In this document: positions 1 through 64,000 of the stretch, one piece after another
Layout: every line of letters begins with the position of its first letter
Position numbering within the stretch: position 1 is the stretch's first letter
Origin: Holophagales bacterium
Lineage (GTDB): Bacteria; Acidobacteriota; Thermoanaerobaculia; Multivoradales; Multivoraceae
NCBI GenBank assembly: GCA_009837885.1
Contig: VXSP01000045.1
Coordinates: 325,526-389,525 of the forward strand
Reading direction: 5' to 3'
Length of the DNA stretch: 64,000 nucleotides
Translations under genes and position numbers: made by a program
Notes under the pieces: generated by a model
What the model was told of the DNA's origin: nothing
What the model saw: the letters and a program-made list of their open reading frames with translations, nothing else
Database searches by the model: none

Positions 1-2
1 AC

Positions 3-764
3 GAAGCGGCGCGCCGCTTCGAACGCGCCCTGGGACTCCGGCCGTCGTACTGGGCGGCGCGCGTCCGGCTCGGCAACGCCCTGCTAGCCGCGGGTAACGC
101 GAGTGGCGCCGAGGCGGCGTTCCGCGCGGTGCGGGCCGCGTCTCCCGGCACGCCCTGGGGCGAACTCGGATTGGGCAAGACGGCCCGCCGCCAAGGCGAG
201 CCCGAGACCGCGGCTCAACATCTGCGCACGGCGCTGGCGCTCGATCCGGCCCATCGCGAGACCCGCTATCTGCTGGCGATGACGGAGCGGCAGCTCGGCA
301 ACTCCGAGCGCGCCGGAGAACTGTTGGCCGGCCTGGAGGCCGCGGAAGTCTCCAGCCTCGACGATCCGATGCTGGAGGCCGTGTTCGAACTCGTCCGGGA
401 CACGCAGACCATGATCCGGACCGCGAACCAGCGGTTGGCCGAAGGGAACCACGTCGCCGCGGGGCGCCTCTACCGCGAGGTGCTGCGGCTCGATCCGGAT
501 TCCTACGACGCGCACCTCAACCTGGGCGTGCTCCACGGTCTGGCCGACCGCAACCAGGAGGCCGCCGCGGCGCTGGAGAGGGCGCTCGAGATCGATCCGG
601 ACCGGGCCGACGCCTACGCGCTTCTCACGATCGCCTACATCAGGACCGGACGTGCCGAAGAAGGCTTGCGTCAGTTGGAAAAGGCGCTCGAGTTGGACCC
701 CGATCATCCTCGTGCGCGAGAGATTCTCCGCAGCCTGGGCGGCAGTTTGGAACAGTTGCGCTAA
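3..764 (+). CDS. TPR-repeat protein, 5' end outside the window
   Basis: The frame of track ORF 129..764 stays open back to nt 3 (EAARRFERALGLRPSYWAARVRLGNALLAAG...). It shows repeated 34-aa TPR-like helices ending in ALELDP/LRLDP/LEIDP. Confidence 0.8.
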   Translation, partial: EAARRFERALGLRPSYWAARVRLGNALLAAGNASGAEAAFRAVRAASPGTPWGELGLGKTARRQGEPETAAQHLRTALALDPAHRETRYLLAMTERQLGNSERAGELLAGLEAAEVSSLDDPMLEAVFELVRDTQTMIRTANQRLAEGNHVAAGRLYREVLRLDPDSYDAHLNLGVLHGLADRNQEAAAALERALEIDPDRADAYALLTIAYIRTGRAEEGLRQLEKALELDPDHPRAREILRSLGGSLEQLR

Positions 765-1102
765 CATCTGATGTTTGGCCCCACTGGGACGGCTCTTGCG
801 CCGCCTGGTCAACGGCGCGCCGGAGTTGTCCTGGTGAGACTCCAGGTCGGTTCCCCGGCGTGAAGCAACGTCCGAGGCTCCGACCCGGAGTTGAACGGGC
901 AGCCGGGAATCACGAAGCGTGGTGATTCCCTCGGCTCACAGGGGTCTTCTCCAGCAGACGGGAGAATGCCTCAGGCGGCCGGAAGTGGCCGGTACGAGAT
1001 CGGAGATGGCCGGTCTGTCCGGCTGGAGAGTCAATTGTCTCTCCGCCCCTCGCTGCCCGTCGGGTCGCGATTCAGCGAAGGTCGACCGAGAGGGGGGTTC
1101 AG

Positions 1103-4100
1103 ATGGATACGAGAGTCTTGTGCGCGGCGCGGCGTTTCGCCGCGGGCTGCGTGTTGTCCATGGGTGGCGTTGGGGCTGGTTACGGACAGATCGTGATCAA
1201 CGAGATCATGCAGAACCCCAGTGCTGTCAACGACAACCAGGGCGAGTGGTTCGAGCTCTACAACGCGGGGAGTGAGACGGTCGACCTGAACACCTGGACG
1301 ATCAAGGACGATGGCAGCAACACGTTCACCATCTCCAGCAGCACGGAAATCACTGCGGGCGGTTACCTCGTCTTCGGAATCAACGCGACGACATCGTCCA
1401 ACGGGGGCGTCACGGTCGACTACGACTATCCGAACGGCTTCTCTCTGAGCAACGGCGACGACGAACTCGTGCTTCTGGATGGCACAAGCACGGAGCAGGA
1501 CCGCGTCAACTGGGACGGCGGACCGAACTTTCCCGACCCGAACGGAGCCTCGATGGCGCTCAAGGCGACCGACCTCGACAACAACGTCGGTTCCAACTGG
1601 TGCGAGGCGACGACCAGCTACGGCGACGGCGACAAGGGCACGCCCGGCGCCGCGAACGACTGTCCGACGGCGCCGGTGGACTTCACGGGCGCCATCTATG
1701 ACATTCAGGGGAGCGGTGCCGAAAGCCCCCACGTTGGCGCCAAAGTCACGACGAACGACAACGTAGTGACCGCGGTAGGCGCGGGCGGCTTCTTCATCCA
1801 GACCCCAACCGCGGCCAGCGACAGCGACGCCGACACCTCGGACGGGATCTTCGTTCTCTACGACGGAACGACGACGATCAACGCAGGCGACCAGGTCGAC
1901 GTGGTGGGCGAAGCCGAGGAGTTCTTCGGTTTCACCCGGATCAACGCCACGATGTCCATTACCGATGCGTCGGTCACCGTCGACGCCAGCAACCAGACGT
2001 TGCCCGATCCGGTGGCTTTCGGCGCGACGGTGCCTTCGGGTGACCCAGCGAGTCCCAGTTGCGCGATCGAGTACGAGTGCTATGAGGGCATGCGGATCCG
2101 GATCGCGTCGGGCACGGTGAGCAGCGGCAGCCAGTTCTTTCGTAGCGACCCGGTTGCCGAGATGTACATCACTCCCACTTCGTCGCGCGCGTTTCGGGAG
2201 AAGGGTCTCGAGTATCCGGGCGACACGACGAACACGAACATCCCCGTTTGGGACACGAATCCCGAGCTCTTCGAACTCGACCCGAACAAGCTGCGTGACG
2301 AGAACGAGTCCTGGGTGCCCGGGACGGCGTTTTCGGCAACGGGTGTCCTCGGTTACGAGTTCGGTGGCTATGAACTCTGGCCGACCGAGTTGACGCGCCT
2401 CACCGCAGCCACCGCTCTGCCACGACCGGTCCGGCAGCGAAGGGCGGGCGAGGTGTCGGTCGCGTCACTGAACCTGCTGAACCTGAACGCTTCGGCCGGG
2501 GACTACGACACGAAGCTGGTCAAGCTGTCCCGCTACATACGTGAGGTCTTGCGATCTCCGGACGTCATCGGCATCCAGGAGGTCTTCACGATCGAAGCAC
2601 TGACCGCGCTGGGCAACAAGATTCGAACCGATGGCGGTCCTACGTACACGGCGTACGTCGAAGTGGGCAACCAGCCGACCGGGGCGAACGTCGGCTTCCT
2701 TGTGCGCTCGGGAGTCACGGTCGACGCGGTTACCCAGCACAACAAGAGCGAGACGTTCGTCAACCCGACAACGACCAACAACGACATCCTGCACGACCGG
2801 CCGCCGCTGCAGCTCGATGCGTCCGTCACCGGCATCGAGTTCTCGGTGATCGTCATTCACAACCGCTCGTTCATCGATGTCGACACCGATCGGGTGCAGG
2901 TTAAGCGCCTGGAACAGGCCGAGTCCGTAGCAGCCCTGGCTCAGGCGCGCCAGGACTCGAAGCTGATCATCGTCGGCGACTTCAACGCGTATCAGTTCAC
3001 CGACGGCTACTCCGACATCGTCGGCGTGATTTCGGGCGACTTCACGGCCAGTGAGAGTAAACGTCCCGGAATGGACCTGGTGAATCCGAACCTCAAGAAC
3101 CTGGTCGCGGATCTGGAAGCAGCGGAACAGTACTCCTACGTGTTCCGGGGCAACGCCCAGGCGCTTGATCATGCTCTGGTCAATGCAGAGATGCAGCCGA
3201 GCGTGGTCGAGATGGTCTACGCGCGGGGCAACGCGGATGCGGCGGAAGGCGAGGAGGAAAACGCGGGCTCAGCTCTCTACGCCTCCGACCACGACGGTTT
3301 CGTGGTGTTCCTGTCGGCGCCGGGTCGTGCGGCTCCGCAAGCGCCGGGCGATCCGGGTGGCGGCACACCGCAGACAGCGGATCTGGACCTCGGCGCCGAA
3401 AGCCAGATCGTCTCGAACAGCATGGTTCGCTACGACGTCAGTGTCGAAAACGAGGGTCCCGGCATCGCTCGTGACGTCGTTGTCATGAGTTCCTTCTCGG
3501 GCGGCGTCGCCCCAGTGGAGGCGAGGACCTCCGGCTGCGAGGAGGATCCGGGTGGCGTACCGGAGTGCAGTCTCGGCGACATCCGGGTCGGAGAGTCCGC
3601 CTCGTTCAGGATCAACGTAGACACCGGCGGCGCCAGTGAGGCGTCGCTCCGGTACAGCGGCTCCATCGTCAGCGACACGTCGGATCCGACGCCGGAGGAT
3701 GACGATATCGACATCTCCCAGCCGCTCGGTCCGCCGAACATTCCCAGCGATCTCGTGGCGACGGCGATCAGTTCGACCGAGATCGAACTCCGCTGGAAGG
3801 ACAACTCGAGCGTCGAGACCGGCTTCGAGGTCTTCCTTCAGGGTCCAGGCGACTCGAGGCTGCGGCTGATCGGGTCGGTGCCCCGGAACACGACCTCCAT
3901 GATCGTCGCCGATCTGGTGCCCGACATCAGGTACAACTTTGCTGTCGAAGCACACAATGGCCCGCTGCGCTCGGGACAGACGCCGAAGGCAACCGCGACG
4001 ACATGGTTCTCGGACGCAGCCGGCTGTGCTGATGATTCCGTGCTCTGCGTCGGGAGCTTTGAGGTCGAGGTCGAGTGGACAGCGGCCGACGGCAGGACGG

Positions 4101-4834
4101 GGCGCGGCGTCGCCGAGCGGTTGACCGCGGAGACCGGGGACTTCTGGTTCTTCCATCCGGCGAACATCGAGATGGTGATCAAGGTACTGGACGGTTGCCG
4201 GATCAACGGTCACTACTGGGTCTTTGCCGCCGGTCTGACCGACGTCCAGGTGACGACGACCGTTCGCGACCTCCGCAGTGGCCTGGAGATGAGCTGGACC
4301 AACCCGCAGGGCACCCTGTTCGAGCCAATCGCGGATTCGGAGGCGTTCGCCACCTGCGGAAGTGCGTCGAGCGTGGCCGTCGCGAGCCGGGTACGGCTCA
4401 GCGGCGCTCCGCGGGAACGCGCTGTCGACCTCTATCAGGCGAGTCTGGCCGAGAGTGATCGACTCGATCTGGCCAGCACGGCCTGTGCGGCGAGCGAGAC
4501 AGCGCTGTGCCTGCAGAGTGCCCGCTACGAGGTGCGTGCGAACTGGCAGGCCGGTGAGCAGGAGGGCGAGGCGATGGGCATGCCACGCACTCCCGACACC
4601 GGCATGTTCTGGTTCTTCAACCCGGACAACGTCGAACTGATCGTCAAGGTGCTCGATGGTTGCGCCCTCAATGGCCACCGCTGGGTGCTGATGGGCGGTC
4701 TGACGGATGTCGGCGTCGATATCTTCGTGACGGACAGCGAAACCGGCGAAGCGAGGATCTACGGGAGTCCGGGCGCTTCGGCTTTCCAGACGATGTTCGA
4801 CACAACGGCGTTCTCATGTGGCGCTGGGAAGTAG
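1103..4834 (+). CDS. Secreted multidomain extracellular nuclease (ExeM/NucH-like: lamin-tail domain + endonuclease/exonuclease/phosphatase fold + DUF11-like + FN3 + two C-terminal repeats)
   Basis: 1243-aa ORF. LTD motif: IVINEIM..GEWFELYN..TWTIKDD. EEP motifs: SLNLLNL, IGIQEV, IIVGDFNAY, ALDHALV, SDHDGF. FN3-like: LVATAISSTEIELRWKD. The ~110-aa C-terminal domain is duplicated. A G-rich SD (GAGAGGGGGG) lies before the ATG. Confidence 0.8.
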   Translation: MDTRVLCAARRFAAGCVLSMGGVGAGYGQIVINEIMQNPSAVNDNQGEWFELYNAGSETVDLNTWTIKDDGSNTFTISSSTEITAGGYLVFGINATTSSNGGVTVDYDYPNGFSLSNGDDELVLLDGTSTEQDRVNWDGGPNFPDPNGASMALKATDLDNNVGSNWCEATTSYGDGDKGTPGAANDCPTAPVDFTGAIYDIQGSGAESPHVGAKVTTNDNVVTAVGAGGFFIQTPTAASDSDADTSDGIFVLYDGTTTINAGDQVDVVGEAEEFFGFTRINATMSITDASVTVDASNQTLPDPVAFGATVPSGDPASPSCAIEYECYEGMRIRIASGTVSSGSQFFRSDPVAEMYITPTSSRAFREKGLEYPGDTTNTNIPVWDTNPELFELDPNKLRDENESWVPGTAFSATGVLGYEFGGYELWPTELTRLTAATALPRPVRQRRAGEVSVASLNLLNLNASAGDYDTKLVKLSRYIREVLRSPDVIGIQEVFTIEALTALGNKIRTDGGPTYTAYVEVGNQPTGANVGFLVRSGVTVDAVTQHNKSETFVNPTTTNNDILHDRPPLQLDASVTGIEFSVIVIHNRSFIDVDTDRVQVKRLEQAESVAALAQARQDSKLIIVGDFNAYQFTDGYSDIVGVISGDFTASESKRPGMDLVNPNLKNLVADLEAAEQYSYVFRGNAQALDHALVNAEMQPSVVEMVYARGNADAAEGEEENAGSALYASDHDGFVVFLSAPGRAAPQAPGDPGGGTPQTADLDLGAESQIVSNSMVRYDVSVENEGPGIARDVVVMSSFSGGVAPVEARTSGCEEDPGGVPECSLGDIRVGESASFRINVDTGGASEASLRYSGSIVSDTSDPTPEDDDIDISQPLGPPNIPSDLVATAISSTEIELRWKDNSSVETGFEVFLQGPGDSRLRLIGSVPRNTTSMIVADLVPDIRYNFAVEAHNGPLRSGQTPKATATTWFSDAAGCADDSVLCVGSFEVEVEWTAADGRTGRGVAERLTAETGDFWFFHPANIEMVIKVLDGCRINGHYWVFAAGLTDVQVTTTVRDLRSGLEMSWTNPQGTLFEPIADSEAFATCGSASSVAVASRVRLSGAPRERAVDLYQASLAESDRLDLASTACAASETALCLQSARYEVRANWQAGEQEGEAMGMPRTPDTGMFWFFNPDNVELIVKVLDGCALNGHRWVLMGGLTDVGVDIFVTDSETGEARIYGSPGASAFQTMFDTTAFSCGAGK

Positions 4835-5011
4835 GTCCGCCGGCAGATCCTCAACGCCGAGATACTTCGCGTCGTAGGCGGTCCCCCAGAACACCTGCGT
4901 GGGGTGGTCCACGGCGGCTGCGGGCGAGTAAGTGCCGCGGTCCTGGGCGGGTAGGGCGCCGGTCAGCGACACGGCTGCCACGGTGCCGAGCAACGCGGTG
5001 TTCGGCTTCAT
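4814..5011 (-). CDS. Small secreted hypothetical protein (65 aa)
   Basis: Internal ATG of ORF 4814..5065, preceded by GGAGGT with 9-nt spacing. The N-terminus MKPNTALLGTVAAVSLTGALPAQD looks like a signal peptide. No recognisable domain. Confidence 0.35.
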   Translation of the reverse strand: MKPNTALLGTVAAVSLTGALPAQDRGTYSPAAAVDHPTQVFWGTAYDAKYLGVEDLPADLLPSAT

Positions 5012-5094
5012 CCCCTGGCTACCTCCGGAAGTAGGGTCGGCGGCGTAGCCGCCGGTCGCTATCATCGCGCGCTTGGACGGAAGGAGGCGGCGAC

Positions 5095-6126
5095 GTGTTG
5101 AAGGCGGTTCAGTTGGGTCAGAAGTGCGGACTCCGGGTGTCGGAGCTGTGCCTGGGAACGATGAACTTCGGAGAGCCGGGCAGGGGTCACCAGGGCGACT
5201 GGACGCTCGATATCGACGCCTCTCGGCCGATCTTCCAGGCCGCCATTGAGCGTGGACTCTTCTACTTCGACTGCGCGGACATCTATGGCATCGGCGCCTG
5301 CGAGCGGGTGGTCGGGGCGCTCCTGCGCGAGCTGCTGCCGCGCGACGAGTACGTGATCTCGACCAAGGTGTCCATGCCGATGGGCCGGTCGCCGAACCAG
5401 GGCGGGCTGTCCCGCAAGCACATCATGGAGGGGGTCGACGGTTGTTTGCAGCGGCTGGGCCTGGACTACATCGACCAGTTGATCATCCATCGCCACCCGC
5501 ACGGCATTCCCGGCCAGGTCCAGGCGCCGATCGAGGAGACGCTGGAGGCCCTGCACGACGTGGTCAAGGCCGGCAAGGCCCTCTACCTTGGCGCGTCGTC
5601 CATGTTCGCGTGGCAGTTCACCGAGCTCCAGATGACGGCGCAGCGGAACGGCTGGACCGAGTTCGTGTCGATGCAGAACCACTACAACCTCGTCTACCGG
5701 GAGGAGGAGCGTGAGATGAACCCGTACTGCGCCCGGACCGGCGTGGCGCTGACTCCGTGGTCGCCGCTGGCACGCGGCATTCTCACGGGCTCGTACAAGG
5801 GCAGCTTCGACGAGGGCGGAACGGACCGCTCGAAGGGCGGCGACCGGGTCCGCACCGAGATGCTCTACGGCGGCGCCGCCACCTTCGACATCGCCGACCG
5901 GGTGGTCGAAGTGGCCGGGAAGTACGGCCGCACGCCGGCGCAGATCTCGCTGGCCTGGCTGGTGAACAAGCCCGAGGTCACATCGCCCGTCGTCGGCGTG
6001 TCGAAGATCTCCCAGATCGAGCAGCTCGTCGAGGCGACGACGATCGACCTCGATGCGGAGGACGTCGCCTACCTGGAGGAGCTGTACCAGCCGGTCGAGA
6101 ACCTGCTGTCGCGCGGTCACTCCTGA
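5095..6126 (+). CDS. Aldo/keto reductase family oxidoreductase
   Basis: 343 aa. Motifs LGTMNFG, FDCADIYG, LVISTK, YIDQLIIHR and YNLVYREEE are typical of AKR11/13-type enzymes. AAGGAGG lies upstream of the GTG start. Confidence 0.9.
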   Translation: MLKAVQLGQKCGLRVSELCLGTMNFGEPGRGHQGDWTLDIDASRPIFQAAIERGLFYFDCADIYGIGACERVVGALLRELLPRDEYVISTKVSMPMGRSPNQGGLSRKHIMEGVDGCLQRLGLDYIDQLIIHRHPHGIPGQVQAPIEETLEALHDVVKAGKALYLGASSMFAWQFTELQMTAQRNGWTEFVSMQNHYNLVYREEEREMNPYCARTGVALTPWSPLARGILTGSYKGSFDEGGTDRSKGGDRVRTEMLYGGAATFDIADRVVEVAGKYGRTPAQISLAWLVNKPEVTSPVVGVSKISQIEQLVEATTIDLDAEDVAYLEELYQPVENLLSRGHS

Positions 6127-6176
6127 GCGTTCCCGGCCTGCCGTCGGGCGCCCAGCCGCTATCATCGGCGGCGACC

Positions 6177-8015
6177 TTGAAGCATCGCGTTCATCCGGGA
6201 GGCTGCGCGGCGGTGGCGATCGCCTGCTGCATCGCCCTGCCTGTAGCTGCCATCGGCGCGCCGGTCGATACGGCCGGCCACGCCTGGGTCGGCGACCTGG
6301 CGCCGCTGGCCGAGTCGGACTTCGGTTACGAGCAGGCGGCGCACCTGCTGGAACGGGCCGGCTTCGGCGGTACGCCGGCGGAGATCGAGGAACTCGTTTC
6401 GCTCGGGCTGGAAGGCGCCGTCGCCCGGCTCGTGGACTACGAGACGATCGACGACTCGGCGCTCACGCCGTTCGACGAATCCGGGATCTGGGATCCGGGC
6501 ATGGACCCGTTCCCGCCCAGCCGGGCGGCGGCGGTGCGGCGAGCGCGGCGGCACGGCCGGTCGCTCGGCGTGGACGTCCTACCCGAGGGTTCGTCGCGGC
6601 CGATCCAGCCGGTGGTCGACAAGTTCTTCTACGGGCTGCGCAGCAACGTGCTGGAGACGCGGCGGCTGGCGCTGTGGTGGGCCGATCGGATGGTGGTGAC
6701 GCCGCGGCCGCTGGAAGAGAAGATGACCCTCTTCTGGCACGACCACTTCGCGACCTCGGAAGTCAAGGTCCGCGACGCGCGCAAGATGCACCTCCAGAAC
6801 CGGACGTTGCGTACTCATGCCACGGCGGACTTCAAGAGCCTGGTGCTCGCGGTAATGCGCGATCCGGCGATGCTGGTTTACCTCGACAACCGGGAGAACG
6901 TGAAGGACCACCCGAACGAGAACTTCGGCCGCGAGCTGCTCGAGCTGTTCACGATGGGGGTCGGCAACTACACCGAGCAGGACATTCGCGAGGCGTCGCG
7001 GGCGTTCACCGGCTGGACGAACGACGTCCTCGACTTCCGGTTCGACGCCGATCTCCATGACGGTGGCCCGAAGACCTTCCTGGGGCGCGAGGGGAACCTG
7101 GGCGGCGAGGAAGTGCTCGACATCATCCTCGAGCAGCCGGCGACCGGCGAGTTCATCGCCGGCAAGGTTTACCGCTACCTGGTGCGGGAGGAACTCGACC
7201 CGGCGCTCCAGGTCGAACTGGGCCGGCGCCTGCGCGAATCGGGATACGAACTGAAGGCGCTGCTGCGAACGATCCTGTCGTCGCGGGACTTCTACAGTCC
7301 GCCGTCGGTCGCCACCCAGATCAAGAGCCCGGTCGCTCTCTTTGTCTCGACGTACCGCAAGTTCGGCGTGCCGACGGCGCCCACGGTACCCGACATGAAC
7401 AGCCTCGCGGGTCGCCTGGGCCAGCAACTGCTCTACCCGCCGAACGTGGCCGGCTGGGCGGGCGGGCGCACCTGGATCACGCCGGCGACGTTGCTCGAGC
7501 GCGGCAACGCGATGCGTTCCGTCCTCTTTCCGCCGGCGCTCGAGGAGTTCGGCCATCCGGACCGGCGGATGCCCGGGATCTATCGCCAGGTCGGCGAGCG
7601 TCTGGCGCGGGGCATGACGATCACGGCGGCGACGAAGCAGGGCGACGCCGCGTCGAACACGCTGGCCGACGCGGATGAGGAGTACAACACCCGCTACGGC
7701 GGCTATCGCGGCTACGTGGTGGCCTACGAGCGGGTCAAGCTCGTGCCGCGCCACGTCCTCGACGTCGACGTGCGAGGCATGGTGTTGGCGGCCGGCGCCA
7801 CCGACGCCGGGGGAGCGGTCGACCACCTCCTCCACCGGTTCCTGCGTGTTCCGCTGACCGAGCAGGGACGCGCGGCGCTGGTGCGGCACCTGGAGCGCGA
7901 ACTCGAGTCGACCGGCCTGGAGGCACAGGCACCGGGCGCGACCGGGAAAGTCGAGGAAGCGCTACGCTCGACCCTCTACCTCGTCTTCAGTTCGCCCGAG
8001 TATCAGTTGGGCTGA
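6177..8015 (+). CDS. DUF1800 domain protein (secreted)
   Basis: The track ORF 5757..8015 overlaps the AKR gene, so the start is re-placed at the in-frame TTG 6177. That gives the signal-like N-terminus MKHRVHPGGCAAVAIACCIALPVAAIG. DUF1800 hallmarks: MTLFWHDHFATS, NENFGRELLELFTMGVGNYTEQDI..FTGW. Confidence 0.8.
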   Translation: MKHRVHPGGCAAVAIACCIALPVAAIGAPVDTAGHAWVGDLAPLAESDFGYEQAAHLLERAGFGGTPAEIEELVSLGLEGAVARLVDYETIDDSALTPFDESGIWDPGMDPFPPSRAAAVRRARRHGRSLGVDVLPEGSSRPIQPVVDKFFYGLRSNVLETRRLALWWADRMVVTPRPLEEKMTLFWHDHFATSEVKVRDARKMHLQNRTLRTHATADFKSLVLAVMRDPAMLVYLDNRENVKDHPNENFGRELLELFTMGVGNYTEQDIREASRAFTGWTNDVLDFRFDADLHDGGPKTFLGREGNLGGEEVLDIILEQPATGEFIAGKVYRYLVREELDPALQVELGRRLRESGYELKALLRTILSSRDFYSPPSVATQIKSPVALFVSTYRKFGVPTAPTVPDMNSLAGRLGQQLLYPPNVAGWAGGRTWITPATLLERGNAMRSVLFPPALEEFGHPDRRMPGIYRQVGERLARGMTITAATKQGDAASNTLADADEEYNTRYGGYRGYVVAYERVKLVPRHVLDVDVRGMVLAAGATDAGGAVDHLLHRFLRVPLTEQGRAALVRHLERELESTGLEAQAPGATGKVEEALRSTLYLVFSSPEYQLG

Positions 8016-8025
8016 GGAGTTCCCG

Positions 8026-9282
8026 ATGGCTGAACGACTTCCCTGCGGCTGTTCGCGGCGCGACTTCCTGCACCGTGGCCTCCTTGGACTTGGCGTCGCC
8101 GCCGGTCTTCCGGCGGTTCTCGGACGTACGTCCGCGGCGCTCGCGCTCGAGGAACTGCGGTCCGGGATCTCGGACGCGTCGGGGCGCATCCTGGTCGTGG
8201 TCGAGCTCTCTGGCGGCAACGACGGGCTGAACACCGTCATCCCGTTCCGCAACGACGAGTACTACCGGGTGCGCCCGAACCTGGGCATCCGCCCGAAGCG
8301 GGCGATCGCCGTCACCGAGGAGGCCGGGTTCCACCCGTCGCTCGTCGGCATGGAGGGCCTCTACAAGGACGGGAACCTGGCGGTCGTCGAGGGCTGCGGC
8401 TACCCGAACCCGAGTCTGTCCCACTTCTCGTCGATGGGCTTCTGGCACACCGGCGTGCCGAACGGCGGCGAGGCGCTTGGCTGGCTGGGCCGTCTCGCGG
8501 ACGATCACGGCCCGGACGGCACGCCCAACTACATCGTCAACGTGGCCAGCTCGCAGTCCCTGGCGGTGCGCGCGGCCAGGCACTCGCCGCTGGTCTTCGA
8601 CGACCCGGGCCGCCTCCGGCGCCAGGGCACGCCGGGCGAGAAACAGGCGCTCGGCCAGTTCGGCACGGACGAGGCGAGCGGCAACGACGCCCTCGACTTC
8701 CTGCGCGGCACGGCCGCCAACGCCGCTTCCAGTGCGGCGCTCGTGCGCGACGCGTGGTCCGGCTACCGCACGCCAGTCGACTACGGCATCGGCGGCCTCG
8801 GCGCCGACCTGCGCAAGGTCGCGGCCTTGATCGAGGCCGAACTGCCCACGCGCATCTACTACGTCAGCTTCCGCGGCAACTCGTTCGACACCCACGTCCA
8901 CCAGGCCGACACCCACGCCCGGCTGCTGATGTACATGTCCGACGCGGTCGCCGGCTTCCTGCGCGACGTCGACCGGATCGGCCGCGCCGACGATGTGGCG
9001 GTGCTGATGTTCACCGAGTTCGGCCGGCGGGTGGAGGAGAACGCGAGCCTCGGCACTGATCACGGCACCGCGGGCCCGATGTTCGTCGCCGGCAAAGGCG
9101 TCGCCGGCGGCTTCTACGGCGACACGCCGAGCCTCACCGACCTCGACGACGGCAACCTGAAGATGACGACCGACTTCCGGCGCGTCTACGCGTCGATGAT
9201 CGAGGGCTGGATGGGAATGGACGACGCCTCCGCGGTCCTCAAGGGCGAGTTCCCGGCGCTGCCGGTGTTCGGCGCGACGTAG
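8026..9282 (+). CDS. DUF1501 domain protein (sulfatase-like fold) with Tat signal
   Basis: 418 aa. Twin-arginine motif CSRRDFLHRG. DUF1501 motifs: VVVELSGGNDGLN, SHF, FDTH, TEFGRR..EN...GTDHG. It follows DUF1800 as in the usual gene pair. Confidence 0.85.
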   Translation: MAERLPCGCSRRDFLHRGLLGLGVAAGLPAVLGRTSAALALEELRSGISDASGRILVVVELSGGNDGLNTVIPFRNDEYYRVRPNLGIRPKRAIAVTEEAGFHPSLVGMEGLYKDGNLAVVEGCGYPNPSLSHFSSMGFWHTGVPNGGEALGWLGRLADDHGPDGTPNYIVNVASSQSLAVRAARHSPLVFDDPGRLRRQGTPGEKQALGQFGTDEASGNDALDFLRGTAANAASSAALVRDAWSGYRTPVDYGIGGLGADLRKVAALIEAELPTRIYYVSFRGNSFDTHVHQADTHARLLMYMSDAVAGFLRDVDRIGRADDVAVLMFTEFGRRVEENASLGTDHGTAGPMFVAGKGVAGGFYGDTPSLTDLDDGNLKMTTDFRRVYASMIEGWMGMDDASAVLKGEFPALPVFGAT

Positions 9283-9401
9283 GCTTCGGGCTGGCGTTGG
9301 TTGGTGCCGAGATCGCGGCCTGGGAGCGTTCCCTTTCGGCAGTCGACTTCGTTCTCGGTTGACACCGGGAGTCGTCTGTGGTCGGATCCGACATGCGAAA
9401 A

Positions 9402-9421
9402 GACCCGCCGAGAGGCGGGTC
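9402..9421 (-). terminator. GC-rich hairpin followed by TTTT on the minus strand (candidate intrinsic terminator)
   Basis: GACCCGCC-GAGA-GGCGGGTC forms an 8-bp stem. On the minus strand it is followed by TTTTCGCA. On the plus strand no T-run follows. Confidence 0.35.
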
Positions 9422-9526
9422 GCAGATAGCCATCCGGCCCGAAGCGCTAAGCAACTACAATGGGCGGCTGGCTTTTCATGGGGGCTCCCTCGGGAGCCCC
9501 TCGTTAGTTTGCGGCGGAGAGGGTCG

Positions 9527-10117
9527 ATGGACTACGTGGCGGTCTTCGTGGATGCTGGCTACCTGTTCGCCCAGGGCTCGCAGGTCCTTACCGGCACGAA
9601 GCTCCAACGTGGCGAGATGCGGCTCAACGTGGACGGCGCGGTGCGGGCGCTGACAGACCTCGCCGTTCGGGCTTCTCGCGAACTTCGGCTCCTCAGGATC
9701 TACTGGTACGACGGCACCTCGGGGGAGCCATCTCACCAGCACCGCACCCTCGCCCGACACGCTCACATCAAGGTGAGACTCGGCATCGTGAACAGGCAGG
9801 GCCAGCAGAAGGGCGTGGACTCACTCTTGGTGACGGACATGATCACGCTGGCACGGAACCGGGCGATGGCAGAGTGCGTTCTGCTCTCCGGTGACGAGGA
9901 CGCGACCAGGTTCAGGACTTCGAGGCGCTCGGCATCGAAGAACAGGTTCTCGTACACGGAAACCAAGCCAGCCGCAACGACCCACTCGTCCTCAAGCGCC
10001 TGGAGCACCTCGCTTCGTTTCGTCAGGCGGTCGGCAGCCTCCTTGACCTCCTCCAGGAGCCCTTCCTCCAGGGTCTCGGTCTCCGGCGACGGGCCGTGGT
10101 CCGTCTCAGTCATTTAG
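9527..10117 (+). CDS. NYN/LabA-like domain protein; sequence after ~9903 does not look like NYN (possibly disrupted)
   Basis: ATG 9527 follows GGAGAGGG. Residues MDYVAVFVDAGYLF...YWYDG...KGVDSLLVTDMITLA...CVLLSGDED match the NYN (PF01936-type) pattern up to the SGDxD motif. The remaining ~70 codons are low-complexity R/S-rich sequence that overlaps a better-looking minus-strand ORF. Confidence 0.5.
   Translation: MDYVAVFVDAGYLFAQGSQVLTGTKLQRGEMRLNVDGAVRALTDLAVRASRELRLLRIYWYDGTSGEPSHQHRTLARHAHIKVRLGIVNRQGQQKGVDSLLVTDMITLARNRAMAECVLLSGDEDATRFRTSRRSASKNRFSYTETKPAATTHSSSSAWSTSLRFVRRSAASLTSSRSPSSRVSVSGDGPWSVSVI
9763..10113 (-). CDS. Hypothetical acidic protein; only 9903..10113 looks coding
   Basis: MTETDHGPSPETETLEEGLLEEVKEAADRLTKRSEVLQALEDEWVVAAGLVSVYENLFFDAERLEVLNLVA has high third-position GC. 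Below ~9903 the frame runs antisense into the NYN gene and looks non-coding. Confidence 0.3.
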   Translation of the reverse strand: MTETDHGPSPETETLEEGLLEEVKEAADRLTKRSEVLQALEDEWVVAAGLVSVYENLFFDAERLEVLNLVASSSPESRTHSAIARFRASVIMSVTKSESTPFCWPCLFTMPSLTLM

Positions 10118-10176
10118 CGGCAGAGAGCCTACCCTTCGAGGGTGCTCGCCCTGGCAGGTCGGACAGCTCTCGCGGC

Positions 10177-10425
10177 TTACTGCCGAAGTTGGGGCAGTGA
10201 GCCTTCGGCGCAGGCCTCGATCTGGAAGCGTCGGATCAACGCCTTGACGAAACGGCGCTGGACTTCACCGCGGCCCGACCGCTGCCGGCTGTGCTGGCCG
10301 CTCGGAAGAAAGGCGCTGCTGGCGTCGTAGGTGACGATCCAGTTGTGTTGACCGCGTTTGACGGTGTAACCGGGAGCGCAGACGTCCAGCATGGCGAAGA
10401 CGCTCCGAAGCTGAATCTGCGCCAC
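10177..10425 (-). CDS. HicA-like putative mRNA-interferase toxin (82 aa)
   Basis: GYTVKRGQHNWIVTY....LPSGQH......EVQRRFVKALIRRFQI resembles the HicA/YcfA pattern (G-SH..... P.H....... l+.il+q.gi). It starts 3 nt after the stop of the upstream 162-aa gene. Confidence 0.4.
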   Translation of the reverse strand: MAQIQLRSVFAMLDVCAPGYTVKRGQHNWIVTYDASSAFLPSGQHSRQRSGRGEVQRRFVKALIRRFQIEACAEGSLPQLRQ

Positions 10426-10428
10426 GAA

Positions 10429-10917
10429 TCAGGCGGCTTCGGGCAGTCCGGCGAGGACCAGTTCGGATGGCTTGGGGTTGTTGGCGGGTCCGGTCTCGAC
10501 GAACAACGTGACGCTATGGCGAAGGGCGGGATTCGGTCGCACCGGGAGTTCGGACTGGACCTGGCCGGCTGCGACCTTCTCTCGCGCCGCGTCGAACGCG
10601 TGAGCGGCCCATGCGTCCGTGTCCTTGAAGAACCTGGAGACCTTCCGCTCGAACACGTCGAAGTCGGGCGCGTCCGCCGCGATGTCGTACAGCGCGAGTT
10701 CCGTGTTCGCCTTCAGGTCGAGGTAGGCCTCGATCAGGGTGTCGCCCACGCCGGCGACGCCGCCCGGCTTCAGGCCGTGCGCGAGGAAGCCGTCCTCCTC
10801 TTCGGTGACCACGGCGCCCCCACGAAACTCGACTCCGGCGGCGAAGCCCGGGCCTTGTACGGGGATCTGCAATCGGAACACGATCGGGTAGACCGTGTCC
10901 GGCATGGGATCGATCAT
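10429..10917 (-). CDS. HicB-like (UPF0150-type) putative antitoxin / hypothetical protein
   Basis: 162 aa. The segment FLAHGLKPGGVAGVGDTLIEAYLDLKANTELALYDIA resembles the HicB N-terminal fold motif (pG..a.G.T.eEA..n..ea..). GAGGGAG lies upstream of the ATG. Confidence 0.35.
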   Translation of the reverse strand: MIDPMPDTVYPIVFRLQIPVQGPGFAAGVEFRGGAVVTEEEDGFLAHGLKPGGVAGVGDTLIEAYLDLKANTELALYDIAADAPDFDVFERKVSRFFKDTDAWAAHAFDAAREKVAAGQVQSELPVRPNPALRHSVTLFVETGPANNPKPSELVLAGLPEAA

Positions 10918-10958
10918 GTCGGTCTCCCTCTTCGACGTGGGAGGCGGGAAGGTTTGGA

Positions 10959-11054
10959 TCAGCGGCTTGACCGGCCGGCAGCCGGGTGCTGGAAGGCGAT
11001 GAGTATACCGAGGAGTCCGAGCGGGATCACCGCTCCCGGCGCCAGGGTCGGCAT
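10959..11054 (-). CDS. Possible 31-aa hydrophobic peptide downstream of the quinohemoprotein gene
   Basis: Not in the ORF track (too short). GGGAGG-cgcc-ATG, then MPTLAPGAVIPLGLLGILIAFQHPAAGRSSR-stop. One predicted TM helix. Confidence 0.2.
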   Translation of the reverse strand: MPTLAPGAVIPLGLLGILIAFQHPAAGRSSR

Positions 11055-11081
11055 GGCGCCTCCCACGTTGGCGGCTTTCGA

Positions 11082-13229
11082 CTACGGGGCCGCCGCGGCC
11101 TGCTCGTCCGCGAGCATGTTGCGGCGGTGGAGGACGTAGGCCTTGAGCAGGGCGACATCGTCGCGGTCGAGGACGGGGTCGAAGCTGGGCATGCCGACAT
11201 CGACGAGTGCGCCTTCAAGCAGCGCTGCTTCGTAGGAGTCGAAGACGCGCTGTGACGATTGCCGCAGGTCGGGCGTGACGCCGCCGGAGACCGCGCCGTA
11301 GCCGTGGCAGACGAGGCAGTACTGGTTGAACAGCCGGCGCCCGGCATCGATGTCCTCCGCCTCTGCGCCATGGTCCACGCGGGTGACCCGGATCTCGCGG
11401 CGCTCCTGCCGCTCGATCGGCCGGCCGGTGGCGCCGAGGGCGTAGACGACGATCCGGCCTTCGGACTCGACTGCCTGCCGGGCGGAGCGGCTGCCGACGA
11501 TGCCGAAGGCGCCGCCCCAGCCGGACATGACGGCGATGTGCTGGGTGCCGCCGGACTCGAAGGTGATCGGCGGCGCGATGACGCCGCTGCCGGTGTAGCT
11601 CTCCCAGAGCTTCTCGCCGTCATCGGCTCGATACGCGGTCAACTGGCCGAAAGGCGTACCCTGAAAGACGAGGTTGCCGGCCGTGGCAAGCACGCCGCCC
11701 GACCAGGGCATCGTGTACTGCGCCCGCCAGGCCTCCCGCTGGGCGACGGGATCCCAGGCCAGCAGGTGGCCCGAGAGCAGGGCCGGCGGCGCGTCCTCGG
11801 CCAGCATCTGGCCCGAGAGGCCGGTGGCGTCGACGATTGCCTGGGGGATGTCCTCGGGAGCCGCGGCGCGGACACCCAGGTTCCATTGTCCGGGGGTGTA
11901 CTGGTAGTTCGGGTCCGGAACGTAGAAGTTCCCCATCTCCATCGCCGGGATGTAGACGAGGCCGGTCTTCGGACTGAACGCCATCGGATGCCAGTTGTGG
12001 CCGCCGAGTGGGCCCGGCGAGACGTTCACGGTCTGGTCGGTGTAGCGCGCCCCGGCGAGTTCGACGGGCCGGCCGCTGGCCAGATCGACATGGCTGGCCC
12101 AGGTGACGGTGACGAACTCCTCGGCCGAGATCAGTTCGCCGGTGCGGCGGTCGAGGACGTAGAAGAAGCCGTTCTTCGGCGCCTGCATCAGGACCTGGCG
12201 GACGCGGCCGCCGATCGGTAACTCGGCGAGCATGATCGGCTGGGTGGCGGTGTAGTCCCAGGTGTCGCCGGGCGTGGTCTGGTAGTGCCAGACGTACTCG
12301 CCGGTGTCGGGCTTAAGCGCCACGATGGACGACAGGAACAGGTTGTCGCCGCCGCCGGGGCTGCGCAGGTTGCGGTCCCAGGGCGCGCCGTTGCCGACGC
12401 CGATGTAGAGCAGATCGAGTTCCGGGTCGTAGACGATCGAGTCCCAGACCGTGCCGCCGCCGCCGCCGGTCCACCACTCGCCGGTCCAGGTCTCGGCGGC
12501 CATCCGCATCGCCTCGTTCTCGAAGCCGTCGGCCGGGTCCCCCGGCACGGTGTAGAAGCGCCAGGCTCGCTCGCCGGTTTCCGCGTCGTAGGCGTCGACG
12601 TAGCCGCGCACGCCGTACTCGGCGCCGCTGTTGCCGATGATCACCTTGCCCTTGGCGATCCGGGGCGCGCCGGTGATCGTGTACATCGAGTCCTCGGGCA
12701 CGGTCATCGTCGACCAGGCGAGTTCTCCGGTCTCGGCGTCGATGGCGATCAGCCGTCCGTCGAGCGTGGCGGAGATCACCTTGCCGCGGTAGAGGGCGGC
12801 GCCGCGGTTCACCGCGTCGCAGCAGGTCTTGTTCGCGATCGAACGCGGAACCTCCGGGTCGTAGGTCCACAGCGGTTCGCCAGTCACCGCGTCGAGGGCG
12901 TAGATGACGTTCCAGGCGCCGGTCGCGTACATCACGCCGTCGACGATCAGGGGCGTGGCCTCGAGACCCCGCTTCGTGTTCGTCTCCTGGACCCAGGCGA
13001 TGCCGAGCTGATCCACGTTGCCATCGTTGATCTGGTCCAGCACGCTGTAGCGCTGCTCCTTGTAGGTGCCGCCGTAGGTCAGCCAGTCGGCGGTGCGGCC
13101 GGCGGCGCCGACCAGCGCGGCGTCGTCGACTCCGTATGCGGCCTCGGCCCGCCGCGGCGGCGGTTGGGAGGCCGCGGCAGTGGCCAGCAGGAGCGCCACG
13201 AGCGTGGCGATCGGAGTGTGGATCTTCAT
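11082..13229 (-). CDS. Quinohemoprotein alcohol dehydrogenase (PQQ beta-propeller + C-terminal cytochrome c)
   Basis: Start re-placed at ATG 13229 (MKIHTPIATLVALLLATAAA signal), in an ATGA overlap with the upstream gene. PQQ-ADH hallmarks: WLTYGGTYKEQRYS and the vicinal CC in KTCCDAVNRG. C-terminal haem site CLVCHG. Confidence 0.9.
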   Translation of the reverse strand: MKIHTPIATLVALLLATAAASQPPPRRAEAAYGVDDAALVGAAGRTADWLTYGGTYKEQRYSVLDQINDGNVDQLGIAWVQETNTKRGLEATPLIVDGVMYATGAWNVIYALDAVTGEPLWTYDPEVPRSIANKTCCDAVNRGAALYRGKVISATLDGRLIAIDAETGELAWSTMTVPEDSMYTITGAPRIAKGKVIIGNSGAEYGVRGYVDAYDAETGERAWRFYTVPGDPADGFENEAMRMAAETWTGEWWTGGGGGTVWDSIVYDPELDLLYIGVGNGAPWDRNLRSPGGGDNLFLSSIVALKPDTGEYVWHYQTTPGDTWDYTATQPIMLAELPIGGRVRQVLMQAPKNGFFYVLDRRTGELISAEEFVTVTWASHVDLASGRPVELAGARYTDQTVNVSPGPLGGHNWHPMAFSPKTGLVYIPAMEMGNFYVPDPNYQYTPGQWNLGVRAAAPEDIPQAIVDATGLSGQMLAEDAPPALLSGHLLAWDPVAQREAWRAQYTMPWSGGVLATAGNLVFQGTPFGQLTAYRADDGEKLWESYTGSGVIAPPITFESGGTQHIAVMSGWGGAFGIVGSRSARQAVESEGRIVVYALGATGRPIERQERREIRVTRVDHGAEAEDIDAGRRLFNQYCLVCHGYGAVSGGVTPDLRQSSQRVFDSYEAALLEGALVDVGMPSFDPVLDRDDVALLKAYVLHRRNMLADEQAAAAP

Positions 13230-15217
13230 GACTTCGGTTCCTCTAAGGCTGCAGGCAGGGCAAGCGCGACGAGTTCGGGGGGCGTGCCGCCGCCGCCGAT
13301 GCCGAAGCGGCCGCCGCCGGTGGCGACGGCCAGGTACTGCCGGCCGTCGTGTTCGTAGATGATGGGGTTCGAGTTCGGGGTGCCCGGTAACTCGATTCCA
13401 CCGAGGTACTCGCCGGTCTTCTTGTCGTAGACGCTGATCTCCGGCGGCACGTCGGGTTCGTCGGCCTCGGGATCGGCGGTGCGTTCCGGGGCGGCCGTGA
13501 CGAAGAGCAGGGTGGGCGTGACCAGGGGAGCCGCGGTGTGATTGGCGACCCCGAGCCGTCCGAGTTCGAGGTCGGCGATGGCTGGATGGTTCACCGGACC
13601 GACGCCGTGCGGGACCATCCACAGGTGCTCGCCGGTGTTCAGATCGATCGCCGTGATTCGCCCGTATGGTGGCTTGACCAGGGGCAATCCACGGGGTCCC
13701 TCGACGGTCCGGTACCAACGATCCGGCACGAAGTTCAGGTCGGAGCGGTTCGGATCGGGCCTGGTCAGGGAGACGCTGGCCGAACGGGTGTGGGAGACGA
13801 CGTAGAGGATTCCGGTTTCGGGATCGACCGCGGCGCCGGTCCAGTTCGCGCCGCCGCCGTCGGCCGGCAACTGGATCGTCGGCTTTCCCGCCTCCTCGAA
13901 GCGCGGCGGCGTATAGAGCGGCACCAGGTCGTAGTCGGCTGCGATCTCGATCGCCTCGGCGCGGAGTTCGGGAGTCCAGTCGATCAGGTCGTCTTCGGTG
14001 ATGCCCTGGCGATCGAAGGCGGCCGGCCGGGTGGGGAAGGGCTGGGTTGGCGCGGCACGCTCGCCCGGCACGTCGCTTGGCGGCACCTCGCGTTCCTCGA
14101 TCTCCCACACCGGCTTGCCGGTCACACGGTCGAAGACGAAGGCGAAGGCCTGCTTGGTGACCTGGACCACGCCGCGCACCCGCTCGCCCTCCACCGTCGC
14201 CTCGAACAGGTTGGGGGCGGTCGGCGGGTCGTAGTCCCAGAGGCCGTGGTGGACGAACTGGTAGTGCCACTGGCGCTGGCCCGTTTCGCAGTCGACCGCG
14301 ACGATGCTCTCGGCGTAGAGGTTGTCACCGAGCCGGTGGCCGCCGTAGAGATCGTTGGTCGGCGTGCCGACCGGCAGATAGGCGGTGCCGGTCTCCTCGT
14401 CGACCGCGATCATGGACCAGACGTTCGTGTTACCGCTGTAGCGCCACGACTCGTCCTCCCAGGTTTCGACGCCGAGTTCGTCGTTCTGCGGGATGGTGTG
14501 GAAGACCCAGGCGAGATCGCCGGTCGGGATGTCATAGGCGCGCACGAACCCGGGCGGCGCTTCCTTGTGGGTGGCGAAGTCCGCCACGATCGAGCCAACG
14601 ATCACGGTGTTGCCGCAGACTGCCGGCGGCGAACTGTGCGTCGTCAGGCGCTCCATCACCTCGCGACCCAGGTGCGGCGTCATCTCGACCGCGCCGCCGT
14701 TGCCGAAGTCCGGATCAGGCTCTCCGGTTGCGGCGTCCAGGGAGATCAGCCGCCGGTCGTGGGTGGGGATCAGCACCCGCTCCTGCTGGCCGTCCGTCCA
14801 CCAGGCGACTCCGCGGTGGTGGAAGCCGAGGTTGGCCGGCCGGCCGGCGCGCCAGCTTTCCGGGTCGTAGGCCCAGAGCGTCTCGCCCGTCCCGGCGTCG
14901 ATCGCGGCGACCTGGCTGAGCGAGGTAGCGACGAAGATCCGGCCGCCGACCTCGAGCGGAATCGCCTTGAACTGGCCTCGTCGCACGCTGCTCGGGACTT
15001 CGGTGTCCGCGGCGATCGAGCGCCAGCGCCAGACGACCTCCACGTCCTGGAAGTTGGAGCGGTCGATCTCGTCGAGCGTCGAGTACTTGCTGTTGCCGGG
15101 ATCGCCACCGAAAGCCGGCCAGTCGCCGGAGGTTCCGGCCTGGGCCGTGAGCGGCGAACTCGCGAGTGAGCTGGCGAGCGCCGCGAGAGCGACGGCGAGG
15201 CTGGAATGGGTACTCAG
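13226..15217 (-). CDS. PQQ-dependent dehydrogenase (beta-propeller, no vicinal Cys pair)
   Basis: GDWPAFGGDPGNSKYSTLDEI, HHRGVAWW and repeated propeller W-motifs. No ATG, GTG or TTG lies between the upstream stop and the mature domain. The proposed start is CTG 15217 in a CTGA overlap, giving (M)STHSSLAVALAALASSLASSPLTAQA as signal peptide. Confidence 0.75.
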   Translation of the reverse strand: MSTHSSLAVALAALASSLASSPLTAQAGTSGDWPAFGGDPGNSKYSTLDEIDRSNFQDVEVVWRWRSIAADTEVPSSVRRGQFKAIPLEVGGRIFVATSLSQVAAIDAGTGETLWAYDPESWRAGRPANLGFHHRGVAWWTDGQQERVLIPTHDRRLISLDAATGEPDPDFGNGGAVEMTPHLGREVMERLTTHSSPPAVCGNTVIVGSIVADFATHKEAPPGFVRAYDIPTGDLAWVFHTIPQNDELGVETWEDESWRYSGNTNVWSMIAVDEETGTAYLPVGTPTNDLYGGHRLGDNLYAESIVAVDCETGQRQWHYQFVHHGLWDYDPPTAPNLFEATVEGERVRGVVQVTKQAFAFVFDRVTGKPVWEIEEREVPPSDVPGERAAPTQPFPTRPAAFDRQGITEDDLIDWTPELRAEAIEIAADYDLVPLYTPPRFEEAGKPTIQLPADGGGANWTGAAVDPETGILYVVSHTRSASVSLTRPDPNRSDLNFVPDRWYRTVEGPRGLPLVKPPYGRITAIDLNTGEHLWMVPHGVGPVNHPAIADLELGRLGVANHTAAPLVTPTLLFVTAAPERTADPEADEPDVPPEISVYDKKTGEYLGGIELPGTPNSNPIIYEHDGRQYLAVATGGGRFGIGGGGTPPELVALALPAALEEPKS

Positions 15218-15687
15218 GACAGCAGCCCGATCAGGCGGGCGTAGACCGAAACGCTGGTCCAGATGCCGATCGAGAGAAAGCCGACCACCTTGGGCCAGTG
15301 TCCGAGCGTTCCTTCCTCGGCGAAGGCGACCCGGCGGCGGATCGTGAAGTTGAAGAGCAGCCCGATGACGATGATCTGAATCTTCCACCAGAAGAACGGG
15401 CTGTAGTACTGCTTGAGCGCCGTGGACAGGACCTGGGGCGCGCCGGTCACGAACAGGGCGACGAAGCTCCAGATCATCCACCGGTCCATCTCTCGGGCGA
15501 GCTGGTTGAGAGGCGTCTTGATCAGGCCGCGTCCAAGCAGGCGCATGTCGACGACCAGGACGGCGCCGGCGAAGCCGACCAGCGCCACCAGGTGAGCGCA
15601 CTGGATGATCGGCGACGCCCAGGTCTCCTCCAGCATCCAGGCGCTGAAGGGCAGGCCCTGCATCCACTCGAAGAAGGACTGCAACAT
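15214..15687 (-). CDS. 4-TM membrane protein of unknown function (paralog of 15712..16236)
   Basis: 157 aa, hydrophobic. Shares FEW(M/V)..LP.S....E......I...H.......G......DMRL(L/I)G with the neighbouring gene. Confidence 0.7.
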   Translation of the reverse strand: MLQSFFEWMQGLPFSAWMLEETWASPIIQCAHLVALVGFAGAVLVVDMRLLGRGLIKTPLNQLAREMDRWMIWSFVALFVTGAPQVLSTALKQYYSPFFWWKIQIIVIGLLFNFTIRRRVAFAEEGTLGHWPKVVGFLSIGIWTSVSVYARLIGLLS

Positions 15688-15711
15688 GTGGACGTTTCCT
15701 CCGCGGCCTCT

Positions 15712-16236
15712 TCAGGCGCCGATGTTCAGGTTGTTCCACCAGCCGGGCATCAGGCCGCTGTAGGCCATCATCCGTCCGGTGACCACGACCGCCGCCCACA
15801 ACACGAGGGACACGACCCCGGCGAGTCGGGCGTTCAGCGGAATCTCGCGGCCCTGGTCCCACGCCTGGACCGACTTGTAGGTCGCGTAGTGGAACCAGAA
15901 CATGTTGATGCCGGCGACAAGCATCAGCGCCATCTTGGCCCAGAAGTAGAAGTTGCCGTAGTACCGCATCGGCTGGCTGTAAAGCAGCAATGCCCCGGTG
16001 ATCAGGTTGATGCCGTAGCCGGTCAGCGCCCACGGGAAGAGGCGGGTCGGGATGTTCGATACCGGCACCTTCTTGAGCGTGAACCCGATCAGGCGCATGT
16101 CCCAGTACGCGATCAACCCGGCGAACAGGCACATGCTGACGACGTGGATCGTCAGCATGGTCGGGTAGGCGTTCAGCGACTCCCGCAGCGCGATGCTGCT
16201 GGGAAGCGCATCGACCCACTCGAAGAGGCTACGCAT
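15712..16236 (-). CDS. 4-TM membrane protein of unknown function (paralog of 15214..15687)
   Basis: 174 aa, hydrophobic, with the same N-terminal motif as above. Confidence 0.7.
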   Translation of the reverse strand: MRSLFEWVDALPSSIALRESLNAYPTMLTIHVVSMCLFAGLIAYWDMRLIGFTLKKVPVSNIPTRLFPWALTGYGINLITGALLLYSQPMRYYGNFYFWAKMALMLVAGINMFWFHYATYKSVQAWDQGREIPLNARLAGVVSLVLWAAVVVTGRMMAYSGLMPGWWNNLNIGA

Positions 16237-16292
16237 GAGCTATGTAGGGGAGGGTTCAGCGGCTCCCGGCCTGCGCCGGGGCGAATGCGGGC

Positions 16293-16826
16293 TCAGTCGT
16301 CGCAGCGGTCCTGGTACTTGCGGTAGACGAAGTGGCAGTCCTCGCAGGCGCCGGCAAGCTCGTTGGTGAGGTCGCTGACCTTGTCGCGGTCCTTCTCGTG
16401 GGCGGCGGTGTAGATCTTCTTGGCGACCTCGGTGAGCTTGCGCGCATACTCCTGATAGTCGTCTTTCTGGACCGGCGCCGGCTTGCCGTTCTCGCACATC
16501 CGGTCCGGGTTCAGGATCTGCGGTTCGACCTCGGCCAGGGCAAGCGCCGCCTGCTGGGGAACCTGCCAACCCGTGTAGATACTGGCGAAGCGGGCCGAAG
16601 CGGAACCGTCGCCGCTGTCGGACGCTTCGGGCGGCGCCTCCGGATCGTAGGACTGGACATCGAACAGGTGGTTCGAGTTCGGGAACAGGATGGCGCGCAT
16701 CAGTTCGGCCAGGTTGCCTACCGGCTCCTCGTGCTCGGAGGCTGCGACGGACGGCGCCACAATCGCCATACACGCTGCGAGGGCCACCGCGGCGGTGAGA
16801 ATCGGCGCGAGTCTGGTCAGGCGCAT
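16293..16826 (-). CDS. Class II c-type cytochrome (cytochrome c'-like), secreted
   Basis: Start placed at MRLTRLAPILTAAVALAA, after GGAAGGAGAA. A single CxxCH (CEDCH) lies near the C-terminus of a helical ~175-aa protein, the class II cytochrome c layout. Confidence 0.7.
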   Translation of the reverse strand: MRLTRLAPILTAAVALAACMAIVAPSVAASEHEEPVGNLAELMRAILFPNSNHLFDVQSYDPEAPPEASDSGDGSASARFASIYTGWQVPQQAALALAEVEPQILNPDRMCENGKPAPVQKDDYQEYARKLTEVAKKIYTAAHEKDRDKVSDLTNELAGACEDCHFVYRKYQDRCDD

Positions 16827-16965
16827 TGTGCGGTTCTCCTTCCCCCGGAACAAGGGGATTGACGTTGGTTTCGGTTGGCTGGCGGAATCGCGAGCCGGGA
16901 GTGTAACTCAGAAACGGAGGCCTTCACGGGGGAAGCGGGTGCCGCCCGCGACGGCCTGGAGCTGC

Positions 16966-17466
16966 TCAGTCGTCGGACTCTTCTCCGGACGAACCCGTGA
17001 CGGGTTCAGCCATCGTTGTCGTCGCGATCAGCCACTGCATGTCGAGCCCCGCGGTGCGGTGGACCGAGTACTCGGCGACGCGCGGGTCGCCGATGATGCG
17101 GAGGAACTCGGCCCGCGAGGGGTACTCCATCAGGGCGATCGCGTGGAAGTACTCGTCCGTGTCGCCGATCACCATCGAATCGACCCGGCCGGACCAGATC
17201 AGACGGGCGCCCTGAGAGGTGACCCACTGGACCATCTGGGCGCCATACCTGCCGTACGCCTCCTCGCCCGTGAGGCCCTCGTCGGGGGCGTCGGCCTCCT
17301 TCTTGAAGCGCAGCAGGTTGACCATGACGACCGGCTCCTCGGCCGGGCCTTCCATGAGTTCCTGGATCTGTTCGGGTTCGGGTGCGATCTGGGCCATGGC
17401 GCCTCCAGCGGCCAGCAAGGCCACGGAAAAGGTGATGAAGGTAGCGGCGGAAAGGGGGCGGATCAT
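16966..17466 (-). CDS. DUF1330 domain protein with N-terminal signal peptide
   Basis: Start at ATG 17466, after AAAGGAG. MIRPLSAATFITFSVALLAAGGAMAQ is followed by VVMVNLLRFK...YGRYG...EYPS..AF, typical of DUF1330. Confidence 0.7.
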   Translation of the reverse strand: MIRPLSAATFITFSVALLAAGGAMAQIAPEPEQIQELMEGPAEEPVVMVNLLRFKKEADAPDEGLTGEEAYGRYGAQMVQWVTSQGARLIWSGRVDSMVIGDTDEYFHAIALMEYPSRAEFLRIIGDPRVAEYSVHRTAGLDMQWLIATTTMAEPVTGSSGEESDD

Positions 17467-17489
17467 GACAGGCTCCTTTCGAGTGGACG

Positions 17490-18755
17490 TCAGGCGGGCG
17501 AGCGAACCGCCATCGGTTGGAACTTCATGTAGGTGAGGGAACGCCACAGCCACTCCAGCGGTCCGAAGCGGAAGCGGGCCAGCCACCACGGCGACCAGAT
17601 CAGTTGCGCTGCCCAGATCGCGACGACGATGCCGAACTGGCCGAGGCGGCCGACCTGCTCGAACTGGCCGAGGCCGTGGCCGTAGAAGATAAGCGTGCAG
17701 ATGACGCTCTGGCTGATGTAGTTCGACAGCGCCATCCGGCCGGCCGCCTGGAGCCGGTGCTGCAAGCCGGGCAGCCAGCCGCGCAGAACGGCCAGCATGA
17801 CGAGCGCGACGTAGCCAAGAAAGACGATCGTGGCTCCAACGAGGTTGAAGACCATCCCCTGGAACATGGAGTGCTCGAAGGCGAAGCCGTGCCGTGTGTT
17901 GAACACCGCGCCGAGGATGACGATCGGCAGGCCGACGCCGAAGCTCGCGGCCAGAAGGCGCCGGTAGAAGGTTGGCGAGCGGCGGGCGGAAAACACACCG
18001 AGCTTGTAGAGGCCCATGCCCACGAGCATCAGGCCGCCGCTGCGCCAGAAGAACAGCACGAGGAAGACGAAGGTCTCCGCGCCCAGGGCCGTGGCGCTCC
18101 GGTGCGGAAGCTGGGTGAGCCAGCTCCCCCGATAGGTGGCGATCTCGGCCTCGATGGCGGCCGCCGCCGGCGCCCAGTCGCCGGCGAACTGGGCTTGGGC
18201 TTCGGCCGGCATGGACGGTAATGCCGTGCCGGTCAGCAGAAAGAACCCCGCCGGCACGACCGTCATCGCGAAGCCGCCGATCAGCAGCTTCTTCGGGCTC
18301 AGGTTGCGCAGGCTGTAGAGCAGGAAGCCGCACAGGGCATAGGGGACCAGGATGTCGCCGTACCAGATCAGGTGGGCGTGGGCGAGGCCGATGAGCAGCA
18401 GCCAGAACTGCCGGCGGTAGTGAACGCCCGTCGCCGAGCCTCCTCGGGCGGCGGCCCGCTCGGCCATCAGCGCCATTCCGGCGCCGAACAGGGCGGAGAA
18501 GATGGAGATGAACTTCATGTCGAAGAACACGTGCGCGACGAGCCAGGCCCAGTAGCCGGCGCCGACGCCCCAGTCGTTGGCGGCCGGGTTCAGATACGCC
18601 GCTTCGATCATCGAGTAGCTCTGCACGTTCATCGCCAGGATGCCGAGCACGGCGAAGCCGCGCAGGACATCGAGCGCCGCGATGCGCTCGCCGGAGCGGA
18701 CGGGCACCGCCCTGGGCGGGGCGGCGGATTCGGTGGGTGAGTCGGCGGTCGTCAC
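17490..18755 (-). CDS. DUF418/YeiB-like integral membrane protein
   Basis: Start placed at GTG 18755, just after the upstream stop. RIAALDVLRGFAVLGILAMN, FSALFGAG and multiple TM segments, then C-terminal RFRFGPLEWLWRSLTY, are typical of the DUF418 family. Confidence 0.8.
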   Translation of the reverse strand: MTTADSPTESAAPPRAVPVRSGERIAALDVLRGFAVLGILAMNVQSYSMIEAAYLNPAANDWGVGAGYWAWLVAHVFFDMKFISIFSALFGAGMALMAERAAARGGSATGVHYRRQFWLLLIGLAHAHLIWYGDILVPYALCGFLLYSLRNLSPKKLLIGGFAMTVVPAGFFLLTGTALPSMPAEAQAQFAGDWAPAAAAIEAEIATYRGSWLTQLPHRSATALGAETFVFLVLFFWRSGGLMLVGMGLYKLGVFSARRSPTFYRRLLAASFGVGLPIVILGAVFNTRHGFAFEHSMFQGMVFNLVGATIVFLGYVALVMLAVLRGWLPGLQHRLQAAGRMALSNYISQSVICTLIFYGHGLGQFEQVGRLGQFGIVVAIWAAQLIWSPWWLARFRFGPLEWLWRSLTYMKFQPMAVRSPA

Positions 18756-18772
18756 GGGGCTCGGCTCTTGCG

Positions 18773-19678
18773 TCAGTCGGCGAGAAACGCCCGCGCCACG
18801 GCGACGAACTCGTCGAGCTGGTCGTGATGGACCCAGTGGCCGGCGCCTTCGAAGTTGCGAAGCTCCGCGCTTTGGAACGCTTCGATGCGGCCGTCCTCGA
18901 CCGGGTCGCTGGCCCAGCTCTCCGTGCCCCGAACCAGCAACGTGGGGCAGGTGATCCGGCCCCAGATGCTCCGCAGTTCCTCCTCGTCGTAGCGGTAGGG
19001 CGGGAAGGAGCGCACGTAGTTGTCGAACTTCCAGGTGTAGGTGCCGTCCTCGTTGCGCGCCATGCCGTTGACGGTGAGGTGGCGGGCCTGTTCGGGGCTC
19101 AGGAAGCTGTTCACCTCCTGCATCCGCTCGGCTGCGGCGCCGAGCGACGGGTAGCGCCGGGGCTGCCGCCCCGCGAGCTTCTGCATGTTGCCGACCCAGC
19201 CTCGCATACGCTCGTCGACCGCCGCGTTGACCCGGTCGGCGAGGATGCGGGGAGGCGGTCCCATCCCTTCGATCGCCACCAGCTTGTGGACGTTCCCGGG
19301 GTAGAAGCCCGTGTAGTGCAGCGCGATGTTCGCGCCCAGCGAGTGGGCGACGATGCGCACCGGGAAGCGGTCCAGTGCTTCCAGCAGCTGCGCGATGTCG
19401 AGGACGAAGTCGGTGATCGCGTACATGCCGCCGATCGCCCATTCGCTGTCGCCGTGACCGCGCAGGTCCGGCGCCACGATGTGGTAGTCGTGACGGAGCG
19501 CGTTCGCCACCCAGTCCCAGTTGTGGGCGTGGTCGCGACCGCCGTGGATCAGCACCAGGGGCGGTTTGTCCTCGTTGCCCCAGTTCAGGTAGTGAAGCCG
19601 CAGCCGCTGGGAGATGTAGAACTGGGACGACGGGCCGACGATGTCCCGGAAGCGACTGTCGCTGAAGGCGGTGCTCAC
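18773..19678 (-). CDS. Alpha/beta-fold hydrolase
   Basis: 301 aa. Oxyanion HGG (LVLIHGGRDH), nucleophile elbow AHSLG, APDLRGHGDS and a C-terminal GHW.H motif. Confidence 0.85.
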   Translation of the reverse strand: MSTAFSDSRFRDIVGPSSQFYISQRLRLHYLNWGNEDKPPLVLIHGGRDHAHNWDWVANALRHDYHIVAPDLRGHGDSEWAIGGMYAITDFVLDIAQLLEALDRFPVRIVAHSLGANIALHYTGFYPGNVHKLVAIEGMGPPPRILADRVNAAVDERMRGWVGNMQKLAGRQPRRYPSLGAAAERMQEVNSFLSPEQARHLTVNGMARNEDGTYTWKFDNYVRSFPPYRYDEEELRSIWGRITCPTLLVRGTESWASDPVEDGRIEAFQSAELRNFEGAGHWVHHDQLDEFVAVARAFLAD

Positions 19679-19763
19679 CGGTTGGCGTCGGATCGCGGGC
19701 CGGAGGTTGCTGCGATCATGACGTGCGCGCGGGCGCTCTCCCGTTGCTGCGAATCGAGGTTTG

Positions 19764-20378
19764 TCATTGGCCGCTGGCGTCGGGGCGAGGGGGATTGATC
19801 ATGATGTGCGCACCCGCGGTGCCGGGGAACATCAGCCAGGGCGCGCCGGGCACCGGCCGGGTCGTCAGTCCGGTCGACTCGGGCGTTGCGTACGGCGTGT
19901 AGATCACCCAGCGCAGGTAGGCGTCACTCACTTCACCGGTCGCGGCGTCGAAGCCGCTACCGTGGAGCACGTACAAGGTGCGCGGCTCCCGCGGCATCGG
20001 CAGCTTGCCTTCCGCGATCTCCCGTTCACGAATCTCGATTCGTTCCTGGCCCTCGATGCCCTGGGCCGTCAGTTCGCGGCCGCGGGCCATGAACGGCTCC
20101 AGCGACTCGTGGTAACAGGCGACGCTCCACTGCGCGTCGCCAGGCCGGGCCGCCAGGCAGACGAGGTCGTTGCTGCCGGTCCGGAGTTCCACCACCTTGC
20201 CATCGGCGGTCCAGCCAAGCACGCGCGCGCCGTCCCGCCGGTCTTCCGGCGCCGCCTGGATTGCGGCGGCGAGCTGAGCTTCGGCATCGCCCGGTTCCGC
20301 CGCCGGTGAGGCTGCAGCCAGACAACCCAGCGCGAGCGCGGCGATCACTGCTTTCGATGTCCTCGTCCTGACGTGCAC
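19764..20378 (-). CDS. Secreted hypothetical protein
   Basis: 204 aa with signal peptide AVIAALALGCLAAASPAAE. No domain recognised. Codon usage resembles its neighbours. Confidence 0.55.
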   Translation of the reverse strand: MHVRTRTSKAVIAALALGCLAAASPAAEPGDAEAQLAAAIQAAPEDRRDGARVLGWTADGKVVELRTGSNDLVCLAARPGDAQWSVACYHESLEPFMARGRELTAQGIEGQERIEIREREIAEGKLPMPREPRTLYVLHGSGFDAATGEVSDAYLRWVIYTPYATPESTGLTTRPVPGAPWLMFPGTAGAHIMINPPRPDASGQ

Positions 20379-20491
20379 TTCGTTCCTCCTGTCTCGCCCG
20401 CTACCTGGCGCACGGGCGCGGAGAGCGTATCGCGGGCGGGTCGGCGAGTCCGCTAACCTCCGGGCGTTTTCATCTCAGGGGGAGCATCGCG

Positions 20492-21226
20492 ATGATCGAT
20501 CTGCACTACTGGCCGACGCCGAACGGCAAGAAAGTCACGATCCTGCTCGAGGAGTGCGGGTTGCCCTACCGCATCGTGCCCTGCCGGATCGGCTTCGGTG
20601 ACCAGTTCAAGGAAGAGTTCCTGGCCATCTCGCCGAACAACCGGATGCCGGCGATGGTCGATCACGAGCCGGCCGACGGCGGTGAACCGATCGCGCTCTT
20701 CGAGTCCGGCGCGATCATGATGTACATCGCCGAGAAGGCCGGCCGGTTCTACCCTCAGGATCTCCGTGCCCGCCACGAGGTGAACCAGTGGCTCATCTGG
20801 CAGATGGCGAACCAGGGGCCGAAGTCCGGCGAGTGCGGTCATTTCCGTCGCCTGCGCGACACGGAAGGCGACCAGAGCTACGCGGTGCGCCGCTTCACCG
20901 ACGAAGTGAACCGCCTCTACGGCGTGATGAACAACCGCCTCTACGACCGGCGTTACCTGATCGGCGACGAGTACACGATCGCCGACATGATCTGCTATCC
21001 GTGGACGGTTCGCTGGGAGGACCAGCAGCAGGACATCGAGGAGTTTCCGTACTTCAAGCGCTGGTTCGAGGAAGTCGGTGCCCGTCCGGCGGTCCAGCGG
21101 GGCATGGACGTCTCGAGCGGCGAGGCGATCGACTACGCGAACCTCTCCGACGAAGAACGCGAACGCCTGAAGAAGCTGCTCTACAACCAGCGCGCCCGGC
21201 CGGCGCCCGAGGGCGGGCTGCTGTAG
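20492..21226 (+). CDS. yfcG: Nu-class glutathione S-transferase (YfcG-like disulfide reductase)
   Basis: MIDLHYWPTPNGKKVTILLEE...ISPNNRMPAMVDHEPADGGEPIALFESGAIMMYIAEKAG is very close to the E. coli YfcG N-terminal pattern. Confidence 0.85.
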   Translation: MIDLHYWPTPNGKKVTILLEECGLPYRIVPCRIGFGDQFKEEFLAISPNNRMPAMVDHEPADGGEPIALFESGAIMMYIAEKAGRFYPQDLRARHEVNQWLIWQMANQGPKSGECGHFRRLRDTEGDQSYAVRRFTDEVNRLYGVMNNRLYDRRYLIGDEYTIADMICYPWTVRWEDQQQDIEEFPYFKRWFEEVGARPAVQRGMDVSSGEAIDYANLSDEERERLKKLLYNQRARPAPEGGLL

Positions 21227-21248
21227 CGGGGCGCCGTCGGACGCACCC

Positions 21249-21426
21249 GCCCGCGTCGCGGCCCGAGGGGTCAGCTCCCAGGTGACGCTCGCGCTTGAGA
21301 GGAGATGGAAGGGGTTGCGCTCGCTCCGCTTCACTCGCTCCGGTTGGGCGTCGGTTGGTGGAGTGTCGTCGGGCGTCGCTCGTTCAGAGGCACCTGGGAG
21401 CTGACCCCTCGGGCCGCGACGCGGGC
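21249..21426. repeat. Perfect 36-bp inverted repeat flanking a 106-bp spacer
   Basis: Left arm 21249..21284 (GCCCGCGTCGCGGCCCGAGGGGTCAGCTCCCAGGTG) is the exact reverse complement of right arm 21391..21426. It lies in the convergent intergenic region between the GST and sulfotransferase genes. Confidence 0.9.
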
Positions 21427-21456
21427 TGGACATCGGTGGACCGCACTGCGCTTCAG

Positions 21457-21483
21457 ACTGGGTGCGCCGGCGTCCTCGCCGGC
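21457..21483 (+). repeat. 27-nt palindromic intergenic element, copy A
   Basis: ACTGGGTGCGCCGGCGTCCTCGCCGGC. It contains a GCCGGCG-N4-CGCCGGC hairpin (one mismatch in this copy). Confidence 0.8.
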
Positions 21484-21505
21484 CTCTTGAGGATCGTGCG
21501 AGGCG

Positions 21506-22426
21506 CTAGCCTCGCTCCTTTGCGAATGCGACTGTGCCGCGCAGCTCTTCGTAGGAACTGTGACCCGTCGCCGGTTTCACGATCCGCTGCCACTCTCGAT
21601 CCCAGACCTCGAGGACTTCGCGCGGTACTTCACGGGAGCCTTCTCCCGACTTTCCCTTGCGGACCTTTGTTGTGGTGCCGGAGGCGGGGAGGCCGCAGGG
21701 GGCGTTTCGGGCGTTGCGGACCAGGTGGTCGTCGAACTTCGAGCTGTGTTCGCGCATGAAGCCGATTGACGCTTGCCGGGTCGCGATCTCGATGTTGGGG
21801 TGCTCCGGGTCGAGCTTGAGGAACGCCGCGACGCGGGCGGTGGCGGCGGGGAGGTCGGCGACGATGTCCTCGAAGCAGAGCCAGAGGGTCTCCGGGTCCA
21901 GGCGCTCCGGCCACCAGGACACGAGGTGTTCCCAGTAGCGGCCGCTACGGGTGCCGTGGAAGATGAAGTCGAGGGCGAAGTCGCGGATCGAGACGGTCCC
22001 GGGCTCGAACACCCAGCCGCTGAAGAAGTGGAAGAAGGAGACGAGCGAATCGACCGGGTCGCGGACGACGAAGATGTTGCGCCCACCTTTCGGTGCCAGT
22101 TCCCGGCTCAGGTGGGTCTTGAACGCTCTGGGCTCGGCCCGCTGGTGTGCGTCGAGGTCGAGGCCGATGTCGTGGGCGACTTCGAGCCAGGGGACGACTT
22201 CCGTGATCTCGTCGAAGTCCATGTCGCCGCCGGTGCGGAGCCCGTGGACGATCTGCTGCATCAGGGTCGTGCCGGCCTTGGGATAGGTGGCGATCAGGAT
22301 GTCGCTGGGCCGCAGACTGAAGTCGAGACCGCGCCGTACTCCTTCTCGTGTGGCGAAGCCGGCCATGCGCCGCCTGATGCCCTCGACCGTAGTGGCCCGG
22401 TGAGGCGTCACGGCGCTGTCGCTCAC
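21506..22426 (-). CDS. Sulfotransferase family protein
   Basis: PAPS-binding 5'-PSB loop TYPKAGTT, FKTH, and the 3'-PB region VVRDPVDSLVSFFHF. The GTG 22426 start is in a GTGA overlap with the xth stop. Alternative ATG at 22366. Confidence 0.8.
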   Translation of the reverse strand: MSDSAVTPHRATTVEGIRRRMAGFATREGVRRGLDFSLRPSDILIATYPKAGTTLMQQIVHGLRTGGDMDFDEITEVVPWLEVAHDIGLDLDAHQRAEPRAFKTHLSRELAPKGGRNIFVVRDPVDSLVSFFHFFSGWVFEPGTVSIRDFALDFIFHGTRSGRYWEHLVSWWPERLDPETLWLCFEDIVADLPAATARVAAFLKLDPEHPNIEIATRQASIGFMREHSSKFDDHLVRNARNAPCGLPASGTTTKVRKGKSGEGSREVPREVLEVWDREWQRIVKPATGHSSYEELRGTVAFAKERG

Positions 22427-23232
22427 CCGAGTACCTCGGCCGAAAGGTCGACGCCGACCGGGCAGTGGTCCGAGCCGGTCACGTGCGTCAGGATGAACGC
22501 CCGCTCGACGAAACGCATCGCGGCCTCCGAGGCGAGCACGAGGTCGATCCGCCAGCCGACGTTGCGCTCGCGGGCCTGGAAGGCCTGCTTCCACCAGCTA
22601 TAGCGCACCGTGTCGGGGTGCAGGGTCCGGAAGGTGTCGATCCAGCCGGCGTCGAGCCAGCGCTGGACCTCGTCGCGTTCCTCCGGCAGGAAGCCGGAGT
22701 TCCTCGCGTTGTCCTTCGGGCGCGCCAGGTCGATCGGCTGCGGCGCCGTGTTGAAGTCGCCGATGACCAGGACGCGATAGCCGGCGGCGCGGGCCTGGTC
22801 GAGCTGGGCGAACAGGGCGCGGTAGAAGCCCAGCTTGTAGGGCACGCGGCTGTTGTCTCGCTTGCTGCCGCTGCCCTTCGGGAAGTAGACGTTCGCCACC
22901 AGCAGTTGGCCGAAGAGAGCCAGTTGCAGACGGCCCTCGGCGTCGAAGCGCGGTTCGCCGAGCGAGGTGCGGACCCAGGCCGGCTCCAGGCGGGAGTAGA
23001 GGCCGACGCCGGAGTAGCCTGGGCGCTCGGCGCTCGAGAAGGAGGTGTGCCAGCGCGTGGGCCGGCGAAGCTCCGGCGCCAGTTGCCCGGCGCGGGCCTT
23101 CGTTTCCTGCAGGCCGACGATCTGAGCCCGGCTCTTTCCCAGCCAGTCGAGGAAGCCCTTGCGCCCGGCGGCGCGCAAGCCGTTCACGTTCCAGGAGACG
23201 ACGCGGATGCGACGGCGCTTCCGGGGGCTCAG
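22423..23232 (-). CDS. xth: Exodeoxyribonuclease III
   Basis: VVSWNVNGLRA, GLQETK, IGDFN and SDHCPV motifs. The first ATG/GTG/TTG (23187) would delete the conserved SWN. The proposed start is CTG 23232 in a CTGA overlap with the upstream GNAT stop. Confidence 0.85.
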   Translation of the reverse strand: MSPRKRRRIRVVSWNVNGLRAAGRKGFLDWLGKSRAQIVGLQETKARAGQLAPELRRPTRWHTSFSSAERPGYSGVGLYSRLEPAWVRTSLGEPRFDAEGRLQLALFGQLLVANVYFPKGSGSKRDNSRVPYKLGFYRALFAQLDQARAAGYRVLVIGDFNTAPQPIDLARPKDNARNSGFLPEERDEVQRWLDAGWIDTFRTLHPDTVRYSWWKQAFQARERNVGWRIDLVLASEAAMRFVERAFILTHVTGSDHCPVGVDLSAEVLG

Positions 23233-23870
23233 GTGCGGCTCCGCTTCCCGGCGCCCAGGTCGTAGGACATGATCATCATGTCGCGGGTGCGCCCGGAGCG
23301 GTCGATGACCCAGTCGGTGAGCAGCGCCTCGGGCGAGAACCCGAGGCGCTCGAACACCCGGCGTGCTCCAATCTGCTCACGCGTCATCTGCGCTACCAGC
23401 TTGAGCAGACCCAGCTCTCTGGCCGTCTCGAACACCCGCTCGGTCAGCACGTGGCCGAGCCCGCAGCGGCGATGGGCCTCGGCGATGATCACGCGGATCT
23501 CGCCGAGGTGACTCATCCAGTGCAGGCCTCGAAGGTTCAGGCTGCCGTAGCCCACCAGCTCGCCTTCGTAGTGGGCCAGGGTAGTGAAGCGGCTGCCGGT
23601 GTCGGCGTCGTGGATCCATCCCTCCACCACGTCCGGATCGGTCAGGTCCGAGCGCAGGAACTGGAGGTCGATCTCGGGCAGGGCGCTGGCGAGCGAGACG
23701 ATGTCGTCCCGGTCGGCAGGGCGCAGGCGGCGCAGGTCGTAGGTGCGATCGCCGCACTGGACCTGGTCGACGGATTGGGTGCTCACGGGCCGCTCGGTCG
23801 TGCCCGGGTGGCGCGGCCGCGCCACCCGTGCCCCAGTCCGCGCGCCCGTCATTGGGTGCGCGGATGGCAA
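23229..23870 (-). CDS. GNAT family N-acetyltransferase
   Basis: Acetyl-CoA motif A region: IIAEAHRRCGLGHVLTERVFETARELGL..KLVAQM...N..ARRVFERLGF. The start is uncertain (ATG 23870, or GTG 23783). Confidence 0.75.
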   Translation of the reverse strand: MPSAHPMTGARTGARVARPRHPGTTERPVSTQSVDQVQCGDRTYDLRRLRPADRDDIVSLASALPEIDLQFLRSDLTDPDVVEGWIHDADTGSRFTTLAHYEGELVGYGSLNLRGLHWMSHLGEIRVIIAEAHRRCGLGHVLTERVFETARELGLLKLVAQMTREQIGARRVFERLGFSPEALLTDWVIDRSGRTRDMMIMSYDLGAGKRSRT

Positions 23871-23938
23871 CCTGCAAAGCTAGCAGGTTCGCCGTCGGGT
23901 ATCGTCGCGCGCGAACGGAATCAGGGAGGGCGGGAGAA

Positions 23939-25018
23939 ATGGCTCCGATACCGAAGGGCGGGACGGTCGCGGTGACGGGTAGCGCCGGCTTTGTCGGCGG
24001 CTGGGCGGTTCGGCTGCTACTGGACAAGGGCTACCGGGTGCGTGCATGCGTGCGCGACGCCAACGACCCCGGGAAGACGACCTTCCTGCGGGAGATGCCG
24101 GGTTACGCCTCCGGGCGCTTGACGATCCACTCGGCGAACCTGGACGAGCCGGGCTGCTTCGACGAGATCTTCGCCGGTTGCCACGGCGTGGCTCACATCG
24201 CCCACGTCAGCGACTACAACGACTTCGACTACGTGAAGAACGTGTGCGACCACATCGTCGAGAGCGTCGAGAAGTCGGGTTCGGTGACCCGCGTGGTCGT
24301 TACCTCGAGCATCGCCGCCGTGATCATGGAGGCCGACATCTACGAGTTCGTTCGGCGGCCGGTCCTGTACGAGGACCGCTACCCGGACGAGTCCAACCCG
24401 AAGCGGACGCCCGAGCGCGGTCACGGCTATTCGATGAGCAAGATCTACGCTCAGCAGGCGTTCACCAGGGCCGCGGAGAAGAGCGGGCGCTGGGACGCGA
24501 TCACCTGCTGCCCGGGCGACAATGTCGGCCCCATCCTGTCGGCGCACCAGAAGGAGAAGGGGCCCTGGCAGCACAACATCGAACTGATGCTGCTGGGCGA
24601 GTGCAAGCAAAACCAGGCCTACCGGCCGTGGATGACGGTCGATGTGCGTGATGATGCGGAGTGCCACATCCGGTTGCTTGAGAGCATCAGTGTCCGGAAC
24701 GGCGAGCGGTTCATCGCGTGGTCCGCGGACGCGGTGCCGGTGGAGGAGATCAACGCCGGCATCGATCGCCTGCTGCCCGAGCTCCGCCATGACACGCCCG
24801 CGATCACGGAAATCCACCCCGACCACATACAGAAGCGCGAAGAGGAACTGCGAGGCATCTGGGCCGGTGTCGAACTGCGCAACGACCGGATGCGGGCGGC
24901 TACGGGCGTCAGGTTCCGGCCGTTCGACGAGTCCCTGCGTGACTGCGTCGAATCGCTGATCTCAGTTGCCGGGGTCGAACCGCAACGGCGGCCCGAGGTG
25001 GACGCCAGCGACGGCTAG
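23939..25018 (+). CDS. NAD(P)-dependent epimerase/dehydratase-family reductase (aldehyde/cinnamoyl-CoA reductase-like)
   Basis: Start at ATG 23939, after GGGAGG. Rossmann motif VAVTGSAGFVGGW, and YSMSK (the YxxxK of extended SDRs). Confidence 0.8.
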   Translation: MAPIPKGGTVAVTGSAGFVGGWAVRLLLDKGYRVRACVRDANDPGKTTFLREMPGYASGRLTIHSANLDEPGCFDEIFAGCHGVAHIAHVSDYNDFDYVKNVCDHIVESVEKSGSVTRVVVTSSIAAVIMEADIYEFVRRPVLYEDRYPDESNPKRTPERGHGYSMSKIYAQQAFTRAAEKSGRWDAITCCPGDNVGPILSAHQKEKGPWQHNIELMLLGECKQNQAYRPWMTVDVRDDAECHIRLLESISVRNGERFIAWSADAVPVEEINAGIDRLLPELRHDTPAITEIHPDHIQKREEELRGIWAGVELRNDRMRAATGVRFRPFDESLRDCVESLISVAGVEPQRRPEVDASDG

Positions 25019-25071
25019 ACGCCCTACAGACGAGAAGGTCGCCGTCGACCGCTTTCTGATGTCCCGCGCGG

Positions 25072-27418
25072 TCAATCTTCGTTCCCGCTCTCGATCTCGT
25101 TGTCGCCACCGTTCTCCTTCTGCTTCACGGTAAGCGGCCAGCCGTCGAACTGAGTACTGGCGGCGCCTTCTGAAGCAGGGAAGCGGAAGGCCTCGAGCAA
25201 GTAGGTCTTCGCCGTCGTGTCGATCGTGACCAGACCGAAGCCGCTGCCCCTGTTGCGCGCTGTGACGTAGCGGTCCGTCGCCTCCAGCTCGGTCCCCGGA
25301 TTGGCGACGGCATAGACGTACATGTAGTTGCCGAAACCGTCTCGGTACTCGCCGGTGTTGGCCCGCTCGTGACTCGGCCGGTTGGCCACCGTGAACCAGT
25401 TCGTGTGCTCGTCCGGCCGCCACCAGCGCACCCAGCCGGTGCTGATCGCAGGCGTGCAGAACGCCCAGCAACTGTCGCGTTGCGCGTCGGCGCCGTACTG
25501 GATCAGGGACGGCAGGTGCAGATCGCCGCACACATGCAGGCACTTCGCCGTCTTCAGGATGCGCACGAGGCGGTTCCGCGGCGTCTGGGGCCAACTGCTG
25601 CTGTCGGATGGCCCGGATGAAGTTGTGGCGGGCCCCGTGGTGCGTCGCCGCCGCGGCGAACAGCGTCTGGCTGAGGAGGACTTTCATCGCGTGGCCGTTT
25701 CGGTCGGTGGACCAGGCGGCCAGGAAGTCCTCCTGCCGCCGGCCGAGCAGGTGGAGGCCAGGCGCGTCCAGCGTGGCCGTGTCGATGCTGTCGTCGTACA
25801 CGTGGTCTCGCGGGCCGACACCGGTGTTCACGCGCTCGGGGCCGCTCTTGAACTGGCGGTCGCCGACGATCGCAAAGCTGACGTTCCCGTAGACGAGGTC
25901 GCCGTAGTAGACGCTGATGCCCCGATTGGCCGGCCTCGAGTCGTAGGGGTCGGGATGATGAGATGTATGCGTGTGGTGGACCACGTTGACCATCCGTACC
26001 GGCTCGATGTAGCCGCCGTTCGAGGACGGGTTCTTGCCGGCGCCCATCGCGTTGCCGCTCTCGCCCCAGAGGTTTCCCTGGAAGACGTCGTGGTCGTCCG
26101 GGATGCACACCGTCGGCCGGTCCCGCATCGCCTCGCGAAAGGCCCACCCGAACATGTAGAACTTGCGCAGGTAGCTCAGGATCGCCAGCGACGCCGGGTT
26201 CCGAACGATGCCGTAGCCGCCGTTGTCCTCGTAGACCTGATCGCCCGAGAAGAACAGGAGATCGGGGTCCTTCTCCGCGACCTCCCTGGCGAGCGGGACG
26301 TAGGGGAAGGAGTAATCCTTCTGGCAGGTGAGCGCGGCGAGTTTCATCGACCCGCCCGTCGGATTCGCCCGGATCGTGCCTTGCCACTCGTGGATCGTCT
26401 CGGAGCCGTCCGCGTGGCGCTCCCGGTACGCGAACCGGTACGGCGTTGCCGTCGTTTGGTCCCAGTTCGCCAGTTTGAAGGTGGCCGTGTACGCGTCCGG
26501 GTTGAAGTCGACGAAGCCGTGGGATCGCCAGTTGCCGCTCCGCTGCGTGAGAAGCTCCACGCGCCGGTCGTCCTGAGCGCCCAGTGGAGGCAGGATCGCT
26601 GTCAGCTTGACGACGAAGCCCTCGGCCCCGCGCGTGTCGTCCAGGGTGTACATGGCCCACAGGACCGCCCCGAACCGGCGGTCCATGTTGACTTCGAAGG
26701 CGCTGCCGCTCGCCTTCCAGTCGCTGAAGCGATAGCGGCCGCCCTGTCCCTCCTGGATGGTGCGGTCGAAGTTGCTGACGATGGCGACGTTGCCGGCGAT
26801 GTTGGCCGCGGCCACCGAGTGGGTGACCGTGCCGAGTTCGGTGCCGGCGGCTGACAGCGCCTTCAGTGTGAGATCGGTCATGCTGCCGGTGCCGGGCGCT
26901 CCGCTCAGGATCAGGACGACGCCGTCATTGAAGGGGCCGGCGATCGTCGAAGTGGCCGTCCCCAGCGTCAGGCTCCCGTTGATCAGGCCGGCGATCATTC
27001 CGCCAGCGCGTACGAAGCAGTTGCTCCGATAGTCGTCGATGGCGTGGCGAATGCCGATCCGGAACCCCGCGCCGCCGTCCATCGCGCCGGTCTTCACGCG
27101 CCGGCAGTGGACCGACATCTCGAAGCTCCCGGTCGAGGTCAGCCGATGGGTGAGCAGGTGAACGCTGCGGTCGCCGGAGTCCCTCCGCGTCTCGGCGCCG
27201 CCGTTCACGACGCTCCAGTCCTCCATGGGATTGGCCCAGAAGGACTCGCCCAGCCAGACCCGGTCGCGGGTCTGATGCCACTTGTCGACCCGCGTGGTGT
27301 CGGAAGTGGATTGCTGCTCGCGCTGCTGCCTGGCGTGGGCGGGCCTGATCCGTTTCGGCAGGGAGACGATGGCCGCCAGCAGGCCGAGGAGTCCGCGTCG
27401 ACTGAGGCTGTACTTCAC
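25072..27418 (-). pseudogene. PhoD-like metallophosphatase with Tat signal; reading frame broken near 25600-25620
   Basis: N-terminal part in ORF 24962..27418: MKYSLSRRGLLGLL, FFSGDQVYE, CIPDDHDVF. C-terminal part in another frame, ORF 25072..25566, which extends upstream as ...DSSSWPQTPRNRLVRILKTAKCLHVCGDLHLPSL. The two frames overlap at a CCGGGCC run and need a +1 shift to join. Confidence 0.65.
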
Positions 27419-27486
27419 GATGGGCCTCGACTATTCCTTTTCGAACGAGAAGCCACGCCCCAGTCGCCCTTCACGTTACACTATTT

Positions 27487-27508
27487 CTTGTGAAAATTTG
27501 GTGAGTTG
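27487..27508. promoter_or_regulatory. Two 11-bp direct repeats (CTTGTGAAAAT / TTGGTGAGTTG) in an AT-rich divergent promoter region
   Basis: The lowest-GC stretch of the PhoD-like/TonB-receptor intergenic region. The 11-bp periodicity is what OmpR/PhoB-type regulators use. No consensus match is claimed. Confidence 0.2.
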
Positions 27509-27665
27509 GAGGGGTGCTACGTGATTTTTTGGCGACTTACCGAGTGTACCTGTGGGGTTTTGTCCTCGTCGTCCGCGTCGTGATGGGTAACGTTGTCTTT
27601 GTGTTCGGCCTGGCGGAGGAGTAGGGTCCGGGCAGGTCGGCGCGAACCGGGCGGAGGTTTCGGAG

Positions 27666-30275
27666 ATGGGAGTTCCTTGCTGGCGTCTTTTGGCGCTTGG
27701 GCTGTTGCTCGCCCAGTTCCTGGTTGGTCCGTTGTCCGGCCAGCAGGACGGCGGGGCCGAGGCGGCGGATACCGCGCACGACGAAGCGGAGTCCGACGAG
27801 CCCGCGGCCCACGTCGACGAGGAGATCGTCGTCACCGGCAGCCGGGCGCGGGAGCGTTCGGTGACGAAGTCGATGGTGCCCATCGACGTGATCTCGGCGG
27901 AGCACGTGGCGCATCAGGGGGAGACGAACCTCGACCAGCTTCTGCGCACCGTGGTGCCGTCGCTGAACATCAGTTCGATCAGCGGCGACGCGGCGACCAT
28001 CGTGCGGCCCACGAACCTGCGCGGCCTGGCGCCCGATCACACGCTGGTGCTGGTGAACGGCAAGCGGCGGCATCGCGGGGCCGTGATCCTGTGGTCGCGA
28101 ATCGGCGTCTCCCACGGCGCGCAGGGGCCTGACCTGTCCGCGATTCCGGCGATCGCGCTTCGCCAGGTCGAGGTGCTGAGGGACGGCGCTTCGGCGCAGT
28201 ACGGCTCCGACGCGATCGCGGGGATCATGAACTTCCGGCTCAAGGAGGCACGTGCCGGCGGTTCACTGGAGGTACTGACCGGCCTGTACGACGCGGGCGA
28301 CGGCGAATCCGTGACCGTTGCCGGCAACGTCGGCCTGCCCTGGGGCGAGACCGGTTTCGCGAATCTGAGCCTCGAGGTCGGCGGCGCGAACCCGACGAAT
28401 CGCGCAATCCAGCGAGCCGACGCGGCGGCCCTGGTCGCCGTGGGCAACACCCACGTGGCCGATCCCGCTCAGAGGTGGGGCAAGGCCGAGGTCGACGACG
28501 ACCTGAAGTTCTTCATCAACTTCGGCCGGCCGCTGGGAAGCAGCGGGACGGTGCGGTTCTACGGCTGGGCGAACCACGCGGACCGCAATGTGACGGCGAG
28601 GAACTTCTTCTTTCGGAACCCCAACACCCGGGACGCGGTCTACAGCGGCGACGGCGGCGCGACGCTGCTGATCGGCGACGCCCTGGACGCGGCGGACGGG
28701 GCGCCGGACGGCTCGGCCGGATGTCCCGTCGTCGCGGTGACGGATGCGTTGCCGGATCAGGACGCGCTCGCCCGGGTACTTGACGATCCGAACTGCTTCA
28801 GCTTCCAGGAGCTCTTTCCGGGCGGCTTCCAGCCGGTGTTCGGCGGCGACCGCGTGGACTCTTCGCTCGTCCTCGGAGTTCGCGGGTTCACCGCCTCCGG
28901 CACCGTATGGGACGTGAGCGTCAGCACCGGCCGGAACGAGATCGACTTCCTGCTGTTCGACAGCGTGAACGCCTCGCTCGGGCCGCTCAGCCCGACATCC
29001 TTCGAGCCCGGCCTCTACGGCCAGCGCGATGTGAGCGCGAACGTCGATCTGTTGCGTCAGTTCGGCGAACGGCTCTACCTGGCCGGCGGCCTGGAGTGGC
29101 GGGAGGAGCGGTTCGAGATCGGCCTCGGCGACCCCGCCTCCTGGCAGATCGGCCCCTACGCCCGGCAGGGATTCAGTTCCGGCTCGAACGGCTTTCCCGG
29201 GTTCAGCCCGGTCGCTGCGGGAGACTGGAGCCGTGCCAACGCGGCGGTCTACGGCGACCTGGAGTACGGGCCGCCGGACGAGTCCTGGAACCTGGGCCTG
29301 GCGCTGCGCTTCGAGGACTACGAGGACTTCGGCTCGACGCTCAACGGCAAGGTCGCTGGCCGCCGTCAGGTGTCCGAGGCGCTCGCCCTGCGCGCGAGTG
29401 CGTCGACGGGCTTCCGGGCGCCGACGCCCGGCCAGCAGAACGCGTTCAACGTCTCCACGCAGTGGGACGCGGAGCGGTTCGAACTGGTGAACAACGGCAC
29501 GATCCCGCCGGCCTCCAGGGTGGCGGAGCTACGGGGAGGCAAGGCGCTCGACGCGGAGAAGTCGGTCAACCTGGCCGCCGGCGCGGTCCTCGAGCGCGGT
29601 CCGTTGACGCTCACGGCGGACGTGTTCCGCGTCGACGTGAGCGATCGCCTGGGGGTCACCGGCCTGTTCGCTCTTCAGCCCTTCGAGGTCGAGCAACTGC
29701 TGGCGGAAGGCATCACGAGCGCCGCCAACATCACGAACTTCCGTTTCTTCGCCAACGACTTCGAGACCCGCACCGAGGGCCTGGACCTGGTCGTCACCTG
29801 GCGGCCGCCCCAGGCCGGCGGGCACACGACGCTCGACCTCGCGCTCAACGTGACCTCGACCGAGGTCGTGGACTTCAACCCGCTGACCCTGGACCGGCAG
29901 CGCATCCGCGAGCTGGAGGAGGCCCTGCCGGGCGTGCGCTGGAATGCGACGCTGCACCACGAACTGGGCCGTCACACCGCGACCCGGCGGCCGGTCGAGT
30001 TGCTCGCCCGGCTCGGCTACTACGACGGCTGGTACGACCCGTTCATCTCCGTCGACTTCAGCGGCGTGTACCTGCTCGATGCCGAGGTTGGCTTTCCTTT
30101 GCGCGACGGAGCCCGGCTGGCGATCGGCGCTCGCAACGTCCTGGGCGAGACCGGCACGGGCAATCCGACGCCGACGCGGCTGGGCAACCTGCACAGCACC
30201 CGCGCGCCGTTCGACGTCAGCGGCGGTTACTACTACGCCCGGTTGCAGTATGGCTGGGGCGGCGCGGCCCCCTGA
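27666..30275 (+). CDS. TonB-dependent outer-membrane receptor
   Basis: 869 aa with a signal peptide. Plug-domain motifs: EEIVVTGSR, IDVISAE, NLRGL....TLVLVNGKR, VEVLRDGASAQYGSDAIAGIMN. A long beta-barrel region follows. Confidence 0.9.
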   Translation: MGVPCWRLLALGLLLAQFLVGPLSGQQDGGAEAADTAHDEAESDEPAAHVDEEIVVTGSRARERSVTKSMVPIDVISAEHVAHQGETNLDQLLRTVVPSLNISSISGDAATIVRPTNLRGLAPDHTLVLVNGKRRHRGAVILWSRIGVSHGAQGPDLSAIPAIALRQVEVLRDGASAQYGSDAIAGIMNFRLKEARAGGSLEVLTGLYDAGDGESVTVAGNVGLPWGETGFANLSLEVGGANPTNRAIQRADAAALVAVGNTHVADPAQRWGKAEVDDDLKFFINFGRPLGSSGTVRFYGWANHADRNVTARNFFFRNPNTRDAVYSGDGGATLLIGDALDAADGAPDGSAGCPVVAVTDALPDQDALARVLDDPNCFSFQELFPGGFQPVFGGDRVDSSLVLGVRGFTASGTVWDVSVSTGRNEIDFLLFDSVNASLGPLSPTSFEPGLYGQRDVSANVDLLRQFGERLYLAGGLEWREERFEIGLGDPASWQIGPYARQGFSSGSNGFPGFSPVAAGDWSRANAAVYGDLEYGPPDESWNLGLALRFEDYEDFGSTLNGKVAGRRQVSEALALRASASTGFRAPTPGQQNAFNVSTQWDAERFELVNNGTIPPASRVAELRGGKALDAEKSVNLAAGAVLERGPLTLTADVFRVDVSDRLGVTGLFALQPFEVEQLLAEGITSAANITNFRFFANDFETRTEGLDLVVTWRPPQAGGHTTLDLALNVTSTEVVDFNPLTLDRQRIRELEEALPGVRWNATLHHELGRHTATRRPVELLARLGYYDGWYDPFISVDFSGVYLLDAEVGFPLRDGARLAIGARNVLGETGTGNPTPTRLGNLHSTRAPFDVSGGYYYARLQYGWGGAAP

Positions 30276-30341
30276 GCTACGGCTACTGCTGCCGCTTGGC
30301 GGGTTGTGGCTCGGGCGGCGACGGGTGAGTCGGTCTCGCGT

Positions 30342-33300
30342 TCAGGCCTGAACCCGGGAGCGCTGCATCGCGGGGGCGCCCTGCGGGAGGTGCATGCCGG
30401 CCTGCCGCGCCGCCTTCCGACGGCCGCGAATGGCGCGCCGCCGTTCCCGCCCGCGCTCGACCAGGAGATAGAGCGAGGGCACGAAGATCAGGGTGATCAG
30501 CGTCGAGGCGAGCAGGCCACCGACGACCACGCGGGCCAGCGGCGCCTGGAGTTCGGAGCCCTCGCCGATCCCGAGGGTCAGCGGCAGCAGGCCGAGGGCG
30601 GTGGTCAGCGTCGTCATCAGGATCGGCCGCAGGCGGCGTCTGGAGCCGCGGATCAGCGCCTCGTGGAGGGTGCAGCCGACGTCCCGGCGCATGCGGTTCA
30701 CGTTGTCCACGAGCACGATCGCGTTGTTGACCACGATGCCGACCAGGACGACCAGGCCGAGGAAGGAGTTCATGTTCAGGGTCGTGCCCGTAACCGCCAG
30801 GGTCAGCAGCACGCCGAGCAGCGAGAACGGCACCGCGGTCATGATGACCAGGGGCTGGACCAGGGACTCGAACTGGACTGCCATCACCGTGTAGACGAGG
30901 AAGACCGCGAGCAGCACGCCGATCAGGAGCTCCACGAAGACCTGGCGCTGCTCTTCCAACTCGCCGCCCATGTCGATCGTGAAGCCGTAGGGTGTTTCGA
31001 TCCGCGCCAGGGCCGCCTCGACGTCGTTCGCCGCATCGCTGAACCTTCGTCCGTCGATGCCGGCGAGGACCTGCATGTAGCGCTCCTGGTTCTCACGGTT
31101 GATGGACAGGGGCCCCTCGCCGGGATTGATGCTGGCGACCGAGCCCAGGGGCACGATGTCGCCGCGCGGAGTGACGATGGGTAGTTGCGGCAGCTGCTCG
31201 ATGCGCAACCGATCCTCGGGCTGGAGCTGGACCCGGATGTCGAACTCGTCGCCCTGGTCGCGGAACTTGGTCGCCACCCGTCCGAGGACGTAGTGCTCGA
31301 CGGCATCGGCGACCTGGCTGCCATTGAGGCCGAGTTCGGCGAGGCGGGCGCGATCGACTCGCAGGGTCCGCTCGAGCTGGCCGGATTCACGGTCGAGGCG
31401 CGGGTGGACGACCCCGGGGACCGCGGCCATCGCATCGATCACGCGCTGGGCGAGCTCGTTGCCCTGGTCCAGGTCGTGGCCGCGGATCTCGACGACGAGA
31501 CGGGCGTCCTGGCCGCCGCGCATCATCCTCATCATCATGTTGTTGGACGAGGCGTAGAGCTGCACCTGGGCGGCCGGCACGTCGGCGATGGCGTGGCGGA
31601 TCGACGCGAGGACTTCCTCCTGGCCGCGAGTTCGTTCGGTCAGCGGGGTGAGCAGGATCTCCATCGTGCCCTGGTTGGACTGGGCGGGCCGCCACCAGCT
31701 CTCGGGACCGGCGGTGGTGATCAGGCTGTCGAGTTCGTCGGGTCTGAGCGCGCCGCGGACCCGGGCTTCGATCTCCTCCATCGTGCCGGTGGTCTCATCA
31801 AGGGGAGCGCCCACGGGCATCTCGACCCGCATGTTGAGCCGGCCCTCGTCGCTCTCGGGCATCAACTCGAGGCCGATGATGGGCACCAGGGCGAAGGAAC
31901 CGAGCAGGAGCACGACCGCCGTGGCCATCACGCGGCCGGGCCTGCCGAGGGCCCACTCGATCATCCGGCCGTAGGCCATGTCGACCGGCCCGAGGGCGGC
32001 GACGCACTCGTCCGTCACCTGGCGGCTCTTCGGGACTTCCCGCAGCCAGCGGGCGGCGGCGGCCGGAATCAGCGTCAGGGCGACGAACAGCGCGCAGAGC
32101 AGGGCGAAACTGACCGTGATCGCCAACTGGTTGAAGAAGATGCCGGCGAAGCCGGAGATGAAGACGACCGGCAGGAAGACGGCCACCGTGGTCAGCGTGC
32201 CGGCCGCGATCGCCATCGCCACCTCGTTGCTGCCGGCGACCGCCGCGGCGGTGGGGCGTTCGCCCTCGTGGAGCCGGCGGTAGATGCTCTCGAGCACCAC
32301 GATCGAGCCGTCGACCAGCATGCCGACGCCGAGCGCGATGCCGGCCAGGGAGATCACGTTCAGCGTGAAGCCGTTGAAGTACATCAGGGCGATCGTCGCC
32401 AGCACCGAGATCGGAATTGCGGCGCCGACGATCAGGGTCGCCCGCATGTCGCGGAGGAAGAACATCAGCACGAGCACCGCCAGCGCGGCGCCGAACATGG
32501 CTCCCAACTGGACGTTGTTCACGGCCTGCCGGATGAAGGCGGCGCCGTCCATGAGGATCGTGATCTCGGCGCGACCGGCGTAGTCGCGGTTGATCGCGTC
32601 GATCTCGCGCTTCAGGCGATCCACGACCTCGACCGTGTTCGAGCCGGACTGCTTCATCACGAACATCCGCATGCCTTCGGCGCCGTTGATCCACAGCTCG
32701 TTCGTCATTTCGCGGATGCCGTCGTCGACCCGACCGACATCCCGCACCAGGATCGGCCGGCCGTCGCGGATCGCGACGATCGTGTTCTCGACGTCGACCT
32801 TGCGCTCGAACTCGCCGATCGCGCGGATCAGGACCTCCCGCCCCGTCTCCAGCATGTCTCCGGCGGAGACGTTGCGGTTTTCGCGGGACAGGGCGTTGGT
32901 GACCTCGCTCGGCGTGATTCCGAGGGCGGCCATCCGGTCGGCGGCGAGCTGGACCTGGATCTCCCGCACGCGGCCGCCCTGGATGTCCACCGAGGCAACG
33001 CCGGGCAGGCGTTCCAGCCGCCGGCTGATCGTCTGTTCGGCCATGTGGCGGACCTGGCGCGCGTCGCCCGTGCCCGACAGGCCCAGGAAGACGACCGGCA
33101 TGTCGGAGAGGTTGAACTTGAACAGGGTCGGTTCGGAGGCGTCCTCGGGCAGCATGCCGCGCACGAAGTCGAGCTGCTCCCGGATGTCGTTGACCACTTC
33201 GTTCAGGTCGACGCCCCAGTCGAACTGTGCCTGGATGCTGCTCATGCCCTCCGCGGACATGGAGTTCAACTGGTCGAGACCGGTGACGGTGGACAGGGCC

Positions 33301-33506
33301 TGCTCGACCGGCCGGGTGATCAGGCTCTCCATCTCCTCCGGCGCCACGCCTTCGTAGGTCGTCGTGATCGAGATCCGGGGCATGTCGACTTCGGGCATCA
33401 GGTCGACGGCGAGCTGGCGCACGGCGACCAGACCGATCACGACGACGCAAACGTAGAGCATGGTCACGCCCACCGGGCGGTTGGCGGAAAGGCGGGGGAG
33501 GTTCAT
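30342..33506 (-). CDS. RND efflux transporter permease (AcrB/HAE family)
   Basis: Start re-placed at ATG 33506 (MNLPRLSANRPVGVTMLY). 12-TM AcrB-type layout with two large periplasmic loops. The track ORF's upstream extension overlaps the MFP gene. Confidence 0.9.
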   Translation of the reverse strand: MNLPRLSANRPVGVTMLYVCVVVIGLVAVRQLAVDLMPEVDMPRISITTTYEGVAPEEMESLITRPVEQALSTVTGLDQLNSMSAEGMSSIQAQFDWGVDLNEVVNDIREQLDFVRGMLPEDASEPTLFKFNLSDMPVVFLGLSGTGDARQVRHMAEQTISRRLERLPGVASVDIQGGRVREIQVQLAADRMAALGITPSEVTNALSRENRNVSAGDMLETGREVLIRAIGEFERKVDVENTIVAIRDGRPILVRDVGRVDDGIREMTNELWINGAEGMRMFVMKQSGSNTVEVVDRLKREIDAINRDYAGRAEITILMDGAAFIRQAVNNVQLGAMFGAALAVLVLMFFLRDMRATLIVGAAIPISVLATIALMYFNGFTLNVISLAGIALGVGMLVDGSIVVLESIYRRLHEGERPTAAAVAGSNEVAMAIAAGTLTTVAVFLPVVFISGFAGIFFNQLAITVSFALLCALFVALTLIPAAAARWLREVPKSRQVTDECVAALGPVDMAYGRMIEWALGRPGRVMATAVVLLLGSFALVPIIGLELMPESDEGRLNMRVEMPVGAPLDETTGTMEEIEARVRGALRPDELDSLITTAGPESWWRPAQSNQGTMEILLTPLTERTRGQEEVLASIRHAIADVPAAQVQLYASSNNMMMRMMRGGQDARLVVEIRGHDLDQGNELAQRVIDAMAAVPGVVHPRLDRESGQLERTLRVDRARLAELGLNGSQVADAVEHYVLGRVATKFRDQGDEFDIRVQLQPEDRLRIEQLPQLPIVTPRGDIVPLGSVASINPGEGPLSINRENQERYMQVLAGIDGRRFSDAANDVEAALARIETPYGFTIDMGGELEEQRQVFVELLIGVLLAVFLVYTVMAVQFESLVQPLVIMTAVPFSLLGVLLTLAVTGTTLNMNSFLGLVVLVGIVVNNAIVLVDNVNRMRRDVGCTLHEALIRGSRRRLRPILMTTLTTALGLLPLTLGIGEGSELQAPLARVVVGGLLASTLITLIFVPSLYLLVERGRERRRAIRGRRKAARQAGMHLPQGAPAMQRSRVQA

Positions 33507-33514
33507 CGTCGGCC

Positions 33515-34807
33515 TCAGAGTCCGGCGGCGCCAGTGGGCGAGGGCTGTGCTTCTGATGGTTGGGGCTCGTTGCGGACGACCCGAACGGGCGCGCCGTGTC
33601 CCAACTGGTTGTGGCCCATCGTCAGGACGAGCTCGCCGGCTTCGACGGGACCGGCGATCGCGCTGTACTCCCCGGAGCGGCCCGCGACCGTGACCGCGCG
33701 CCACTGGGCGAGGCCGTCGACCGGCACCATGACTCCCGTGGAGCGCGCGCCGTCCATCGCCACCCGTTCGAGCAGGGCGGTACCCGGTACGATCAGTGCG
33801 TTTTCGAGATCCCGCAGGCTGACGGAGACGTCGGCGTACATGCCCGGCAGGAGCAGGTCGTCCGTTTCGGCCAACTCGCCCTCGACGAGCACGGTGCGGT
33901 CGTTGCGGCGCACCTCGCCGGCGACCCGGCGCACGATGCCGCCGAAAGTCCGGTCGCCCGTGGCTTCGGTGACCACGTCGAAGGCGGCGCCGGTCTGGAC
34001 CGCCGAAAGATCGCGTTCCGGAACCCGAAACTGGACCAGAAGCGGCGCCTCCTCGACCAGGCGCAGAATCGGCGTGCCCGGCTGGACCAGGGCGCCGCGG
34101 TCCAGGTAACGATCCGAGACGACGGCGTCGAACGGCGCCCGCACGCGGGTGTTCGCGAACTGCTCGGCGAGCAGCGCCTCGCGGGCCGCGGACTGCTGGA
34201 CCTGGGCCTCGCCGGCGGCCAGGTTCGCCTTCGTCGTCGCGTACTGGGAACTGACCTGCTGCTGCTCCTGCTCGGAGAGGAGACCCTGGTCGTAGAGCTC
34301 CATCGCCCGCTGGTAGTCGGCTTCGACGCCGACGAGCTCGGCGGCGGCGCGATCGCGGTTGGCCTCCGCGACGCCGAGTTGACCGCGCGCCTCCTGGAGC
34401 TGGTTCCTCACTTCGACGTCGGCGATCACCGCGATCACCGTGCCGGCCGCGACCCGCTGGCCGATTCGTGCCGGGACGTCGATCAGGAGCCCGGAGACCT
34501 GGGGTGAGATGTCGGAGACCTCCCCCACGAGTTCTCCCGAATAGGCGGTGCGCACGGAGAGGAATCCGCGCCACGCGGCGACGGCGCGCACGGGTACTGC
34601 CTGGGTCATCTGCGCGTCCGCCGCCTGGCCGCCTGCACGCGCCTGGGACCCGCGGCCGAAGGCGAACACGGCGGCCGCGACGAGCACGAGGGCCGCGACG
34701 GCAAGCCCCGCGATCTGCGGGCGGCTGATCCGGCGGCCGGGTTTCGGAGCGGCTCTCGGGGAGCGCGGCATTGCGCCGCCTCCATTGGGTTGCTGAGCTA
34801 TAGCCAT
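33515..34807 (-). CDS. RND efflux periplasmic adaptor (HlyD/MFP family)
   Basis: 430 aa with an N-terminal TM anchor, a coiled-coil hairpin (LQEARGQLGVAEAN...QVQQSAAREAL) and beta-barrel segments. It lies directly upstream of the RND pump. Confidence 0.85.
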   Translation of the reverse strand: MAIAQQPNGGGAMPRSPRAAPKPGRRISRPQIAGLAVAALVLVAAAVFAFGRGSQARAGGQAADAQMTQAVPVRAVAAWRGFLSVRTAYSGELVGEVSDISPQVSGLLIDVPARIGQRVAAGTVIAVIADVEVRNQLQEARGQLGVAEANRDRAAAELVGVEADYQRAMELYDQGLLSEQEQQQVSSQYATTKANLAAGEAQVQQSAAREALLAEQFANTRVRAPFDAVVSDRYLDRGALVQPGTPILRLVEEAPLLVQFRVPERDLSAVQTGAAFDVVTEATGDRTFGGIVRRVAGEVRRNDRTVLVEGELAETDDLLLPGMYADVSVSLRDLENALIVPGTALLERVAMDGARSTGVMVPVDGLAQWRAVTVAGRSGEYSAIAGPVEAGELVLTMGHNQLGHGAPVRVVRNEPQPSEAQPSPTGAAGL

Positions 34808-34850
34808 GAGATCGTCGTTTCTTTCTGGTCTGACGGTTCTTCCGCGTCGT

Positions 34851-35393
34851 CTACGCGGTGCCGGGTCGGGAGTTGCCGTCGTCGCCCGCCATCGCCGCGA
34901 GCACGGAGTTCAGGCTGTCGGCGAGGATCGAGTAGAAGCGGATGAACCGATCCAGCCGCTCGGCGACGACGCCGCCGGCGCCGGACTCGGGAAGGAGCGC
35001 CTGCTTCATCTCCTCGGCGCTGGCTTGCCGCGCCCGGTAGCGATCGACGATCCGCAGCAGGAGGCCCGGCTCCTCGTTGATCTTGAAGTAGTCGCGGCGG
35101 TCGCCCGGACGGGTCACGCGCTGGATGACGCCCATGTTCTCCAGCAGGCGCGTGTTCGTGCTGATGCTGCCGCGGCTGACCCGAAGGCGCTCGGTGAGAT
35201 GGTCGAACCGGACGGGTTCGGGCGAGAGGATGAGCAGGCCGACGAGGCGGCCGGCGATCCGGGGCAGGCGGTCCTCTTCGTGCGCGAGCCCCATCGCTTC
35301 GATGAAGCGCTCCTCCGCGACGCGCAGGCTGAAGTCGGCGGCGGAGGACTCGGCGGCTGGATCCGGAACGGGAATCGGTTCGGAGACGGTCAT
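34851..35393 (-). CDS. MarR/GbsR-type winged-helix transcriptional regulator
   Basis: 180 aa. wHTH region: LTERLRVSRGSISTNTRLLENMGVIQRV..PGDRRDYF. First gene of the efflux operon. Confidence 0.75.
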   Translation of the reverse strand: MTVSEPIPVPDPAAESSAADFSLRVAEERFIEAMGLAHEEDRLPRIAGRLVGLLILSPEPVRFDHLTERLRVSRGSISTNTRLLENMGVIQRVTRPGDRRDYFKINEEPGLLLRIVDRYRARQASAEEMKQALLPESGAGGVVAERLDRFIRFYSILADSLNSVLAAMAGDDGNSRPGTA

Positions 35394-35498
35394 GAGTCAG
35401 GGATGTTGGATCATCCGGTTTGTTTTGTCAAGACTGAACAGGATGAAACTGATGAACGAAGTGGGCTTTCCTGAGCGCCAGCTACTAGGCTCGCGAGA

Positions 35499-35882
35499 AT
35501 GCGGTCTTCGCGGCCTCGCTCAAGCCCCCGATTCCTGCCCCTGCTGCTCGGCCTGGCGATGCTGGTCTTCGCCCTGCTGCAGATCAACGACCCGGATCCG
35601 CTGATCTGGGTGACCTACTACGCCGCGATCGCCTGCGCCTGCACGATCGCCGCCTACCGGCCGCTGCCCCTTGTCGTCTTTCTGGCGCTCGCCGCGGTCA
35701 CGGCGGCGGGCGTCGTGCTGACGCTGCCCGGGTTCATCGACTGGCTGCTGAACCGTCCGACCAGCGACCTGTGGGCGCCCATGTCGGCCGGCCGGATGTA
35801 CATCGAGCACAGCCGCGAGCTACTCGGACTGCTGATTGCCGGCGGTTTTCTCGTGATGGCGGACCGGCTGTCGCGGAGTTAA
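35499..35882 (+). CDS. Small 4-TM membrane protein (TMEM220-like)
   Basis: 127 aa. LLQINDPDPLIWV.YY motif with four hydrophobic segments. Confidence 0.6.
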   Translation: MRSSRPRSSPRFLPLLLGLAMLVFALLQINDPDPLIWVTYYAAIACACTIAAYRPLPLVVFLALAAVTAAGVVLTLPGFIDWLLNRPTSDLWAPMSAGRMYIEHSRELLGLLIAGGFLVMADRLSRS

Positions 35883-35885
35883 CTG

Positions 35886-37187
35886 CTACTCCTCCGGGAC
35901 CGCGGCGCTCATCATGAAGCCCATCATCATCTCGTCGGTGGAGGGCTGGCCGAAGCGGACCTCGCGGTTCGAGTCGAAGCCGTAGCGAGCGGCCTTTTCG
36001 GGCGAGTTGTCGTACCAGGCGGTGTACTCGATTCGCGTGCCCTTGGGGATGCGCTTCATCTGGTCGTAGTAGTAGACCGTCTGCCAGGAGAAGTCGAACT
36101 CGGGCACGTCGAGCAGCACTTCACTCGTGCCGTCGGGGTAGAAGGCCTCGAAGCGCGCTGCCTTGCCGCGCATGTGCATGTGCGGCATGAGCGCGATGAT
36201 GTCCGAGTCCCTCCGGGCGACGGTGGAGTAGGGGCCCACCTGGTGGTTGCCGTCGTTCGGCGGTATCGCGAAGGTGAAGTCCATGATCGGCCGCAGACCC
36301 GACCCGAGCGAGCGGGTGACCGGCTCGTCGGCGAAGATGAAGCCGATCGACGACTGGTCCCACACGCCCGTGCCGGCGCCGGGCTCCTTGTGGTAGTGGA
36401 TGTCGAACGTCACCCGCGAGCCCTTCCTGAGCAGGAAGCCGTAGCCCTCCGGGTAGCGGTTCGCGTCGCTGCCGGAGGAGACGCCGCCCATGTAGTTGCC
36501 CGCGTTCTCCGGTGACGGGGCGATCTGATCCTGGTTGGGGAACGCGGGTGGAGGCGGCAGCTCGCCGTTCTCGTCCGGCGCCAGCAGGTGAAGGTTGAAG
36601 TGGTGGATGATCTCGCTGTCCGGCTTGCACTGGAAGGCGACCACCCAGCGGTCCTCCGGCAGGTCTTCTTCGGTCAGAACGTAGGAGAACGCTGCGTAGA
36701 GGTCTTCGACATCGTCCTCGACGAAGTAGGGCTCGGGCATCGTCACGACCAGGTCGGGTTCGCCCACGACCCAGCCGCCCGTGCTTGGGAACTCGCGCGG
36801 CGGCGGGGCGTCGGCGGCCTCGCCGGGAGCGGCGCCGCTGCCGGCCCAGTTGACCAGGGTCTCGATCTCGGCCGCGTCCAGCACCCGTTCGTTCGCGAAC
36901 GTGCCGTCGTGTTGCGGATGAGCGTCCCAGGGCGGCATCTCGCGGGCGGCGACCGTACGGGCGATCGACCGGGCCCAGGGGCGCACCTCGGCGTAGGTGG
37001 TGAGCGCCATCGGCGCCCTCATCCCGCCATAGTTGGCTCCGGCCGGGCGGTGACAGTCCTGGCAGTGCATCTGGAGCACCGGCAGCACGTCGGCGTAGAA
37101 AGTCGGCGCGTCGCGATCGGCGGCCGTCGCGGGCGCGGCAGCGACCGCGAGCAGAAGGGCGAGGCAAAGGAGGACTGAACGCTTCAT
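35886..37187 (-). CDS. Secreted haem-c (CxxCH) protein fused to a copper type-II ascorbate-dependent-monooxygenase-like domain
   Basis: 433 aa with a signal peptide. N-terminal CQDCH...MPPW module. Candidate Cu sites: IIHHFNLH (HH), PHMHMRGK (HxH) and DEMMMGF (Met), matching PHM/DBH CuH/CuM spacing logic. Confidence 0.55.
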   Translation of the reverse strand: MKRSVLLCLALLLAVAAAPATAADRDAPTFYADVLPVLQMHCQDCHRPAGANYGGMRAPMALTTYAEVRPWARSIARTVAAREMPPWDAHPQHDGTFANERVLDAAEIETLVNWAGSGAAPGEAADAPPPREFPSTGGWVVGEPDLVVTMPEPYFVEDDVEDLYAAFSYVLTEEDLPEDRWVVAFQCKPDSEIIHHFNLHLLAPDENGELPPPPAFPNQDQIAPSPENAGNYMGGVSSGSDANRYPEGYGFLLRKGSRVTFDIHYHKEPGAGTGVWDQSSIGFIFADEPVTRSLGSGLRPIMDFTFAIPPNDGNHQVGPYSTVARRDSDIIALMPHMHMRGKAARFEAFYPDGTSEVLLDVPEFDFSWQTVYYYDQMKRIPKGTRIEYTAWYDNSPEKAARYGFDSNREVRFGQPSTDEMMMGFMMSAAVPEE

Positions 37188-37207
37188 CGCGTTCAGATTA
37201 CCAGCAC

Positions 37208-40200
37208 TCAGGCGGTCGCCAACTGGCGCTCGGGGTGCATCTCGTCGACGTCGACGCCGACGATCTTCGAGACCCCGCGTTCCTCCATCGTGACCCCGTA
37301 GAGCGTGCTCGCGACCTGCATCGTCAGCTTGTTGTGGGTGATGACGAGGAACTGGGTCTCCGCCGACATCCGCTCCAGCATGTCGACGAAGCGCAGGATG
37401 TTCGCGTCGTCGAGCGGCGCGTCGACTTCGTCGAGGATGCAGAAGGGCGAGGGCTTGGTCTGGAAGAGGGCGAACAGCAGGGCGATCGCGGCCAGAGCCT
37501 TCTCGCCGCCTGAGAGCAGCATGATGTTCTGGGCCCGCTTTCCCGGCGGCCGGGCGGTGATCTCGATGCCGCAGTCAAGCGGATCCTCCTCGTCCATCAG
37601 GCGCATTTCCGCGTCTCCTCCGCGGAAAAGCTCCGTGAAGGTCCGCCCGAAGTTCTCGTTGACCTCGCTGAAGGTGGCGACGAAACGCTCGGAGGAGGTC
37701 CTGTCGATGTCGCGAATCGTGCGTTTCAGGCTCTCGACAGAGGACGCCACGTCGGCCCGCTGTCCGGCCAGGAAGGTGTGGCGCTCCTGCTGCTCGTCGT
37801 ACTCGTCGGCCGCCAGGACGTTGACCGGCCCCATCCGCTCCAGCAGGGTGCGCCGGCGTTCGAGCTCCTCGGTCATGGTCTCGAGGTCGGCGGCCTCGCC
37901 GTCCTGCGTTGCCGGCGCCTCCCGGGTGGCCAGCTCGCGCCGGAACTCCTCGCGGTACTCCCGTTCCAGGTGTTCGGCGTCCTGACGCAGGCCCGCCTGC
38001 CGCACGCGCAACTCCTCGATCCGGTCACGCAGTTCGTCGCGCCGGGTGCCGAGGTCGCGCATCCGGGCATCCAGTTCGCGTCCGCGGTCCCTCTCAGCCT
38101 CGAGAGCCTCCTGGGCGCCGGTCGCTTCGTCTCTGGCGCTCGTCCGCTCGGCCAGGGCGTCGTCGAGTTCCCGCCTCGCCCGGGTGGATGAGTCCTCGAG
38201 TTCGACAAGACGCCCGCGCAGCCGCTCCTGCTCGACCAGCCATTCCTCGTCGGCCTCGCGCAGACCCGCGATTCGTCCCTCGAGCCGCTCGGTTTCGTTC
38301 CGTTCGGTGGCGGAGCGCTCCTCGATCAACTCGAGTTGGCCCTGGCGGCCGGCGCCCGCGGTGACGTGCTCCTCCCGTTCTTCCCGAGCCCGCTCGACGG
38401 CGGCCGCCGCTTCCTGCACTGCCCGTTCCAGACTGCGGTGAACCGTCTCCCGGGCCTCGATGTCGGTCTGGATCCGGGCCTGCCGACTCTCCGTCTCGGC
38501 GATTCCGCGGATCAGTTCGTCGCGCTCGGTCTCGGCCGCCGCGCTCTCGCGGGCCTGCACGTCGCGTCGTTCGGTGATGTCCTGGAGCCGGGCCTTGGCG
38601 ACCGCGAGCTGTTCCCGTAGCCCGGCCGCGGCCTGCTCGATCCGTCGACCTTCCAGAGCGGCGTCGCGGACGCTCTCAGCGGCGGCATCGATGTCCCGAC
38701 CCAGTGCCGTGCAGCGCGCCTCGAGTTCGTCAGACCGTCGAACGAGGTCGTCGAGTTCGCGCTGGCGGCCCAGGGCGCCGGGCGCCGCGCCCTCGCCGCG
38801 GACGGTGACACGGCCGGCCTCGATCCAGAGCCGGTCGCGGCACAGGAAGGCGACACCCGGGTTGTCCGCCGCCAGGCGTTCCGCCGCTTCGGGGCTCTCC
38901 ACGAGACAGCCGGGCTGAAGCGAGCCCCGCAGATCCTCGGGGAGGCCCAGCGCGGTCCACACGTCGCCGACGATCTCCGGATCGTCGAGTTCCCCGAGTG
39001 CCGTGAGTTCCGACAGGGGCTGCGGCGGATCAGCCGGCCGGAGAAGTGTGACCTGGTGGTCGAAGCCGGCGAGAGCTCGGGCAATGGCGACCGCGTCTTC
39101 GTCGCCGGGGGCCAGGATCGCATTGCGCAGCGGACCGAGGAAGAGGTCCAGGCTGTCCTCCCAGCCCGCCGGGACGTTCACTTCGTCGCCGAGAAAGCGG
39201 GGCTCGGAGAGTTCCAGCTCGATCAGCGCGTCCCGGATTCCGGCCCGCAGTTCCTCGTCTCGCCGACCGAGCTCTCGGAGAACAGCCGCCCGCTTCTGGG
39301 CTTCGACCAGCTCCTCGCGGCGCGTTTCCAGTTCGGCCTGGGCGGTTTGCCGTCGGTCCCGGCTCGCTTCCAGGGCCACGGCCGCCCGCCGGGCGGCCTG
39401 GGTTTCGGTCGTCAGGGCGAGTTCCAGCGTTTCCACCTTGGCGCCCACGTCTCTGACGTCGACGTCGATCGAGCGGAGGGCTTCCTGGCTGCGTTCGAGG
39501 GTCTTTTCGGCGCGGTCGCGGCGGTCGACCGCCTTTTCGCTGACGATGCGCTCCGCGACCAGACTGCTTCGCAGTTCGTCGATGCCGACCCGCGATGCCG
39601 CCTGTTCCTCGAGCAGATCCCGGTGTCGTCTGCGCGCATCCTCGATCGCGGTATCGGCCTCGTCGATCCGCCGGCGGTCCTCGTGGACCTTCGCCAGCGC
39701 CTCTTCGCGCTCCGAGAGGAACATCTGGCGGCGTCCGGCGAGAACGGCGAGCGCCTCTTCGGCCGTTGCCAGTTCGCGGCGCCGCGTCTCCCCATCGCGG
39801 GCGCCTGCCTCGAGCCTCTCGGCGATCTCCGCTCGGGTGGCGCCGGCTCCCTTGATCAGTTCGCTCCGCCCCTCGATCGTCGCCAGCAGGGTGGCCTGAC
39901 GTTCGTGCGAGCGAACGGCCTCCTCTGTGCGCGCGTCGATGACGTGACGGGATTCGGCGAGTGCCGCGTTGCCGCGGGCGATCTCGGCCAGGAGTTCCGC
40001 CTCGCGGTCGGCCTCCCGTGCGAGAGCCGACCCGAGTTCCTCGAGCTCGCCACGGAGCTTCGCCCAGCGCGCCAGGAGCACGGCGTCGAGCAGTTCACGA
40101 TAGGCGTCCCTGCGCTCACGGTGGCGCCGGGCGGCGTTCGCCTGACGCTTGAGGGAGCGAAGACGGCGCTCGACCTCGGAGATGATGTCGTCGAGCCGGA

Positions 40201-40768
40201 GCAGATCGGCGGTCGCGTCCTCGAGCTTCAGGCTGGCCAGCCGCTTGCGGTTCTTGTAGCGGGTGATCCCGGCCGCTTCCTCGATCAGCTTGCGGCGTTC
40301 CTGGGGCTTGCCGGAGAGGATCATCCCGATCCGCCCCTGCTCGATCACGGAGTAGGCGCGAATGCCCAGACCCGTGTCCATCAGGATGTCGCGGATGTCC
40401 TTGAGCCGGGCCACCCGGTCATTCAACCGGTACTGGCCCTCGCCGCCCCGGAAGATTCGCCGCCCGATCGTGATGCGGCCATCCTCGGCGTTTTCGACGC
40501 TGCCGTCGGTGAGGAAGGTGAGGCTGACCTCGGCCATCCCCAGGGGCTTGCGTTGGCCGCTCCCGTTGAATATGACTTCCTCCATGGAGCTGCCGCGGAG
40601 CGACTTCGGGCTCTGTTCGCCGAGCACCCAGGTGATGGCCTCCGCCAGGTTGCTCTTGCCGCAGCCGTTGGGTCCGACGATCGCCGTGATGCCGCGGGCG
40701 AACCGGCTCGTTACCGGGTCGACGAAGGTCTTGAAGCCGTTGACTTCAAGGCTCTCGAGTTTGAGCAT
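37208..40768 (-). CDS. smc: Chromosome segregation protein SMC
   Basis: Start re-placed at ATG 40768 (MLKLESLEVNGFKTF...IVGPNGCGKSN Walker A). Long coiled coils, a hinge, a C-terminal signature LSGGEK and Walker B FCILDEVDAPLD. Confidence 0.95.
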   Translation of the reverse strand: MLKLESLEVNGFKTFVDPVTSRFARGITAIVGPNGCGKSNLAEAITWVLGEQSPKSLRGSSMEEVIFNGSGQRKPLGMAEVSLTFLTDGSVENAEDGRITIGRRIFRGGEGQYRLNDRVARLKDIRDILMDTGLGIRAYSVIEQGRIGMILSGKPQERRKLIEEAAGITRYKNRKRLASLKLEDATADLLRLDDIISEVERRLRSLKRQANAARRHRERRDAYRELLDAVLLARWAKLRGELEELGSALAREADREAELLAEIARGNAALAESRHVIDARTEEAVRSHERQATLLATIEGRSELIKGAGATRAEIAERLEAGARDGETRRRELATAEEALAVLAGRRQMFLSEREEALAKVHEDRRRIDEADTAIEDARRRHRDLLEEQAASRVGIDELRSSLVAERIVSEKAVDRRDRAEKTLERSQEALRSIDVDVRDVGAKVETLELALTTETQAARRAAVALEASRDRRQTAQAELETRREELVEAQKRAAVLRELGRRDEELRAGIRDALIELELSEPRFLGDEVNVPAGWEDSLDLFLGPLRNAILAPGDEDAVAIARALAGFDHQVTLLRPADPPQPLSELTALGELDDPEIVGDVWTALGLPEDLRGSLQPGCLVESPEAAERLAADNPGVAFLCRDRLWIEAGRVTVRGEGAAPGALGRQRELDDLVRRSDELEARCTALGRDIDAAAESVRDAALEGRRIEQAAAGLREQLAVAKARLQDITERRDVQARESAAAETERDELIRGIAETESRQARIQTDIEARETVHRSLERAVQEAAAAVERAREEREEHVTAGAGRQGQLELIEERSATERNETERLEGRIAGLREADEEWLVEQERLRGRLVELEDSSTRARRELDDALAERTSARDEATGAQEALEAERDRGRELDARMRDLGTRRDELRDRIEELRVRQAGLRQDAEHLEREYREEFRRELATREAPATQDGEAADLETMTEELERRRTLLERMGPVNVLAADEYDEQQERHTFLAGQRADVASSVESLKRTIRDIDRTSSERFVATFSEVNENFGRTFTELFRGGDAEMRLMDEEDPLDCGIEITARPPGKRAQNIMLLSGGEKALAAIALLFALFQTKPSPFCILDEVDAPLDDANILRFVDMLERMSAETQFLVITHNKLTMQVASTLYGVTMEERGVSKIVGVDVDEMHPERQLATA

Positions 40769-40912
40769 CGTGCGTGTGGTGGCCAATCGGGCTGGTTGAG
40801 CTTCGGGGAACATAACAGGGTTCATGCATAAGTCACAAGTGGTTGTGCCGGCGACGGACCGCGTCCACAACATGTGGCGTCGCGAGCGCGCCGCTGATAC
40901 GCTGCCGCGGCC

Positions 40913-41466
40913 GTGAGTGCGCTGACTGTCAAGCGGATGCTGTTCGACGCGCCGCAGATGGCGCGGATGATGCGCCGGATGGCGTTGGAGGTGGTCGAGC
41001 GGGCGGGGGGCACCGATTCGCTGATGCTGGTCGGCGTGCGCACGCGCGGCGTGCCCCTGGCCGACTTCGTCGCCGCCGAGATCAAGCGCACCGAAGGCGT
41101 CGCCGTGCCAGTGGGCGTGCTCGACATCACGCTCTACCGGGACGATCTCTCGACCATCGCGCCGCAGCCCGTGGTCAAGGAGAGCGTGATGCCGGTGCCG
41201 ATCGACGACCGAATCGTCGTGCTCTGCGACGACGTCCTCTACAGCGGCCGCACGATCCGGGCGGCGATGGACGCTCTGATCATGGACTACGGCCGGCCGC
41301 GGGCGATCCGCCTGGCGGTGCTGATCGACCGTGGCCACCGGGAACTGCCGATCCACGCCGACTGCGTCGGTGAACACGTGCAGACGACCGACACCGAGGT
41401 GATCAAGGTCTCTTACGCCGCCACCGACGGCGGCAAGGAGATGGTCGAGCTCCTGGAACGCGAGGG

Positions 41467-41470
<4 letters not shown>
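40913..41470 (+). CDS. pyrR: Bifunctional pyrimidine operon regulator / uracil phosphoribosyltransferase PyrR
   Basis: 185 aa. [20 protein letters not shown], and the PRPP loop [39 protein letters not shown]. Confidence 0.9.
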
Positions 41471-42416
<946 letters not shown>

Positions 42417-42420
<4 letters not shown>

Positions 42421-43706
42421 GCGGATCGCTGGTGATTCGGGGGGGCCGGGTTGTCGATCCGACCCAGGAACTCGACGGCGCGGCGGACGTCCTGATCGAG
42501 GGCGGCAGGGTGACGGCCTGCGGACCCGGTCTCGCGGCGCCGGAGAACGTGCGCGAGTTCGACGCCGCGGGGTTGGTGGTCGTACCCGGCCTGATCGACA
42601 TGCACGTCCACCTGCGCGAGCCGGGCCAGGAGTACAAGGAGACGATCGAGACCGGCACCCGCGCGGCGGCGTCGGGCGGGTTCACCGCCGTCGCCTGCAT
42701 GCCGAACACGGACCCGGTGAACGACGATCCGTCACTGACCGAGTTCATGCTCAAGCAGGCGGAGCGGGCGGGCTGGACTCGTGTGTACCCGATCTCGGCG
42801 GTCAGCCGGGGGCTGGAGGGCCGCGAGTTGACGGAGTTCGGGGCGCAGCGGCGGGCCGGCGCGGTAGCGGTCTCGGACGACGGCCATCCGGTCTGGAGCG
42901 CCGCCCTGATGCGCCAGGCGCTGCGATACGCCCGGCACTTCGACCTGCCGGTCATCCAGCACGCCGAGGAACTCGCACTCTCGGGCGACGGGGTCATGCA
43001 CGAGGGACGCTTCTCGACGCGGCTCGGCGTCGAGGGGATCCCCGGCGCCGCGGATGACGTGATGGTCTCCCGCGATCTGCTCCTGACCGCTGATACGGGG
43101 GGCCGCTACCACCTGGCGCACATGTCGACCGCGCGCAGCCTGGACCTGATCCGGGCCGCCAGGGCCGATGGCCACCGGGTCACCTGCGAGGTCTCGGCCC
43201 ATCACCTGCTGCTGACGGACGAGGACGTCTTCGACTCGGGGCTGGACCCGAACTTCAAGATGCATCCGCCGCTCAGAACCGCCGGCGACCGCGACGCCCT
43301 GGTCGGGGGCCTCGCCGATGGTTCGATCGACGCGATCGCGAGCGATCACGCCCCCCACCATCCGGACGAGAAGGAGCTCGACTTCGTCGCCTCGCCGAAC
43401 GGCATCGTCGGGCTCGAGACGACGCTCAGCCTCTGCCTGGACCGGCTGGTGAGGAAGGGCGTGATCGACATGGCGCGCCTCGTCGACCTGCTGTCGACGG
43501 CGCCCGCGAGGATCCTCGGCGTGCCTGGGGGCAGCCTCGCGCCCGGTTCGCCCGGCGACGTGACCCTGATCGACGTGGAGCGCGAGGTCGAAGTCGATCC
43601 GGCGACGTTCCGGAGCAGGTCGCGGAACACGCCGTTCGCGGGCTGGGAGCTTCGCGGCGCGCCGGCCGGCACCGTCGTCGGCGGTCGCGTGATCGAGCTG
43701 CCGTAG
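42417..43706 (+). CDS. pyrC: Dihydroorotase
   Basis: [15 protein letters not shown] and SDHAPH motifs. GTGA overlap with the pyrB stop. Confidence 0.9.
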
Positions 43707-43719
43707 CCGGGAACCGCCC

Positions 43720-43746
43720 ACTGGGCGCGCCGGCGTCCCCGCCGGC
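43720..43746 (+). repeat. 27-nt palindromic intergenic element, copy B
   Basis: ACTGGGCGCGCCGGCGTCCCCGCCGGC, 14 nt after the pyrC stop. Hairpin GCCGGCG-TCCC-CGCCGGC. Confidence 0.8.
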
Positions 43747-43784
43747 ATCCGGAGCGAAGCGACGGGCTCTGGGTGTCCGCTGAA

Positions 43785-44591
43785 CTACCCGATACTCCGC
43801 CCGCCGTCGATGTCGAGGCAGACGCCGGTGAGAAAGGCCGCGTCGTCGGAGGCGAGGTAGGCGACGGCGGCGGCCACGTCGGCCGGTTCGGCGAGTCGGC
43901 CCAGCGGGATCGTCTTCTGAAGGACATCGCGTCCCGATGCGTCCAGCTTCCGTCCCCCCGAGGGGCCCTTCATGAAGTCGGTGTCGGCGGCGACGGGGTT
44001 GACCGCGTTGACGCGGATGCCATGAGGCGCGAGTTCAGTCGCCAGTCCCCGGGTCAGTGTGATGACCGCCCCCTTCGTCGCGTTGTAGGCGGTGATCAGC
44101 GGTCGCGGGCGGACGGCGCCGATCGACGCCGTGTTCACGATCACCCCGCCTCCGCGCTCGAGCAGCCGCGGCACGCCGTGCACCACGCCCAGATAGACGC
44201 TCTTCGTGTTCACCTCGAAGACCCGGTCGTAGTCGGCCTCGGCGAGCTTCCAGAGGGGCCGGGCCCGGTGGCAGTAGCCCGCGTTGTTGACGAGGATGTC
44301 GATGCCGCCGAACGCGCCGCAGGTCCGCTCCATCAGCCGCCGCACGTCGTCGCCCTTCGATACGTCGACCGTCTCGAAGAGGACCCTGGCGCCGCGCTTT
44401 GCGAGCTGGGCCGTGGTCCTCTTCCCCTTGCCTGAATCGATGTCCGCGAGCGCGACGGCCGCGCCTTCTTCGGTGAGCCTTCGTGCGATGGCGCGGCCGA
44501 AACCGCCGGCCGCGCCGGTCACGACCGCGACCTTTCTCGCGAACCGGGAAGTGGCTGTCGCGCTGTCGTTCTTGCTGTTCGAGTCGTTCAT
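43785..44591 (-). CDS. Short-chain dehydrogenase/reductase (SDR)
   Basis: VAVVTGAAGGFGRA, NNAG and YNATK (YxxxK) motifs. Confidence 0.9.
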   Translation of the reverse strand: MNDSNSKNDSATATSRFARKVAVVTGAAGGFGRAIARRLTEEGAAVALADIDSGKGKRTTAQLAKRGARVLFETVDVSKGDDVRRLMERTCGAFGGIDILVNNAGYCHRARPLWKLAEADYDRVFEVNTKSVYLGVVHGVPRLLERGGGVIVNTASIGAVRPRPLITAYNATKGAVITLTRGLATELAPHGIRVNAVNPVAADTDFMKGPSGGRKLDASGRDVLQKTIPLGRLAEPADVAAAVAYLASDDAAFLTGVCLDIDGGRSIG

Positions 44592-44717
44592 GGTGAGTAT
44601 CTCCCCGGGTTTCGGGCGGCTACGCTACCTTGCCATCCGCGCGCCCCACGAAGGGGCGCACGGAGTGGGACGCGGGTGGCGCGAAACGCGCCACCCGGGT
44701 TCAGCGCGGGAGGCAAG

Positions 44718-46214
44718 ATGATGGGAGAGCCAGCAGCAGGTAAGCGGCGCGTGGTCGTCGTCGGCGCCGGCAACGCGGCGTTGTGCGCCGCCCTCGCGGC
44801 CCGGGAGGAGGGCGCGTCGGTAACCGTGCTGGAGCGTGCGCCGCGCGCGGAACGGGGAGGGAACAGCCGCTTCACGATGGCGGCGATGCGCTTCGCCTAT
44901 GACGGCCTGGACGATCTGCGCGAGGTGGCCGCTGGTCTGGGCGAGGAGGAGATCGAGGCCAGCGATTTCGGAACGTATCCGGCGCGGCGATTCGCCGAGG
45001 ACCTCGAACGGACCGGTGGCGGTCGCGCCGACTCCAAGCTGGTCGGAACCCTGGTGGGGGAGAGCCTCCGGACGCTGCGCTGGATGCGTGGCCAGGGGGT
45101 CGAGTTCGTTCCGCTCTACGCGGGTCAGGCGTTCGAAGTCGACGGCAAGCGCCGGTTCTGGGGCGGCTTGACATTGCAGGCGCGGGGAGGCGGCCCCGGC
45201 CTGGTGGCGGCCCTCGAGCGGGCGGCGGAGAGTGCAGGAATCGAGACGCGCTACGGCTGCCGGGCTTTGAGCCTGCGGTTGGAAGAGGACGCCGTGTGCG
45301 GCGTCGAGGTCGAGGAGGAGTCGGTTCGGCGCGTCCTCGAGGCCGACAGCGTGGTTCTCGCCAGCGGCGGCTTCGAGGCGAATCGTGAGTGGCGCCGCCG
45401 CTACCTCGGCGAAGGTTGGGAGGAGGCCAGGGTCCGGGGCAGCCGCTACAACGAGGGCTGTGGCATCCGCATGGCCCTCGAAATCGGCGCCGGACGGGCC
45501 GGACAGTGGTCCGGCTGCCACGCCGTGGCGTGGGATCTGAACGCGCCTGAGGTCGGCAACCTCGAGGTCCGCCACCGCTACCAGAAGCACAGCTATCCGC
45601 TTGGCATCGTCGTCAACGCGAGGGGAGAGCGGTTTCTCGACGAGGGCGCGGACTTTCGGAACTACACCTACGCCAGGTACGGCCGCGAGGTGCTGGAGCA
45701 GCCGGGCCGTTTCGCCTGGCAGGTGTTCGATGCGCGGGTCGCTCACCTGCTGCGGGACGAGTACCGGAAGCGGCACGCGACGCGGGTCGAAGCCGACTCG
45801 CTCCCGGGACTCGCCGACCGTCTCGAGGGTGTGGACGGCGAGACGTTCCTGCGGACGGTCGGCGACTTCAACGCCGCCGTGCGCCGGGAGGTGCCTTTCG
45901 ATCCCAGCGTCCTTGATGGCCGCTCGACCCGCGGTCTGGTCCCGAACAAGTCGAACTGGGCCAACCCGATCGAGGAGCCGCCGTTCGAGGCCTTCGCCGT
46001 GACCTGCGGCATCACGTTCACGTTCGGGGGCCTGTCGGTTGACCGGCGCGCCAGGGTGCTCGACGACGGCGGACGGCCGATTCCGCACCTGTTCGCGGCG
46101 GGCGAGCTCGTCGGCGGCCTGTTCTACGACAACTACCCGGGCGGTTCCGGGCTGACGGCGGGCGCGGTGTTCGGCCGTCTGGCCGGCCGGGGGGCGGGCC
46201 GGTTCGATGGCTGA
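44718..46214 (+). CDS. tcuA: FAD-dependent tricarballylate dehydrogenase-like flavoprotein
   Basis: Start at ATG 44718, after GGGAGG. VVVVGAGNAALCAALAAREEGASVTVLE.AP....GGNS.FT and C-terminal LFAAGE..GG.FY.NYPGGSGL match the TcuA / fumarate-reductase flavoprotein pattern. Confidence 0.75.
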   Translation: MMGEPAAGKRRVVVVGAGNAALCAALAAREEGASVTVLERAPRAERGGNSRFTMAAMRFAYDGLDDLREVAAGLGEEEIEASDFGTYPARRFAEDLERTGGGRADSKLVGTLVGESLRTLRWMRGQGVEFVPLYAGQAFEVDGKRRFWGGLTLQARGGGPGLVAALERAAESAGIETRYGCRALSLRLEEDAVCGVEVEEESVRRVLEADSVVLASGGFEANREWRRRYLGEGWEEARVRGSRYNEGCGIRMALEIGAGRAGQWSGCHAVAWDLNAPEVGNLEVRHRYQKHSYPLGIVVNARGERFLDEGADFRNYTYARYGREVLEQPGRFAWQVFDARVAHLLRDEYRKRHATRVEADSLPGLADRLEGVDGETFLRTVGDFNAAVRREVPFDPSVLDGRSTRGLVPNKSNWANPIEEPPFEAFAVTCGITFTFGGLSVDRRARVLDDGGRPIPHLFAAGELVGGLFYDNYPGGSGLTAGAVFGRLAGRGAGRFDG

Positions 46215-47250
46215 GCCTTCGGCCGATGCCAGCGTTCCCCTCGGGAACCTCCAGATCCACAGCCCGCGCGGGCGCGTGCGCTACCTCAAGGTAACCGCCG
46301 CGAAACTCCAGCTTGGGCTGGCGGCGCTGATTCTCGTTGGTTCCCTCGTGGTCAATGCCGCTCTGATCGCTCCCGTCGTCGTACGCTCCCAGTTCTCGAG
46401 GGCCGAGCAGGTCGAGGTGTTCGGGGAACACAGGCGGCTGGCGGCCCGTTTCGAGGCACTGGCCGAACGCTACTCGGAGGTCCGCCAACTGGCGTCGGAG
46501 CTCGATAGTCGACTGTGCAAGATCGTCCTTGCCTACGGTGTCGGGGCGCCAGCGAACGAAGGATGCGGCGAGGCCGTCGACGTCCTGGAGGAACCCGCCC
46601 TCACCTTGCGGCAGGGCGAGGTGGTGCTGATCGAGTCAGGCGTCGAGGAAGACGTGGAACGGGTGACGGGGCGCATCGAGGGCCGGCTGCAGGCGGCCCT
46701 CGAGGTCGAACGGGCCGAGCCCGAGCTCGTCGAGTCGACGCCGTCCGCGGTTCCGCTTCGCGGCGACGACTTCGTCCTCGTCGGCCCGTTCGGACAGACG
46801 AGAAACCGGGTGACGGACGTTGAAGAGTTCCACCAGGGCATCGATCTCGCGGCGTCCGCCGGGGCGCCGGTGCTGGCCACTGCGGCCGGTCGCGTGACGT
46901 ATGCGGGACGGGGCGCAGCTTTGGGCCGTTCCTGGGTTCGCTACGGGCGGATCGTGGGAATCCGGCATGGTGACCGCTTCATCACCCTGTTCGGCCACCT
47001 GGATACGACGGAGGTGCGAGCGGGGCAATCGGTCAGCCGCGGACAACGCATCGGCACCGTCGGCGCGACCGGATGGAGCGTGGAACCGAATCTCCACTAC
47101 GGCGTGCTGCGGCGGCGCGGCGACGGAGGCTACTTCGCCGTCGATCCCCGCATCCACATCCTGGACTACCGGTGGAACGAGGAAGGCTTCATCGCCTCCG
47201 ATCGGACACCGGCGGATCCCCTGACCCTGCCGGCCACGTTGCGGCGATAA
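46207..47250 (+). CDS. M23 family metallopeptidase (membrane-anchored)
   Basis: HQGIDLAA..GAPV.A...G.V, and GH...........G..IG.VG.TG.S..P.LHY (HxxxD/HxH-type LytM motifs). N-terminal TM helix. Confidence 0.85.
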   Translation: MAEPSADASVPLGNLQIHSPRGRVRYLKVTAAKLQLGLAALILVGSLVVNAALIAPVVVRSQFSRAEQVEVFGEHRRLAARFEALAERYSEVRQLASELDSRLCKIVLAYGVGAPANEGCGEAVDVLEEPALTLRQGEVVLIESGVEEDVERVTGRIEGRLQAALEVERAEPELVESTPSAVPLRGDDFVLVGPFGQTRNRVTDVEEFHQGIDLAASAGAPVLATAAGRVTYAGRGAALGRSWVRYGRIVGIRHGDRFITLFGHLDTTEVRAGQSVSRGQRIGTVGATGWSVEPNLHYGVLRRRGDGGYFAVDPRIHILDYRWNEEGFIASDRTPADPLTLPATLRR

Positions 47251-47260
47251 CGGGAGAAAC

Positions 47261-47950
47261 GTGTTCATGAGCTATCGAGCAGTCATCTTCGACCTGGGCG
47301 GAGTCGTCTTCGGCTCCCCGCTGCACGCCATCCGGCGCTACGAACAGGCGAACGGCATCGAGGAGAATTTCGTCAACCGCCTGGTCGTGGCGGCCGGGCC
47401 GGGAGGCTCCTGGCAGCGGATGGAGCGCGGCGAGCTGGTCATGGGGCCGGGCTTCTTCGCCGCCTTCGACGACGATGTGAGGGCGGCCGATCCCTCGGTG
47501 GCCGAGCGTTTCTCGGCCGAGGAGATGATGGCGGCGATCGCGGAGGAGTCAAAGCCCAGGCCGCAGATGATCGACGCGCTGCGGCGGTTACGCGCCGGCG
47601 GCTACACCGTGACGGCGTTGACGAACAACTGGGTCAGCGAGGAGGAACGGGAACCCGCGGATGCCGAGGAGGCCGCGATGCGGGCCGAGGTCCGTGCCCT
47701 GTTCGACGACTACGTCGAGTCGAGCGTCGTCGGCCTGCGCAAGCCCGATCCCGCGATCTACCGACTGGCCTGCGGCCGGATCGGCGTCGAACCGCGCGAG
47801 GCGGTGTTCCTGGACGACATCGGTTCGAACCTGAAGAGCGCGCGGGCACTCGGCATGACGACGATCAAGGTCGACGACGCCGACGACGCCCTCGCGGAAC
47901 TCTGGCGGACGCTGGCCAGGAGGCGGCGCGACAGAAACGACATGGAGTGA
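47261..47950 (+). CDS. HAD-superfamily hydrolase (subfamily IA)
   Basis: DxD motif VIFDLGGVV, LTNN, K at GLRKPD, and FLDDIGSNL. Confidence 0.85.
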   Translation: MFMSYRAVIFDLGGVVFGSPLHAIRRYEQANGIEENFVNRLVVAAGPGGSWQRMERGELVMGPGFFAAFDDDVRAADPSVAERFSAEEMMAAIAEESKPRPQMIDALRRLRAGGYTVTALTNNWVSEEEREPADAEEAAMRAEVRALFDDYVESSVVGLRKPDPAIYRLACGRIGVEPREAVFLDDIGSNLKSARALGMTTIKVDDADDALAELWRTLARRRRDRNDME

Positions 47951-48021
47951 GTTCTGTCGCGAAGCCTCCTGGCGAGGTGGGGGCTGGGGGCCAAACAGCG
48001 AGCCTGCGAGCGGTTTGGCGG

Positions 48022-48816
48022 CTACTCCGGAAGGGTGAACGTGAGATCGAGCGTCGCGGCGAGCCCGTCGAGCAGCGTCACGCCGGACCGCATCGTGCCG
48101 AGACGTTCGTGCCACGCCTCGATCGTGTAGGTGCCGGCCGGGAGCCCGGGAATCTCGAACGAGCCGTCCGGCCCGGAGACGGCGAAGTAGGGGTGGCTGA
48201 AGACCCCGACATAGCTCGACATCCACGGGTGGACGTCGCACTTGATCCGGAACGCCGGCTCCTCGTCGGTGAACGAGAACGTGGCCTGCTTGATGGCCGC
48301 CGGCATGGCCCGGTTGAAGGGGCGGTTGACCTCGGACAGCGAGTGGACGTTGTGGAGCAACTCGTCCGAGTTCAGCACCTTGAGCTCCTGGCCCACCATG
48401 ATGCCTGCGACGCGGGGCGTGTAGCGGCAGCCCTGCTGGTCGATCACGGGCGGTTCCGCCGGCGGGTAGGGCCCCTGTGGAACGTTGTCGGCGACGTAGA
48501 CGAGGACGTTGGCCAGGCCGGCCTGATCGTCGACCGCGAGGATCTCCGGATAGACCGGCTCCGTGTGCTTGGCGGCGCAGGCGGGATCGGCATGCATGTT
48601 GAGCGGCCGGAGTTCCGGCACCTCGCCGTCGAAGCGAACGACGCCGGCGATCGAACTGTTGCCGAGGGGTTCGGTGGGTGTGGCTTCGGGGGCTGAGGGA
48701 GTGTCGCCGCCGGAGTGCTCCGGGGCATCGCCGGCGCAGCCGGCCAGGAGGAAGGCGAAGGGAAGAAGGGCCGTGGAGAGGGCCAGCGGAAGCGTAGTTC
48801 TCGATGCGCAGATCAT
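48022..48816 (-). CDS. Cupredoxin (amicyanin-like type-1 Cu site) lipoprotein with C-terminal carboxypeptidase-regulatory-like domain
   Basis: Lipobox LLAGC. Candidate Cu ligands: LLHNVHS (His) and KCDVHPWM (C-x2-H-x2-M, as in amicyanin). C-terminal GSFEIPGLPAGTYTIEAWHE. Paralog of 52397..53113. Confidence 0.65.
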   Translation of the reverse strand: MICASRTTLPLALSTALLPFAFLLAGCAGDAPEHSGGDTPSAPEATPTEPLGNSSIAGVVRFDGEVPELRPLNMHADPACAAKHTEPVYPEILAVDDQAGLANVLVYVADNVPQGPYPPAEPPVIDQQGCRYTPRVAGIMVGQELKVLNSDELLHNVHSLSEVNRPFNRAMPAAIKQATFSFTDEEPAFRIKCDVHPWMSSYVGVFSHPYFAVSGPDGSFEIPGLPAGTYTIEAWHERLGTMRSGVTLLDGLAATLDLTFTLPE

Positions 48817-48971
48817 GCGCCTATTCTAATGGGCCGCAGGACGGTTGCACCGGGGTTCTTCTCGCCGTACGGCCCGTTTCCTTGACCGCGATAGGGGCGG
48901 GTGTTAGCTTCCGCGCGATTCGTGGCCCGGCCGGCCCTTGAGGGCACAGCCGCCCTATCTCCAGGCCCTCG

Positions 48972-50432
48972 ATGGCACAGAGTCAGGACAACACTCAGGA
49001 ACCCGTCGCCGGGCGTGCGCCGCTGATCGTCGGCGGTTACGACTTCCGTTCCCTGACGGAAGCGGTCGCGGTGCCGGTCGAGCGCAAGACGCCGATCGGC
49101 TGGTGGTTCTTCTTCCTGCCGTCGCTGGCGATGCTGGGCCTGTTCGGCGTTTCGATCGGCTGGCTGTTCTGGGAGGGCACCGGCATCTGGGGCCTGAACA
49201 ACCCGGTCAACTGGGGCTTCGCGATCGTCAACTTCGTCTTCTGGGTCGGCATCGGCCATGCCGGCACGTTGATCTCCGCGATCCTCTTCCTGTTTCGGCA
49301 GAAGTGGCGCACGTCGATCAACCGCGCGGCGGAGGCGATGACGATCTTCGCGGTCATGTGCGCCCTGGTCTTCCCGGGAATCCACGTCGGCCGCGTGTGG
49401 GTCGCCTACTGGATGTTCCCGCTGCCGAATCAGATGGACATGTGGCCGAACTTCCGCAGCCCGCTGATCTGGGACGTGTTTGCGGTGTCGATCTACGGCA
49501 CGGTGTCCCTGATGTTCTGGTACGTGGGCCTGATCCCGGATCTCGCGACGATCCGCGACCGCGCCAAGACGCGGATCAAGCAGATCGCCTACGGCATCTT
49601 CGCTCTCGGCTGGCGCGGTTCGCACCGGAACTGGCTCCACTACGAGCGGGCCTACCTGATGCTGGCCGGTCTGGCGACGCCGCTGGTTCTCTCCGTCCAC
49701 TCGGTCGTGTCGATGGACTTCGCCACCGCCCAGTTGCCGGGCTGGCACACGACGATCTTCCCGCCGTACTTCGTCGCCGGGGCGATCTTCTCAGGCTTCG
49801 CCATGGTCATGACCCTGATGCTGATCTGCCGGGTCCTGTTCAAGATGGAGGACATCATCACGATGCGCCACCTCGAGAACATGGCCAAGATCATGCTGCT
49901 GACGGGGTGCATGGTCGGTTACGCCTACGGCATCGAGATGTTCATCGCCTGGTACAGCGGCAACCCGTACGAGCAGTTCGCCTTCGCCAACCGGGCCCTC
50001 GGGCCCTACGCCTGGGCCTACTGGATCATGGTGAGCTGCAACGTGCTCACGCCGCAGTTGTTCTGGTTCAAGAAGATGCGCAACCACATCGGCTGGCTGT
50101 TCATCTCCTCGATCCTGATCAACATCGGCATGTGGTTCGAGCGTTTCGTCATCGTCACCTCGTCGCTGCACCGCGACTTCCTGCCCGCGAACTGGGACTA
50201 CTACCAGGCGACCTTCTGGGACTTCGCTTCGCTGATCGGCAGCTTCGGCCTGTTCTTCACGATGTTCTGCCTGTTCGCCCGGTTCCTGCCGCTGGTGGCG
50301 ACGGCGGAGGTCAAGACCGTGCTGCCGGAGGCCGACCCGCACCAGGGCGAGGAACTGGTGCGCGTGGTGCCAGCCGGCTCCGGAGTGGAACCCGCGCCGC
50401 AGGCGGCGCCGGCCGGCGGGGGAGGGTCCTGA
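48972..50432 (+). CDS. actC: Alternative complex III subunit ActC (NrfD/PsrC-family quinol-interacting membrane subunit)
   Basis: 486 aa and polytopic. [31 protein letters not shown] and RFVIV are typical of the NrfD family. It is followed by ActD and ActF homologs. Confidence 0.8.
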
Positions 50433-50433
50433 C

Positions 50434-51042
50434 ATGGGCCTGATGACCCTGGACGTGCCGGAAGCGTCGGCGGGTTACAGCCACTACGGTGTGCTGGCCC
50501 GCTTCGAAACCGCGAAGGCGCTCTACCGGGCCTGTGAGGCGGTCCGGGACGCCGGCTACTCGAAGTGGGACGCGCTGACGCCGTTTCCGGTTCATGGTCT
50601 CGAGAAGGCGATGGGGCTGAAGCCGTCCAGGCTGCCGTTCCTCGTGCTGGCCACGGGACTTTCCGGCGCCGGGCTCGGCTTCGCCCTGCAGAGCTGGGTC
50701 CACATCAAGGGCTACCCGCTGATCATCAGCGGCAAGCCGCTGTTCACCTGGCCCGCCTTCGTGCCGGTCACCTTCGAGCTCGGAGTGCTCGGCGCTGCGC
50801 TGGGGGCGGTGCTCGGCATGTTCGCCTTCAACAAGTTGCCCACCTACCACCATCCGCTCTTCCGGTCGAAGAACTTCGCGCGCGTGACGGACGACGGTCT
50901 GTTCATCGCCATCGAGGCCTGGGATCCGAAGTACGACGACCAGGACACCGCGGAGTTCCTGAGCAGGCTCGGCGCGGTCGAGGTGGAGCACGTGCCGATC
51001 GACGATCCCGCGGACGACGGTGACGGGGGAGGCGCCGCCTGA
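50434..51042 (+). CDS. actD: Alternative complex III subunit ActD (DUF3341)
   Basis: 202 aa. GVLARFE....L..A....RDAGY.KWDA.TPFPVHGL..AMG, then two TM helices, is the DUF3341 pattern. Confidence 0.8.
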   Translation: MGLMTLDVPEASAGYSHYGVLARFETAKALYRACEAVRDAGYSKWDALTPFPVHGLEKAMGLKPSRLPFLVLATGLSGAGLGFALQSWVHIKGYPLIISGKPLFTWPAFVPVTFELGVLGAALGAVLGMFAFNKLPTYHHPLFRSKNFARVTDDGLFIAIEAWDPKYDDQDTAEFLSRLGAVEVEHVPIDDPADDGDGGGAA

Positions 51043-52277
51043 TGGCCCACGGACCGCGCATCGTTCATCTCGATCAATTGGTCATCCGGCCGGGCAGCGG
51101 CTGGGCGCGCCTGCCTTTGATCGCGGGCGCGGTCGGCGTCGTCTTCACGGTCGTGTCGATCGTGCTGGCGATGGGGTCAAAAGAGAGCACCAAGCAGTTC
51201 TTCCACTCCTGGCTCGTCGCCGTCGTCTTCTTCCTCTGCATCGGTCTCGGCTGCCTGTTCTTCGTGCTGATTCACCACGCGACGAAGGCCGGCTGGGGCG
51301 TCGTGGTGCGCCGTCTGGCCGAGAACCTGGCCTGCACGGTGCCTGTGCTGGCCGTCCTGTTCATTCCGGTCGTGGCCCTGGGCATGTACGACCTGTTCCA
51401 CTGGACCCACGCCGACGCCGTGGCGCACGACCGGTTGCTGCAGGTCAAGGAACCGTGGCTCAACGAGACCGGCTTCTGGATTCGGACCGTCATCTACTTC
51501 GTGATCTGGAGTGGGCTGGCCCTCTACTTCCGGAACGCGTCGCGGCGCCAGGATGACAGCGGAGACGAGGCCCTTTCCCACCGGATGGCGCGATTCAGCC
51601 CCGTCGCGGTCGCCATGTTTGCCGTGACGCTGACGTTCGCCGGTTTCGACTGGCTGATGTCGCTGGAGCCGCACTGGTACTCGACGATGTTCGGCGTCTA
51701 CTTCTTCGCCGGTACGGTCGTCTCGGCGTTCGCGGCGCTTACGGTCCTCACCCTGGCCTTCGAACGGTCGGGCCACTTCCGGGGCGTGATCACCGGCGAG
51801 CACTTCCACGATCTCGGCAAGCTGCTGTTCGCCTTCACGGTCTTCTGGGCCTACATCGCCTTCAGCCAGTTCTTCCTCATCTGGTACGCGAACATCCCGG
51901 AGGAGACGAACTGGTTCCTGAGCCGGCTGCACGGCACGGCCGACAATCCGGCGAACTGGCGCCCGGCGACCCTGCTTCTGGCCATCGGCCACTTCGCCGT
52001 CCCGTTCTTCTTCCTCATGCCCCGGACGATCAAGCGCAACCGCACCCTGCTGCTGATCGGCGCCCTCTGGATGCTGGCCATGCACCTCTGGGACGTGTTC
52101 TGGCTGGTCATGCCGAACCTGCACCGGGAGATGACGTTCTCCCTGCTCGACCTGACCTCGCTGCTCGGCGTGGGCGGCGTGTTCCTGGCAACCGCGGGCT
52201 GGCTGCTGGGCCGCGGCTCGCTGGTGCCGTCCCGCGATCCGCGGCTGGTCGAGTCGCTGGCCTTCGAGAACATCTGA
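51042..52277 (+). CDS. actF: Alternative complex III subunit ActF-like quinone-binding membrane protein
   Basis: 411 aa and polytopic. FFLIWYANIPEETNWF and HATKAGWGVVVRR motifs. The start shares one nucleotide with the actD stop (TGATG). Confidence 0.75.
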   Translation: MAHGPRIVHLDQLVIRPGSGWARLPLIAGAVGVVFTVVSIVLAMGSKESTKQFFHSWLVAVVFFLCIGLGCLFFVLIHHATKAGWGVVVRRLAENLACTVPVLAVLFIPVVALGMYDLFHWTHADAVAHDRLLQVKEPWLNETGFWIRTVIYFVIWSGLALYFRNASRRQDDSGDEALSHRMARFSPVAVAMFAVTLTFAGFDWLMSLEPHWYSTMFGVYFFAGTVVSAFAALTVLTLAFERSGHFRGVITGEHFHDLGKLLFAFTVFWAYIAFSQFFLIWYANIPEETNWFLSRLHGTADNPANWRPATLLLAIGHFAVPFFFLMPRTIKRNRTLLLIGALWMLAMHLWDVFWLVMPNLHREMTFSLLDLTSLLGVGGVFLATAGWLLGRGSLVPSRDPRLVESLAFENI

Positions 52278-52396
52278 GACGTTCAGGGGCCCTCCCAGTC
52301 CGTCAGCCGTTCGCCTTGTTCAGTCCGCCGGTCCTTGCTACGCTGCGCACCGTCTCAGGACCTCTTGCAACACCTCTCCCGTCAAGGAGCATCGAC

Positions 52397-53113
52397 ATGA
52401 TTCCGAAGCAGACGATTCGCGTCTGTGCCGTTCTTCTCGCCTTCGCCCTGGCTTCCTCCTCGGTTGCGCTCGGCGGCACGATTGTCGGCAAAGTCACGTA
52501 CGAAGGCCGGACGCCCCCGCAACGCCCGATGAGGATGGACGCGGACCCCAAGTGCGCCGAGAAGCACAGTGGCACGGTCCTCGACCAGACCTTCATGATC
52601 GGGGATGGCGGCGCCTTCGCCAACGTCTTCCTGGTGATTACCGAGGGCCTGGACGGGAAGTCGTTCGACACGCCTTCGCAGCCGGTGGTCATGGACCAGA
52701 ACGGCTGCATCTACACGCCACGCGTCATGGGCATCCAGGTCGGGCAGCAGTTCAAGGTGAAGAACTCGGACGGCCTGCTGCACAACGTCCACTCCCTGTC
52801 CAAGGACAACCCCCCGTTCAACCGGGCGATGCCGGCCAGCGTGACGGAGGCCGACTACAGCTTCGACAAGACGGAGCGCTTCCGCATCAAGTGCGACGTC
52901 CACCCCTGGATGACGTCCTGGGTGACGGTCGTCGATCATCCGTTCTACGCGGTTTCGGGCGCCGACGGCAGTTTCCGCATCGAGAATGTTCCGGCCGGCA
53001 CCTACACGATCGAGGCCCGGCATGAGTTCGAGAGGTTCAGGATCTACTCGGAGACCGTCGAGGTCGGCGACAGTGGCGAAGCGACGGTGAACTTCGTCTT
53101 CAAGCCGGAGTAG
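52397..53113 (+). CDS. Cupredoxin (amicyanin-like type-1 Cu site) with carboxypeptidase-regulatory-like domain, secreted
   Basis: Start placed at ATG 52397, after AAGGAG (MIPKQTIRVCAVLLAFALASSSVALG). LLHNVHS and KCDVHPWM motifs. C-terminal GSFRIENVPAGTYTIEARHE. Confidence 0.65.
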   Translation: MIPKQTIRVCAVLLAFALASSSVALGGTIVGKVTYEGRTPPQRPMRMDADPKCAEKHSGTVLDQTFMIGDGGAFANVFLVITEGLDGKSFDTPSQPVVMDQNGCIYTPRVMGIQVGQQFKVKNSDGLLHNVHSLSKDNPPFNRAMPASVTEADYSFDKTERFRIKCDVHPWMTSWVTVVDHPFYAVSGADGSFRIENVPAGTYTIEARHEFERFRIYSETVEVGDSGEATVNFVFKPE

Positions 53114-53154
53114 ACGAGGCAACCCCAGAAAGTAGCTAGAAAGGAGCGGCGTCC

Positions 53155-54912
53155 ATGGCGGAGCCCGTTCACGCTTCACCTGCACACGACGAGCATCACC
53201 ACGAGCAGAGCTTCTGGCGGAAGTACATCTTCTCGACCGATCACAAGGTGATCGGCGTCCAGTACTCGGTCACGGGTCTGGCGTTTCTCCTCTTCGGGTT
53301 CGTCCTGATGATGGTGATGCGCTGGAACCTCGCCTACCCGGGCGAGCCGATTCCCTTCATCGGCTCGCTCCTCGGCGAGAACCGGGCGCCCGGCGGCATC
53401 ATGCTGCCGGACTTCTACAACGAGCTCGGCGCCATGCACGGCACGATCATGGTGTTCCTGGGGGTCGTGCCGCTGGCGGTCGGCGGCTTCGGCAACTTCG
53501 TCATGCCGCTGCAGCTCGGCGCCCCGGACATGGCCTTCCCGCGGATCAACATGATCAGCTACTGGTGCCTGTTCCTGGGCGGCGTGACGATGTTCGCCAG
53601 CTTCTTCCTGCCGAACGGCGCCGCGGGCAACGGCTGGACCTCCTACTCGCCGCTGGCCGACATCGCGCTGAACGGCCAGACCGCCTGGCTGATCGGGATG
53701 ATCTTCCTGATCACGTCGTCCCTGCTGGGCGCGGTCAACTTCATCACCACGGCGATCCAGCTCCGGGCTCCGGGCATGACCTGGATGCGACTGCCCTTCT
53801 TCTGCTGGGCGCAGATCGTGACCGCCTTCCTCCTGCTGCTGGCCTTCCCGCCGCTCGAGGCCGCGGGCGTGCTGCAGTTGATGGACCGGGTCGCGAACAC
53901 CAGTTTCTTCATTCCGGAGGGCCTGGTGGTCGGTGGCGAAGTGGTCGACCGGAGCGGAGGCGGCAGCCCGCTGCTCTGGCAGCACCTGTTCTGGTTCCTG
54001 GCCCACCCGGAGGTCTACGTGCTCATCCTGCCGGCGATGGGGATCGTCGCCGAGGTGATCGCGAACAACTCCCGCAAGCCGCTCTGGGGTTACCGCTCGA
54101 TGGTCTACTCCCTGATCTTCCTCGGCTTCATGAGCTTCATCGTCTGGGCGCACCACATGTTCATCACCGGCATGGGCTCGGTGATGTCGACCTTCTTCCA
54201 GACGACGACGATGATCATCTCGATCCCGTCGGTCATCATCCTGAGCGCGCTCTTCATCTCGCTGTGGGGCGGTTCCATCCGCTACAACACGCCGATGCTG
54301 TTCGCGCTCGGCTTCCTGCCGATGTTCGGCATAGGAGGGCTGACCGGGCTGCCGCTCGGTCTCTCGGCGGCGGACATCCCGCTCCACGACACCTACTACG
54401 TGATCGGGCACTTCCACTACGTGGTGGCGCCCGGAACCCTGTTCGCGCTGTTCGCCGGCGTCTACTACTGGTTCCCCAAGGTGACGGGGCGCAAGATGAA
54501 CGAGTTCCTGGGCAAGCTCCACTTCTGGCCCTCGCTCGTCTTCATGAACGGGGTTTTCTTCCCGATGATGATCCAGGGCCTGAACGGCGTATCGCGCCGG
54601 CTCGCCGACGGCGGCATCACTTACGACTTCGCGGGCGAGGTCGCCGGGCTGAACCGGATGATGTCGGTTTCGGCCTGGTGCCTGGCGGTGGCGCAGATTC
54701 CGTTCATCATCAACTTCTTCATGAGCATCCGGAACGGCGAGAAGGCCGGACGCAACCCCTGGAACTCGACCACCGTCGAGTGGCTGGCGCCGTCGCCGGC
54801 TCCGCACGGCAACTTCGATCAGCCGATCGAGGTTGTGCGCGGGCCGTACGAGTACAGCGTCCCGGGTAGCGACAAGGACTACGTCCCACAGGCCGAACCG
54901 GCCTCAACCTGA
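53155..54912 (+). CDS. ctaD: Cytochrome c oxidase subunit I (A1-type haem-copper oxidase)
   Basis: 585 aa. GAPDMAFPRIN, WFLAHPEVYVLILP (HPEVY with the Glu and the cross-link Tyr), WAHHMF and GHFHYV. Confidence 0.95.
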   Translation: MAEPVHASPAHDEHHHEQSFWRKYIFSTDHKVIGVQYSVTGLAFLLFGFVLMMVMRWNLAYPGEPIPFIGSLLGENRAPGGIMLPDFYNELGAMHGTIMVFLGVVPLAVGGFGNFVMPLQLGAPDMAFPRINMISYWCLFLGGVTMFASFFLPNGAAGNGWTSYSPLADIALNGQTAWLIGMIFLITSSLLGAVNFITTAIQLRAPGMTWMRLPFFCWAQIVTAFLLLLAFPPLEAAGVLQLMDRVANTSFFIPEGLVVGGEVVDRSGGGSPLLWQHLFWFLAHPEVYVLILPAMGIVAEVIANNSRKPLWGYRSMVYSLIFLGFMSFIVWAHHMFITGMGSVMSTFFQTTTMIISIPSVIILSALFISLWGGSIRYNTPMLFALGFLPMFGIGGLTGLPLGLSAADIPLHDTYYVIGHFHYVVAPGTLFALFAGVYYWFPKVTGRKMNEFLGKLHFWPSLVFMNGVFFPMMIQGLNGVSRRLADGGITYDFAGEVAGLNRMMSVSAWCLAVAQIPFIINFFMSIRNGEKAGRNPWNSTTVEWLAPSPAPHGNFDQPIEVVRGPYEYSVPGSDKDYVPQAEPAST

Positions 54913-54932
54913 CCGTTCGAGGACCTCAAGAG

Positions 54933-55532
54933 ATGGAAATCCCCTACACGGTAGAGGCCCACCCCGAAACCGGCCTCAACAACGGGAAGATCGGGATCTG
55001 GCTGTTCCTGACCTCGGAGGTCATGCTGTTCGGGGCGTTGTTCGCCACGTTCATCATGCTGCGCCTGGGATCGGACGGCAACTGGGCCGCGATGCAGGCG
55101 GAAGCGGAGCTCAACATTCCGCTGGCGACGCTCAACACGGCCGTGCTGATCGCCTCCAGTCTGACGATGGTCATGGCCTGGGCGTCGCTGATGCGCGGGC
55201 AACTGGGCCGGTTCAAGCTGTTCGGCTGGCTGACCGTCGCCTGCGGCGGCGTCTTCTTGGTCATCAAGTACTTCGAGTACACGGCGAAGTTCGAGCACCA
55301 CCACTACCCGGAGTCGAGCACCTTCCTCGCCATCTACTTCGCGATGACGGGCCTCCACGCCCTGCACGTGATCGGCGGCATGGCCTGGAACGCCTACTTC
55401 ACCGGGCCGGGGTCGAAGCTTTTCCACACGAACCGGCAGTGGCTGACCGACCGGGTCGAGCACTCCGGTCTGTTCTGGCACTTCGTCGACCTGGTCTGGA
55501 TCTTCCTCTTCCCCGTCTTCTACCTGCTGTAG
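54933..55532 (+). CDS. ctaE: Cytochrome c oxidase subunit III (short form)
   Basis: 199 aa. WLFLTSEVMLFGALF, YFAMTGLHALHVIGG and LFWHFVDLVWIFLFP. Confidence 0.9.
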   Translation: MEIPYTVEAHPETGLNNGKIGIWLFLTSEVMLFGALFATFIMLRLGSDGNWAAMQAEAELNIPLATLNTAVLIASSLTMVMAWASLMRGQLGRFKLFGWLTVACGGVFLVIKYFEYTAKFEHHHYPESSTFLAIYFAMTGLHALHVIGGMAWNAYFTGPGSKLFHTNRQWLTDRVEHSGLFWHFVDLVWIFLFPVFYLL

Positions 55533-55584
55533 CGGACATCTGCCGCCCTGAATCCCTGGTCTACCCTGGAGCGAGTCGCATTCC

Positions 55585-55914
55585 ATGAGTGAACACGTCG
55601 ATATCGACAAGCAGGTCCGCGTCTACTTCCTGGTTTTCGGCGCCCTGATGGTGGGTACGCTCGTCACGGTTCTTGCGGCGGAACTCGATGTTTCGGTGCC
55701 GGTGGCCCTCACCATCGGCCTGTTCATCGCCACCGCCAAGGCGTCGCTGGTCGCCTGCTTCTTCATGCACCTGATCGACGAGAAGAAGATCATCTACTGG
55801 ACGCTGGCCCTGACCGTCGCGTTCTTCATCGCCCTGATGGCGTTGCCGCTCCTGACCTCGGTAGCGGACCAGGTAGGGGAGTTCGCCGAAGTCGAGGCGC
55901 ACGAGCCGCACTGA
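55585..55914 (+). CDS. Cytochrome c oxidase subunit IV family protein
   Basis: 109 aa with three TM segments and the FFMHL motif typical of prokaryotic CoxIV/QoxD-like subunits. Confidence 0.7.
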   Translation: MSEHVDIDKQVRVYFLVFGALMVGTLVTVLAAELDVSVPVALTIGLFIATAKASLVACFFMHLIDEKKIIYWTLALTVAFFIALMALPLLTSVADQVGEFAEVEAHEPH

Positions 55915-55933
55915 CGATCCCGCTGAACGCGTC

Positions 55934-56407
55934 ATGAACCTGAAGGTCATTCACATCGTCTTCGTCGGCAGCGCCATTCTCCTGGCGCTGTTCTTCGGCG
56001 GCTGGTGTCTGGCGCAGGGGAGCGCGTTCGCGGTGGGCGCCGTTCTTTCCTTCGCGGTCGCGGCTGCGCTCGTCTGGTACGGCATCTGGTTCTGGCGCAA
56101 GATCACGACGCCCGAAGAGGAGTGGGCTCGCCGGCGCAAGCTGTTCCGCACGATTCCCGTTGCCGTGGTCGTCTGGCTCTTCGCCTCCGAGCCGGCGGCC
56201 TGGGCCTGCTCGGTCTGCTACGGGGCCGCTGAAGGGTCGATGATCGACGCGGCCCGGGCCGGGGTGTGGTTCCTGCTGGCGGCCGTGTTCGTGATGCAGG
56301 GGGCCTTCGTTCTCTTCTTTCTCTATCTCCGGCGCCGTGCCCGGCGTCTGCGAACCGACCCGGTGCCGCCCTGGTGGAGCACCGTTGAGGAGCCTGTCAA
56401 GTCATGA
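55934..56407 (+). CDS. 4-TM membrane protein with CSVCYG motif, embedded in the cox operon
   Basis: 157 aa with four hydrophobic helices. A CxxC lies at the predicted start of TM3. ATGA overlap with the following coxII start. Confidence 0.6.
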   Translation: MNLKVIHIVFVGSAILLALFFGGWCLAQGSAFAVGAVLSFAVAAALVWYGIWFWRKITTPEEEWARRRKLFRTIPVAVVVWLFASEPAAWACSVCYGAAEGSMIDAARAGVWFLLAAVFVMQGAFVLFFLYLRRRARRLRTDPVPPWWSTVEEPVKS

Positions 56408-57207
56408 TGGATGCCATGTTCCCGGCCGCGGCGTCGGAGCACGCCGGCCGGATCGACAACATGATCGACGCGGTGCACTACCTGATGCTCGCGCTCTTCA
56501 TCGTCTGGGGCGTGTTCTTCGTGTACGTGCTGATGCGCTTCCGCGCCAGCCGCAACCCGAAGGCGGACTACGTCGGCGTCAAGAGCAAGATGAGCACTTA
56601 TGGTGAAGTCGCCGTGGCGATCGCGGAAGGGATTCTCCTGCTCGGCTTCTCGATTCCCATGTGGGCGGAACGGGTGGACGAAGTGCCGCCGGAGTCCGAG
56701 GCGACGGTCGTGCGGGTCGTGGCGCAGCAGTTCGCGTGGAACGTCTGGTATCCGGGGGCCGACGGCGAGTTCGGCGCGCAGGACCTGTCACTGATAGACG
56801 AGGCGACCAATCCGATCGGCCTCGACCGCGACAGCGAGGCCGGCGCCGACGACATCTGGACGGTGAACCAGTTGCACCTCCCGGTCGACAAGGCGGCGAT
56901 CATCCACCTGACGTCCAAGGACGTGATCCACAGCTTCAACCTGCCGAACATGCGGATCAAGCAGGACACGATCCCGGGCATTTCGATTCCGGTCTGGTTC
57001 GTTCCCACCAAGACCACCGCCCAGATCCGCGAAGAGACCGGAAACCCGGACTACGTCTACGAGATCGCCTGCGCCCAACTCTGCGGCAACAGCCACTACT
57101 CGATGCGCGGCTTCCTGACCGTGCACACCGAGGAGGAGTTCCAGGCCTGGCTCGACGAGGAGGCGTCCTACCTCACCGGCAGCGACGACGACTTCTTCGA
57201 CTTCTAG
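56404..57207 (+). CDS. ctaC: Cytochrome c oxidase subunit II (CuA domain, no fused cytochrome c)
   Basis: 267 aa with two N-terminal TM helices. CuA ligands DVIHSF ... CAQLCGNSHYSM. Confidence 0.9.
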   Translation: MMDAMFPAAASEHAGRIDNMIDAVHYLMLALFIVWGVFFVYVLMRFRASRNPKADYVGVKSKMSTYGEVAVAIAEGILLLGFSIPMWAERVDEVPPESEATVVRVVAQQFAWNVWYPGADGEFGAQDLSLIDEATNPIGLDRDSEAGADDIWTVNQLHLPVDKAAIIHLTSKDVIHSFNLPNMRIKQDTIPGISIPVWFVPTKTTAQIREETGNPDYVYEIACAQLCGNSHYSMRGFLTVHTEEEFQAWLDEEASYLTGSDDDFFDF

Positions 57208-57234
57208 GAGCCTGGCCGCGAGGCCGGTTCCTTC

Positions 57235-57261
57235 ACTGGGTGCGCCGGCGTCCCCGCCGGC
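57235..57261 (+). repeat. 27-nt palindromic intergenic element, copy C
   Basis: ACTGGGTGCGCCGGCGTCCCCGCCGGC, 28 nt after the coxII stop. It sits inside a pair of ~45-nt imperfect direct repeats, each beginning GGCCGCRAGGCCGGTTCC (57214 and 57291). Confidence 0.8.
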
Positions 57262-57335
57262 TGCCGCCGGAGGCGGTGAGGAAACGTACCGGCCGCAAGG
57301 CCGGTTCCCTATGCTCTGGGTGTACGCTCTGAAGA

Positions 57336-58730
57336 ATGAGCGGTTGCACACCCCTCTGGGGCCGCCGCGAGCTGTTGAAGGCGGCCTGGGTAGGGCCTTC
57401 GGCGGCGGCCGCCGCGTTTAGCGCCCACGCCGCGGCGAGTCAGGAAGCTGACGAAGACGACGCCGCGGGGCAGCCGGCCGAAGAGGCGCTCAAGGCATAC
57501 CGGGCGGGCTTCGCCGCTCCGCCGCTCGAGCGGGTGCGGATCGGTTTCGTCGGCGTCGGCCTTCAGGGCGGCGGCCACGTCCGGAACTTCCTCCGCATCG
57601 AGGGGGTCGATCTCGTGGCGGTCTGCGACATCGACGAGCGTCGCGCCGAGGAGGTGGCCTCGTGGATCGTCGACGCGGACAACGAGCCGCCCGAGCTCTA
57701 CACCCGGGGCGAGACGGACTTCAAGCGTCTCTGCGAGCGCGACGATATCGACCTCGTCTTCAACTCGACCCCCTGGCGGTGGCACGTTCCCGTCTGCGTC
57801 GAGGCGATGGAAACCGGGAAGCACACCGCGGTCGAGGTGCCGGCCGCGATCACGCTCGAGGGCTGCTGGCGTCTGGTCGAGACCGCCGAACGCACCGCGC
57901 GGCACTGCGTGATGATGGAGAACTGCAACTACGGCCGCAGCGAGATGATGGTCCTGAACATGGTGCGCCAGGGCCTGCTGGGAGACCTTCTTCACGGCGA
58001 GGCGGCCTACATTCATGACCTGCGGTCGATCAAGTTCTCCGATCGCAACGAGGGACTGTGGCGCCTGCAGCACTCGGTGGAACGGAACGCGAACCTCTAC
58101 CCGACCCATGGCCTTGGGCCAGTAGCCCAGTGCATGGACATCAACCGGGGCGACTGCTTCGACTACCTCGTCTCGCTGTCGAGCCCGGCCAAGGGGCTGG
58201 CGCTCTACGCGGCGGAACGGTTCGGCGCCGACGATCCGCGGGCCAGGGTCCGCTACGCCCTGGGTGACATGAACTCGAGCCTGATCCGGACGCGGCGCGG
58301 GCGCAGCATCCTGCTGCAGCACGACACGACGACGCCCAGACCGTACAGCCGGCTCAACCTGGTGCAGGGTACCCGCGGCGTGTTCGCGGGGTTTCCGGAC
58401 CGGATCTTCATCGAAGGCGAGGCCGAGGGGCACGAGTGGAGCGATGTCGAGCCCTACCGGGAGCGCTTCGAGCATCCGTTGTGGGCGGAGCGGTCCGGCG
58501 ATGCCGAGGGCGCCGGCCACGGCGGCATGGACTACCTCGAGGACTACCGGCTGGTCCGCTGTCTGCTCGAGGGCACGCCCACCGACATGGACGTCTACGA
58601 CGCGGCGGCGCTGTCGGCGCCGGTCGAGTTGAGCGAACTCTCGGTCGCCCGGGGCAGCGAGCCGGTCGAGTTCCCCGACTTCACCCGCGGCGCCTACCGG
58701 ACGCGGCCGCCGCTGGGGATCGTCGCCTGA
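57336..58730 (+). CDS. Gfo/Idh/MocA-family NAD-dependent oxidoreductase with Tat signal (GH109-like)
   Basis: GRRELLKAA Tat motif. Rossmann IGFVGVGLQGGGH. VMMENCNYG and YPTHGLGP motifs are typical of GH109-type proteins. Confidence 0.8.
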   Translation: MSGCTPLWGRRELLKAAWVGPSAAAAAFSAHAAASQEADEDDAAGQPAEEALKAYRAGFAAPPLERVRIGFVGVGLQGGGHVRNFLRIEGVDLVAVCDIDERRAEEVASWIVDADNEPPELYTRGETDFKRLCERDDIDLVFNSTPWRWHVPVCVEAMETGKHTAVEVPAAITLEGCWRLVETAERTARHCVMMENCNYGRSEMMVLNMVRQGLLGDLLHGEAAYIHDLRSIKFSDRNEGLWRLQHSVERNANLYPTHGLGPVAQCMDINRGDCFDYLVSLSSPAKGLALYAAERFGADDPRARVRYALGDMNSSLIRTRRGRSILLQHDTTTPRPYSRLNLVQGTRGVFAGFPDRIFIEGEAEGHEWSDVEPYRERFEHPLWAERSGDAEGAGHGGMDYLEDYRLVRCLLEGTPTDMDVYDAAALSAPVELSELSVARGSEPVEFPDFTRGAYRTRPPLGIVA

Positions 58731-59776
58731 GAGTCGCCTACCTTCTGCCCGGCGCCGCCCTCTACGGCGGCGTCAAGGTGGTCTTGCAGCACGCCCGGGC
58801 GCTCCGCAGCCTCGGAGTCGACGCGACCGTCCACTCGCCGGATCCGTGCCCGGCCTGGTTCGACGGGGCGGACGCCTTCTACCGGCAGGTTCGGGCCCTC
58901 GACCGGCGATCGCTGCCGCGGGTCGAGGTGGCGGTGGGGACGCTGGCGCCGACGGTCGCTCCGGCGATCGAGGTCGCCGAGTACCTGGCGTGCCACCTGT
59001 GCCAGGGCTACGAGCCGGCCCACGAGACGCTGTCTCGCGCCGAGCGCGCTGGGATGCTGGCGGCGTACGAGTTGCCGGCCCGGAAGCTGGTCGTGTCGCC
59101 TCACCTCGTCCGCACGGTTCGCGAGCGGCACGGCGTCGAGGCTCACTGGATTCCGCAGCCGTTCGAGCCGGCGCTGTTCCGACCCCCGGAGGAGGAACGA
59201 GAAGACGATGGCCGGCTACGTGTGCTCGTTAGCGGCCACTGGGATCTCGAAGTCAAGGGAGTCGCCTGGTGCCTGCGCGCACTACGGCCGCTCTTCGAAC
59301 GAAGCGGTCGCCGTCTCGACCTGGTGCGCCTGTCGCTCGACGCGGATGCCGAGGAAGTCTCCTTCTGGCCGGAAGCGGAGCGGCATCGTCACGTTCTTCC
59401 CGCCGAGGTTCCGGCATTGATCCGAGGCGTCGACCTGTGCATCGGACCGTCGTCGCCGCTCGAAGGCTTCGGCCTGCTCGCGCTCGAAGCGATGGGCTGC
59501 GCCCGTTCCTGCGTTCTGACGGAGATTCCCTCCCACCGCGACCTCGATCCCGAAGACCGGGCCTCGATCAAGGTGCCGTTCGGCGACGCGGAGGCGCTTC
59601 GAGTTGCGGTGGAATGCCTGTGGCGCGACCGCGACCTGCGGTGGCGGCTCGGCATGGCGGGGCGGGCGATCGCCGAAACGTACACGGAACGCCGCACCGG
59701 CGAAGCGCTGATGCGGGCGTTCGGCGTCGACCCGGTGAGGCGGCAGCCCGCGGCTCAGACGAAGATCGAGACGTAG
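58727..59776 (+). CDS. Glycosyltransferase (GT-B fold, GT1/GT4-like)
   Basis: (M)RVAYLLPGAALYGGVKVV N-terminus, and the C-terminal EGFGLLALEAMGCA (E-x7-E region). The track start 58436 would overlap GH109 by ~290 nt. The proposed start is CTG 58727 in a CTGA overlap. Confidence 0.75.
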   Translation: MRVAYLLPGAALYGGVKVVLQHARALRSLGVDATVHSPDPCPAWFDGADAFYRQVRALDRRSLPRVEVAVGTLAPTVAPAIEVAEYLACHLCQGYEPAHETLSRAERAGMLAAYELPARKLVVSPHLVRTVRERHGVEAHWIPQPFEPALFRPPEEEREDDGRLRVLVSGHWDLEVKGVAWCLRALRPLFERSGRRLDLVRLSLDADAEEVSFWPEAERHRHVLPAEVPALIRGVDLCIGPSSPLEGFGLLALEAMGCARSCVLTEIPSHRDLDPEDRASIKVPFGDAEALRVAVECLWRDRDLRWRLGMAGRAIAETYTERRTGEALMRAFGVDPVRRQPAAQTKIET

Positions 59777-60864
59777 AAGCCGGCCGTGGCCAGGCTCTCG
59801 CGGTCGGGTGTCATCGACGCGGGAAGCGCGTCGATGCGCTCCGGCAGGGGAGTGGTCTGGGCGTCGATCCGGTAGCGGTCGAAACCGGCCGCGTGGAGCC
59901 AGTCCTCGAGCGTGCGGCGAGTGAAGAAGCGGACGTGGGTAGCGCAGAGCAGACCCATGGGCACATAGTCCCATCGTCCGGCGATCAGGTCCTCGACCAC
60001 CGAGTAGTGGCCGACGTTGGGCACCGAGAAGACCATCCGGCCGCCGGGACGGAGCCAGCCGGCGGCCCGTTCCAGGAACGCCTGACCGTCCGTGAGATGT
60101 TCGAAGAGTTCGAAGGCGACGATGGCGTCGAAGGTCTCTCCGGGTTCCACGGTCTGGACGTCGCCCCGGATCACCCGGTCGAGCCGCCTCTCGGCCGCCA
60201 GTGCCGCTTCAGGATTCAGTTCGATGCCGACAGTGCGGCAGCCGAAACGGTCCTTGATCAGGGCCGCGGTCGCCCCGCGGCCGCAGCCGACCTCCAGAAC
60301 GGAGGATTCGGGCCCGAGGTCTTGGGGCAGGAGCGGCAGGACATCGGCACGTTCGCCGCCGTAGTAGTCGATGAACTCGTAGCAGAGGCCGGCTCGCGGA
60401 CCGGGTATCCGCTCGCCCGCGGCCAACCGTGCAGCGGCCGCGGTCGACAGCAGCGCGGCGGGGGAGGCCGCTTCGCCGGAAAGTGGCCCGGCCGTGTTTG
60501 TGGAGTCGGAGGCGAGCCATGCGGTCTCGGCCTGTTCAAAGTCGGCCAGAGTGAACAGGTCGCTGCTTGCTTCCGGGCCGGTTGTTGTCAGGTCGGTGGC
60601 GTAGAGGGCGCCGTTGCCTCCGTCGCGGCTGTTCGCCGCGAGTTCCTCCCGCATTCTGCGCAGGGACTTGCGGCCGATCAGGACGCGGCAGGACCCCAGG
60701 ACGAGGGTCGCTTCCGTGTCGTCGGGCGGTTCGGCTGGCAGCTCTGAAACAACCTGGACCTCGCCGAACACGGCGCGCGCCTCGCCGACCAGCCAGCGAC
60801 GGAGATACCACCACTCGGCTGACGCCTCGGCCTCGGCGTCCCAGGGCAGGACCAGCAGGAGCAT
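59755..60864 (-). CDS. Class I SAM-dependent methyltransferase with ~170-aa N-terminal extension of unknown function
   Basis: Motif I VLEVGCGRGATA, then AFELFEHL and LRPGGRMVFSVPN. Its 3' end overlaps the convergent GT gene by 22 nt. Confidence 0.75.
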   Translation of the reverse strand: MLLLVLPWDAEAEASAEWWYLRRWLVGEARAVFGEVQVVSELPAEPPDDTEATLVLGSCRVLIGRKSLRRMREELAANSRDGGNGALYATDLTTTGPEASSDLFTLADFEQAETAWLASDSTNTAGPLSGEAASPAALLSTAAAARLAAGERIPGPRAGLCYEFIDYYGGERADVLPLLPQDLGPESSVLEVGCGRGATAALIKDRFGCRTVGIELNPEAALAAERRLDRVIRGDVQTVEPGETFDAIVAFELFEHLTDGQAFLERAAGWLRPGGRMVFSVPNVGHYSVVEDLIAGRWDYVPMGLLCATHVRFFTRRTLEDWLHAAGFDRYRIDAQTTPLPERIDALPASMTPDRESLATAGFYVSIFV

Positions 60865-60899
60865 GGCGTGATCGTAGCGTTGGCCCGAGGCGCGGGTCC

Positions 60900-61970
60900 C
60901 TACAGTCTCTCCATCACCTCATCGTGGAACTGCTGGATGACCCGTTCCTGGGTCGCCAGCGAAGGCAGGAGCATGAGCTGGTCGAGACCGGCGTCGGCGA
61001 GGGTGCGGACCTGTGCCCGTACCTCCTCGGCCGTACCCGCAAGGCAGGAGGCGCGGATGAGATCAGGGGTGACGAACCTCTCTTCTTCCGGCAGGGAGTA
61101 CGTACAGTGCCCGGCGTGGACGCGCAGGTGGCGCCCTCTCGCCGGCGTCTGCTCGACCAGCGCGCAGTACTCGTCCCAGACCGGCCGCACGTGCGGCGGC
61201 GGCTCGCGGTCGAACTGGTGCTGCTGGTCGTACAGGTAGTGCAGGCCGGAGAGGACGAAGGGCCCGCACTCCTCGATCACCCGCGGCGAGGTCAGGTCCT
61301 CGCCGGGCTCGAGAATCACGGCCGTGGTAAGCGAGCAGGTGTAGAAGCTGTCGGCGTCGAAGTCCCGGCCGGCCGCCTCGGCGCCCCGGCCGCAGTTCTC
61401 GATCGCGCGATCGAACAGCGAGGCGTTCGGCGGAATCGACATGACCAGGCCGTCGCCGACCTCGCCGGCCAGGCCCTGGCTCTTGGGACCGAAGCCGGAG
61501 ACGTACATCGGGATGCGCGGCTCGGTGGCGATGAAGCCCTGTTCCTCCATGAGGAAGCGGAGCGGCTCCGTGCGGCCGCGGAACGTGAAGTCGACCTCCT
61601 GGCCGTCGAGCAGCGCCCGCACCACGCGCAGGTACTCGCCGAACTCCTGGACGCCGACCGGGCGGTGCCCCATCAGTCGGAGCGCCGTGTTGCCGGCGCC
61701 GATGCCGAGGAAGGTGCGTCCCGGAGCGATGCGGTTGATCGTCGCGATGCTGTGCGCCGTGACCGGCGCGATCCGCGTGCCGGTGATCGCGACGCCGGTC
61801 CCGAGCCTGATCCGGCTCGTCCGCTCCGCCGCCAGCGCCAGCACCGCGTAGCAGTCCGACCAGATCATCTGGCTGTCGGCGATCCACGCATGGCTGTACC
61901 CGAGCGCTTCCGCCCTCTCGATGTAGCCGATGTCGTCGATCTTGCTGGCGACGCAGACGCCGAAGTCCAT
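60900..61970 (-). CDS. Luciferase-like monooxygenase (LLM-class, F420/flavin-dependent oxidoreductase)
   Basis: Start placed at ATG 61970 (MDFGVCVASK...). AE.LGYSHAWIADSQ, LGTGV and GIGAG motifs are typical of the LLM class. Confidence 0.8.
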   Translation of the reverse strand: MDFGVCVASKIDDIGYIERAEALGYSHAWIADSQMIWSDCYAVLALAAERTSRIRLGTGVAITGTRIAPVTAHSIATINRIAPGRTFLGIGAGNTALRLMGHRPVGVQEFGEYLRVVRALLDGQEVDFTFRGRTEPLRFLMEEQGFIATEPRIPMYVSGFGPKSQGLAGEVGDGLVMSIPPNASLFDRAIENCGRGAEAAGRDFDADSFYTCSLTTAVILEPGEDLTSPRVIEECGPFVLSGLHYLYDQQHQFDREPPPHVRPVWDEYCALVEQTPARGRHLRVHAGHCTYSLPEEERFVTPDLIRASCLAGTAEEVRAQVRTLADAGLDQLMLLPSLATQERVIQQFHDEVMERL

Positions 61971-62201
61971 GGGGCCGGCAGTGTACCGCCGGAAGCTTCG
62001 GCTGCACCCGCCCGTTCCGGGCCTCAGGGGAGAGGGTCCCAGCGGGCTGGGCGGCGTAGACGTGCGTGCAGGCCCAACAGTGCATCGTCCTGGAGCCTTT
62101 GGCGGCGCAGTCTTGGCGGGTTCTGGTCCTTGTCGACCGTCTAGCCACCGGGAACTCATGCACCGACCTTGTGTTCTAACAGAATACTGTAAATTTAGTG
62201 A

Positions 62202-63260
62202 GTGCTGCTCCTGAGCCAGAGACCCTTGCGAGACAGAGATGGCGATCGGGCGCTCTTCACGGGTCGAGAGCCTGAGCTCGATCGCCTACTGCGAGCGTCC
62301 CGAGTTGGATTCAACGCCATCGTCTTGGGTGATCGAGGTGCAGGTACTAGCTCGTTGCTGGCTCGACACGCTTCCCACCTCGAAGGCCGGGGCGGTCGAG
62401 TGTGCCTCGTGACGGGAACCGCGGTCGACTCGATGCGTGGGCTCGCGGAAGCGATCCGACTCGCTGCCGAGGGAAGGCGGACTGTCGGCCGCGTTCCACC
62501 GGCTCAGGAACGGGGAGAGGACGAGCAGTCGGTACTCGGCAGGTTGATCCACGGTGACCCGCAGTCCTTGGGCCGGCTGCGTGACGTGTGCTTCGAGTTG
62601 GAGGAGTCCAACAACAGTGGGCGGCTGACCGTCATTCTCGACAATGTGCTGCGGCCAGAGATGGTCCACGGGCTCTTCGGCCGGTGCCGGGACGAAGTCT
62701 GGGAGTTACCAACGCGATGGGTGATTGCGGGGCGAGCAGATCGGCGCAGCCAGTATCTGAAGCCGCCGGCCGACTCCTTCTTCGACACTGAGGTGTACGT
62801 CGGAGCTCTTGAACCGGGAGTAGCGCGAGAACTGGTCCTTGCGCGCCTGAAGTCAGCCTTGCCCGAAGAGCGTGTCGACGCGGAACGAATCCGGCGCCGG
62901 CTTGACCAGATCGTGGAGCGCGGCGCGGGGAATCCCCGGCGGCTCTTGTCAGCGGCCAGGGACGTGCTCCTTAGTACCCAGGAGGAAGCGGAGAGCGGCG
63001 ACTCTGCCCTCGCCGCCGCTGCGTCGCTAGGCAAGACGGAGTTTGCTGCACTGCACTACTTGATGGACAGGGGCCCCGCGAGCGCGTCTGACTCGGAGTT
63101 CCAGGCAGACCTTGGAGTGACCCGTTCGCGTGCCACCCAGGTCCTGAAACGACTCGAAGACTCGAATCTCGTCACGGTCTTCGAGACGCGAACCGGCCGC
63201 GGCAGGCCGCGGAAGCTCTATCGTTCGATCGGCAGCGCGAGTGCGGAGGATCCTGCATGA
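62202..63260 (+). CDS. ORC/Cdc6-like AAA+ protein with degenerate P-loop and C-terminal winged helix
   Basis: 352 aa. FTGREPELDRL precedes the P-loop GDRGAGTSSL (Thr where the Walker-A Lys is expected). Walker-B-like LTVILDNV. Sensor-2/lid-like GAGNPRRLLSAARDVL (compare Cdc6 GDAR). C-terminal wHTH: ADLGVTRSRATQVLKRLEDSNLVTV. More A/T-ending codons than its neighbours. Confidence 0.6.
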   Translation: MLLLSQRPLRDRDGDRALFTGREPELDRLLRASRVGFNAIVLGDRGAGTSSLLARHASHLEGRGGRVCLVTGTAVDSMRGLAEAIRLAAEGRRTVGRVPPAQERGEDEQSVLGRLIHGDPQSLGRLRDVCFELEESNNSGRLTVILDNVLRPEMVHGLFGRCRDEVWELPTRWVIAGRADRRSQYLKPPADSFFDTEVYVGALEPGVARELVLARLKSALPEERVDAERIRRRLDQIVERGAGNPRRLLSAARDVLLSTQEEAESGDSALAAAASLGKTEFAALHYLMDRGPASASDSEFQADLGVTRSRATQVLKRLEDSNLVTVFETRTGRGRPRKLYRSIGSASAEDPA

Positions 63261-63955
63261 GTCGCCACCTCCTCGTGTGGCTGCTCCAGACCCACGCCTT
63301 CGACGATGCTTCGCCACGCCACGACACCCGAGGCTACGAGCTGCCTACGGTACTCGGCGACCAGACTCTTCGGTACGTCCACGGCGGCATGGCTCCTCGT
63401 ACGCTGCCATGGCCGGGGCTGGAAGGAGTCGCTCCCGGCCAGAAGGGGCCAGCCGACTTTGGCCTGTCCTCGGCTTGGCCGCCGCAGCGACCGCTGCGTG
63501 CCGAGCGTCGACCAGTGACGACGACGCGGGAGGAGGTGATGGCGAACGTCTATGCGGCGTTCGGTTGGCGTGGAAGTCGCGAAGAGGGCGACGAACGGGT
63601 CGTTGTCCTGTCTGTGCGGACGCCGCCGGGCCTTCGGGACGTCCGGATCGACCACGGATTCGTGGAGCATGTGGCCAGGCACGCGAATCGCGGTGCCTTC
63701 GCGAACTACGTTTTGCCAACCCTGAAGGAACCCCATGAGGTCTGGTTGACGCACGTAGGTTCCAGTAGGGGTGGGGCCTTTCGGCATCACTTTCTTGCGG
63801 CTTTCGATGATGGAGTGACCGCGGTTGTCGTCGTGGAGCCCGGCGAGGCGCCGGTTGCTTGGAACTTCTTCCCCGTAAGGCGCCGGACGGATGTCCGGAA
63901 ACGGCGAAAGGGCATGCTCCTCTACTCTCGGCGCCAAGAAGGCGGGGAGGGCTGA
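63257..63955 (+). CDS. Putative PBECR/RelE-fold nuclease-like protein (hypothetical)
   Basis: ATGA overlap with the upstream stop. An alternative internal start is ATG 63539, behind GGGAGGAGG. The C-terminal 138 aa (RIDHGFVEHVARHANRGAFANYVLPTLKEPHEVW...AVVVVE....VAWNFFP) resemble the H..H...ip..l..Pd.V pattern of phage Barnase-EndoU-ColicinE5/D-RelE-like nucleases. Confidence 0.4.
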   Translation: MSRHLLVWLLQTHAFDDASPRHDTRGYELPTVLGDQTLRYVHGGMAPRTLPWPGLEGVAPGQKGPADFGLSSAWPPQRPLRAERRPVTTTREEVMANVYAAFGWRGSREEGDERVVVLSVRTPPGLRDVRIDHGFVEHVARHANRGAFANYVLPTLKEPHEVWLTHVGSSRGGAFRHHFLAAFDDGVTAVVVVEPGEAPVAWNFFPVRRRTDVRKRRKGMLLYSRRQEGGEG

Positions 63956-64000
63956 CGGGCGCGCGTCGCGGGTTAGGAGAGGCTGGAGCCTGCCGCCGCC

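Follow-up and report, generated by a model that had tools for sequence, protein, structure and literature searches.

In E. coli, initiation at CUG amounts to 1-2% of that at AUG (10.1101/063800). Verified bacterial CTG starts include those of E. coli hda and yfjD (PMC3531124) and of plasmid RepA (PMC3531124, PMC2830850), and the CTG start of rpsL is conserved across Deinococcus-Thermus (PMC2830850). Weak starts may also be regulatory, as is the AUU of infC and pcnB in the work cited by PMC2830850 and PMC3592434. Both bacteria and archaea, in turn, provide documented cases of termination-reinitiation coupling at 4-nt overlaps of stop and start codons (PMC6728339, PMC12548453). The three genes discussed here would be further cases of the known CTG-start phenomenon. 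They lie within 64,000 nucleotides of DNA (the window) from a metagenome scaffold of Thermoanaerobaculia / 'Ca. Multivorans', which derives from an uncultured, sponge-associated acidobacterium. With a probability of roughly 0.8, an exodeoxyribonuclease III family gene (xth), a GT4 glycosyltransferase gene (GT) and, less certainly, a PQQ-dependent dehydrogenase gene (PQQ) are translated from near-cognate CUG codons. Comparison with about 40 related genomes supports CTG initiation strongly for xth and GT and moderately for the PQQ dehydrogenase.

Stop/start junctions and their context

An earlier note on this DNA had proposed that each of the three genes starts within a CTGA shared with the TGA of the gene before it, and the junctions are indeed present in the positions and frames claimed, at 15217-15214 and 23232-23229 on the minus strand and at 58727-58730 on the plus strand. 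The favoured PQQ start (CTG, 15215..15217, minus) overlaps TGA 15216-15214 of a DUF6644 membrane-protein gene (15214..15687, minus); the proposed xth start (CTG, 23230..23232, minus) overlaps TGA 23231-23229 of a GNAT acetyltransferase gene (23229..23852, minus; Pfam Acetyltransf_1), which was mapped to the window from a gene call in a related genome (L001); and the proposed GT start (CTG, 58727..58729, plus) overlaps TGA 58728-58730 of a GH109-like gene (57336..58730, plus; GFO_IDH_MocA and Glyco_hydro_109_C). Re-annotated from these codons, the coding sequences would span 13226..15217 for PQQ (minus, 663 codons plus stop), 22423..23232 for xth (minus, 269 codons plus stop) and 58727..59776 for GT (plus, 349 codons plus stop), and their N-termini read exactly as had been written: (L)STHSSLAVALAAL, (L)SPRKRRRIRVVSWNVNG and (L)RVAYLLPG, respectively. 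The six canonical 4-nt overlaps listed by the same note are also real. Three are ATGA, at 13226..13229 (minus, between the PQQ gene and a second PQQ gene), 56404..56407 and 63257..63260 (both plus), and three are GTGA, at 22423..22426 (minus, between xth and a sulfotransferase gene), 41467..41470 and 42417..42420 (both plus). Identical CTGA junctions are found in four independent assemblies and in closed long-read chromosomes, and are therefore not assembly errors.

The CTGA geometry by itself lies within chance and hence is not evidence. The base before TGA is C in 23 of the 31 window genes that end in this stop codon, the base before in-frame TGG, TGC and TAC codons is likewise C in 67-71% of cases, and an in-frame, open CTGA is found at the upstream stop in 11 of 36 co-directional gene pairs; furthermore, DUF6644 shows no variation at 17% of its four-fold sites. 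With CTGA as the usual setting of TGA stops in this DNA, the fact that the C is conserved is weak evidence and does not demonstrate selection for a weak codon as such, and a genome-wide count of CTGA enrichment, which had been suggested as a check, would have little power. It is the joint occurrence of three features that goes beyond chance: the lack of a usable canonical start, homology at the N-terminus and conservation between species. In a screen of coding onsets covering 50 window genes, only xth, GT and PQQ had no canonical start near the onset, and among 43 multi-member families in related loci these same three are the least explained by canonical starts.

Conserved N-termini ahead of the first canonical codon

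As judged from the alignments, translation begins at the codon after each CTG, or just before that codon, and for none of the three genes is there a single canonical codon that could serve all orthologues. The same comparisons indicate that the CTG arrangement was kept throughout the diversification of one family-level Thermoanaerobaculia clade, and purifying selection acts on all three genes in dozens of species. The earlier note had argued that the available canonical codons either remove conserved N-terminal residues or force long overlaps; this holds for each gene, and the ortholog alignments that it had called for support the CTG as the start of xth and GT, the PQQ case being weaker.

The xth frame opens after TGA 23379, and its first ATG, GTG or TTG is GTG 23187, which encodes the V of SWNVNG; thus, no such codon precedes the SWN motif. 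Pfam PF03372 (Exo_endo_phos) matches the protein at 114.5 bits (cut-off 24.5) over model positions 1-225 and residues 12-256, so that the model begins at residue 12, whereas the automatic call begins at residue 16 and loses S-W-N. The in-frame CTG, within CTGA, is kept in 38 of 39 related genomes, and in all 38 it is preceded by GGAG at positions -10 to -7 (23239..23242, minus, in the window, i.e., 6 nt upstream of the CTG), with varying flanking bases. For comparison, 22 of the window's 46 canonical starts have a GGAG-type motif before them at a spacing of 4-10, as do 21% of internal control positions. The leader S-P-R-x-R-R-R-[ILV]-R-V-V varies synonymously, with arginine encoded by all four CGN codons, which argues that it is translated. 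In one genome (L067), an in-frame TGA lies five codons upstream of the CTG, and the CTG is the only near-cognate codon between that stop and the translated leader.

For GT, the nearest upstream canonical codons are GTG 58436 and GTG 58481, which would impose overlaps of 250-295 nt with GH109, and the nearest downstream one is GTG 58778, 17 codons in. Public calls start at GTG 58778 and lack MRVAYLLPGAALYGGVK, including the NCBI protein P0121, which is 100% identical and named 'glycosyltransferase family 4 protein'. Of the Glycos_transf_1 / Glyco_trans_1_4 models, PF13692 scores 44.3 bits (cut-off 27) and PF00534 scores 25.9, just below its cut-off of 26.4. Eight homologues at 44-58% identity carry Met exactly at the CTG position and start M[KR][VIA][VA][YF]. 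Among close lineages, including one at 69% identity (L093), the codon there is CTG in all except L087/L088, in which a GTG occupies the same position after a 105-nt intergenic gap. Over the 15 codons that follow the CTG, variation at codon positions 1, 2 and 3 is 0.0, 0.5 and 2.88, respectively. With regard to direct detection, the peptides expected from CTG-started proteins are VAYLLPGAALYGGVK for GT and VVSWNVNGLR for xth.

The PQQ gene has GTG 15388 lying 57 codons upstream of the CTG and GTG 15043 lying 58 codons downstream, beyond the W..FGGD motif. All 27 orthologous loci carry CTG 15217, and a start there would yield a 27-residue signal peptide ending in AQA. The W motif would then fall at residue 33, compared with about 25-51 in the full-length homologues listed, and a paralogue in two genomes (L010/L016) has an ATG start 27 codons before its W. 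CTG 15217 fits the signal-peptide lengths of homologues, a weaker argument than those for xth and GT. The Pfam beta-propeller model PF01011 matches the protein at 596.8 bits (model 1-594, residues 33-628), whereas the automatic call begins only at residue 59. The signal-peptide region is too variable for a decisive coding-substitution pattern. In 14 of the 27 genomes, a canonical start precedes the CTG by 9 or 15 codons, whereas the window and 12 other genomes have no compatible canonical start.

Alternative readings of the starts

The first internal canonical codons (GTG 23187, GTG 58778 and GTG 15043) are the starts chosen by Prodigal-type and NCBI calls in the window and in every close relative, and they are the only canonical codons that avoid a long overlap. 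That these calls are correct is extremely improbable, however, as GTG 23187 removes S-W-N from xth, whose Pfam domain starts four residues before it, GTG 58778 removes MRVAYLLPGAALYGG, to which every distant GT homologue aligns with its N-terminus, and GTG 15043 removes the signal peptide together with 26 residues of the PQQ propeller model. Moreover, the skipped segments evolve as coding sequence, with synonymous turnover, and of 28 distinct xth sequences only 11 have GTG as the codon just before SWN, the others having GTC. Public annotations, which depend on gene-calling software, would thus truncate the N-termini of all three proteins. Canonical starts farther upstream, with extensive overlap (GTG 58436 or 58481 for GT, GTG 15388 for PQQ), are highly improbable as well. 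The GT and PQQ frames are open far upstream, and GTG 15388 is found in 27 of 27 loci, but its conservation is explained by the Trp-Trp codons (tgGTGg) of DUF6644. Synonymous diversity of DUF6644 in the 57-codon zone that such a start would overlap is undiminished (0.316 vs. 0.206), and a 57-residue extension ahead of the hydrophobic segment does not match the signal peptides of homologues. For xth an upstream canonical codon is absent altogether, and the GT orthologues of L089, L090 and L096 have no in-frame canonical start upstream.

Another non-canonical codon might be used instead, i.e., ATC 23208 in xth or CTG 15262 in PQQ. The former would give the N-terminus MRVVSWNVNG, which resembles MRIVSWNVNG of the homologue P0011, but six genomes have CTT, CTC or GTT at this position (-4), which are non-initiating codons, and the leader upstream of it evolves as coding sequence. 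The latter (15260..15262, minus), 15 codons upstream of CTG 15217, reads CTG in 19 genomes and GTG in the other 8, and a start there would add Arg residues to the n-region of the signal peptide. However, the NTG results from Ile/Met-Trp being encoded in the overlapped DUF6644 frame, and the codon is embedded in translated sequence where nothing would recruit ribosomes; no Shine-Dalgarno-like motif precedes either CTG 15262 or CTG 15217. Taken together, these observations make another non-canonical start improbable, although CTG 15262 is a conceivable start for PQQ. Finally, the downstream gene is read in the -1 frame with respect to the stop, and in most genomes this frame stays open farther upstream, as would be expected if the genes were fused to their upstream neighbours by frameshifting at the stop; assembly errors or pseudogenes could also be invoked. 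Such explanations are barely credible: nine different forms of the last sense codon precede the xth junction, so a slippery site is not conserved; the in-frame stop of L067 separates the xth frame from anything farther upstream than five codons; free-standing starts occur in relatives (GTG after the 105-nt gap in L087/L088, TTG in L035); the same junctions recur in independent short- and long-read assemblies; and selection on the three genes is purifying. Initiation at the CTG of each junction is the preferred reading.

Possible coupling at the junctions and comparison with known systems

The co-directional neighbours of the three genes are conserved in relatives, and each upstream gene is assumed to share a transcript with the gene that follows. 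Within this context, coupled reinitiation might tolerate CTG, as the earlier note had suggested. The initiator fMet-tRNA would read CUG through a first-position mismatch, as it does with GUG and UUG, and a ribosome terminating at UGA would be positioned right on the CUG, so that termination-reinitiation coupling could boost a normally weak initiation. A GGAG Shine-Dalgarno sequence 6-9 nt upstream may provide additional help for xth and, in one lineage, for GT. The likely outcome would be low expression coupled to that of the upstream gene. Coupling is not obligatory for GT, as L095 and L097-L099 keep the CTG 13 nt past the upstream stop, behind GGAG. Signals of upstream dependence are mixed: the PQQ CTG, without a Shine-Dalgarno sequence, fits dependence, whereas the xth CTG has the conserved GGAG.

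Three putative CTG-start genes per approximately 53 genes is unusual. A wider reading would be that start-codon stringency is relaxed in 'Ca. Multivoraceae' (Thermoanaerobaculia), with CTG as a routine, percent-level start, especially at stop/start junctions. The data allow this reading and do not require it, given three of about 53 window genes versus none of the 77 other families sampled at related loci (the three focal genes excluded). Because none of these families has the pattern, a genome-wide CTG habit is unproven, and the wider reading is rather unlikely. If it were true, every public annotation of these sponge symbionts would contain truncated genes, dozens to hundreds of them in each genome, and the cause might lie in IF3, the initiator tRNA or 16S rRNA.

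In comparison with described ATGA/GTGA coupling, the stop/start geometry is identical, with the six canonical examples present in the window itself; the start here, however, is CTG, which is not treated in PMC6728339 or PMC12548453, and one GT lineage retains it without an overlap. As with infC and pcnB, a poor start codon is conserved, presumably setting low or regulated expression, although xth, GT and the PQQ dehydrogenase, unlike those genes, have no known or suspected regulatory loop. In hda, yfjD, RepA and rpsL, too, an ordinary protein is made from a gene whose sole start is a near-cognate CUG, and known CTG-start genes are likewise recognised by conserved N-terminal residues ahead of the first canonical codon. 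The present genes differ from these four in that three of them occur in 64 kb and are known from sequence alone, and from known CTG-start genes in that each CTG lies on the preceding stop codon or at most 13 nt after it. In the clade-wide conservation of the CTG, they are similar to rpsL.

Reading frames at the three junctions

The earlier note proposed CTG starts for three genes, each within a CTGA in which the candidate start overlaps the TGA stop of the preceding gene, and the positions and frames that it gave match the sequence exactly. On the minus strand, the CTG of the PQQ dehydrogenase gene (15217-15215) lies over the TGA (15216-15214) of a DUF6644 membrane-protein gene, and that of xth, the exonuclease III gene (23232-23230), over the TGA of a GNAT acetyltransferase gene; on the plus strand, the CTG of the GT4 glycosyltransferase (GT) gene (58727-58729) lies over the TGA of a GH109-like gene. 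All three are in frame. It had also been claimed that the canonical codons would either remove conserved N-terminal residues or force a long overlap, and this is borne out by inspection of the frames. The xth frame has a stop at 23379 and then no ATG, GTG or TTG until GTG 23187 (the V of SWNVNG). The only canonical candidates for GT are GTG 58436 and GTG 58481, which imply an overlap of 250-295 nt, and GTG 58778; those for the PQQ dehydrogenase are GTG 15388, 57 codons upstream, and GTG 15043, 58 codons downstream. The six canonical 4-nt overlaps listed previously are real (ATGA, n = 3; GTGA, n = 3). A further canonical coupling-type junction, missing from that list, is the 1-nt TGATG overlap at 51040-51044 of the plus strand, where one gene ends and the next starts at 51042.

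The window belongs to a 568-kb ENA metagenome scaffold. Assembly error is excluded as a cause of the junctions because an identical xth sequence is found in four independent assemblies and because many of the approx. 40 relatives, obtained from a scan of species-representative genomes and labelled Thermoanaerobaculia, Holophagales or 'Candidatus Multivorans', are closed long-read chromosomes. Closed 'Ca. Multivorans' chromosomes include OZ242353.1, OZ242040.1 and OZ244782.1. Conservation counts were taken from listings not conditioned on CTGA; the profile of codon-phase variability was conditioned on its presence, which makes the CTGA invariance within it circular, and was used for phase variability only.

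Conservation of the CTG codons and rejected starts

With the SWNVNG motif as anchor and no condition set on the junction, an in-frame xth CTG within CTGA occurs in 38 of 39 clade genomes, 10-12 codons ahead of the Ser of the motif, and GGAG stands at -10 to -7 of that CTG in all 38. The leader after the CTG reads S-P-R-x-R-R-R-[ILV]-R-V-V across the clade and its codons turn over synonymously (Ser as AGC or AGT, Arg as all four CGN codons), from which we infer that it is translated. In the related locus L067, an in-frame TGA lies five codons upstream of the CTG, which is therefore the sole near-cognate codon available to xth there. MRVVSWNVNG, a very typical N-terminus, would result from a start at ATC 23208; this start was rejected since six genomes have CTT, CTC or GTT at that codon and since the leader upstream of it is translated. 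The sole exception among the 39, L035, has an xth TTG start two codons closer to SWN, and outgroups (at most 66% identity) have ATG, GTG or TTG 3-8 codons ahead of it. L035 is also the most divergent clade member (84% identity); there (approx. 9985-10021) the GNAT TGA lies in the xth frame with the TTG two codons later, which suggests that a canonical start arose from the CTGA overlap through a small indel. Counted from the CTG, the match to the Pfam Exo_endo_phos model sets in at residue 12 and so covers four residues ahead of the first canonical codon. The predicted peptides VVSWNVNGLR and IRVVSWNVNGLR would reach upstream of the annotated GTG start. The public protein-database calls of all close relatives are truncated (MSWNVNG... 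or MNGLRA...).

Close relatives of GT are nearly all called from the internal GTG, without 17 residues, including NCBI's 100%-identical protein; the exceptions are two calls with spurious upstream extensions and one correct GTG start. A predicted peptide that would reach upstream of the annotated GTG start is VAYLLPGAALYGGVK. Eight homologues (44-58% identity) begin M[KR][VIA][VA][YF][LI]LNG.ALYGGVKV, and their Met aligns exactly with the window CTG. This CTG is present in the DNA of every close lineage examined, L093 (69% identity) among them; only L087/L088 differ, with GTG at that codon and a 105-nt intergenic gap before it. In L095 and L097-L099, 13 nt (GGAGTCTTCGGGT) separate the GH109 stop from the CTG, and GT appears not to need the overlap in these loci; a JGI metagenome scan for more GT lineages yielded three contigs only, all of the L095 type. 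Across the 15 codons that follow the CTG, variation amounts to 0.0, 0.5 and 2.88 for codon positions 1, 2 and 3, respectively. No in-frame canonical start was found upstream of GT in L089, L090 or L096. In L089 (approx. 9912-9950), and also in L090 and L096, the GH109 end and the CTGA junction lie in a 21-nt tandem duplication (GGGCATCGTGGCCTGA TCCGT GGGGATTGTGGCCTGA) that gives two in-frame CTGA: the first contains the real GH109 stop, and the second falls at the conserved GT N-terminus. L089 and L096 were thus rejected as cases of lost overlap, an in-frame CTGA being kept on the real stop.

The PQQ dehydrogenase is the weakest of the three cases. CTG 15217 is found in 27 of 27 orthologous loci, and a start there would give a 27-residue signal-like peptide ending in AQA and would put the W..FGGD motif at residue 33 (about residues 25-51 in full-length homologues of at most 52% identity). 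The Pfam PQQ match likewise sets in at residue 33; the first internal GTG comes at residue 59. A paralogue, the second copy in L010 (approx. 19676) and L016 (approx. 19954), has a normal ATG start (MKFVALVASACAFAGPPVTAQAGTTGDWPAFGGD) 27 codons ahead of its W, so that one paralogue would start at ATG and the other at CTG within the same genomes. The upstream GTG 15388 is conserved but sits within two Trp codons of DUF6644, whose synonymous diversity is not lowered across the 57 codons of the would-be overlap (0.316 vs. 0.206), which argues against dual coding. At the fifteenth codon upstream, where the window has CTG 15262, 19 genomes carry CTG and 8 carry GTG; at the ninth, 13 have some NTG. 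On this evidence, the window gene must start at a CTG, either 15217 or 15262; the former is favoured because it lies on the stop codon, whereas 15262 has no SD motif or obvious means of ribosome capture.

Chance, base composition and canonical-start screens

The CTGA geometry by itself is not beyond chance. Of the 31 window genes that end in TGA, 23 have C before the stop, comparable to the 67-71% C before in-frame TGG, TGC or TAC, and an in-frame open CTGA occurs at the upstream stop in 11 of 36 co-directional window pairs. The CTGA-enrichment test suggested in the earlier note therefore has little power. On the same base frequencies, an invariant C was dropped as a sign of selection for CTG; its invariance is weak evidence, given that 17% of the four-fold sites of DUF6644 do not vary either. 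What sets the three genes apart is the distance of their coding onset from canonical codons. With a codon-usage gene finder, a canonical start near enough to the coding onset (mostly less than about 25 codons) explains 47 of 50 window genes, and the three exceptions are exactly xth, GT and the PQQ dehydrogenase. Among related loci centred on the focal genes (704 gene instances in 80 families, 43 with at least three members), their families are the three least explained by canonical starts (scores 0.33, 0.49 and 0.65, against 0.75 for the next family and at least 0.85 for all others), and the CTG-start pattern was not found in the other 77 families of this sample.

Several further observations concern gene ends and onsets. 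Across all window gene ends, the base before the stop depends strongly on context: 13 of 16 TAG stops follow a G, as would fit avoidance of CTAG. With the real ATGA/GTGA overlaps set aside, CTGA accounts for 23 of 25 TGA stops vs. approx. 70% expected (nominal p = 0.009); a tendency to avoid start codons arising by accident on stops could explain this. In CTGA-ending co-directional pairs, the downstream gene is in the CTG frame in 13 of 20 vs. one third expected (nominal p = 0.004, post hoc), and most of these pairs have a canonical start a few codons beyond. Between COX1 and COX3, the spacer measures 20 nt in six loci but 21 nt in L091, and the frame relation is thus not strictly kept at that junction. 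In two genes, 8026-9282 (plus strand) and 19764-20378 (minus strand), the coding signal sets in 18-36 codons from the nearest canonical start; ATG 8026 and GTG 20378, respectively, are plausible starts, and the genes probably carry low-complexity or signal-peptide N-termini.

Proposed initiation at CUG and known CTG starts

The evidence shows that translation of xth and GT has to start on the codon following the CTG or directly ahead of it, and CTG is the only start-like codon at either onset. The fMet-tRNA would then read CUG despite the first-position mismatch; in E. coli, CUG initiates at 1-2% of the AUG rate (10.1101/063800). Ribosomes that finish the preceding gene at the overlapping UGA may assist, as may the conserved GGAG of xth, and translational coupling at the CTGA junctions is plausible. 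GGAG-type motifs precede 22 of 46 canonical window starts vs. 21% at control positions. A search of the sampled related loci for initiator tRNA (with ARAGORN) and IF3 returned only sporadic tRNA-Arg inside xth. The 97-nt tRNA-Arg(ccg) at 22636-22732 (minus strand), within the xth coding sequence, is most likely a false positive, since a scan of 41 orthologous loci gave the same call in only three (L006, L011, L021).

The window's own gene calls shorten xth and the PQQ dehydrogenase, and public calls of close GT relatives, save the one correct GTG call, lack the conserved N-terminal segment or add a spurious extension. The missing pieces are predicted to be a catalytic-site strand, a nucleotide-sugar-binding N-terminus and an export signal, and predictions of function and localisation for these abundant sponge symbionts are therefore affected. 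A weak CUG start would be able to persist over long evolutionary time in housekeeping-type genes, and finding three cases so near one another hints that CUG is tolerated better in this lineage than in E. coli. The junctions also offer natural test sequences for asking whether just-terminated ribosomes are less choosy about the start codon.

CTG starts are already established in bacteria, though rare. They have been verified for E. coli hda and yfjD (PMC3531124) and are known for plasmid RepA and the clade-conserved rpsL of Deinococcus-Thermus (PMC2830850); AUG to CUG switches amount to about 3 in 100,000 in comparative data (PMC5622118). With such precedents, xth, GT and the PQQ dehydrogenase would join a known class of genes. 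The translational-coupling literature examined discusses ATGA and TGATG overlaps and does not address CTG at stop/start overlaps. Compared with the known CTG starts, the present candidates differ in that there are three among about 53 genes, in their persistence over dozens of species and in their uniform placement at a stop codon.

Follow-up and report, generated by a model that had tools for sequence, protein, structure and literature searches.

What is a perfect inverted repeat of 36 bp doing between two convergent genes of a Holophagales bacterium? In the window (the whole 64-kb stretch of DNA that was analysed), positions 21249-21284 (GCCCGCGTCGCGGCCCGAGGGGTCAGCTCCCAGGTG) and 21391-21426 are exact reverse complements, matching at 36 of 36 positions, and they enclose a spacer of 106 nt. 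The sequence-only reading that drew attention to the locus had described just these arms and this spacer, and our recomputation bears it out. No match arose in 100 dinucleotide-preserving shuffles, and if imperfect pairing is allowed the arms reach 44 nt (21246-21289 and 21386-21429, 93%). Upstream on the plus strand lies a gene for a glutathione S-transferase (GST; 20492-21226), which ends 22 nt before the left arm. Downstream of the element, on the minus strand and thus convergent with GST, is a sulfotransferase gene (21506-22594). A 27-nt REP-like palindrome starts at 21457, 30 nt past the right arm, and has further copies at 43720 and 57235. Both the convergent flanks and this palindrome had been placed correctly in the earlier reading. 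Single-sequence folds have very low free energies on either strand (-173 and -151.5 kcal/mol, with z-scores of -7.05 and -6.6). We show here that the two 36-nt arms close the long helix of a single member of a dispersed non-coding hairpin-repeat family.

This locus is one where assemblies break. In the right arm, a second contig from ENA stops after 16 nt, and NCBI MAG GCA_009842435.1, as deposited, has a gap of Ns and poly-G/C junk at the same point. Two Logan contigs built with k = 31 reach precisely 30 nt (k-1) into the left arm and end there. The latter is what a genuine inverted repeat of 31 nt or more, longer than k, produces. An independent ENA assembly (L002) carries the identical locus, and homologous elements with the same architecture are present in closed MAG chromosomes (OZ... 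records, 4.4-5.4 Mb). The independent assemblies of the locus and the copies in closed chromosomes rule out a fold-back artefact.

Within the window, the 36-mer is found only at these two sites, and neither it nor the 279-nt intergenic region has a second copy, except for the 27-nt REP-like element. A profile of the family nevertheless recovers a decayed second copy on the plus strand at 62005-62045 (nhmmer, E = 5e-4), a solo left arm of a divergent subfamily (CACCCGCCCGTTCCGGGCCTCAGGGGAGAGGGTCCCAGCGG), so that the window contains one full copy and one solo arm. The picture is very different in related genomes, where the search for additional copies that the sequence-only reading had proposed showed the unit to be multi-copy. 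BLAST and iterated nhmmer searches of genome contigs returned at least 48 full-length copies, which share 80-94% identity in the arms and the loop. A scan with an 18-mer of the inner arm, restricted to one genome per species, gave at least about 50 true loci, often as inverted pairs about 125 nt apart, and searching metagenomes for two of the invariant motifs of the loop yielded at least 20-22 further true loci, many of them from divergent subfamilies. The family has at least about 70 full-length copies at no fewer than about 22-25 distinct intergenic loci, most of which are common to several genomes. There are also many 5'-truncated or partial copies, internally deleted copies and one recombinant copy (L047). 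Copies of two subfamilies contain a second small repeat at the same internal position. The multiplicity of the family in relatives and the solo arm at 62005-62045 refute the earlier fallback proposal of a single-copy, unusually long terminator. Scores of the family profile are much higher in one direction (about 165 bits forward vs about 57 in reverse), which shows that the element has an orientation.

All the true matches listed come from MAGs of Acidobacteriota, labelled in their record titles as Thermoanaerobaculia, 'Candidatus Multivorans', Holophagales or Acidobacteria bacterium. The association of these hosts with sponges is read from record titles and isolate names, many of which point to sponges; the label 'ENGE20' presumably refers to a sponge-microbiome study. 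Matches to the 18-mer in Streptomyces, Nocardia, Bifidobacterium, Acidimicrobiia and others were rejected as not being the element. They have unrelated surroundings, lie in coding-like blocks conserved across related genera and are unmatched by the family profile. Searches of plasmid, phage and viral-contig collections returned no true copy of the family. The whole window had no match in Rfam at gathering thresholds, and a relaxed search of 21100-21600 (E up to 10) gave only chance-level matches (E of 1.2-6.1). A search of the available literature found no paper on the hairpin element or on 'Candidatus Multivorans' in sponges. The family is apparently previously undescribed.

The family unit spans about 190-210 nt, with a core corresponding to 21244-21430 of the window and semi-conserved extensions to about 21231-21442. 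The limits of the 178-bp unit proposed initially were slightly too narrow, since conservation covers at least 21244-21430. All features that follow are given on the plus strand. The G-rich semi-conserved 5' extension (GCGCCGTCGGACG, 21231-21243) is often preceded in other copies by short tandem repeats of itself. It is followed by the 5' side of the base of the long helix (CACCCGCCCG, 21244-21253; columns 14-23 of alignment A2), which is nearly invariant across the family, and then by a hypervariable mid-stem segment (CGTCGCGGCCCGA, 21254-21266) complementary to 21409-21421. The sequence of this mid-stem differs even among orthologous copies, with complementarity kept. The 5' side of the inner stem (GGGGTCAGCTCCCAGGTG, 21267-21284) is conserved in the main subfamily and shows compensated changes in the divergent ones. 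Within the loop, an internal hairpin, P2 (21287-21324), is formed by GCTCGCGC (21287-21294) pairing with GCGCTCGC (21317-21324). In the window copy 6 of its 8 pairs form, around a purine-rich loop (TTGAGAGGAGATGG...), and three of the five scored pairs show compensatory changes across the family. Next comes the most conserved unpaired segment, which is C/U-rich (TCCGCTTCACTCGCTCCGGTT, 21325-21345) and contains the invariant CGCTCCGG. A variable part (21346-21366) separates it from a conserved 3' loop segment (...GTCGCTCG..., 21367-21390) that includes a small hairpin made of CTC (21379-21381), GTTCA and GAG (21387-21389). The short internal repeats previously noticed in the loop are present, and two of them, GCGCTCGCTCC and CACTCGCTCC, are among the most conserved motifs of the family. 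The helix then closes through the 3' sides of the inner stem (CACCTGGGAGCTGACCCC, 21391-21408), of the hypervariable mid-stem (TCGGGCCGCGACG, 21409-21421) and of the base (CGGGCTGGA, 21422-21430), the latter with a family-wide C/T non-pair and one position at which half of the copies have G·T. The semi-conserved 3' extension (CATCGGTGGACC, 21431-21442; family consensus ACGTCGGTGCCGAG) supplies, in other copies, the 5' strand of one more small hairpin. Single-sequence folding also proposed that the two extensions pair as an outermost helix, which was discarded, since at most 54% of the cells were paired.

The structure is supported by covariation. In 45 copies, 97.5% of the cells of the proposed structure are paired and 15 pairs show double changes; none of 500 shuffles reached the observed pairing values, and slid registers fell far below them. 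In a wider alignment of 47 sequences, compensatory changes affect 24 of 40 pairs, internal hairpin included. Covariation in relatives had been named beforehand as a check, and both the long helix and the internal hairpin pass it. The structured-RNA candidate of the earlier reading thereby stands as regards its covarying long helix. Candidate column pairs for additional loop helices or pseudoknots simply follow the split between main and divergent subfamilies, and we rejected them. Five copies have perfect arms of 34-36 bp, with differing mid-stems around the same 106-nt loop. Hence, the perfect stem of the window copy is the upper end of a family trait and not a singularity. The type of changes is less informative about the molecule under selection. 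Sporadic changes on a single side of the helix are of the G·U type about as often as of the A·C type, so that wobble statistics do not single out the RNA strand, and a crude wobble count (71 vs 37) mainly reflects a single fixed G·T position. Finally, neither strand has a conserved ORF, with indels breaking the frame after the ATG, and we therefore rejected a coding reading, including that of a small toxin-type peptide.

The position of the copies relative to genes gives further clues on their function. Genes around the copies were called from codon-position G+C content, and the following figures rest on these heuristic calls. At about 18 of the 22 resolvable loci (about 80%) the element and the upstream gene share a strand, and the start of the element lies 2-160 nt, typically 10-40 nt, past the upstream stop codon. 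At about four loci it is antisense to both neighbours, e.g., downstream of ruvB. The upstream stop codon is TAG for 39 of 56 copies (about 70%), vs 39% among the 480 genes called at the same loci. Some copies lie within operons, such as between ruvA and ruvB, or between co-directional genes. The neighbours have no common theme and include GST, ruvA, ruvB, a gene for an NYN-domain protein and aminotransferase genes. Orientation is unrelated to the local GC skew (33 copies positive and 36 negative relative to it), where skew over 8 kb is a rough proxy for the replichore. Neither a T-run after the hairpin nor a terminator-like site was found at the element, the right arm being followed by TGGACATCGG, and no sigma-70-like promoter was found in or before it. 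In locus L105 the element occupies nearly the entire spacer between ruvA and ruvB, which implies that it is not an efficient terminator there. Individual copies could possibly still have termination activity.

Copies of the element are found at orthologous loci across species. The GST locus is orthologous to L082, L086 and L015, and all four have both the element and the REP-like palindrome, with mid-stems that differ among the orthologs in a compensated manner. A second locus, ruvA-[element]-ruvB-[inverted element], was compared in six genomes. In the deeper of these comparisons the element is 80-84% identical, codon position 3 is 62-70% identical and positions 1 and 2 are 85-93% identical, while the spacers flanking the element are unalignable. 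The higher identity of the element relative to third codon positions and the divergence of its surroundings indicate that it is under constraint. It is not inherited by descent alone. Within-genome paralogs are as similar (89.4%) as orthologs (89.0%), vs 85.3% for unrelated pairs, and at one locus with flanks about 90% identical, one genome has an element of a divergent subfamily and three have the main type. Together with the recombinant and partial copies, this implies that copies trade sequence with one another or are replaced, the sites themselves staying fixed, and part of the conservation could thus be selected at the level of the element (selfish) and not of the host. No empty site was found among the orthologous loci examined, all of which are filled, these loci having been chosen by the presence of the element. 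Overall, the family spread in the past, and its copies still trade sequence.

How did it spread? All full copies have terminal inverted repeats, and the element is small, multi-copy and devoid of an ORF. The sequence-only reading had proposed a MITE-like element on such grounds, next to a structured RNA and a recombination or cruciform site, and the MITE-like description holds as far as the repetition, the inverted ends and the lack of an ORF are concerned. The evidence does not favor a classical MITE: there is neither a target-site duplication nor, in about 600 kb of flanks, a partner transposase, the internal hairpin covaries, old copies sit at orthologous loci and the element is oriented with transcription. 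No target-site duplication had been visible at the window copy, and extending the flank check to 65 copies found none, since identity between the flanks of a copy was at most 0.04 above that between copies for any pair of offsets. No conserved tetranucleotide or tag was found directly at either end of the element; CGTC is present in the semi-conserved extensions, at variable positions. A profile search of about 600 kb of flanking DNA revealed no pair of element halves enclosing a gene and no partner transposase. We also considered inverted pairs of copies as composite or autonomous elements and rejected this idea, because the enclosed genes that were scanned with Pfam were ruvB and an aminotransferase gene. 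Lastly, a search for unoccupied targets made of joined flank motifs found none.

We favor, with moderate confidence, the view that the family is a palindromic repeat similar to ERIC and Correia elements and co-transcribed as an RNA stem-loop of 3'UTRs and intercistronic regions, with a predicted function there. The element would be transcribed as part of the 3'UTR or of the intercistronic spacer of the upstream gene, and the transcript would fold into a stem of about 45 bp capped by a structured loop. The sense orientation and the closeness to stop codons speak indirectly for such co-transcription. This stem-loop could act as a barrier to 3'-5' exonucleases, as a processing site for a double-strand-specific nuclease of the RNase III type, or as both, in the manner of the ERIC elements of enterobacteria and the Correia elements of Neisseria. 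It might in this way set the 3' end and the stability of the transcript, or uncouple cistrons. Since complementarity is perfect despite the rapid change of the mid-stem, we propose that the stem of the window copy was shaped by arm-to-arm correction, through template switching or repair in the palindrome, in addition to selection for pairing. Template switching in quasi-palindromes is established in Escherichia coli. A further-reaching proposal, which we regard as doubtful, is that the element is a structured RNA module selected by the host at the ends of coding regions and not the relic of a transposon, i.e., a new class of cis-acting 3'UTR elements. It is a tentative view, too, that the placement 10-40 nt past stop codons, the excess of UAG, the invariant loop motifs and the paired, fast-changing mid-stem are functional all together. 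Such a module could possibly couple translation termination to the processing of the transcript, or provide each message with a double-stranded tag, possibly for an RNase III-like or another dsRNA-binding factor.

The main rival of the co-transcribed stem-loop, possible even if we find it unlikely, is a selfish non-autonomous DNA element that needs the hairpin to be mobilised in single-stranded form. An enzyme of the HUH/Y1 type (RAYT or IS200/IS605-like) or another one would act on it in trans, or it would be propagated by conversion between copies. It would have no function for the host, and its position after stop codons would be the place where insertions are tolerated. This would account for the dispersed copies, many of them 5'-truncated or partial, for the recombinant L047, for the replacement of a whole element by one of another subfamily between flanks about 90% identical, and for paralogs within a genome being as similar as orthologs. 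Stems that are perfect despite rapid change and the small repeat shared at one internal position by two subfamilies also fit, and the lack of a target-site duplication is expected of HUH-type transposition. However, the orientation of the element tracks the upstream gene and not the local GC skew (33:36), and no conserved tetranucleotide abuts either of its ends. The Pfam-scanned genes next to paired copies are housekeeping ones, and no gene was found enclosed by element halves in about 600 kb. Sites are filled in every genome sampled for each locus, with no evidence of recent movement, although loci were selected by the element. A classical MITE of the DDE type, in which the inverted repeats would be the transposase-binding ends left of an insertion sequence after deletion and would move by cut-and-paste, is much less probable. 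Inverted ends, small size, many intergenic copies and the lack of an ORF are as expected for it, and the inner arms start with GGGGTC, which resembles the ends of the Tn3 family. Yet conservation and pairing run about 25 nt outside GGGG, which is thus not the terminus, and the left and right flanks of one copy resemble each other no more than flanks of different copies do. The internal hairpin covaries and would not be needed for binding a transposase, a hypervariable mid-stem is hard to reconcile with a terminal repeat recognised by a protein, and neither an autonomous partner in the flanks (about 600 kb) nor a copy in plasmids or phages was found.

Some of the observations supporting a co-transcribed stem-loop would also fit structured small RNAs acting in trans, either from a transcript of their own or processed from 3'UTRs, with the C/U-rich loop pairing with targets or binding a protein. 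The invariant single-stranded CGCTCCGG and GTCGCTCG, the purine-rich hairpin loop, the covarying structure, the purifying constraint and the defined orientation can all be read this way. We think this improbable, because neither a sigma-70-like promoter within or ahead of the element nor a U-tract terminator behind it was found, and a start 2-40 nt past the upstream stop codon leaves little room for a promoter. In addition, there is no match to an Rfam family, and the extra pairings in the loop merely mirror the split between subfamilies. The least likely explanation is that the inverted repeat is a mere long bidirectional terminator for GST and the sulfotransferase gene, or an assembly fold-back artefact. 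The convergent genes and the stable folds on both strands are what one would expect of the former, and the breaks of short-read assemblies inside the repeat could suggest the latter. But neither explains a family whose 106-nt loop is conserved across unrelated loci, with copies within operons and between co-directional genes, without T-runs, and present in closed chromosomes as well as in independent assemblies of the locus.

These results have implications beyond the locus. Sponge-associated Acidobacteriota are uncultivated, and their non-coding biology is known solely from sequence. The covariation, the constraint and the position after stop codons and within operons make the family a candidate for post-transcriptional control in these symbionts. 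If the coupling to stop codons and the loop motifs were functional, its interest would rise, and if it were indeed an RNA module selected by the host it would provide an uncultivated symbiont lineage with a new class of cis-acting 3'UTR elements. If it were selfish DNA, it would point to an unrecognised mechanism of mobilisation without target duplication. The element can be used as a marker of the lineage, and it is a known cause of breaks in short-read assemblies and of junk-filled gaps in deposited MAGs. Furthermore, the compensated change of the mid-stem and the replacement of copies at fixed sites offer a natural test of how long palindromes are maintained and exchanged in bacteria.

The family belongs in kind with the known palindromic intergenic repeats of bacteria. 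Like the attC sites of integrons and the VCR of Vibrio, it consists of imperfect palindromes that directly follow ORFs with a constant orientation, are recognised by their structure and not their sequence, and are highly similar within a genome. Unlike attC sites, all its copies have the ends CACCCGCC ... GGCTGGA, the core sites RYYYAAC/GTTRRRY are not visible by inspection, no cassette arrays are seen, the flanking genes are housekeeping ones (ruvA, ruvB) and the 64-kb window has just one full copy. REP sequences and the REPIN-RAYT system share with it hairpin-forming intergenic repeats, vertical inheritance, preservation of the hairpin and the lack of target duplication. REPINs are doublets of about 70-110 nt. 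The unit described here is of about 190 nt with a conserved, structured loop of 106 nt, and it has no tag abutting its ends, whereas REPs are 20-40 bp long and tagged at one end with GTAG or CGTC (PMC3733652). It also differs from REP and IS200/IS605-type single-stranded DNA elements in lacking an orientation bias relative to the replication strand, using the 8-kb GC skew as a proxy. The Correia elements of Neisseria (CREE/NEMIS) resemble it in having inverted ends around a conserved core, and CREE are co-transcribed, their ends forming a long RNA hairpin. CREE have terminal repeats of about 26 bp, a TA duplication, an IHF site, ends that form promoters and signs of recent mobilisation. In contrast, the element studied here has no duplication, no promoter-like site and no sign of recent movement. 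CREE are reported to bind RNase III, to be cleaved or protected by it and to alter the expression of adjacent genes (PMC2649163), which is the mechanism that we propose for our family. Its closest functional analogues are ERIC and Correia elements, and general reviews are available (PMC2229807, PMC10969869). From its description, ERIC differs from our family in being found in Enterobacteria and Vibrio and not in Acidobacteriota; our unit is longer (about 190-210 nt), and it has a stem of about 45 bp with a hypervariable mid-section and a start tightly set after stop codons. ERIC elements presumably work in the form of RNA hairpins that affect the flanking message. These imperfect palindromes of 127 bp (also called IRU) resemble the family in being non-coding, with a conserved interior, intergenic yet apparently transcribed, and next to unrelated genes, and they are also alike in their moderate copy number, in their strong conservation across species at shared loci and in having no known transposase.

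Copies of the hairpin element tend to follow genes that end in TAG. This is the stop codon of the gene directly upstream in 39 of 56 copies (~70%), a count that includes orthologous and hence non-independent copies, although TAG is still the majority when tallied per locus; the background, among 480 genes called heuristically at the same loci, is 39%. For the window copy (core 21244-21430), the upstream stop codon is that of the GST gene, at 21224-21226. The spacer from the upstream stop codon to the element often contains two to five tandem short G-rich units, which are repeats of the element's own 5' end. They read GGCGGA or CGTCGGA, or are 20-24 nt long with GCACCCGCC at the end, and can be seen in the stretches of relatives' DNA L036 (6906-6931), L077 (5042-5066, minus strand), L088, L144 and L085. 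Partial copies of the element itself also occur in tandem. At L066 (6197-6746), where the element lies in the spacer between ruvA and ruvB in a single genome, two tandem copies of its 3' half alone (profile positions 84-188) come after a full one, with a period of 180 nt.

There are also two smaller repeat families. One is a 27-nt REP-like palindrome, ACTGGGYGCGCCGGCGTCCYCGCCGGC (7-bp stem, 4-nt loop), which occurs three times in the window, at 21457-21483, 43720-43746 and 57235-57261. The orthologous GST loci L086 and L015 likewise carry it 3' of the hairpin element. Its GGGTGCG and the CGCACCC at the large element's 5' base are complementary, so that a single-sequence fold pairs the two. The other family, of ~68 nt, forms two hairpins (CCATCCGTGCGCCCG.TGACGGGCGCACGGACTGGTTC...GGTGGCGCGGATCGCGCCACC.GGGTT). 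It is present in the window at 23803-23851 (minus strand) and 44654-44702 (plus strand), and outside it at L024 (4272-4340), L016, L191, L083 and 13 other loci. In the main-subfamily copies of L024 and L016 and in the divergent copy of L191, this repeat interrupts the 5' strand of P2, the internal hairpin of the element's loop (21287-21294 pairing with 21317-21324 in the window), at an identical point. One insertion point shared across both subfamilies points to site-specific insertion or, alternatively, to an old long isoform of the element.

Elsewhere in the window, a large imperfect inverted repeat (48107-48467 versus 52668-53025) is made of blocks of 185, 90 and 35 nt with 73-91% complementarity, its halves separated by ~4.2-4.8 kb; paralogous genes in inverted orientation are its probable source. 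At 62140-62200, a short stretch rich in A+T, ttctaacagaatactgtaaatttagtg, is conspicuous against the 67% G+C of the genome. It lies ~100 nt past the solo arm remnant, a decayed left arm of the divergent subfamily (62005-62045, plus strand), and ahead of an ORF starting at 62202.

The hairpin also affects the assembly of its own locus. In another deposited MAG (L001; NCBI GCA_009842435.1, VYFK01000276.1), the sequence at ~3915-4020 has a gap of 10 Ns, then ~90 nt of poly-G/C junk and then a 20-nt overlap duplicated inside the right arm. The hairpin is the cause of this defect, which arose in assembly or scaffolding, and the sulfotransferase gene is uncalled at this locus. In the window, that convergent gene (21506-22594, minus strand) contains a 16-nt stretch, GCCGCGACGCGGGCGG, at 21825-21840, that exactly matches the right arm's outer part and is thus the reverse complement of 21247-21262 (BLAST within the window, E=0.003). 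The coding stretch is kept in the sulfotransferase orthologues, and the matching arm variant was found in this genome only. The identity may be due to chance, or the gene may have been the template for the mid-stem of the arm.

Follow-up and report, generated by a model that had tools for sequence, protein, structure and literature searches.

The locus studied here raises the question of how the membrane half of an alternative complex III (ACIII), encoded in one operon with a blue-copper protein and with an oxygen reductase of unusual type, in a layout that recurs in many bacteria, would take part in respiration when the genes for ActA, ActB and ActE are missing from its operon. We examined the cluster at positions 48022–57207 of a 64 kb stretch of DNA (the window) and its relatives. 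The original prediction had suggested either a novel ACIII-derived route from quinol through a cupredoxin to CuA, or an accessory module of the oxidase.

Gene content of the cluster and its membrane subunits

The cluster starts on the minus strand with cupU (48022–48816), which encodes a lipoprotein cupredoxin of 264 aa (Pfam CarboxypepD_reg; weak NCBIfam amicyanin match) and is divergent from actC. The 155 bp between the two genes (48817–48971, delimited by reading the sequence) is presumably the promoter region of both units; a sigma-70 consensus scan of this region gave no match, such a scan being uninformative for this phylum. On the plus strand follow actC, the ‘ActC2’ paralogue (48972–50432, 486 aa; Pfam NrfD, E 7.8e-26), actD (50434–51042, 202 aa; PF11821, E 1.5e-63), actF (51042–52277, 411 aa), cupD for a cupredoxin with a Sec signal (52397–53113, 238 aa), coxI (53155–54912, 585 aa; PF00115, E 2.7e-134), coxIII (54933–55532, 199 aa; PF00510, E 9e-20), coxIV for the prokaryotic subunit IV (55585–55914, 109 aa; PF03626, and TIGR02229 above its cutoff), a membrane protein gene that we call X (55934–56407, 157 aa) and coxII (56404–57207, 267 aa; PF00116, TIGR02866). 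Intergenic gaps are between −4 and 52 bp, the exception being the 119 bp between actF and cupD. This actCDF-cupredoxin-cox unit is real and conserved, and is not an accident of assembly.

The absence of actA, actB and actE, on which the original prediction was built, holds for the cluster and for the whole window, where tblastn with ActA, ActB and ActE gave no match at E ≤ 1e-3. As also predicted, none of the 10 translated cluster proteins contains a CxxCH motif and 48022–57207 has no Fe-S cysteine clusters; a six-frame scan of the 64 kb recovered no C-x2-C-x2-C-x3-C motif and just three ORFs with a single CxxCH each, which lie well away from the cluster.

ActC is by family assignment the NrfD-type, 10-TM quinol-binding and proton-channel subunit of ACIII. 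The nearest characterised relative of ActC, ActD and ActF is the ACIII-caa3 system of Rhodothermus marinus (PDB 6F0K), with 66% identity to 6f0k_C for ActC (E 7e-202) and E 9.4e-88 to 6f0k_F for ActF, in agreement with the predicted identity of the 486- and 411-aa proteins. Residue lists for the quinol site, coupling and proton path of ACIII have been published (PMC8076601, PMC5928083), and the cluster has the same ones as R. marinus: ActC retains His138, Ser163, Asp168 and Asp252 of the quinol site (R. marinus His139, Ser164, Asp169 and Asp253), with strict conservation also of the coupling chain Asp169-Glu122(D)-Ser245-Tyr284(F) and of the channel residues. ActD, a two-TM coupling subunit (E ∼1e-46 to 1e-52 to solved ACIII subunits), conserves the equivalent of Glu122(D) and, on the periplasmic side, the ActB-contacting loop (as aligned to 6lod_D, 6f0k_D and 8k9e_D), and ActF, a second NrfD-like subunit which has no quinol site, conserves the equivalents of Tyr284, Glu300, Glu301 and Arg308 in the alignment to 6f0k_F. 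Among 136 cluster-type ActC proteins, which share 71–85% identity across phyla, no periplasmic column invariant in six canonical ActC has a changed consensus, and 28 of 37 such columns are at least 95% conserved. Only three invariant columns are clade-specific, namely Trp64, Glu68 and Gly136, which are located at or close to the quinol pocket on the periplasmic side, Gly136 being flanked by Pro and His of the quinol site; these residues could mark a changed electron acceptor. Judged from the alignments, ActC, ActD and ActF are canonical in every feature tested.

The cupredoxins and the oxidase

The two cupredoxins were predicted to be paralogs of ∼265 aa, one a lipoprotein and the other Sec-secreted. 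Paralogy (47% identity, with every invariant column common to both) and both modes of export are borne out, and the length is right for CupU; the downstream copy has 238 aa. Its start is placed at ATG 52397 because AAGGAG lies 7 nt upstream, homologues begin with MIPKQ and independent gene calls agree; a start at TTG 52316, which would give 265 aa, was rejected on the same grounds. CupU has an LAGC lipobox followed by a Pro/Thr/Glu-rich linker of ∼30 residues, an amicyanin-like type-1 copper site (HNVH...CDVHPWM, pattern H..C-x2-H-x2-M) and a C-terminal CarboxypepD_reg beta-sandwich. The bracketing of actCDF by cupredoxins is correct for the window but is specific to Ca. Multivoraceae, as the extra, divergent cupU copy occurs only in Multivoraceae-like loci and other lineages have one cupredoxin. 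The NCBIfam amicyanin model scores 17 against a cutoff of 110. The AF2 model of CupD (pLDDT 90.7) matches amicyanin, plastocyanin and pseudoazurin in Foldseek with probability 1.0, and the ligands His129, Cys166, His169 and Met172 (CupD numbering) are invariant in the family. CupD is therefore confidently modelled as a type-1 copper protein, and we propose that it relays electrons to CuA.

The oxidase genes have the predicted order I-III-IV-X-II, and subunit II carries CuA only: its ligands are present (H...CAQLCGNSHYSM, pattern H...C-x3-C-x3-H-x2-M) and it has neither a cytochrome c domain nor CxxCH. CoxI is an A-type haem-copper oxidase subunit I, in which HPEVY holds the D-channel Glu and the cross-link Tyr, but the K-channel lysine is replaced by Ile in the alignment to Paracoccus denitrificans 1ar1_A, and the NCBIfam CtaD score of 583 falls under the cutoff of 670. 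The lysine is missing from all 68 cluster-type CoxI aligned across the motif (69 in the fetched loci, one match being too short), whereas 11 of the 15 other CoxI recovered keep it, including every one that adjoins actABCDEF. Within the A-type haem-copper oxygen reductases, the oxidase forms a clade of its own. Protein X, found in 41 loci, gave no significant match in Pfam or NCBIfam; its alignment shows four TM segments, the motif A-C-x-V-C-(Y/F)-G on the periplasmic side and PPWWSTVEEP in the tail, and it probably serves as an additional subunit of the oxidase or in the assembly of CuA.

Recurrence of the layout and location of ActA, ActB and ActE

The order actC-D-F-cupredoxin-coxI-III-IV-X-II, whose synteny the original prediction had proposed to survey, was found in 33 of 79 GTDB loci, mostly Acidobacteriota, and in every close ActC relative checked. 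In 14 of the 79, from other phyla, a complete Rieske/cytochrome b/octahaem c complex lies upstream of the cupredoxin instead; this variant with cox occurs in Omnitrophota, Marinimicrobia, Latescibacterota and others. The cupredoxin family is present in at least 593 GTDB species and lies directly upstream of coxI in most loci, and the same protein of ∼240 aa, with its set of invariant residues unchanged, precedes coxI whether actCDF, the Rieske/cytochrome b/subunit IV/octahaem c genes or neither stand upstream. No alignment column that separates these contexts was found. The supposed tie of the cupredoxin to ActCDF hence did not survive: being found equally with the Rieske complex or alone, and having no actCDF-specific residue, it belongs to the oxidase rather than to ActCDF. 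A MopE-like copper-binding protein is encoded near one cluster.

Across phyla, the clusters examined never had actAB upstream of actC in the same orientation or actE between actD and actF. Neither actA, actB nor actE was found within ∼6.5 kb in 28 of the 33 GTDB loci, nor within 8.7–10 kb upstream of actC in five further ActC-anchored clusters. Eight of the 33 loci (L004, L024, L036, L037, L083, L026, L028 and L055) do have canonical ACIII or caa3 genes no more than 6.5 kb from the cluster, far more than chance would give in genomes of 4–8 Mb. The simple operon split that the original prediction had set against its novel route occurs in one relative, the Binatia locus L036, where actA (five CxxCH), actB and actE (37% identity to a canonical ActE, E 1e-38) diverge from sco-actC-actD-actF-cup-cox and no second actC is present; the two units there together make up one complete ACIII, divided into its two structural modules. 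In L037 a full actA-actB-actC′ adjoins the cluster, and a caa3-type cox operon lies upstream of it in L026, L028 and L055. Since these genomes have an actABC′ or caa3 of their own, ActCDF there would be a second membrane arm and not simply a missing half. Such neighbours weaken the reading as a novel route, although the gene anatomy stands. ActAB-only operons look rare, because in an independent sample of 20 actB loci long enough to judge, all 20 continue into their own actC, and those that reach further also show actD-E-F. In L004, L024 and L036 the divergent ActB proteins are only 39–51% identical to each other and form no tight clade, while their ActC partners share at least 70% identity.

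Possible electron paths and known systems

The explanation that we favour, with about an even chance of being right, is a supercomplex operon in which the ACIII membrane arm docks an ActAB encoded elsewhere and the cupredoxin replaces both ActE and the cytochrome c domain fused to subunit II in canonical ACIII-caa3. Quinol would be oxidised at the ActC site of the paralogous ActC-ActD-ActF arm, with protons translocated; the arm would not be self-sufficient and would dock the iron-sulfur and pentahaem ActB/ActA module from outside the operon, either from a separate actAB(E) unit as in L036 or shared with a canonical actABCDEF of that genome. The path of the electrons would lead from quinol to the [3Fe-4S] of ActB, the haems of ActA, the tethered or secreted cupredoxin, CuA, haem a and finally a3/CuB of the oxidase. 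In the Rieske variant the donor to the cupredoxin must be a c-type haem, and by analogy a haem donor is expected for the actCDF-linked cupredoxin. ACIII is known to reduce a blue copper protein, auracyanin, in Roseiflexus (PMC7439408, PMC8552683), and ACIII-oxidase superoperons and supercomplexes are likewise established (PMC5928083, PMC8407424). In the present case the genes and their families, the retained catalytic and coupling residues, the fold and ligands of the cupredoxin and the shared gene order are observed; we infer that ActAB is the partner, which way the electrons flow and that a supercomplex physically forms.

It is doubtful, but deserves weight, that ActC, ActD and ActF oxidise quinol alone, with the type-1 copper of the cupredoxin or CuA of CoxII placed above the ActC quinol site where ActB would be and taking electrons directly, which would make the route between quinol and O2 copper-only while ActC and ActF pump protons. 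The operon conserved across phyla with actC first and no same-strand actAB or inserted actE, the rarity of ActAB-only operons, the spare arm in L037 and probably in L026, L028 and L055, which calls for a reason, an ActC2 more conserved than canonical ActC, the three clade-specific residues, and the two cupredoxins in the family of the window, one lipid-anchored on a long linker, are all consistent with it. However, ActC and ActD retain the loops facing ActB, which with the intact quinol site and coupling residues also counts against the novel route first suggested, L036 has actA-actB-actE beside the cluster and no other membrane arm for them, and a cupredoxin of the same type in every context is not specialised to cap ActC. 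Moreover, a single one-electron copper centre would leave the semiquinone with no electron wire, and a review of NrfD-like subunits lists an iron-sulfur partner in every described complex (PMC8076601).

That the cupredoxin delivers copper to CuA or CuB as an assembly factor, all else being as in the supercomplex explanation, seems improbable. In L047 the cupredoxin adjoins ctaA-ctaB-sco1-DUF420 and no cox genes, several other loci have it with no neighbouring oxidase, Cys, Lys and His residues beyond the type-1 site are invariant in the family, and the MopE-like neighbour would also fit; but the full His-Cys-His-Met set in HNVH...C-x2-H-P-x-M spacing and the confident fold are the signature of electron transfer, and CoxII has no other built-in electron entry domain. 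The known CuA chaperones PCuAC and Sco have ligand sets that differ from a type-1 site. Least probable is that ActCDF has given up quinol oxidation and serves the oxidase supercomplex as a structural scaffold or for ion conduction, as the position of the act genes inside the oxidase operon, sco1 directly upstream of actC in L036 and the lost K-channel lysine, which invites speculation on an alternative proton supply, might suggest. In a scaffold with no need of a catalytic site there would be little reason for the quinol-site residues to persist, all four of them, along with the coupling chain and the channel residues, and ion translocation would have no energy source in the absence of redox input. 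Moreover, the same oxidase clade is present in many genomes that lack actCDF, hence ActCDF is not a required part of it.

In R. marinus, as in the cluster, act genes are fused to an A-type oxidase operon, actABCDEF being followed by the caa3 genes. The cluster differs in that actA, actB and actE (and actG/H) are missing from operon and window, no cytochrome c domain is fused to subunit II, the act and cox genes have a cupredoxin gene between them, the cox order is I-III-IV-X-II and CoxI has no K-channel lysine. The acidobacterial ACIII-A2 caa3 superoperon (Trojan et al. 2021, PMC8407424), a type seen in L089, L090, L091, L096, L100 and L122, belongs to the phylum of the window and is likewise a single unit for a complex III analogue plus complex IV, with a supercomplex presumed for both. 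There the genes run actA-B-C-D-E-F-(sco)-coxII(cyt c)-I-III-IV, ActC is only 56–58% identical to that of the cluster and CoxI keeps the K-channel lysine. The cluster is a separate paralogous type, which some genomes have alongside the canonical one or its caa3 genes.

The proposed transfer to copper resembles that of Chloroflexus and Roseiflexus, where ACIII passes electrons to the membrane-tethered blue copper protein auracyanin. Auracyanin A is a lipoprotein and auracyanin B is TM-anchored, which the lipoprotein/Sec pair of the window echoes. In contrast to the cluster, those ACIII operons encode ActA, ActB and ActE, and auracyanin is encoded outside any oxidase operon, belongs to another cupredoxin subfamily and has no CarboxypepD_reg domain. 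Amicyanin is the best structural match (TM to target ∼0.7), and its ligand motif, HNVH...C-T-P-H-P-F-M, is close to HNVH...C-D-V-H-P-W-M of the window; nevertheless sequence identity is only ∼20%, the window protein adds an N-terminal segment with two invariant Cys and the C-terminal beta-sandwich, and amicyanin is the electron acceptor of methylamine dehydrogenase, with MauAB as partner, where the window cupredoxin has the oxidase. Co-encoded cupredoxin relays to CuA (described in part in PMC5982212), which take electrons from a quinol-oxidising module or from a donor in the periplasm, are also present in SoxM of Sulfolobus (Rieske/cytochrome b, sulfocyanin and a CuA oxidase) and in the rusticyanin/AcoP-aa3 system of Acidithiobacillus. 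These are archaeal or acidophile systems based on Rieske/cytochrome b, whereas the cluster has ACIII subunits, and the Rieske/cytochrome b/octahaem-cupredoxin-cox variant is a closer analogue than either.

Gene content of the cluster and identity of its Act subunits

The region 48022-57207 holds ten tightly packed genes in a genome of 68% G+C. The genes that flank it, one for a HAD hydrolase and one for a GH109-like oxidoreductase, are unrelated. On the minus strand, cupU (48022-48816) encodes a 264-aa lipoprotein cupredoxin with an LAGC lipobox, an HNVH...CDVHPWM motif and a C-terminal CarboxypepD_reg domain, and an intergenic region of 155 bp separates it from the plus-strand genes. These are actC (486 aa, NrfD family), actD (PF11821, E 1.5e-63) and actF (411 aa), whose start overlaps the actD stop; a second cupredoxin gene, cupD (52397-53113, 238 aa, Sec signal), which starts behind AAGGAG; then coxI (53155-54912), coxIII, coxIV, the gene of a 157-aa membrane protein called X here (55934-56407), and finally coxII, whose product has all the CuA ligands and lacks CxxCH. 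A promoter and terminator scan of the cluster with the sigma-70 consensus, which may not be that of the host, gave nothing above chance. Neither ctaA nor ctaB lies inside the cluster; in Omnitrophota and related loci they come after the homologous oxidase operon.

In known operons, actB and actA are normally encoded immediately upstream of actC. Here, neither ActB (molybdopterin-like, with 3Fe-4S/4Fe-4S) nor ActA (pentahaem c) is encoded in the operon or in the 64 kb window. None of the ten cluster proteins carries a CxxCH motif, and the three ORFs in the 64 kb that do are each single-motif and lie 10-37 kb from the cluster; an ORF motif scan of the window detected no Fe-S cysteine cluster motif, and tblastn returned no match to ActA, ActB or ActE in it, so we take the observation to be real. 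For actE (monohaem lipoprotein) there is no gene between actD and actF, given the stop/start overlap. ActE is dispensable in F. johnsoniae and absent from some act clusters (PMC8552683). Annotation, motif scans and tblastn thus bear out the gene content first described, namely actCDF without ActA, ActB or ActE, two cupredoxins and a CuA-only oxidase. The two cupredoxin paralogs of about 265 aa are both present, although this length suits cupU and not cupD, which has 238 aa from its start at 52397.

Outside the cluster, the minus-strand ORFs at 11085-14324, 16296-16907 and 15214-16239 code for a PQQ quinohaemoprotein dehydrogenase that ends in a cytochrome c domain, a protein resembling cytochrome c', and two membrane proteins of DUF6644. 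Since periplasmic dehydrogenases of this kind give electrons to small cytochromes or cupredoxins, these proteins are possible alternative donors to the cupredoxin. Three further large genes upstream are unrelated: those of a TonB-dependent receptor (27591-30275, plus strand), an SMC-like ATPase of 1389 aa (37208-41377, minus strand) and an RND transporter of AcrB type whose N-terminus is much extended (30342-34850, minus strand, 1502 aa as ORF).

The cluster ActC is a 10-TM NrfD-like protein, 66% identical to R. marinus ActC (6f0k_C, E 7e-202); ActD matches all four solved ActD chains, and ActF matches 6f0k_F (E 9e-88). We compared these proteins with the published lists of quinol-site, coupling and channel residues (PMC5928083, PMC8076601). 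The quinol-site residues His139, Ser164, Asp169 and Asp253 of ActC (R. marinus numbering) are all conserved, the coupling residues Ser245 of ActC, Glu122 of ActD (in a TM helix) and Tyr284 of ActF have conserved equivalents, and equivalents of the proton-path/channel residues Glu300, Glu301 and Arg308 of ActF are kept. The periplasmic loop of ActD that contacts ActB is conserved as well. Judged by sequence, ActC, ActD and ActF are genuine ACIII subunits. Membership of a different NrfD-type complex, which the original prediction had named as a possible refutation, was ruled out for Psr, Nrf, Dsr and Qrc, as ActD and ActF match ACIII specifically.

Sequences of the cluster-type ActC (ActC2) group closely, with 71-85% identity across phyla. 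The canonical ActC of R. marinus stands just outside this group at 66-69% identity, and canonical ActC from the actABCDEF operons of Acidobacteriota and Binatia at 56-58%. A recent tandem duplication of the canonical superoperon was rejected as an origin, since ActC2 lies nearer to R. marinus ActC than to the canonical ActC of its own lineages, with which it shares only 56-60% identity. In a column comparison of 136 ActC2 with 6 canonical ActC, none of the periplasmic columns invariant in canonical ActC changed its consensus, 28 of the 37 stayed at least 95% conserved, and only three columns (Trp64, Glu68 and Gly136) were specific to ActC2. Together with the ActD loop, these kept columns are what is expected if ActC2 and ActD are still capped by an ActB-like partner; the constraints read from the alignments of ActC2 and ActD favour an ActB partner.

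Cupredoxins, oxidase and protein X

The AF2 model of the 238-aa cupD protein, which is a prediction only, had a pLDDT of 90.7, and Foldseek matched its central domain to amicyanin, plastocyanin, pseudoazurin and CuA domains with a probability of 1.0. The type-1 Cu ligands His129, Cys166, His169 and Met172 have amicyanin-like spacing and are invariant in 27 diverse homologues. Both window cupredoxins, which are 47% identical to each other, carry the His-Cys-His-Met set. Modelling therefore went in favour of the candidate copper proteins of the original prediction: the predicted fold is a cupredoxin beta-sandwich of the amicyanin/plastocyanin group with a predicted type-1 Cu site. The family has 1984 matches in the protein collection and is present in at least 593 GTDB species; the inverted second copy (cupU type) is confined to the window's own family.

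Outside the type-1 site, the family has further invariant residues (numbering of the 52397-53113 product): Cys53-x2-Lys56-His57, which has CxxCH spacing with Lys replacing the second Cys, Cys104, His181-Pro182 and His209-Glu210. These could form a disulfide and a second metal or docking site. In locus L047 (9938-14094), the cupredoxin gene adjoins ctaA-ctaB-sco1-DUF420 without cox genes, and the JGI contig carrying the ActC relative P0307 has a MopE-like copper-binding protein and a MauG/CCP peroxidase upstream of its type-2 cluster; both neighbourhoods hint at a link of the cupredoxin or the cluster to copper supply and oxidase biogenesis.

CoxI (PF00115, E 2.7e-134), aligned to 1ar1_A and 7jro_a, keeps the haem and CuB ligands, the cross-link Tyr and the D-channel Glu (HPEVY), and its K-channel lysine (K354 in P. 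denitrificans) is replaced by Ile; its score against the CtaD model is below the cutoff. From the 79 fetched GTDB loci we recovered 69 subunits I of cupredoxin-linked oxidases, one of which was a match too short for the motif, and the lysine was absent from all 68 that could be scored, across many phyla. Their helix VIII motif is IISIPSV(V/I)IL(T/S)AL or a close variant, as against the canonical ..IP(T/S)G/A(V/I)KVF(S/N)W and, in canonical neighbours, ..IPSA(V/I)KVFNW; the lysine is kept in every canonical caa3-type CoxI adjoining an actABCDEF operon. The cupredoxin-linked CoxI clade looks like an A-like oxidase subfamily so far unrecognised. CoxII (PF00116, TIGR02866) has the CuA ligands H...C-x3-C-x3-H-x2-M and no cytochrome c domain. 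Protein X matched no Pfam or NCBIfam family, and as family f6 it is present in 41 loci. It has four TM helices, and two stretches of it are conserved, A-C-x-V-C-(Y/F)-G on the periplasmic side and a PPWWSTVEEP tail on the cytoplasmic side. Because they are co-located and the lysine is uniformly lost, we regard the cupredoxin, the lysine-less oxidase and X as the core unit.

The slot upstream of the cupredoxin and the location of actA and actB

Among the matches listed, the closest loci are 96-99% identical and come from sponge or environmental MAGs labelled Acidobacteriota, Thermoanaerobaculia or 'Holophagales'; the next-closest tier is labelled 'Candidatus Multivoraceae/Multivorans'. We mapped synteny with tblastn and gene families over 79 fetched GTDB loci. 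Most have the cupredoxin gene directly upstream of coxI-III-IV-(X)-II; in Latescibacterota and Gemmatimonas it lies upstream of coxII-I-III-IV instead. The actCDF-cupredoxin-cox synteny of the original prediction recurs in relatives: in 33 of the 79 loci the cupredoxin gene is preceded by actC-actD-actF, in some cases with the first two genes fused. These loci come from Thermoanaerobaculia, Vicinamibacteria, other Acidobacteriota, one Verrucomicrobiia, one Binatia and one 'delta'. A complete Rieske/cytochrome b complex (Rieske, split cytochrome b and an octahaem cytochrome c of ~1000 aa) takes this place in 14 loci from Omnitrophota, Marinimicrobia, Latescibacterota, Planctomycetales and Gemmatimonas. 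Another 20 loci of mixed lineages have neither, and 12, also mixed, were too short for the upstream genes to be judged. Since actCDF or Rieske/cytochrome b sits there, the slot before the cupredoxin is typically that of a quinol-oxidising complex III analogue, and its occupancy fits a cupredoxin acting as relay from complex III to CuA. Only in the ACIII version are the redox subunits missing.

The Rieske-type set, seen in loci L016, L029, L030, L034, L061, L062, L066, L070, L071, L078, L080, L082 and L084, consists of a HEAT-repeat protein, Rieske, cytochrome b, subunit IV, the octahaem cytochrome c and two proteins of no named family (f34 and f29). In the acidobacterial locus L033 (7287-10621), a divergent fused ActC-ActD (~49% identity) lies directly before cupredoxin-cox and leaves no room for actF, making this a still more reduced variant. 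On the opposite strand downstream of coxII, in L004 (15080-20723), L085 (18733-21452), L087 (18478-21394) and many other Acidobacteriota loci, there is a gene set (families f11, f26, f12, f32 and f24) for a radical SAM/SPASM protein with PCP_red, a small PCP_red protein, a CbiA/ParA ATPase, an acetyltransferase and Usp with PCP_red; this set is absent from the window.

The original prediction would have been undercut by a simple operon split, with actAB(E) elsewhere as the usual partner, and relatives answer this only in part. In the Binatia locus L036, actA (five haems), actB and actE (E 1e-38 to canonical ActE) are divergent from, and ~1 kb away from, sco1-actC-actD-actF-cup-cox, and the locus has no second actC; here the two structural modules of ACIII are encoded as two units. 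Its actA-actB-actE genes (1-5549, minus strand) are followed not by actC but by a cytochrome bd subunit I-like gene (PF01654, E 1e-20); this may be a cyd-like neighbour, or its product may serve ActAB as an unusual partner in the membrane. Divergent actA-actB also occurs in L004, L024 and L083, loci that break off within actB. L037 has a separate actC' (58% identity) behind actB. In L026, L028 and L055 a caa3-type cox operon, the usual tail of the canonical act superoperon, lies just upstream of the cluster; ActC2D2F2 would be an additional arm in those genomes. On the other side, actB was followed by its own actC in 20/20 independently sampled actB loci of adequate length, and by actD-E-F too wherever the locus extends far enough. 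A metagenome scan with the L004 ActB fragment gave only ordinary actABCDEF loci at no more than 52% identity, which served as a control set. No actAB was found in five ActC2-anchored views with 8.7-10 kb upstream, among them the contigs of P0337 and P0307, the ActC relatives closest to loci with divergent actAB. Moreover, the divergent ActB of L004, L024 and L036 form no tight clade, whereas a dedicated ActC2 partner would be expected to have its own. The actB-locus sample, the upstream views and the ActB diversity speak against a dedicated ActAB partner.

Proposed electron route and comparison with known systems

The reading we prefer, with about even confidence, is that ActC2-D2-F2 is an ACIII-type arm docking ActB/ActA made elsewhere, and that the cupredoxin replaces ActE and the caa3 cytochrome c domain. 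ActC2-D2-F2 would form the quinol-oxidising, proton-translocating arm of the complex, co-expressed with its oxidase, and the ActB/ActA module that it docks would be either dedicated, as in L036, or shared with canonical ACIII. The cupredoxin, lipid-anchored as cupU and exported as cupD, would then take over from ActE and the cytochrome c domain and reduce CuA. Reduction of a blue copper protein by ACIII is established for auracyanin (PMC7439408, PMC8552683), as are ACIII-oxidase superoperons and supercomplexes (PMC5928083, PMC8407424).

A stand-alone quinol oxidase and proton pump of ActC-ActD-ActF, which would pass electrons directly to the type-1 copper protein or to CuA without ActA or ActB, is unlikely in our judgement. 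Set against it are the kept periplasmic columns of ActC2, and no cupredoxin residue distinguishes actCDF-linked from Rieske-linked or unlinked copies, which argues against a cupredoxin adapted to replace ActB. That ActCDF has a purely structural role is highly improbable, because its catalytic and coupling residues are strictly conserved. Scarcely more probable is that the cupredoxin, two of whose neighbourhoods touch on copper supply, is a chaperone, a role disfavoured by its complete type-1 ligand set.

ACIII is the least understood quinol-oxidising respiratory complex, and the link of quinol oxidation to its proton channels is open. In this widely conserved operon, its membrane arm (ActCDF) is genetically separated from the electron-transfer arm (ActABE) and linked instead with a copper carrier and an oxidase clade without the K-channel lysine. 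If ActAB is supplied in trans, the two structural modules of ACIII can be exchanged for others, and cells maintain more than one membrane arm to serve different oxidases. If it is truly absent, the quinol oxidase chemistry would be of a new kind, with a segment from quinol to O2 using only copper and the oxidase haems and the first NrfD-type subunit to work with no iron-sulfur partner; the arrangement would be widespread in Acidobacteriota and would also occur in Verrucomicrobiota and Binatia. The carrier organisms abound in soils, sediments, wastewater and sponges. In the searchable, largely non-subscription literature, we found no description of an actCDF-only cluster, of the CarboxypepD_reg cupredoxin family, of the lysine-less oxidase subfamily or of the conserved extra subunit X. 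Complete ACIII carries ActA, ActB and ActE, whereas the cluster locus is without all three, and the textbook A-type oxidase has the K-channel lysine that the cluster CoxI lacks; in its working, the cluster would be like the ACIII-oxidase supercomplex, with a copper relay added.
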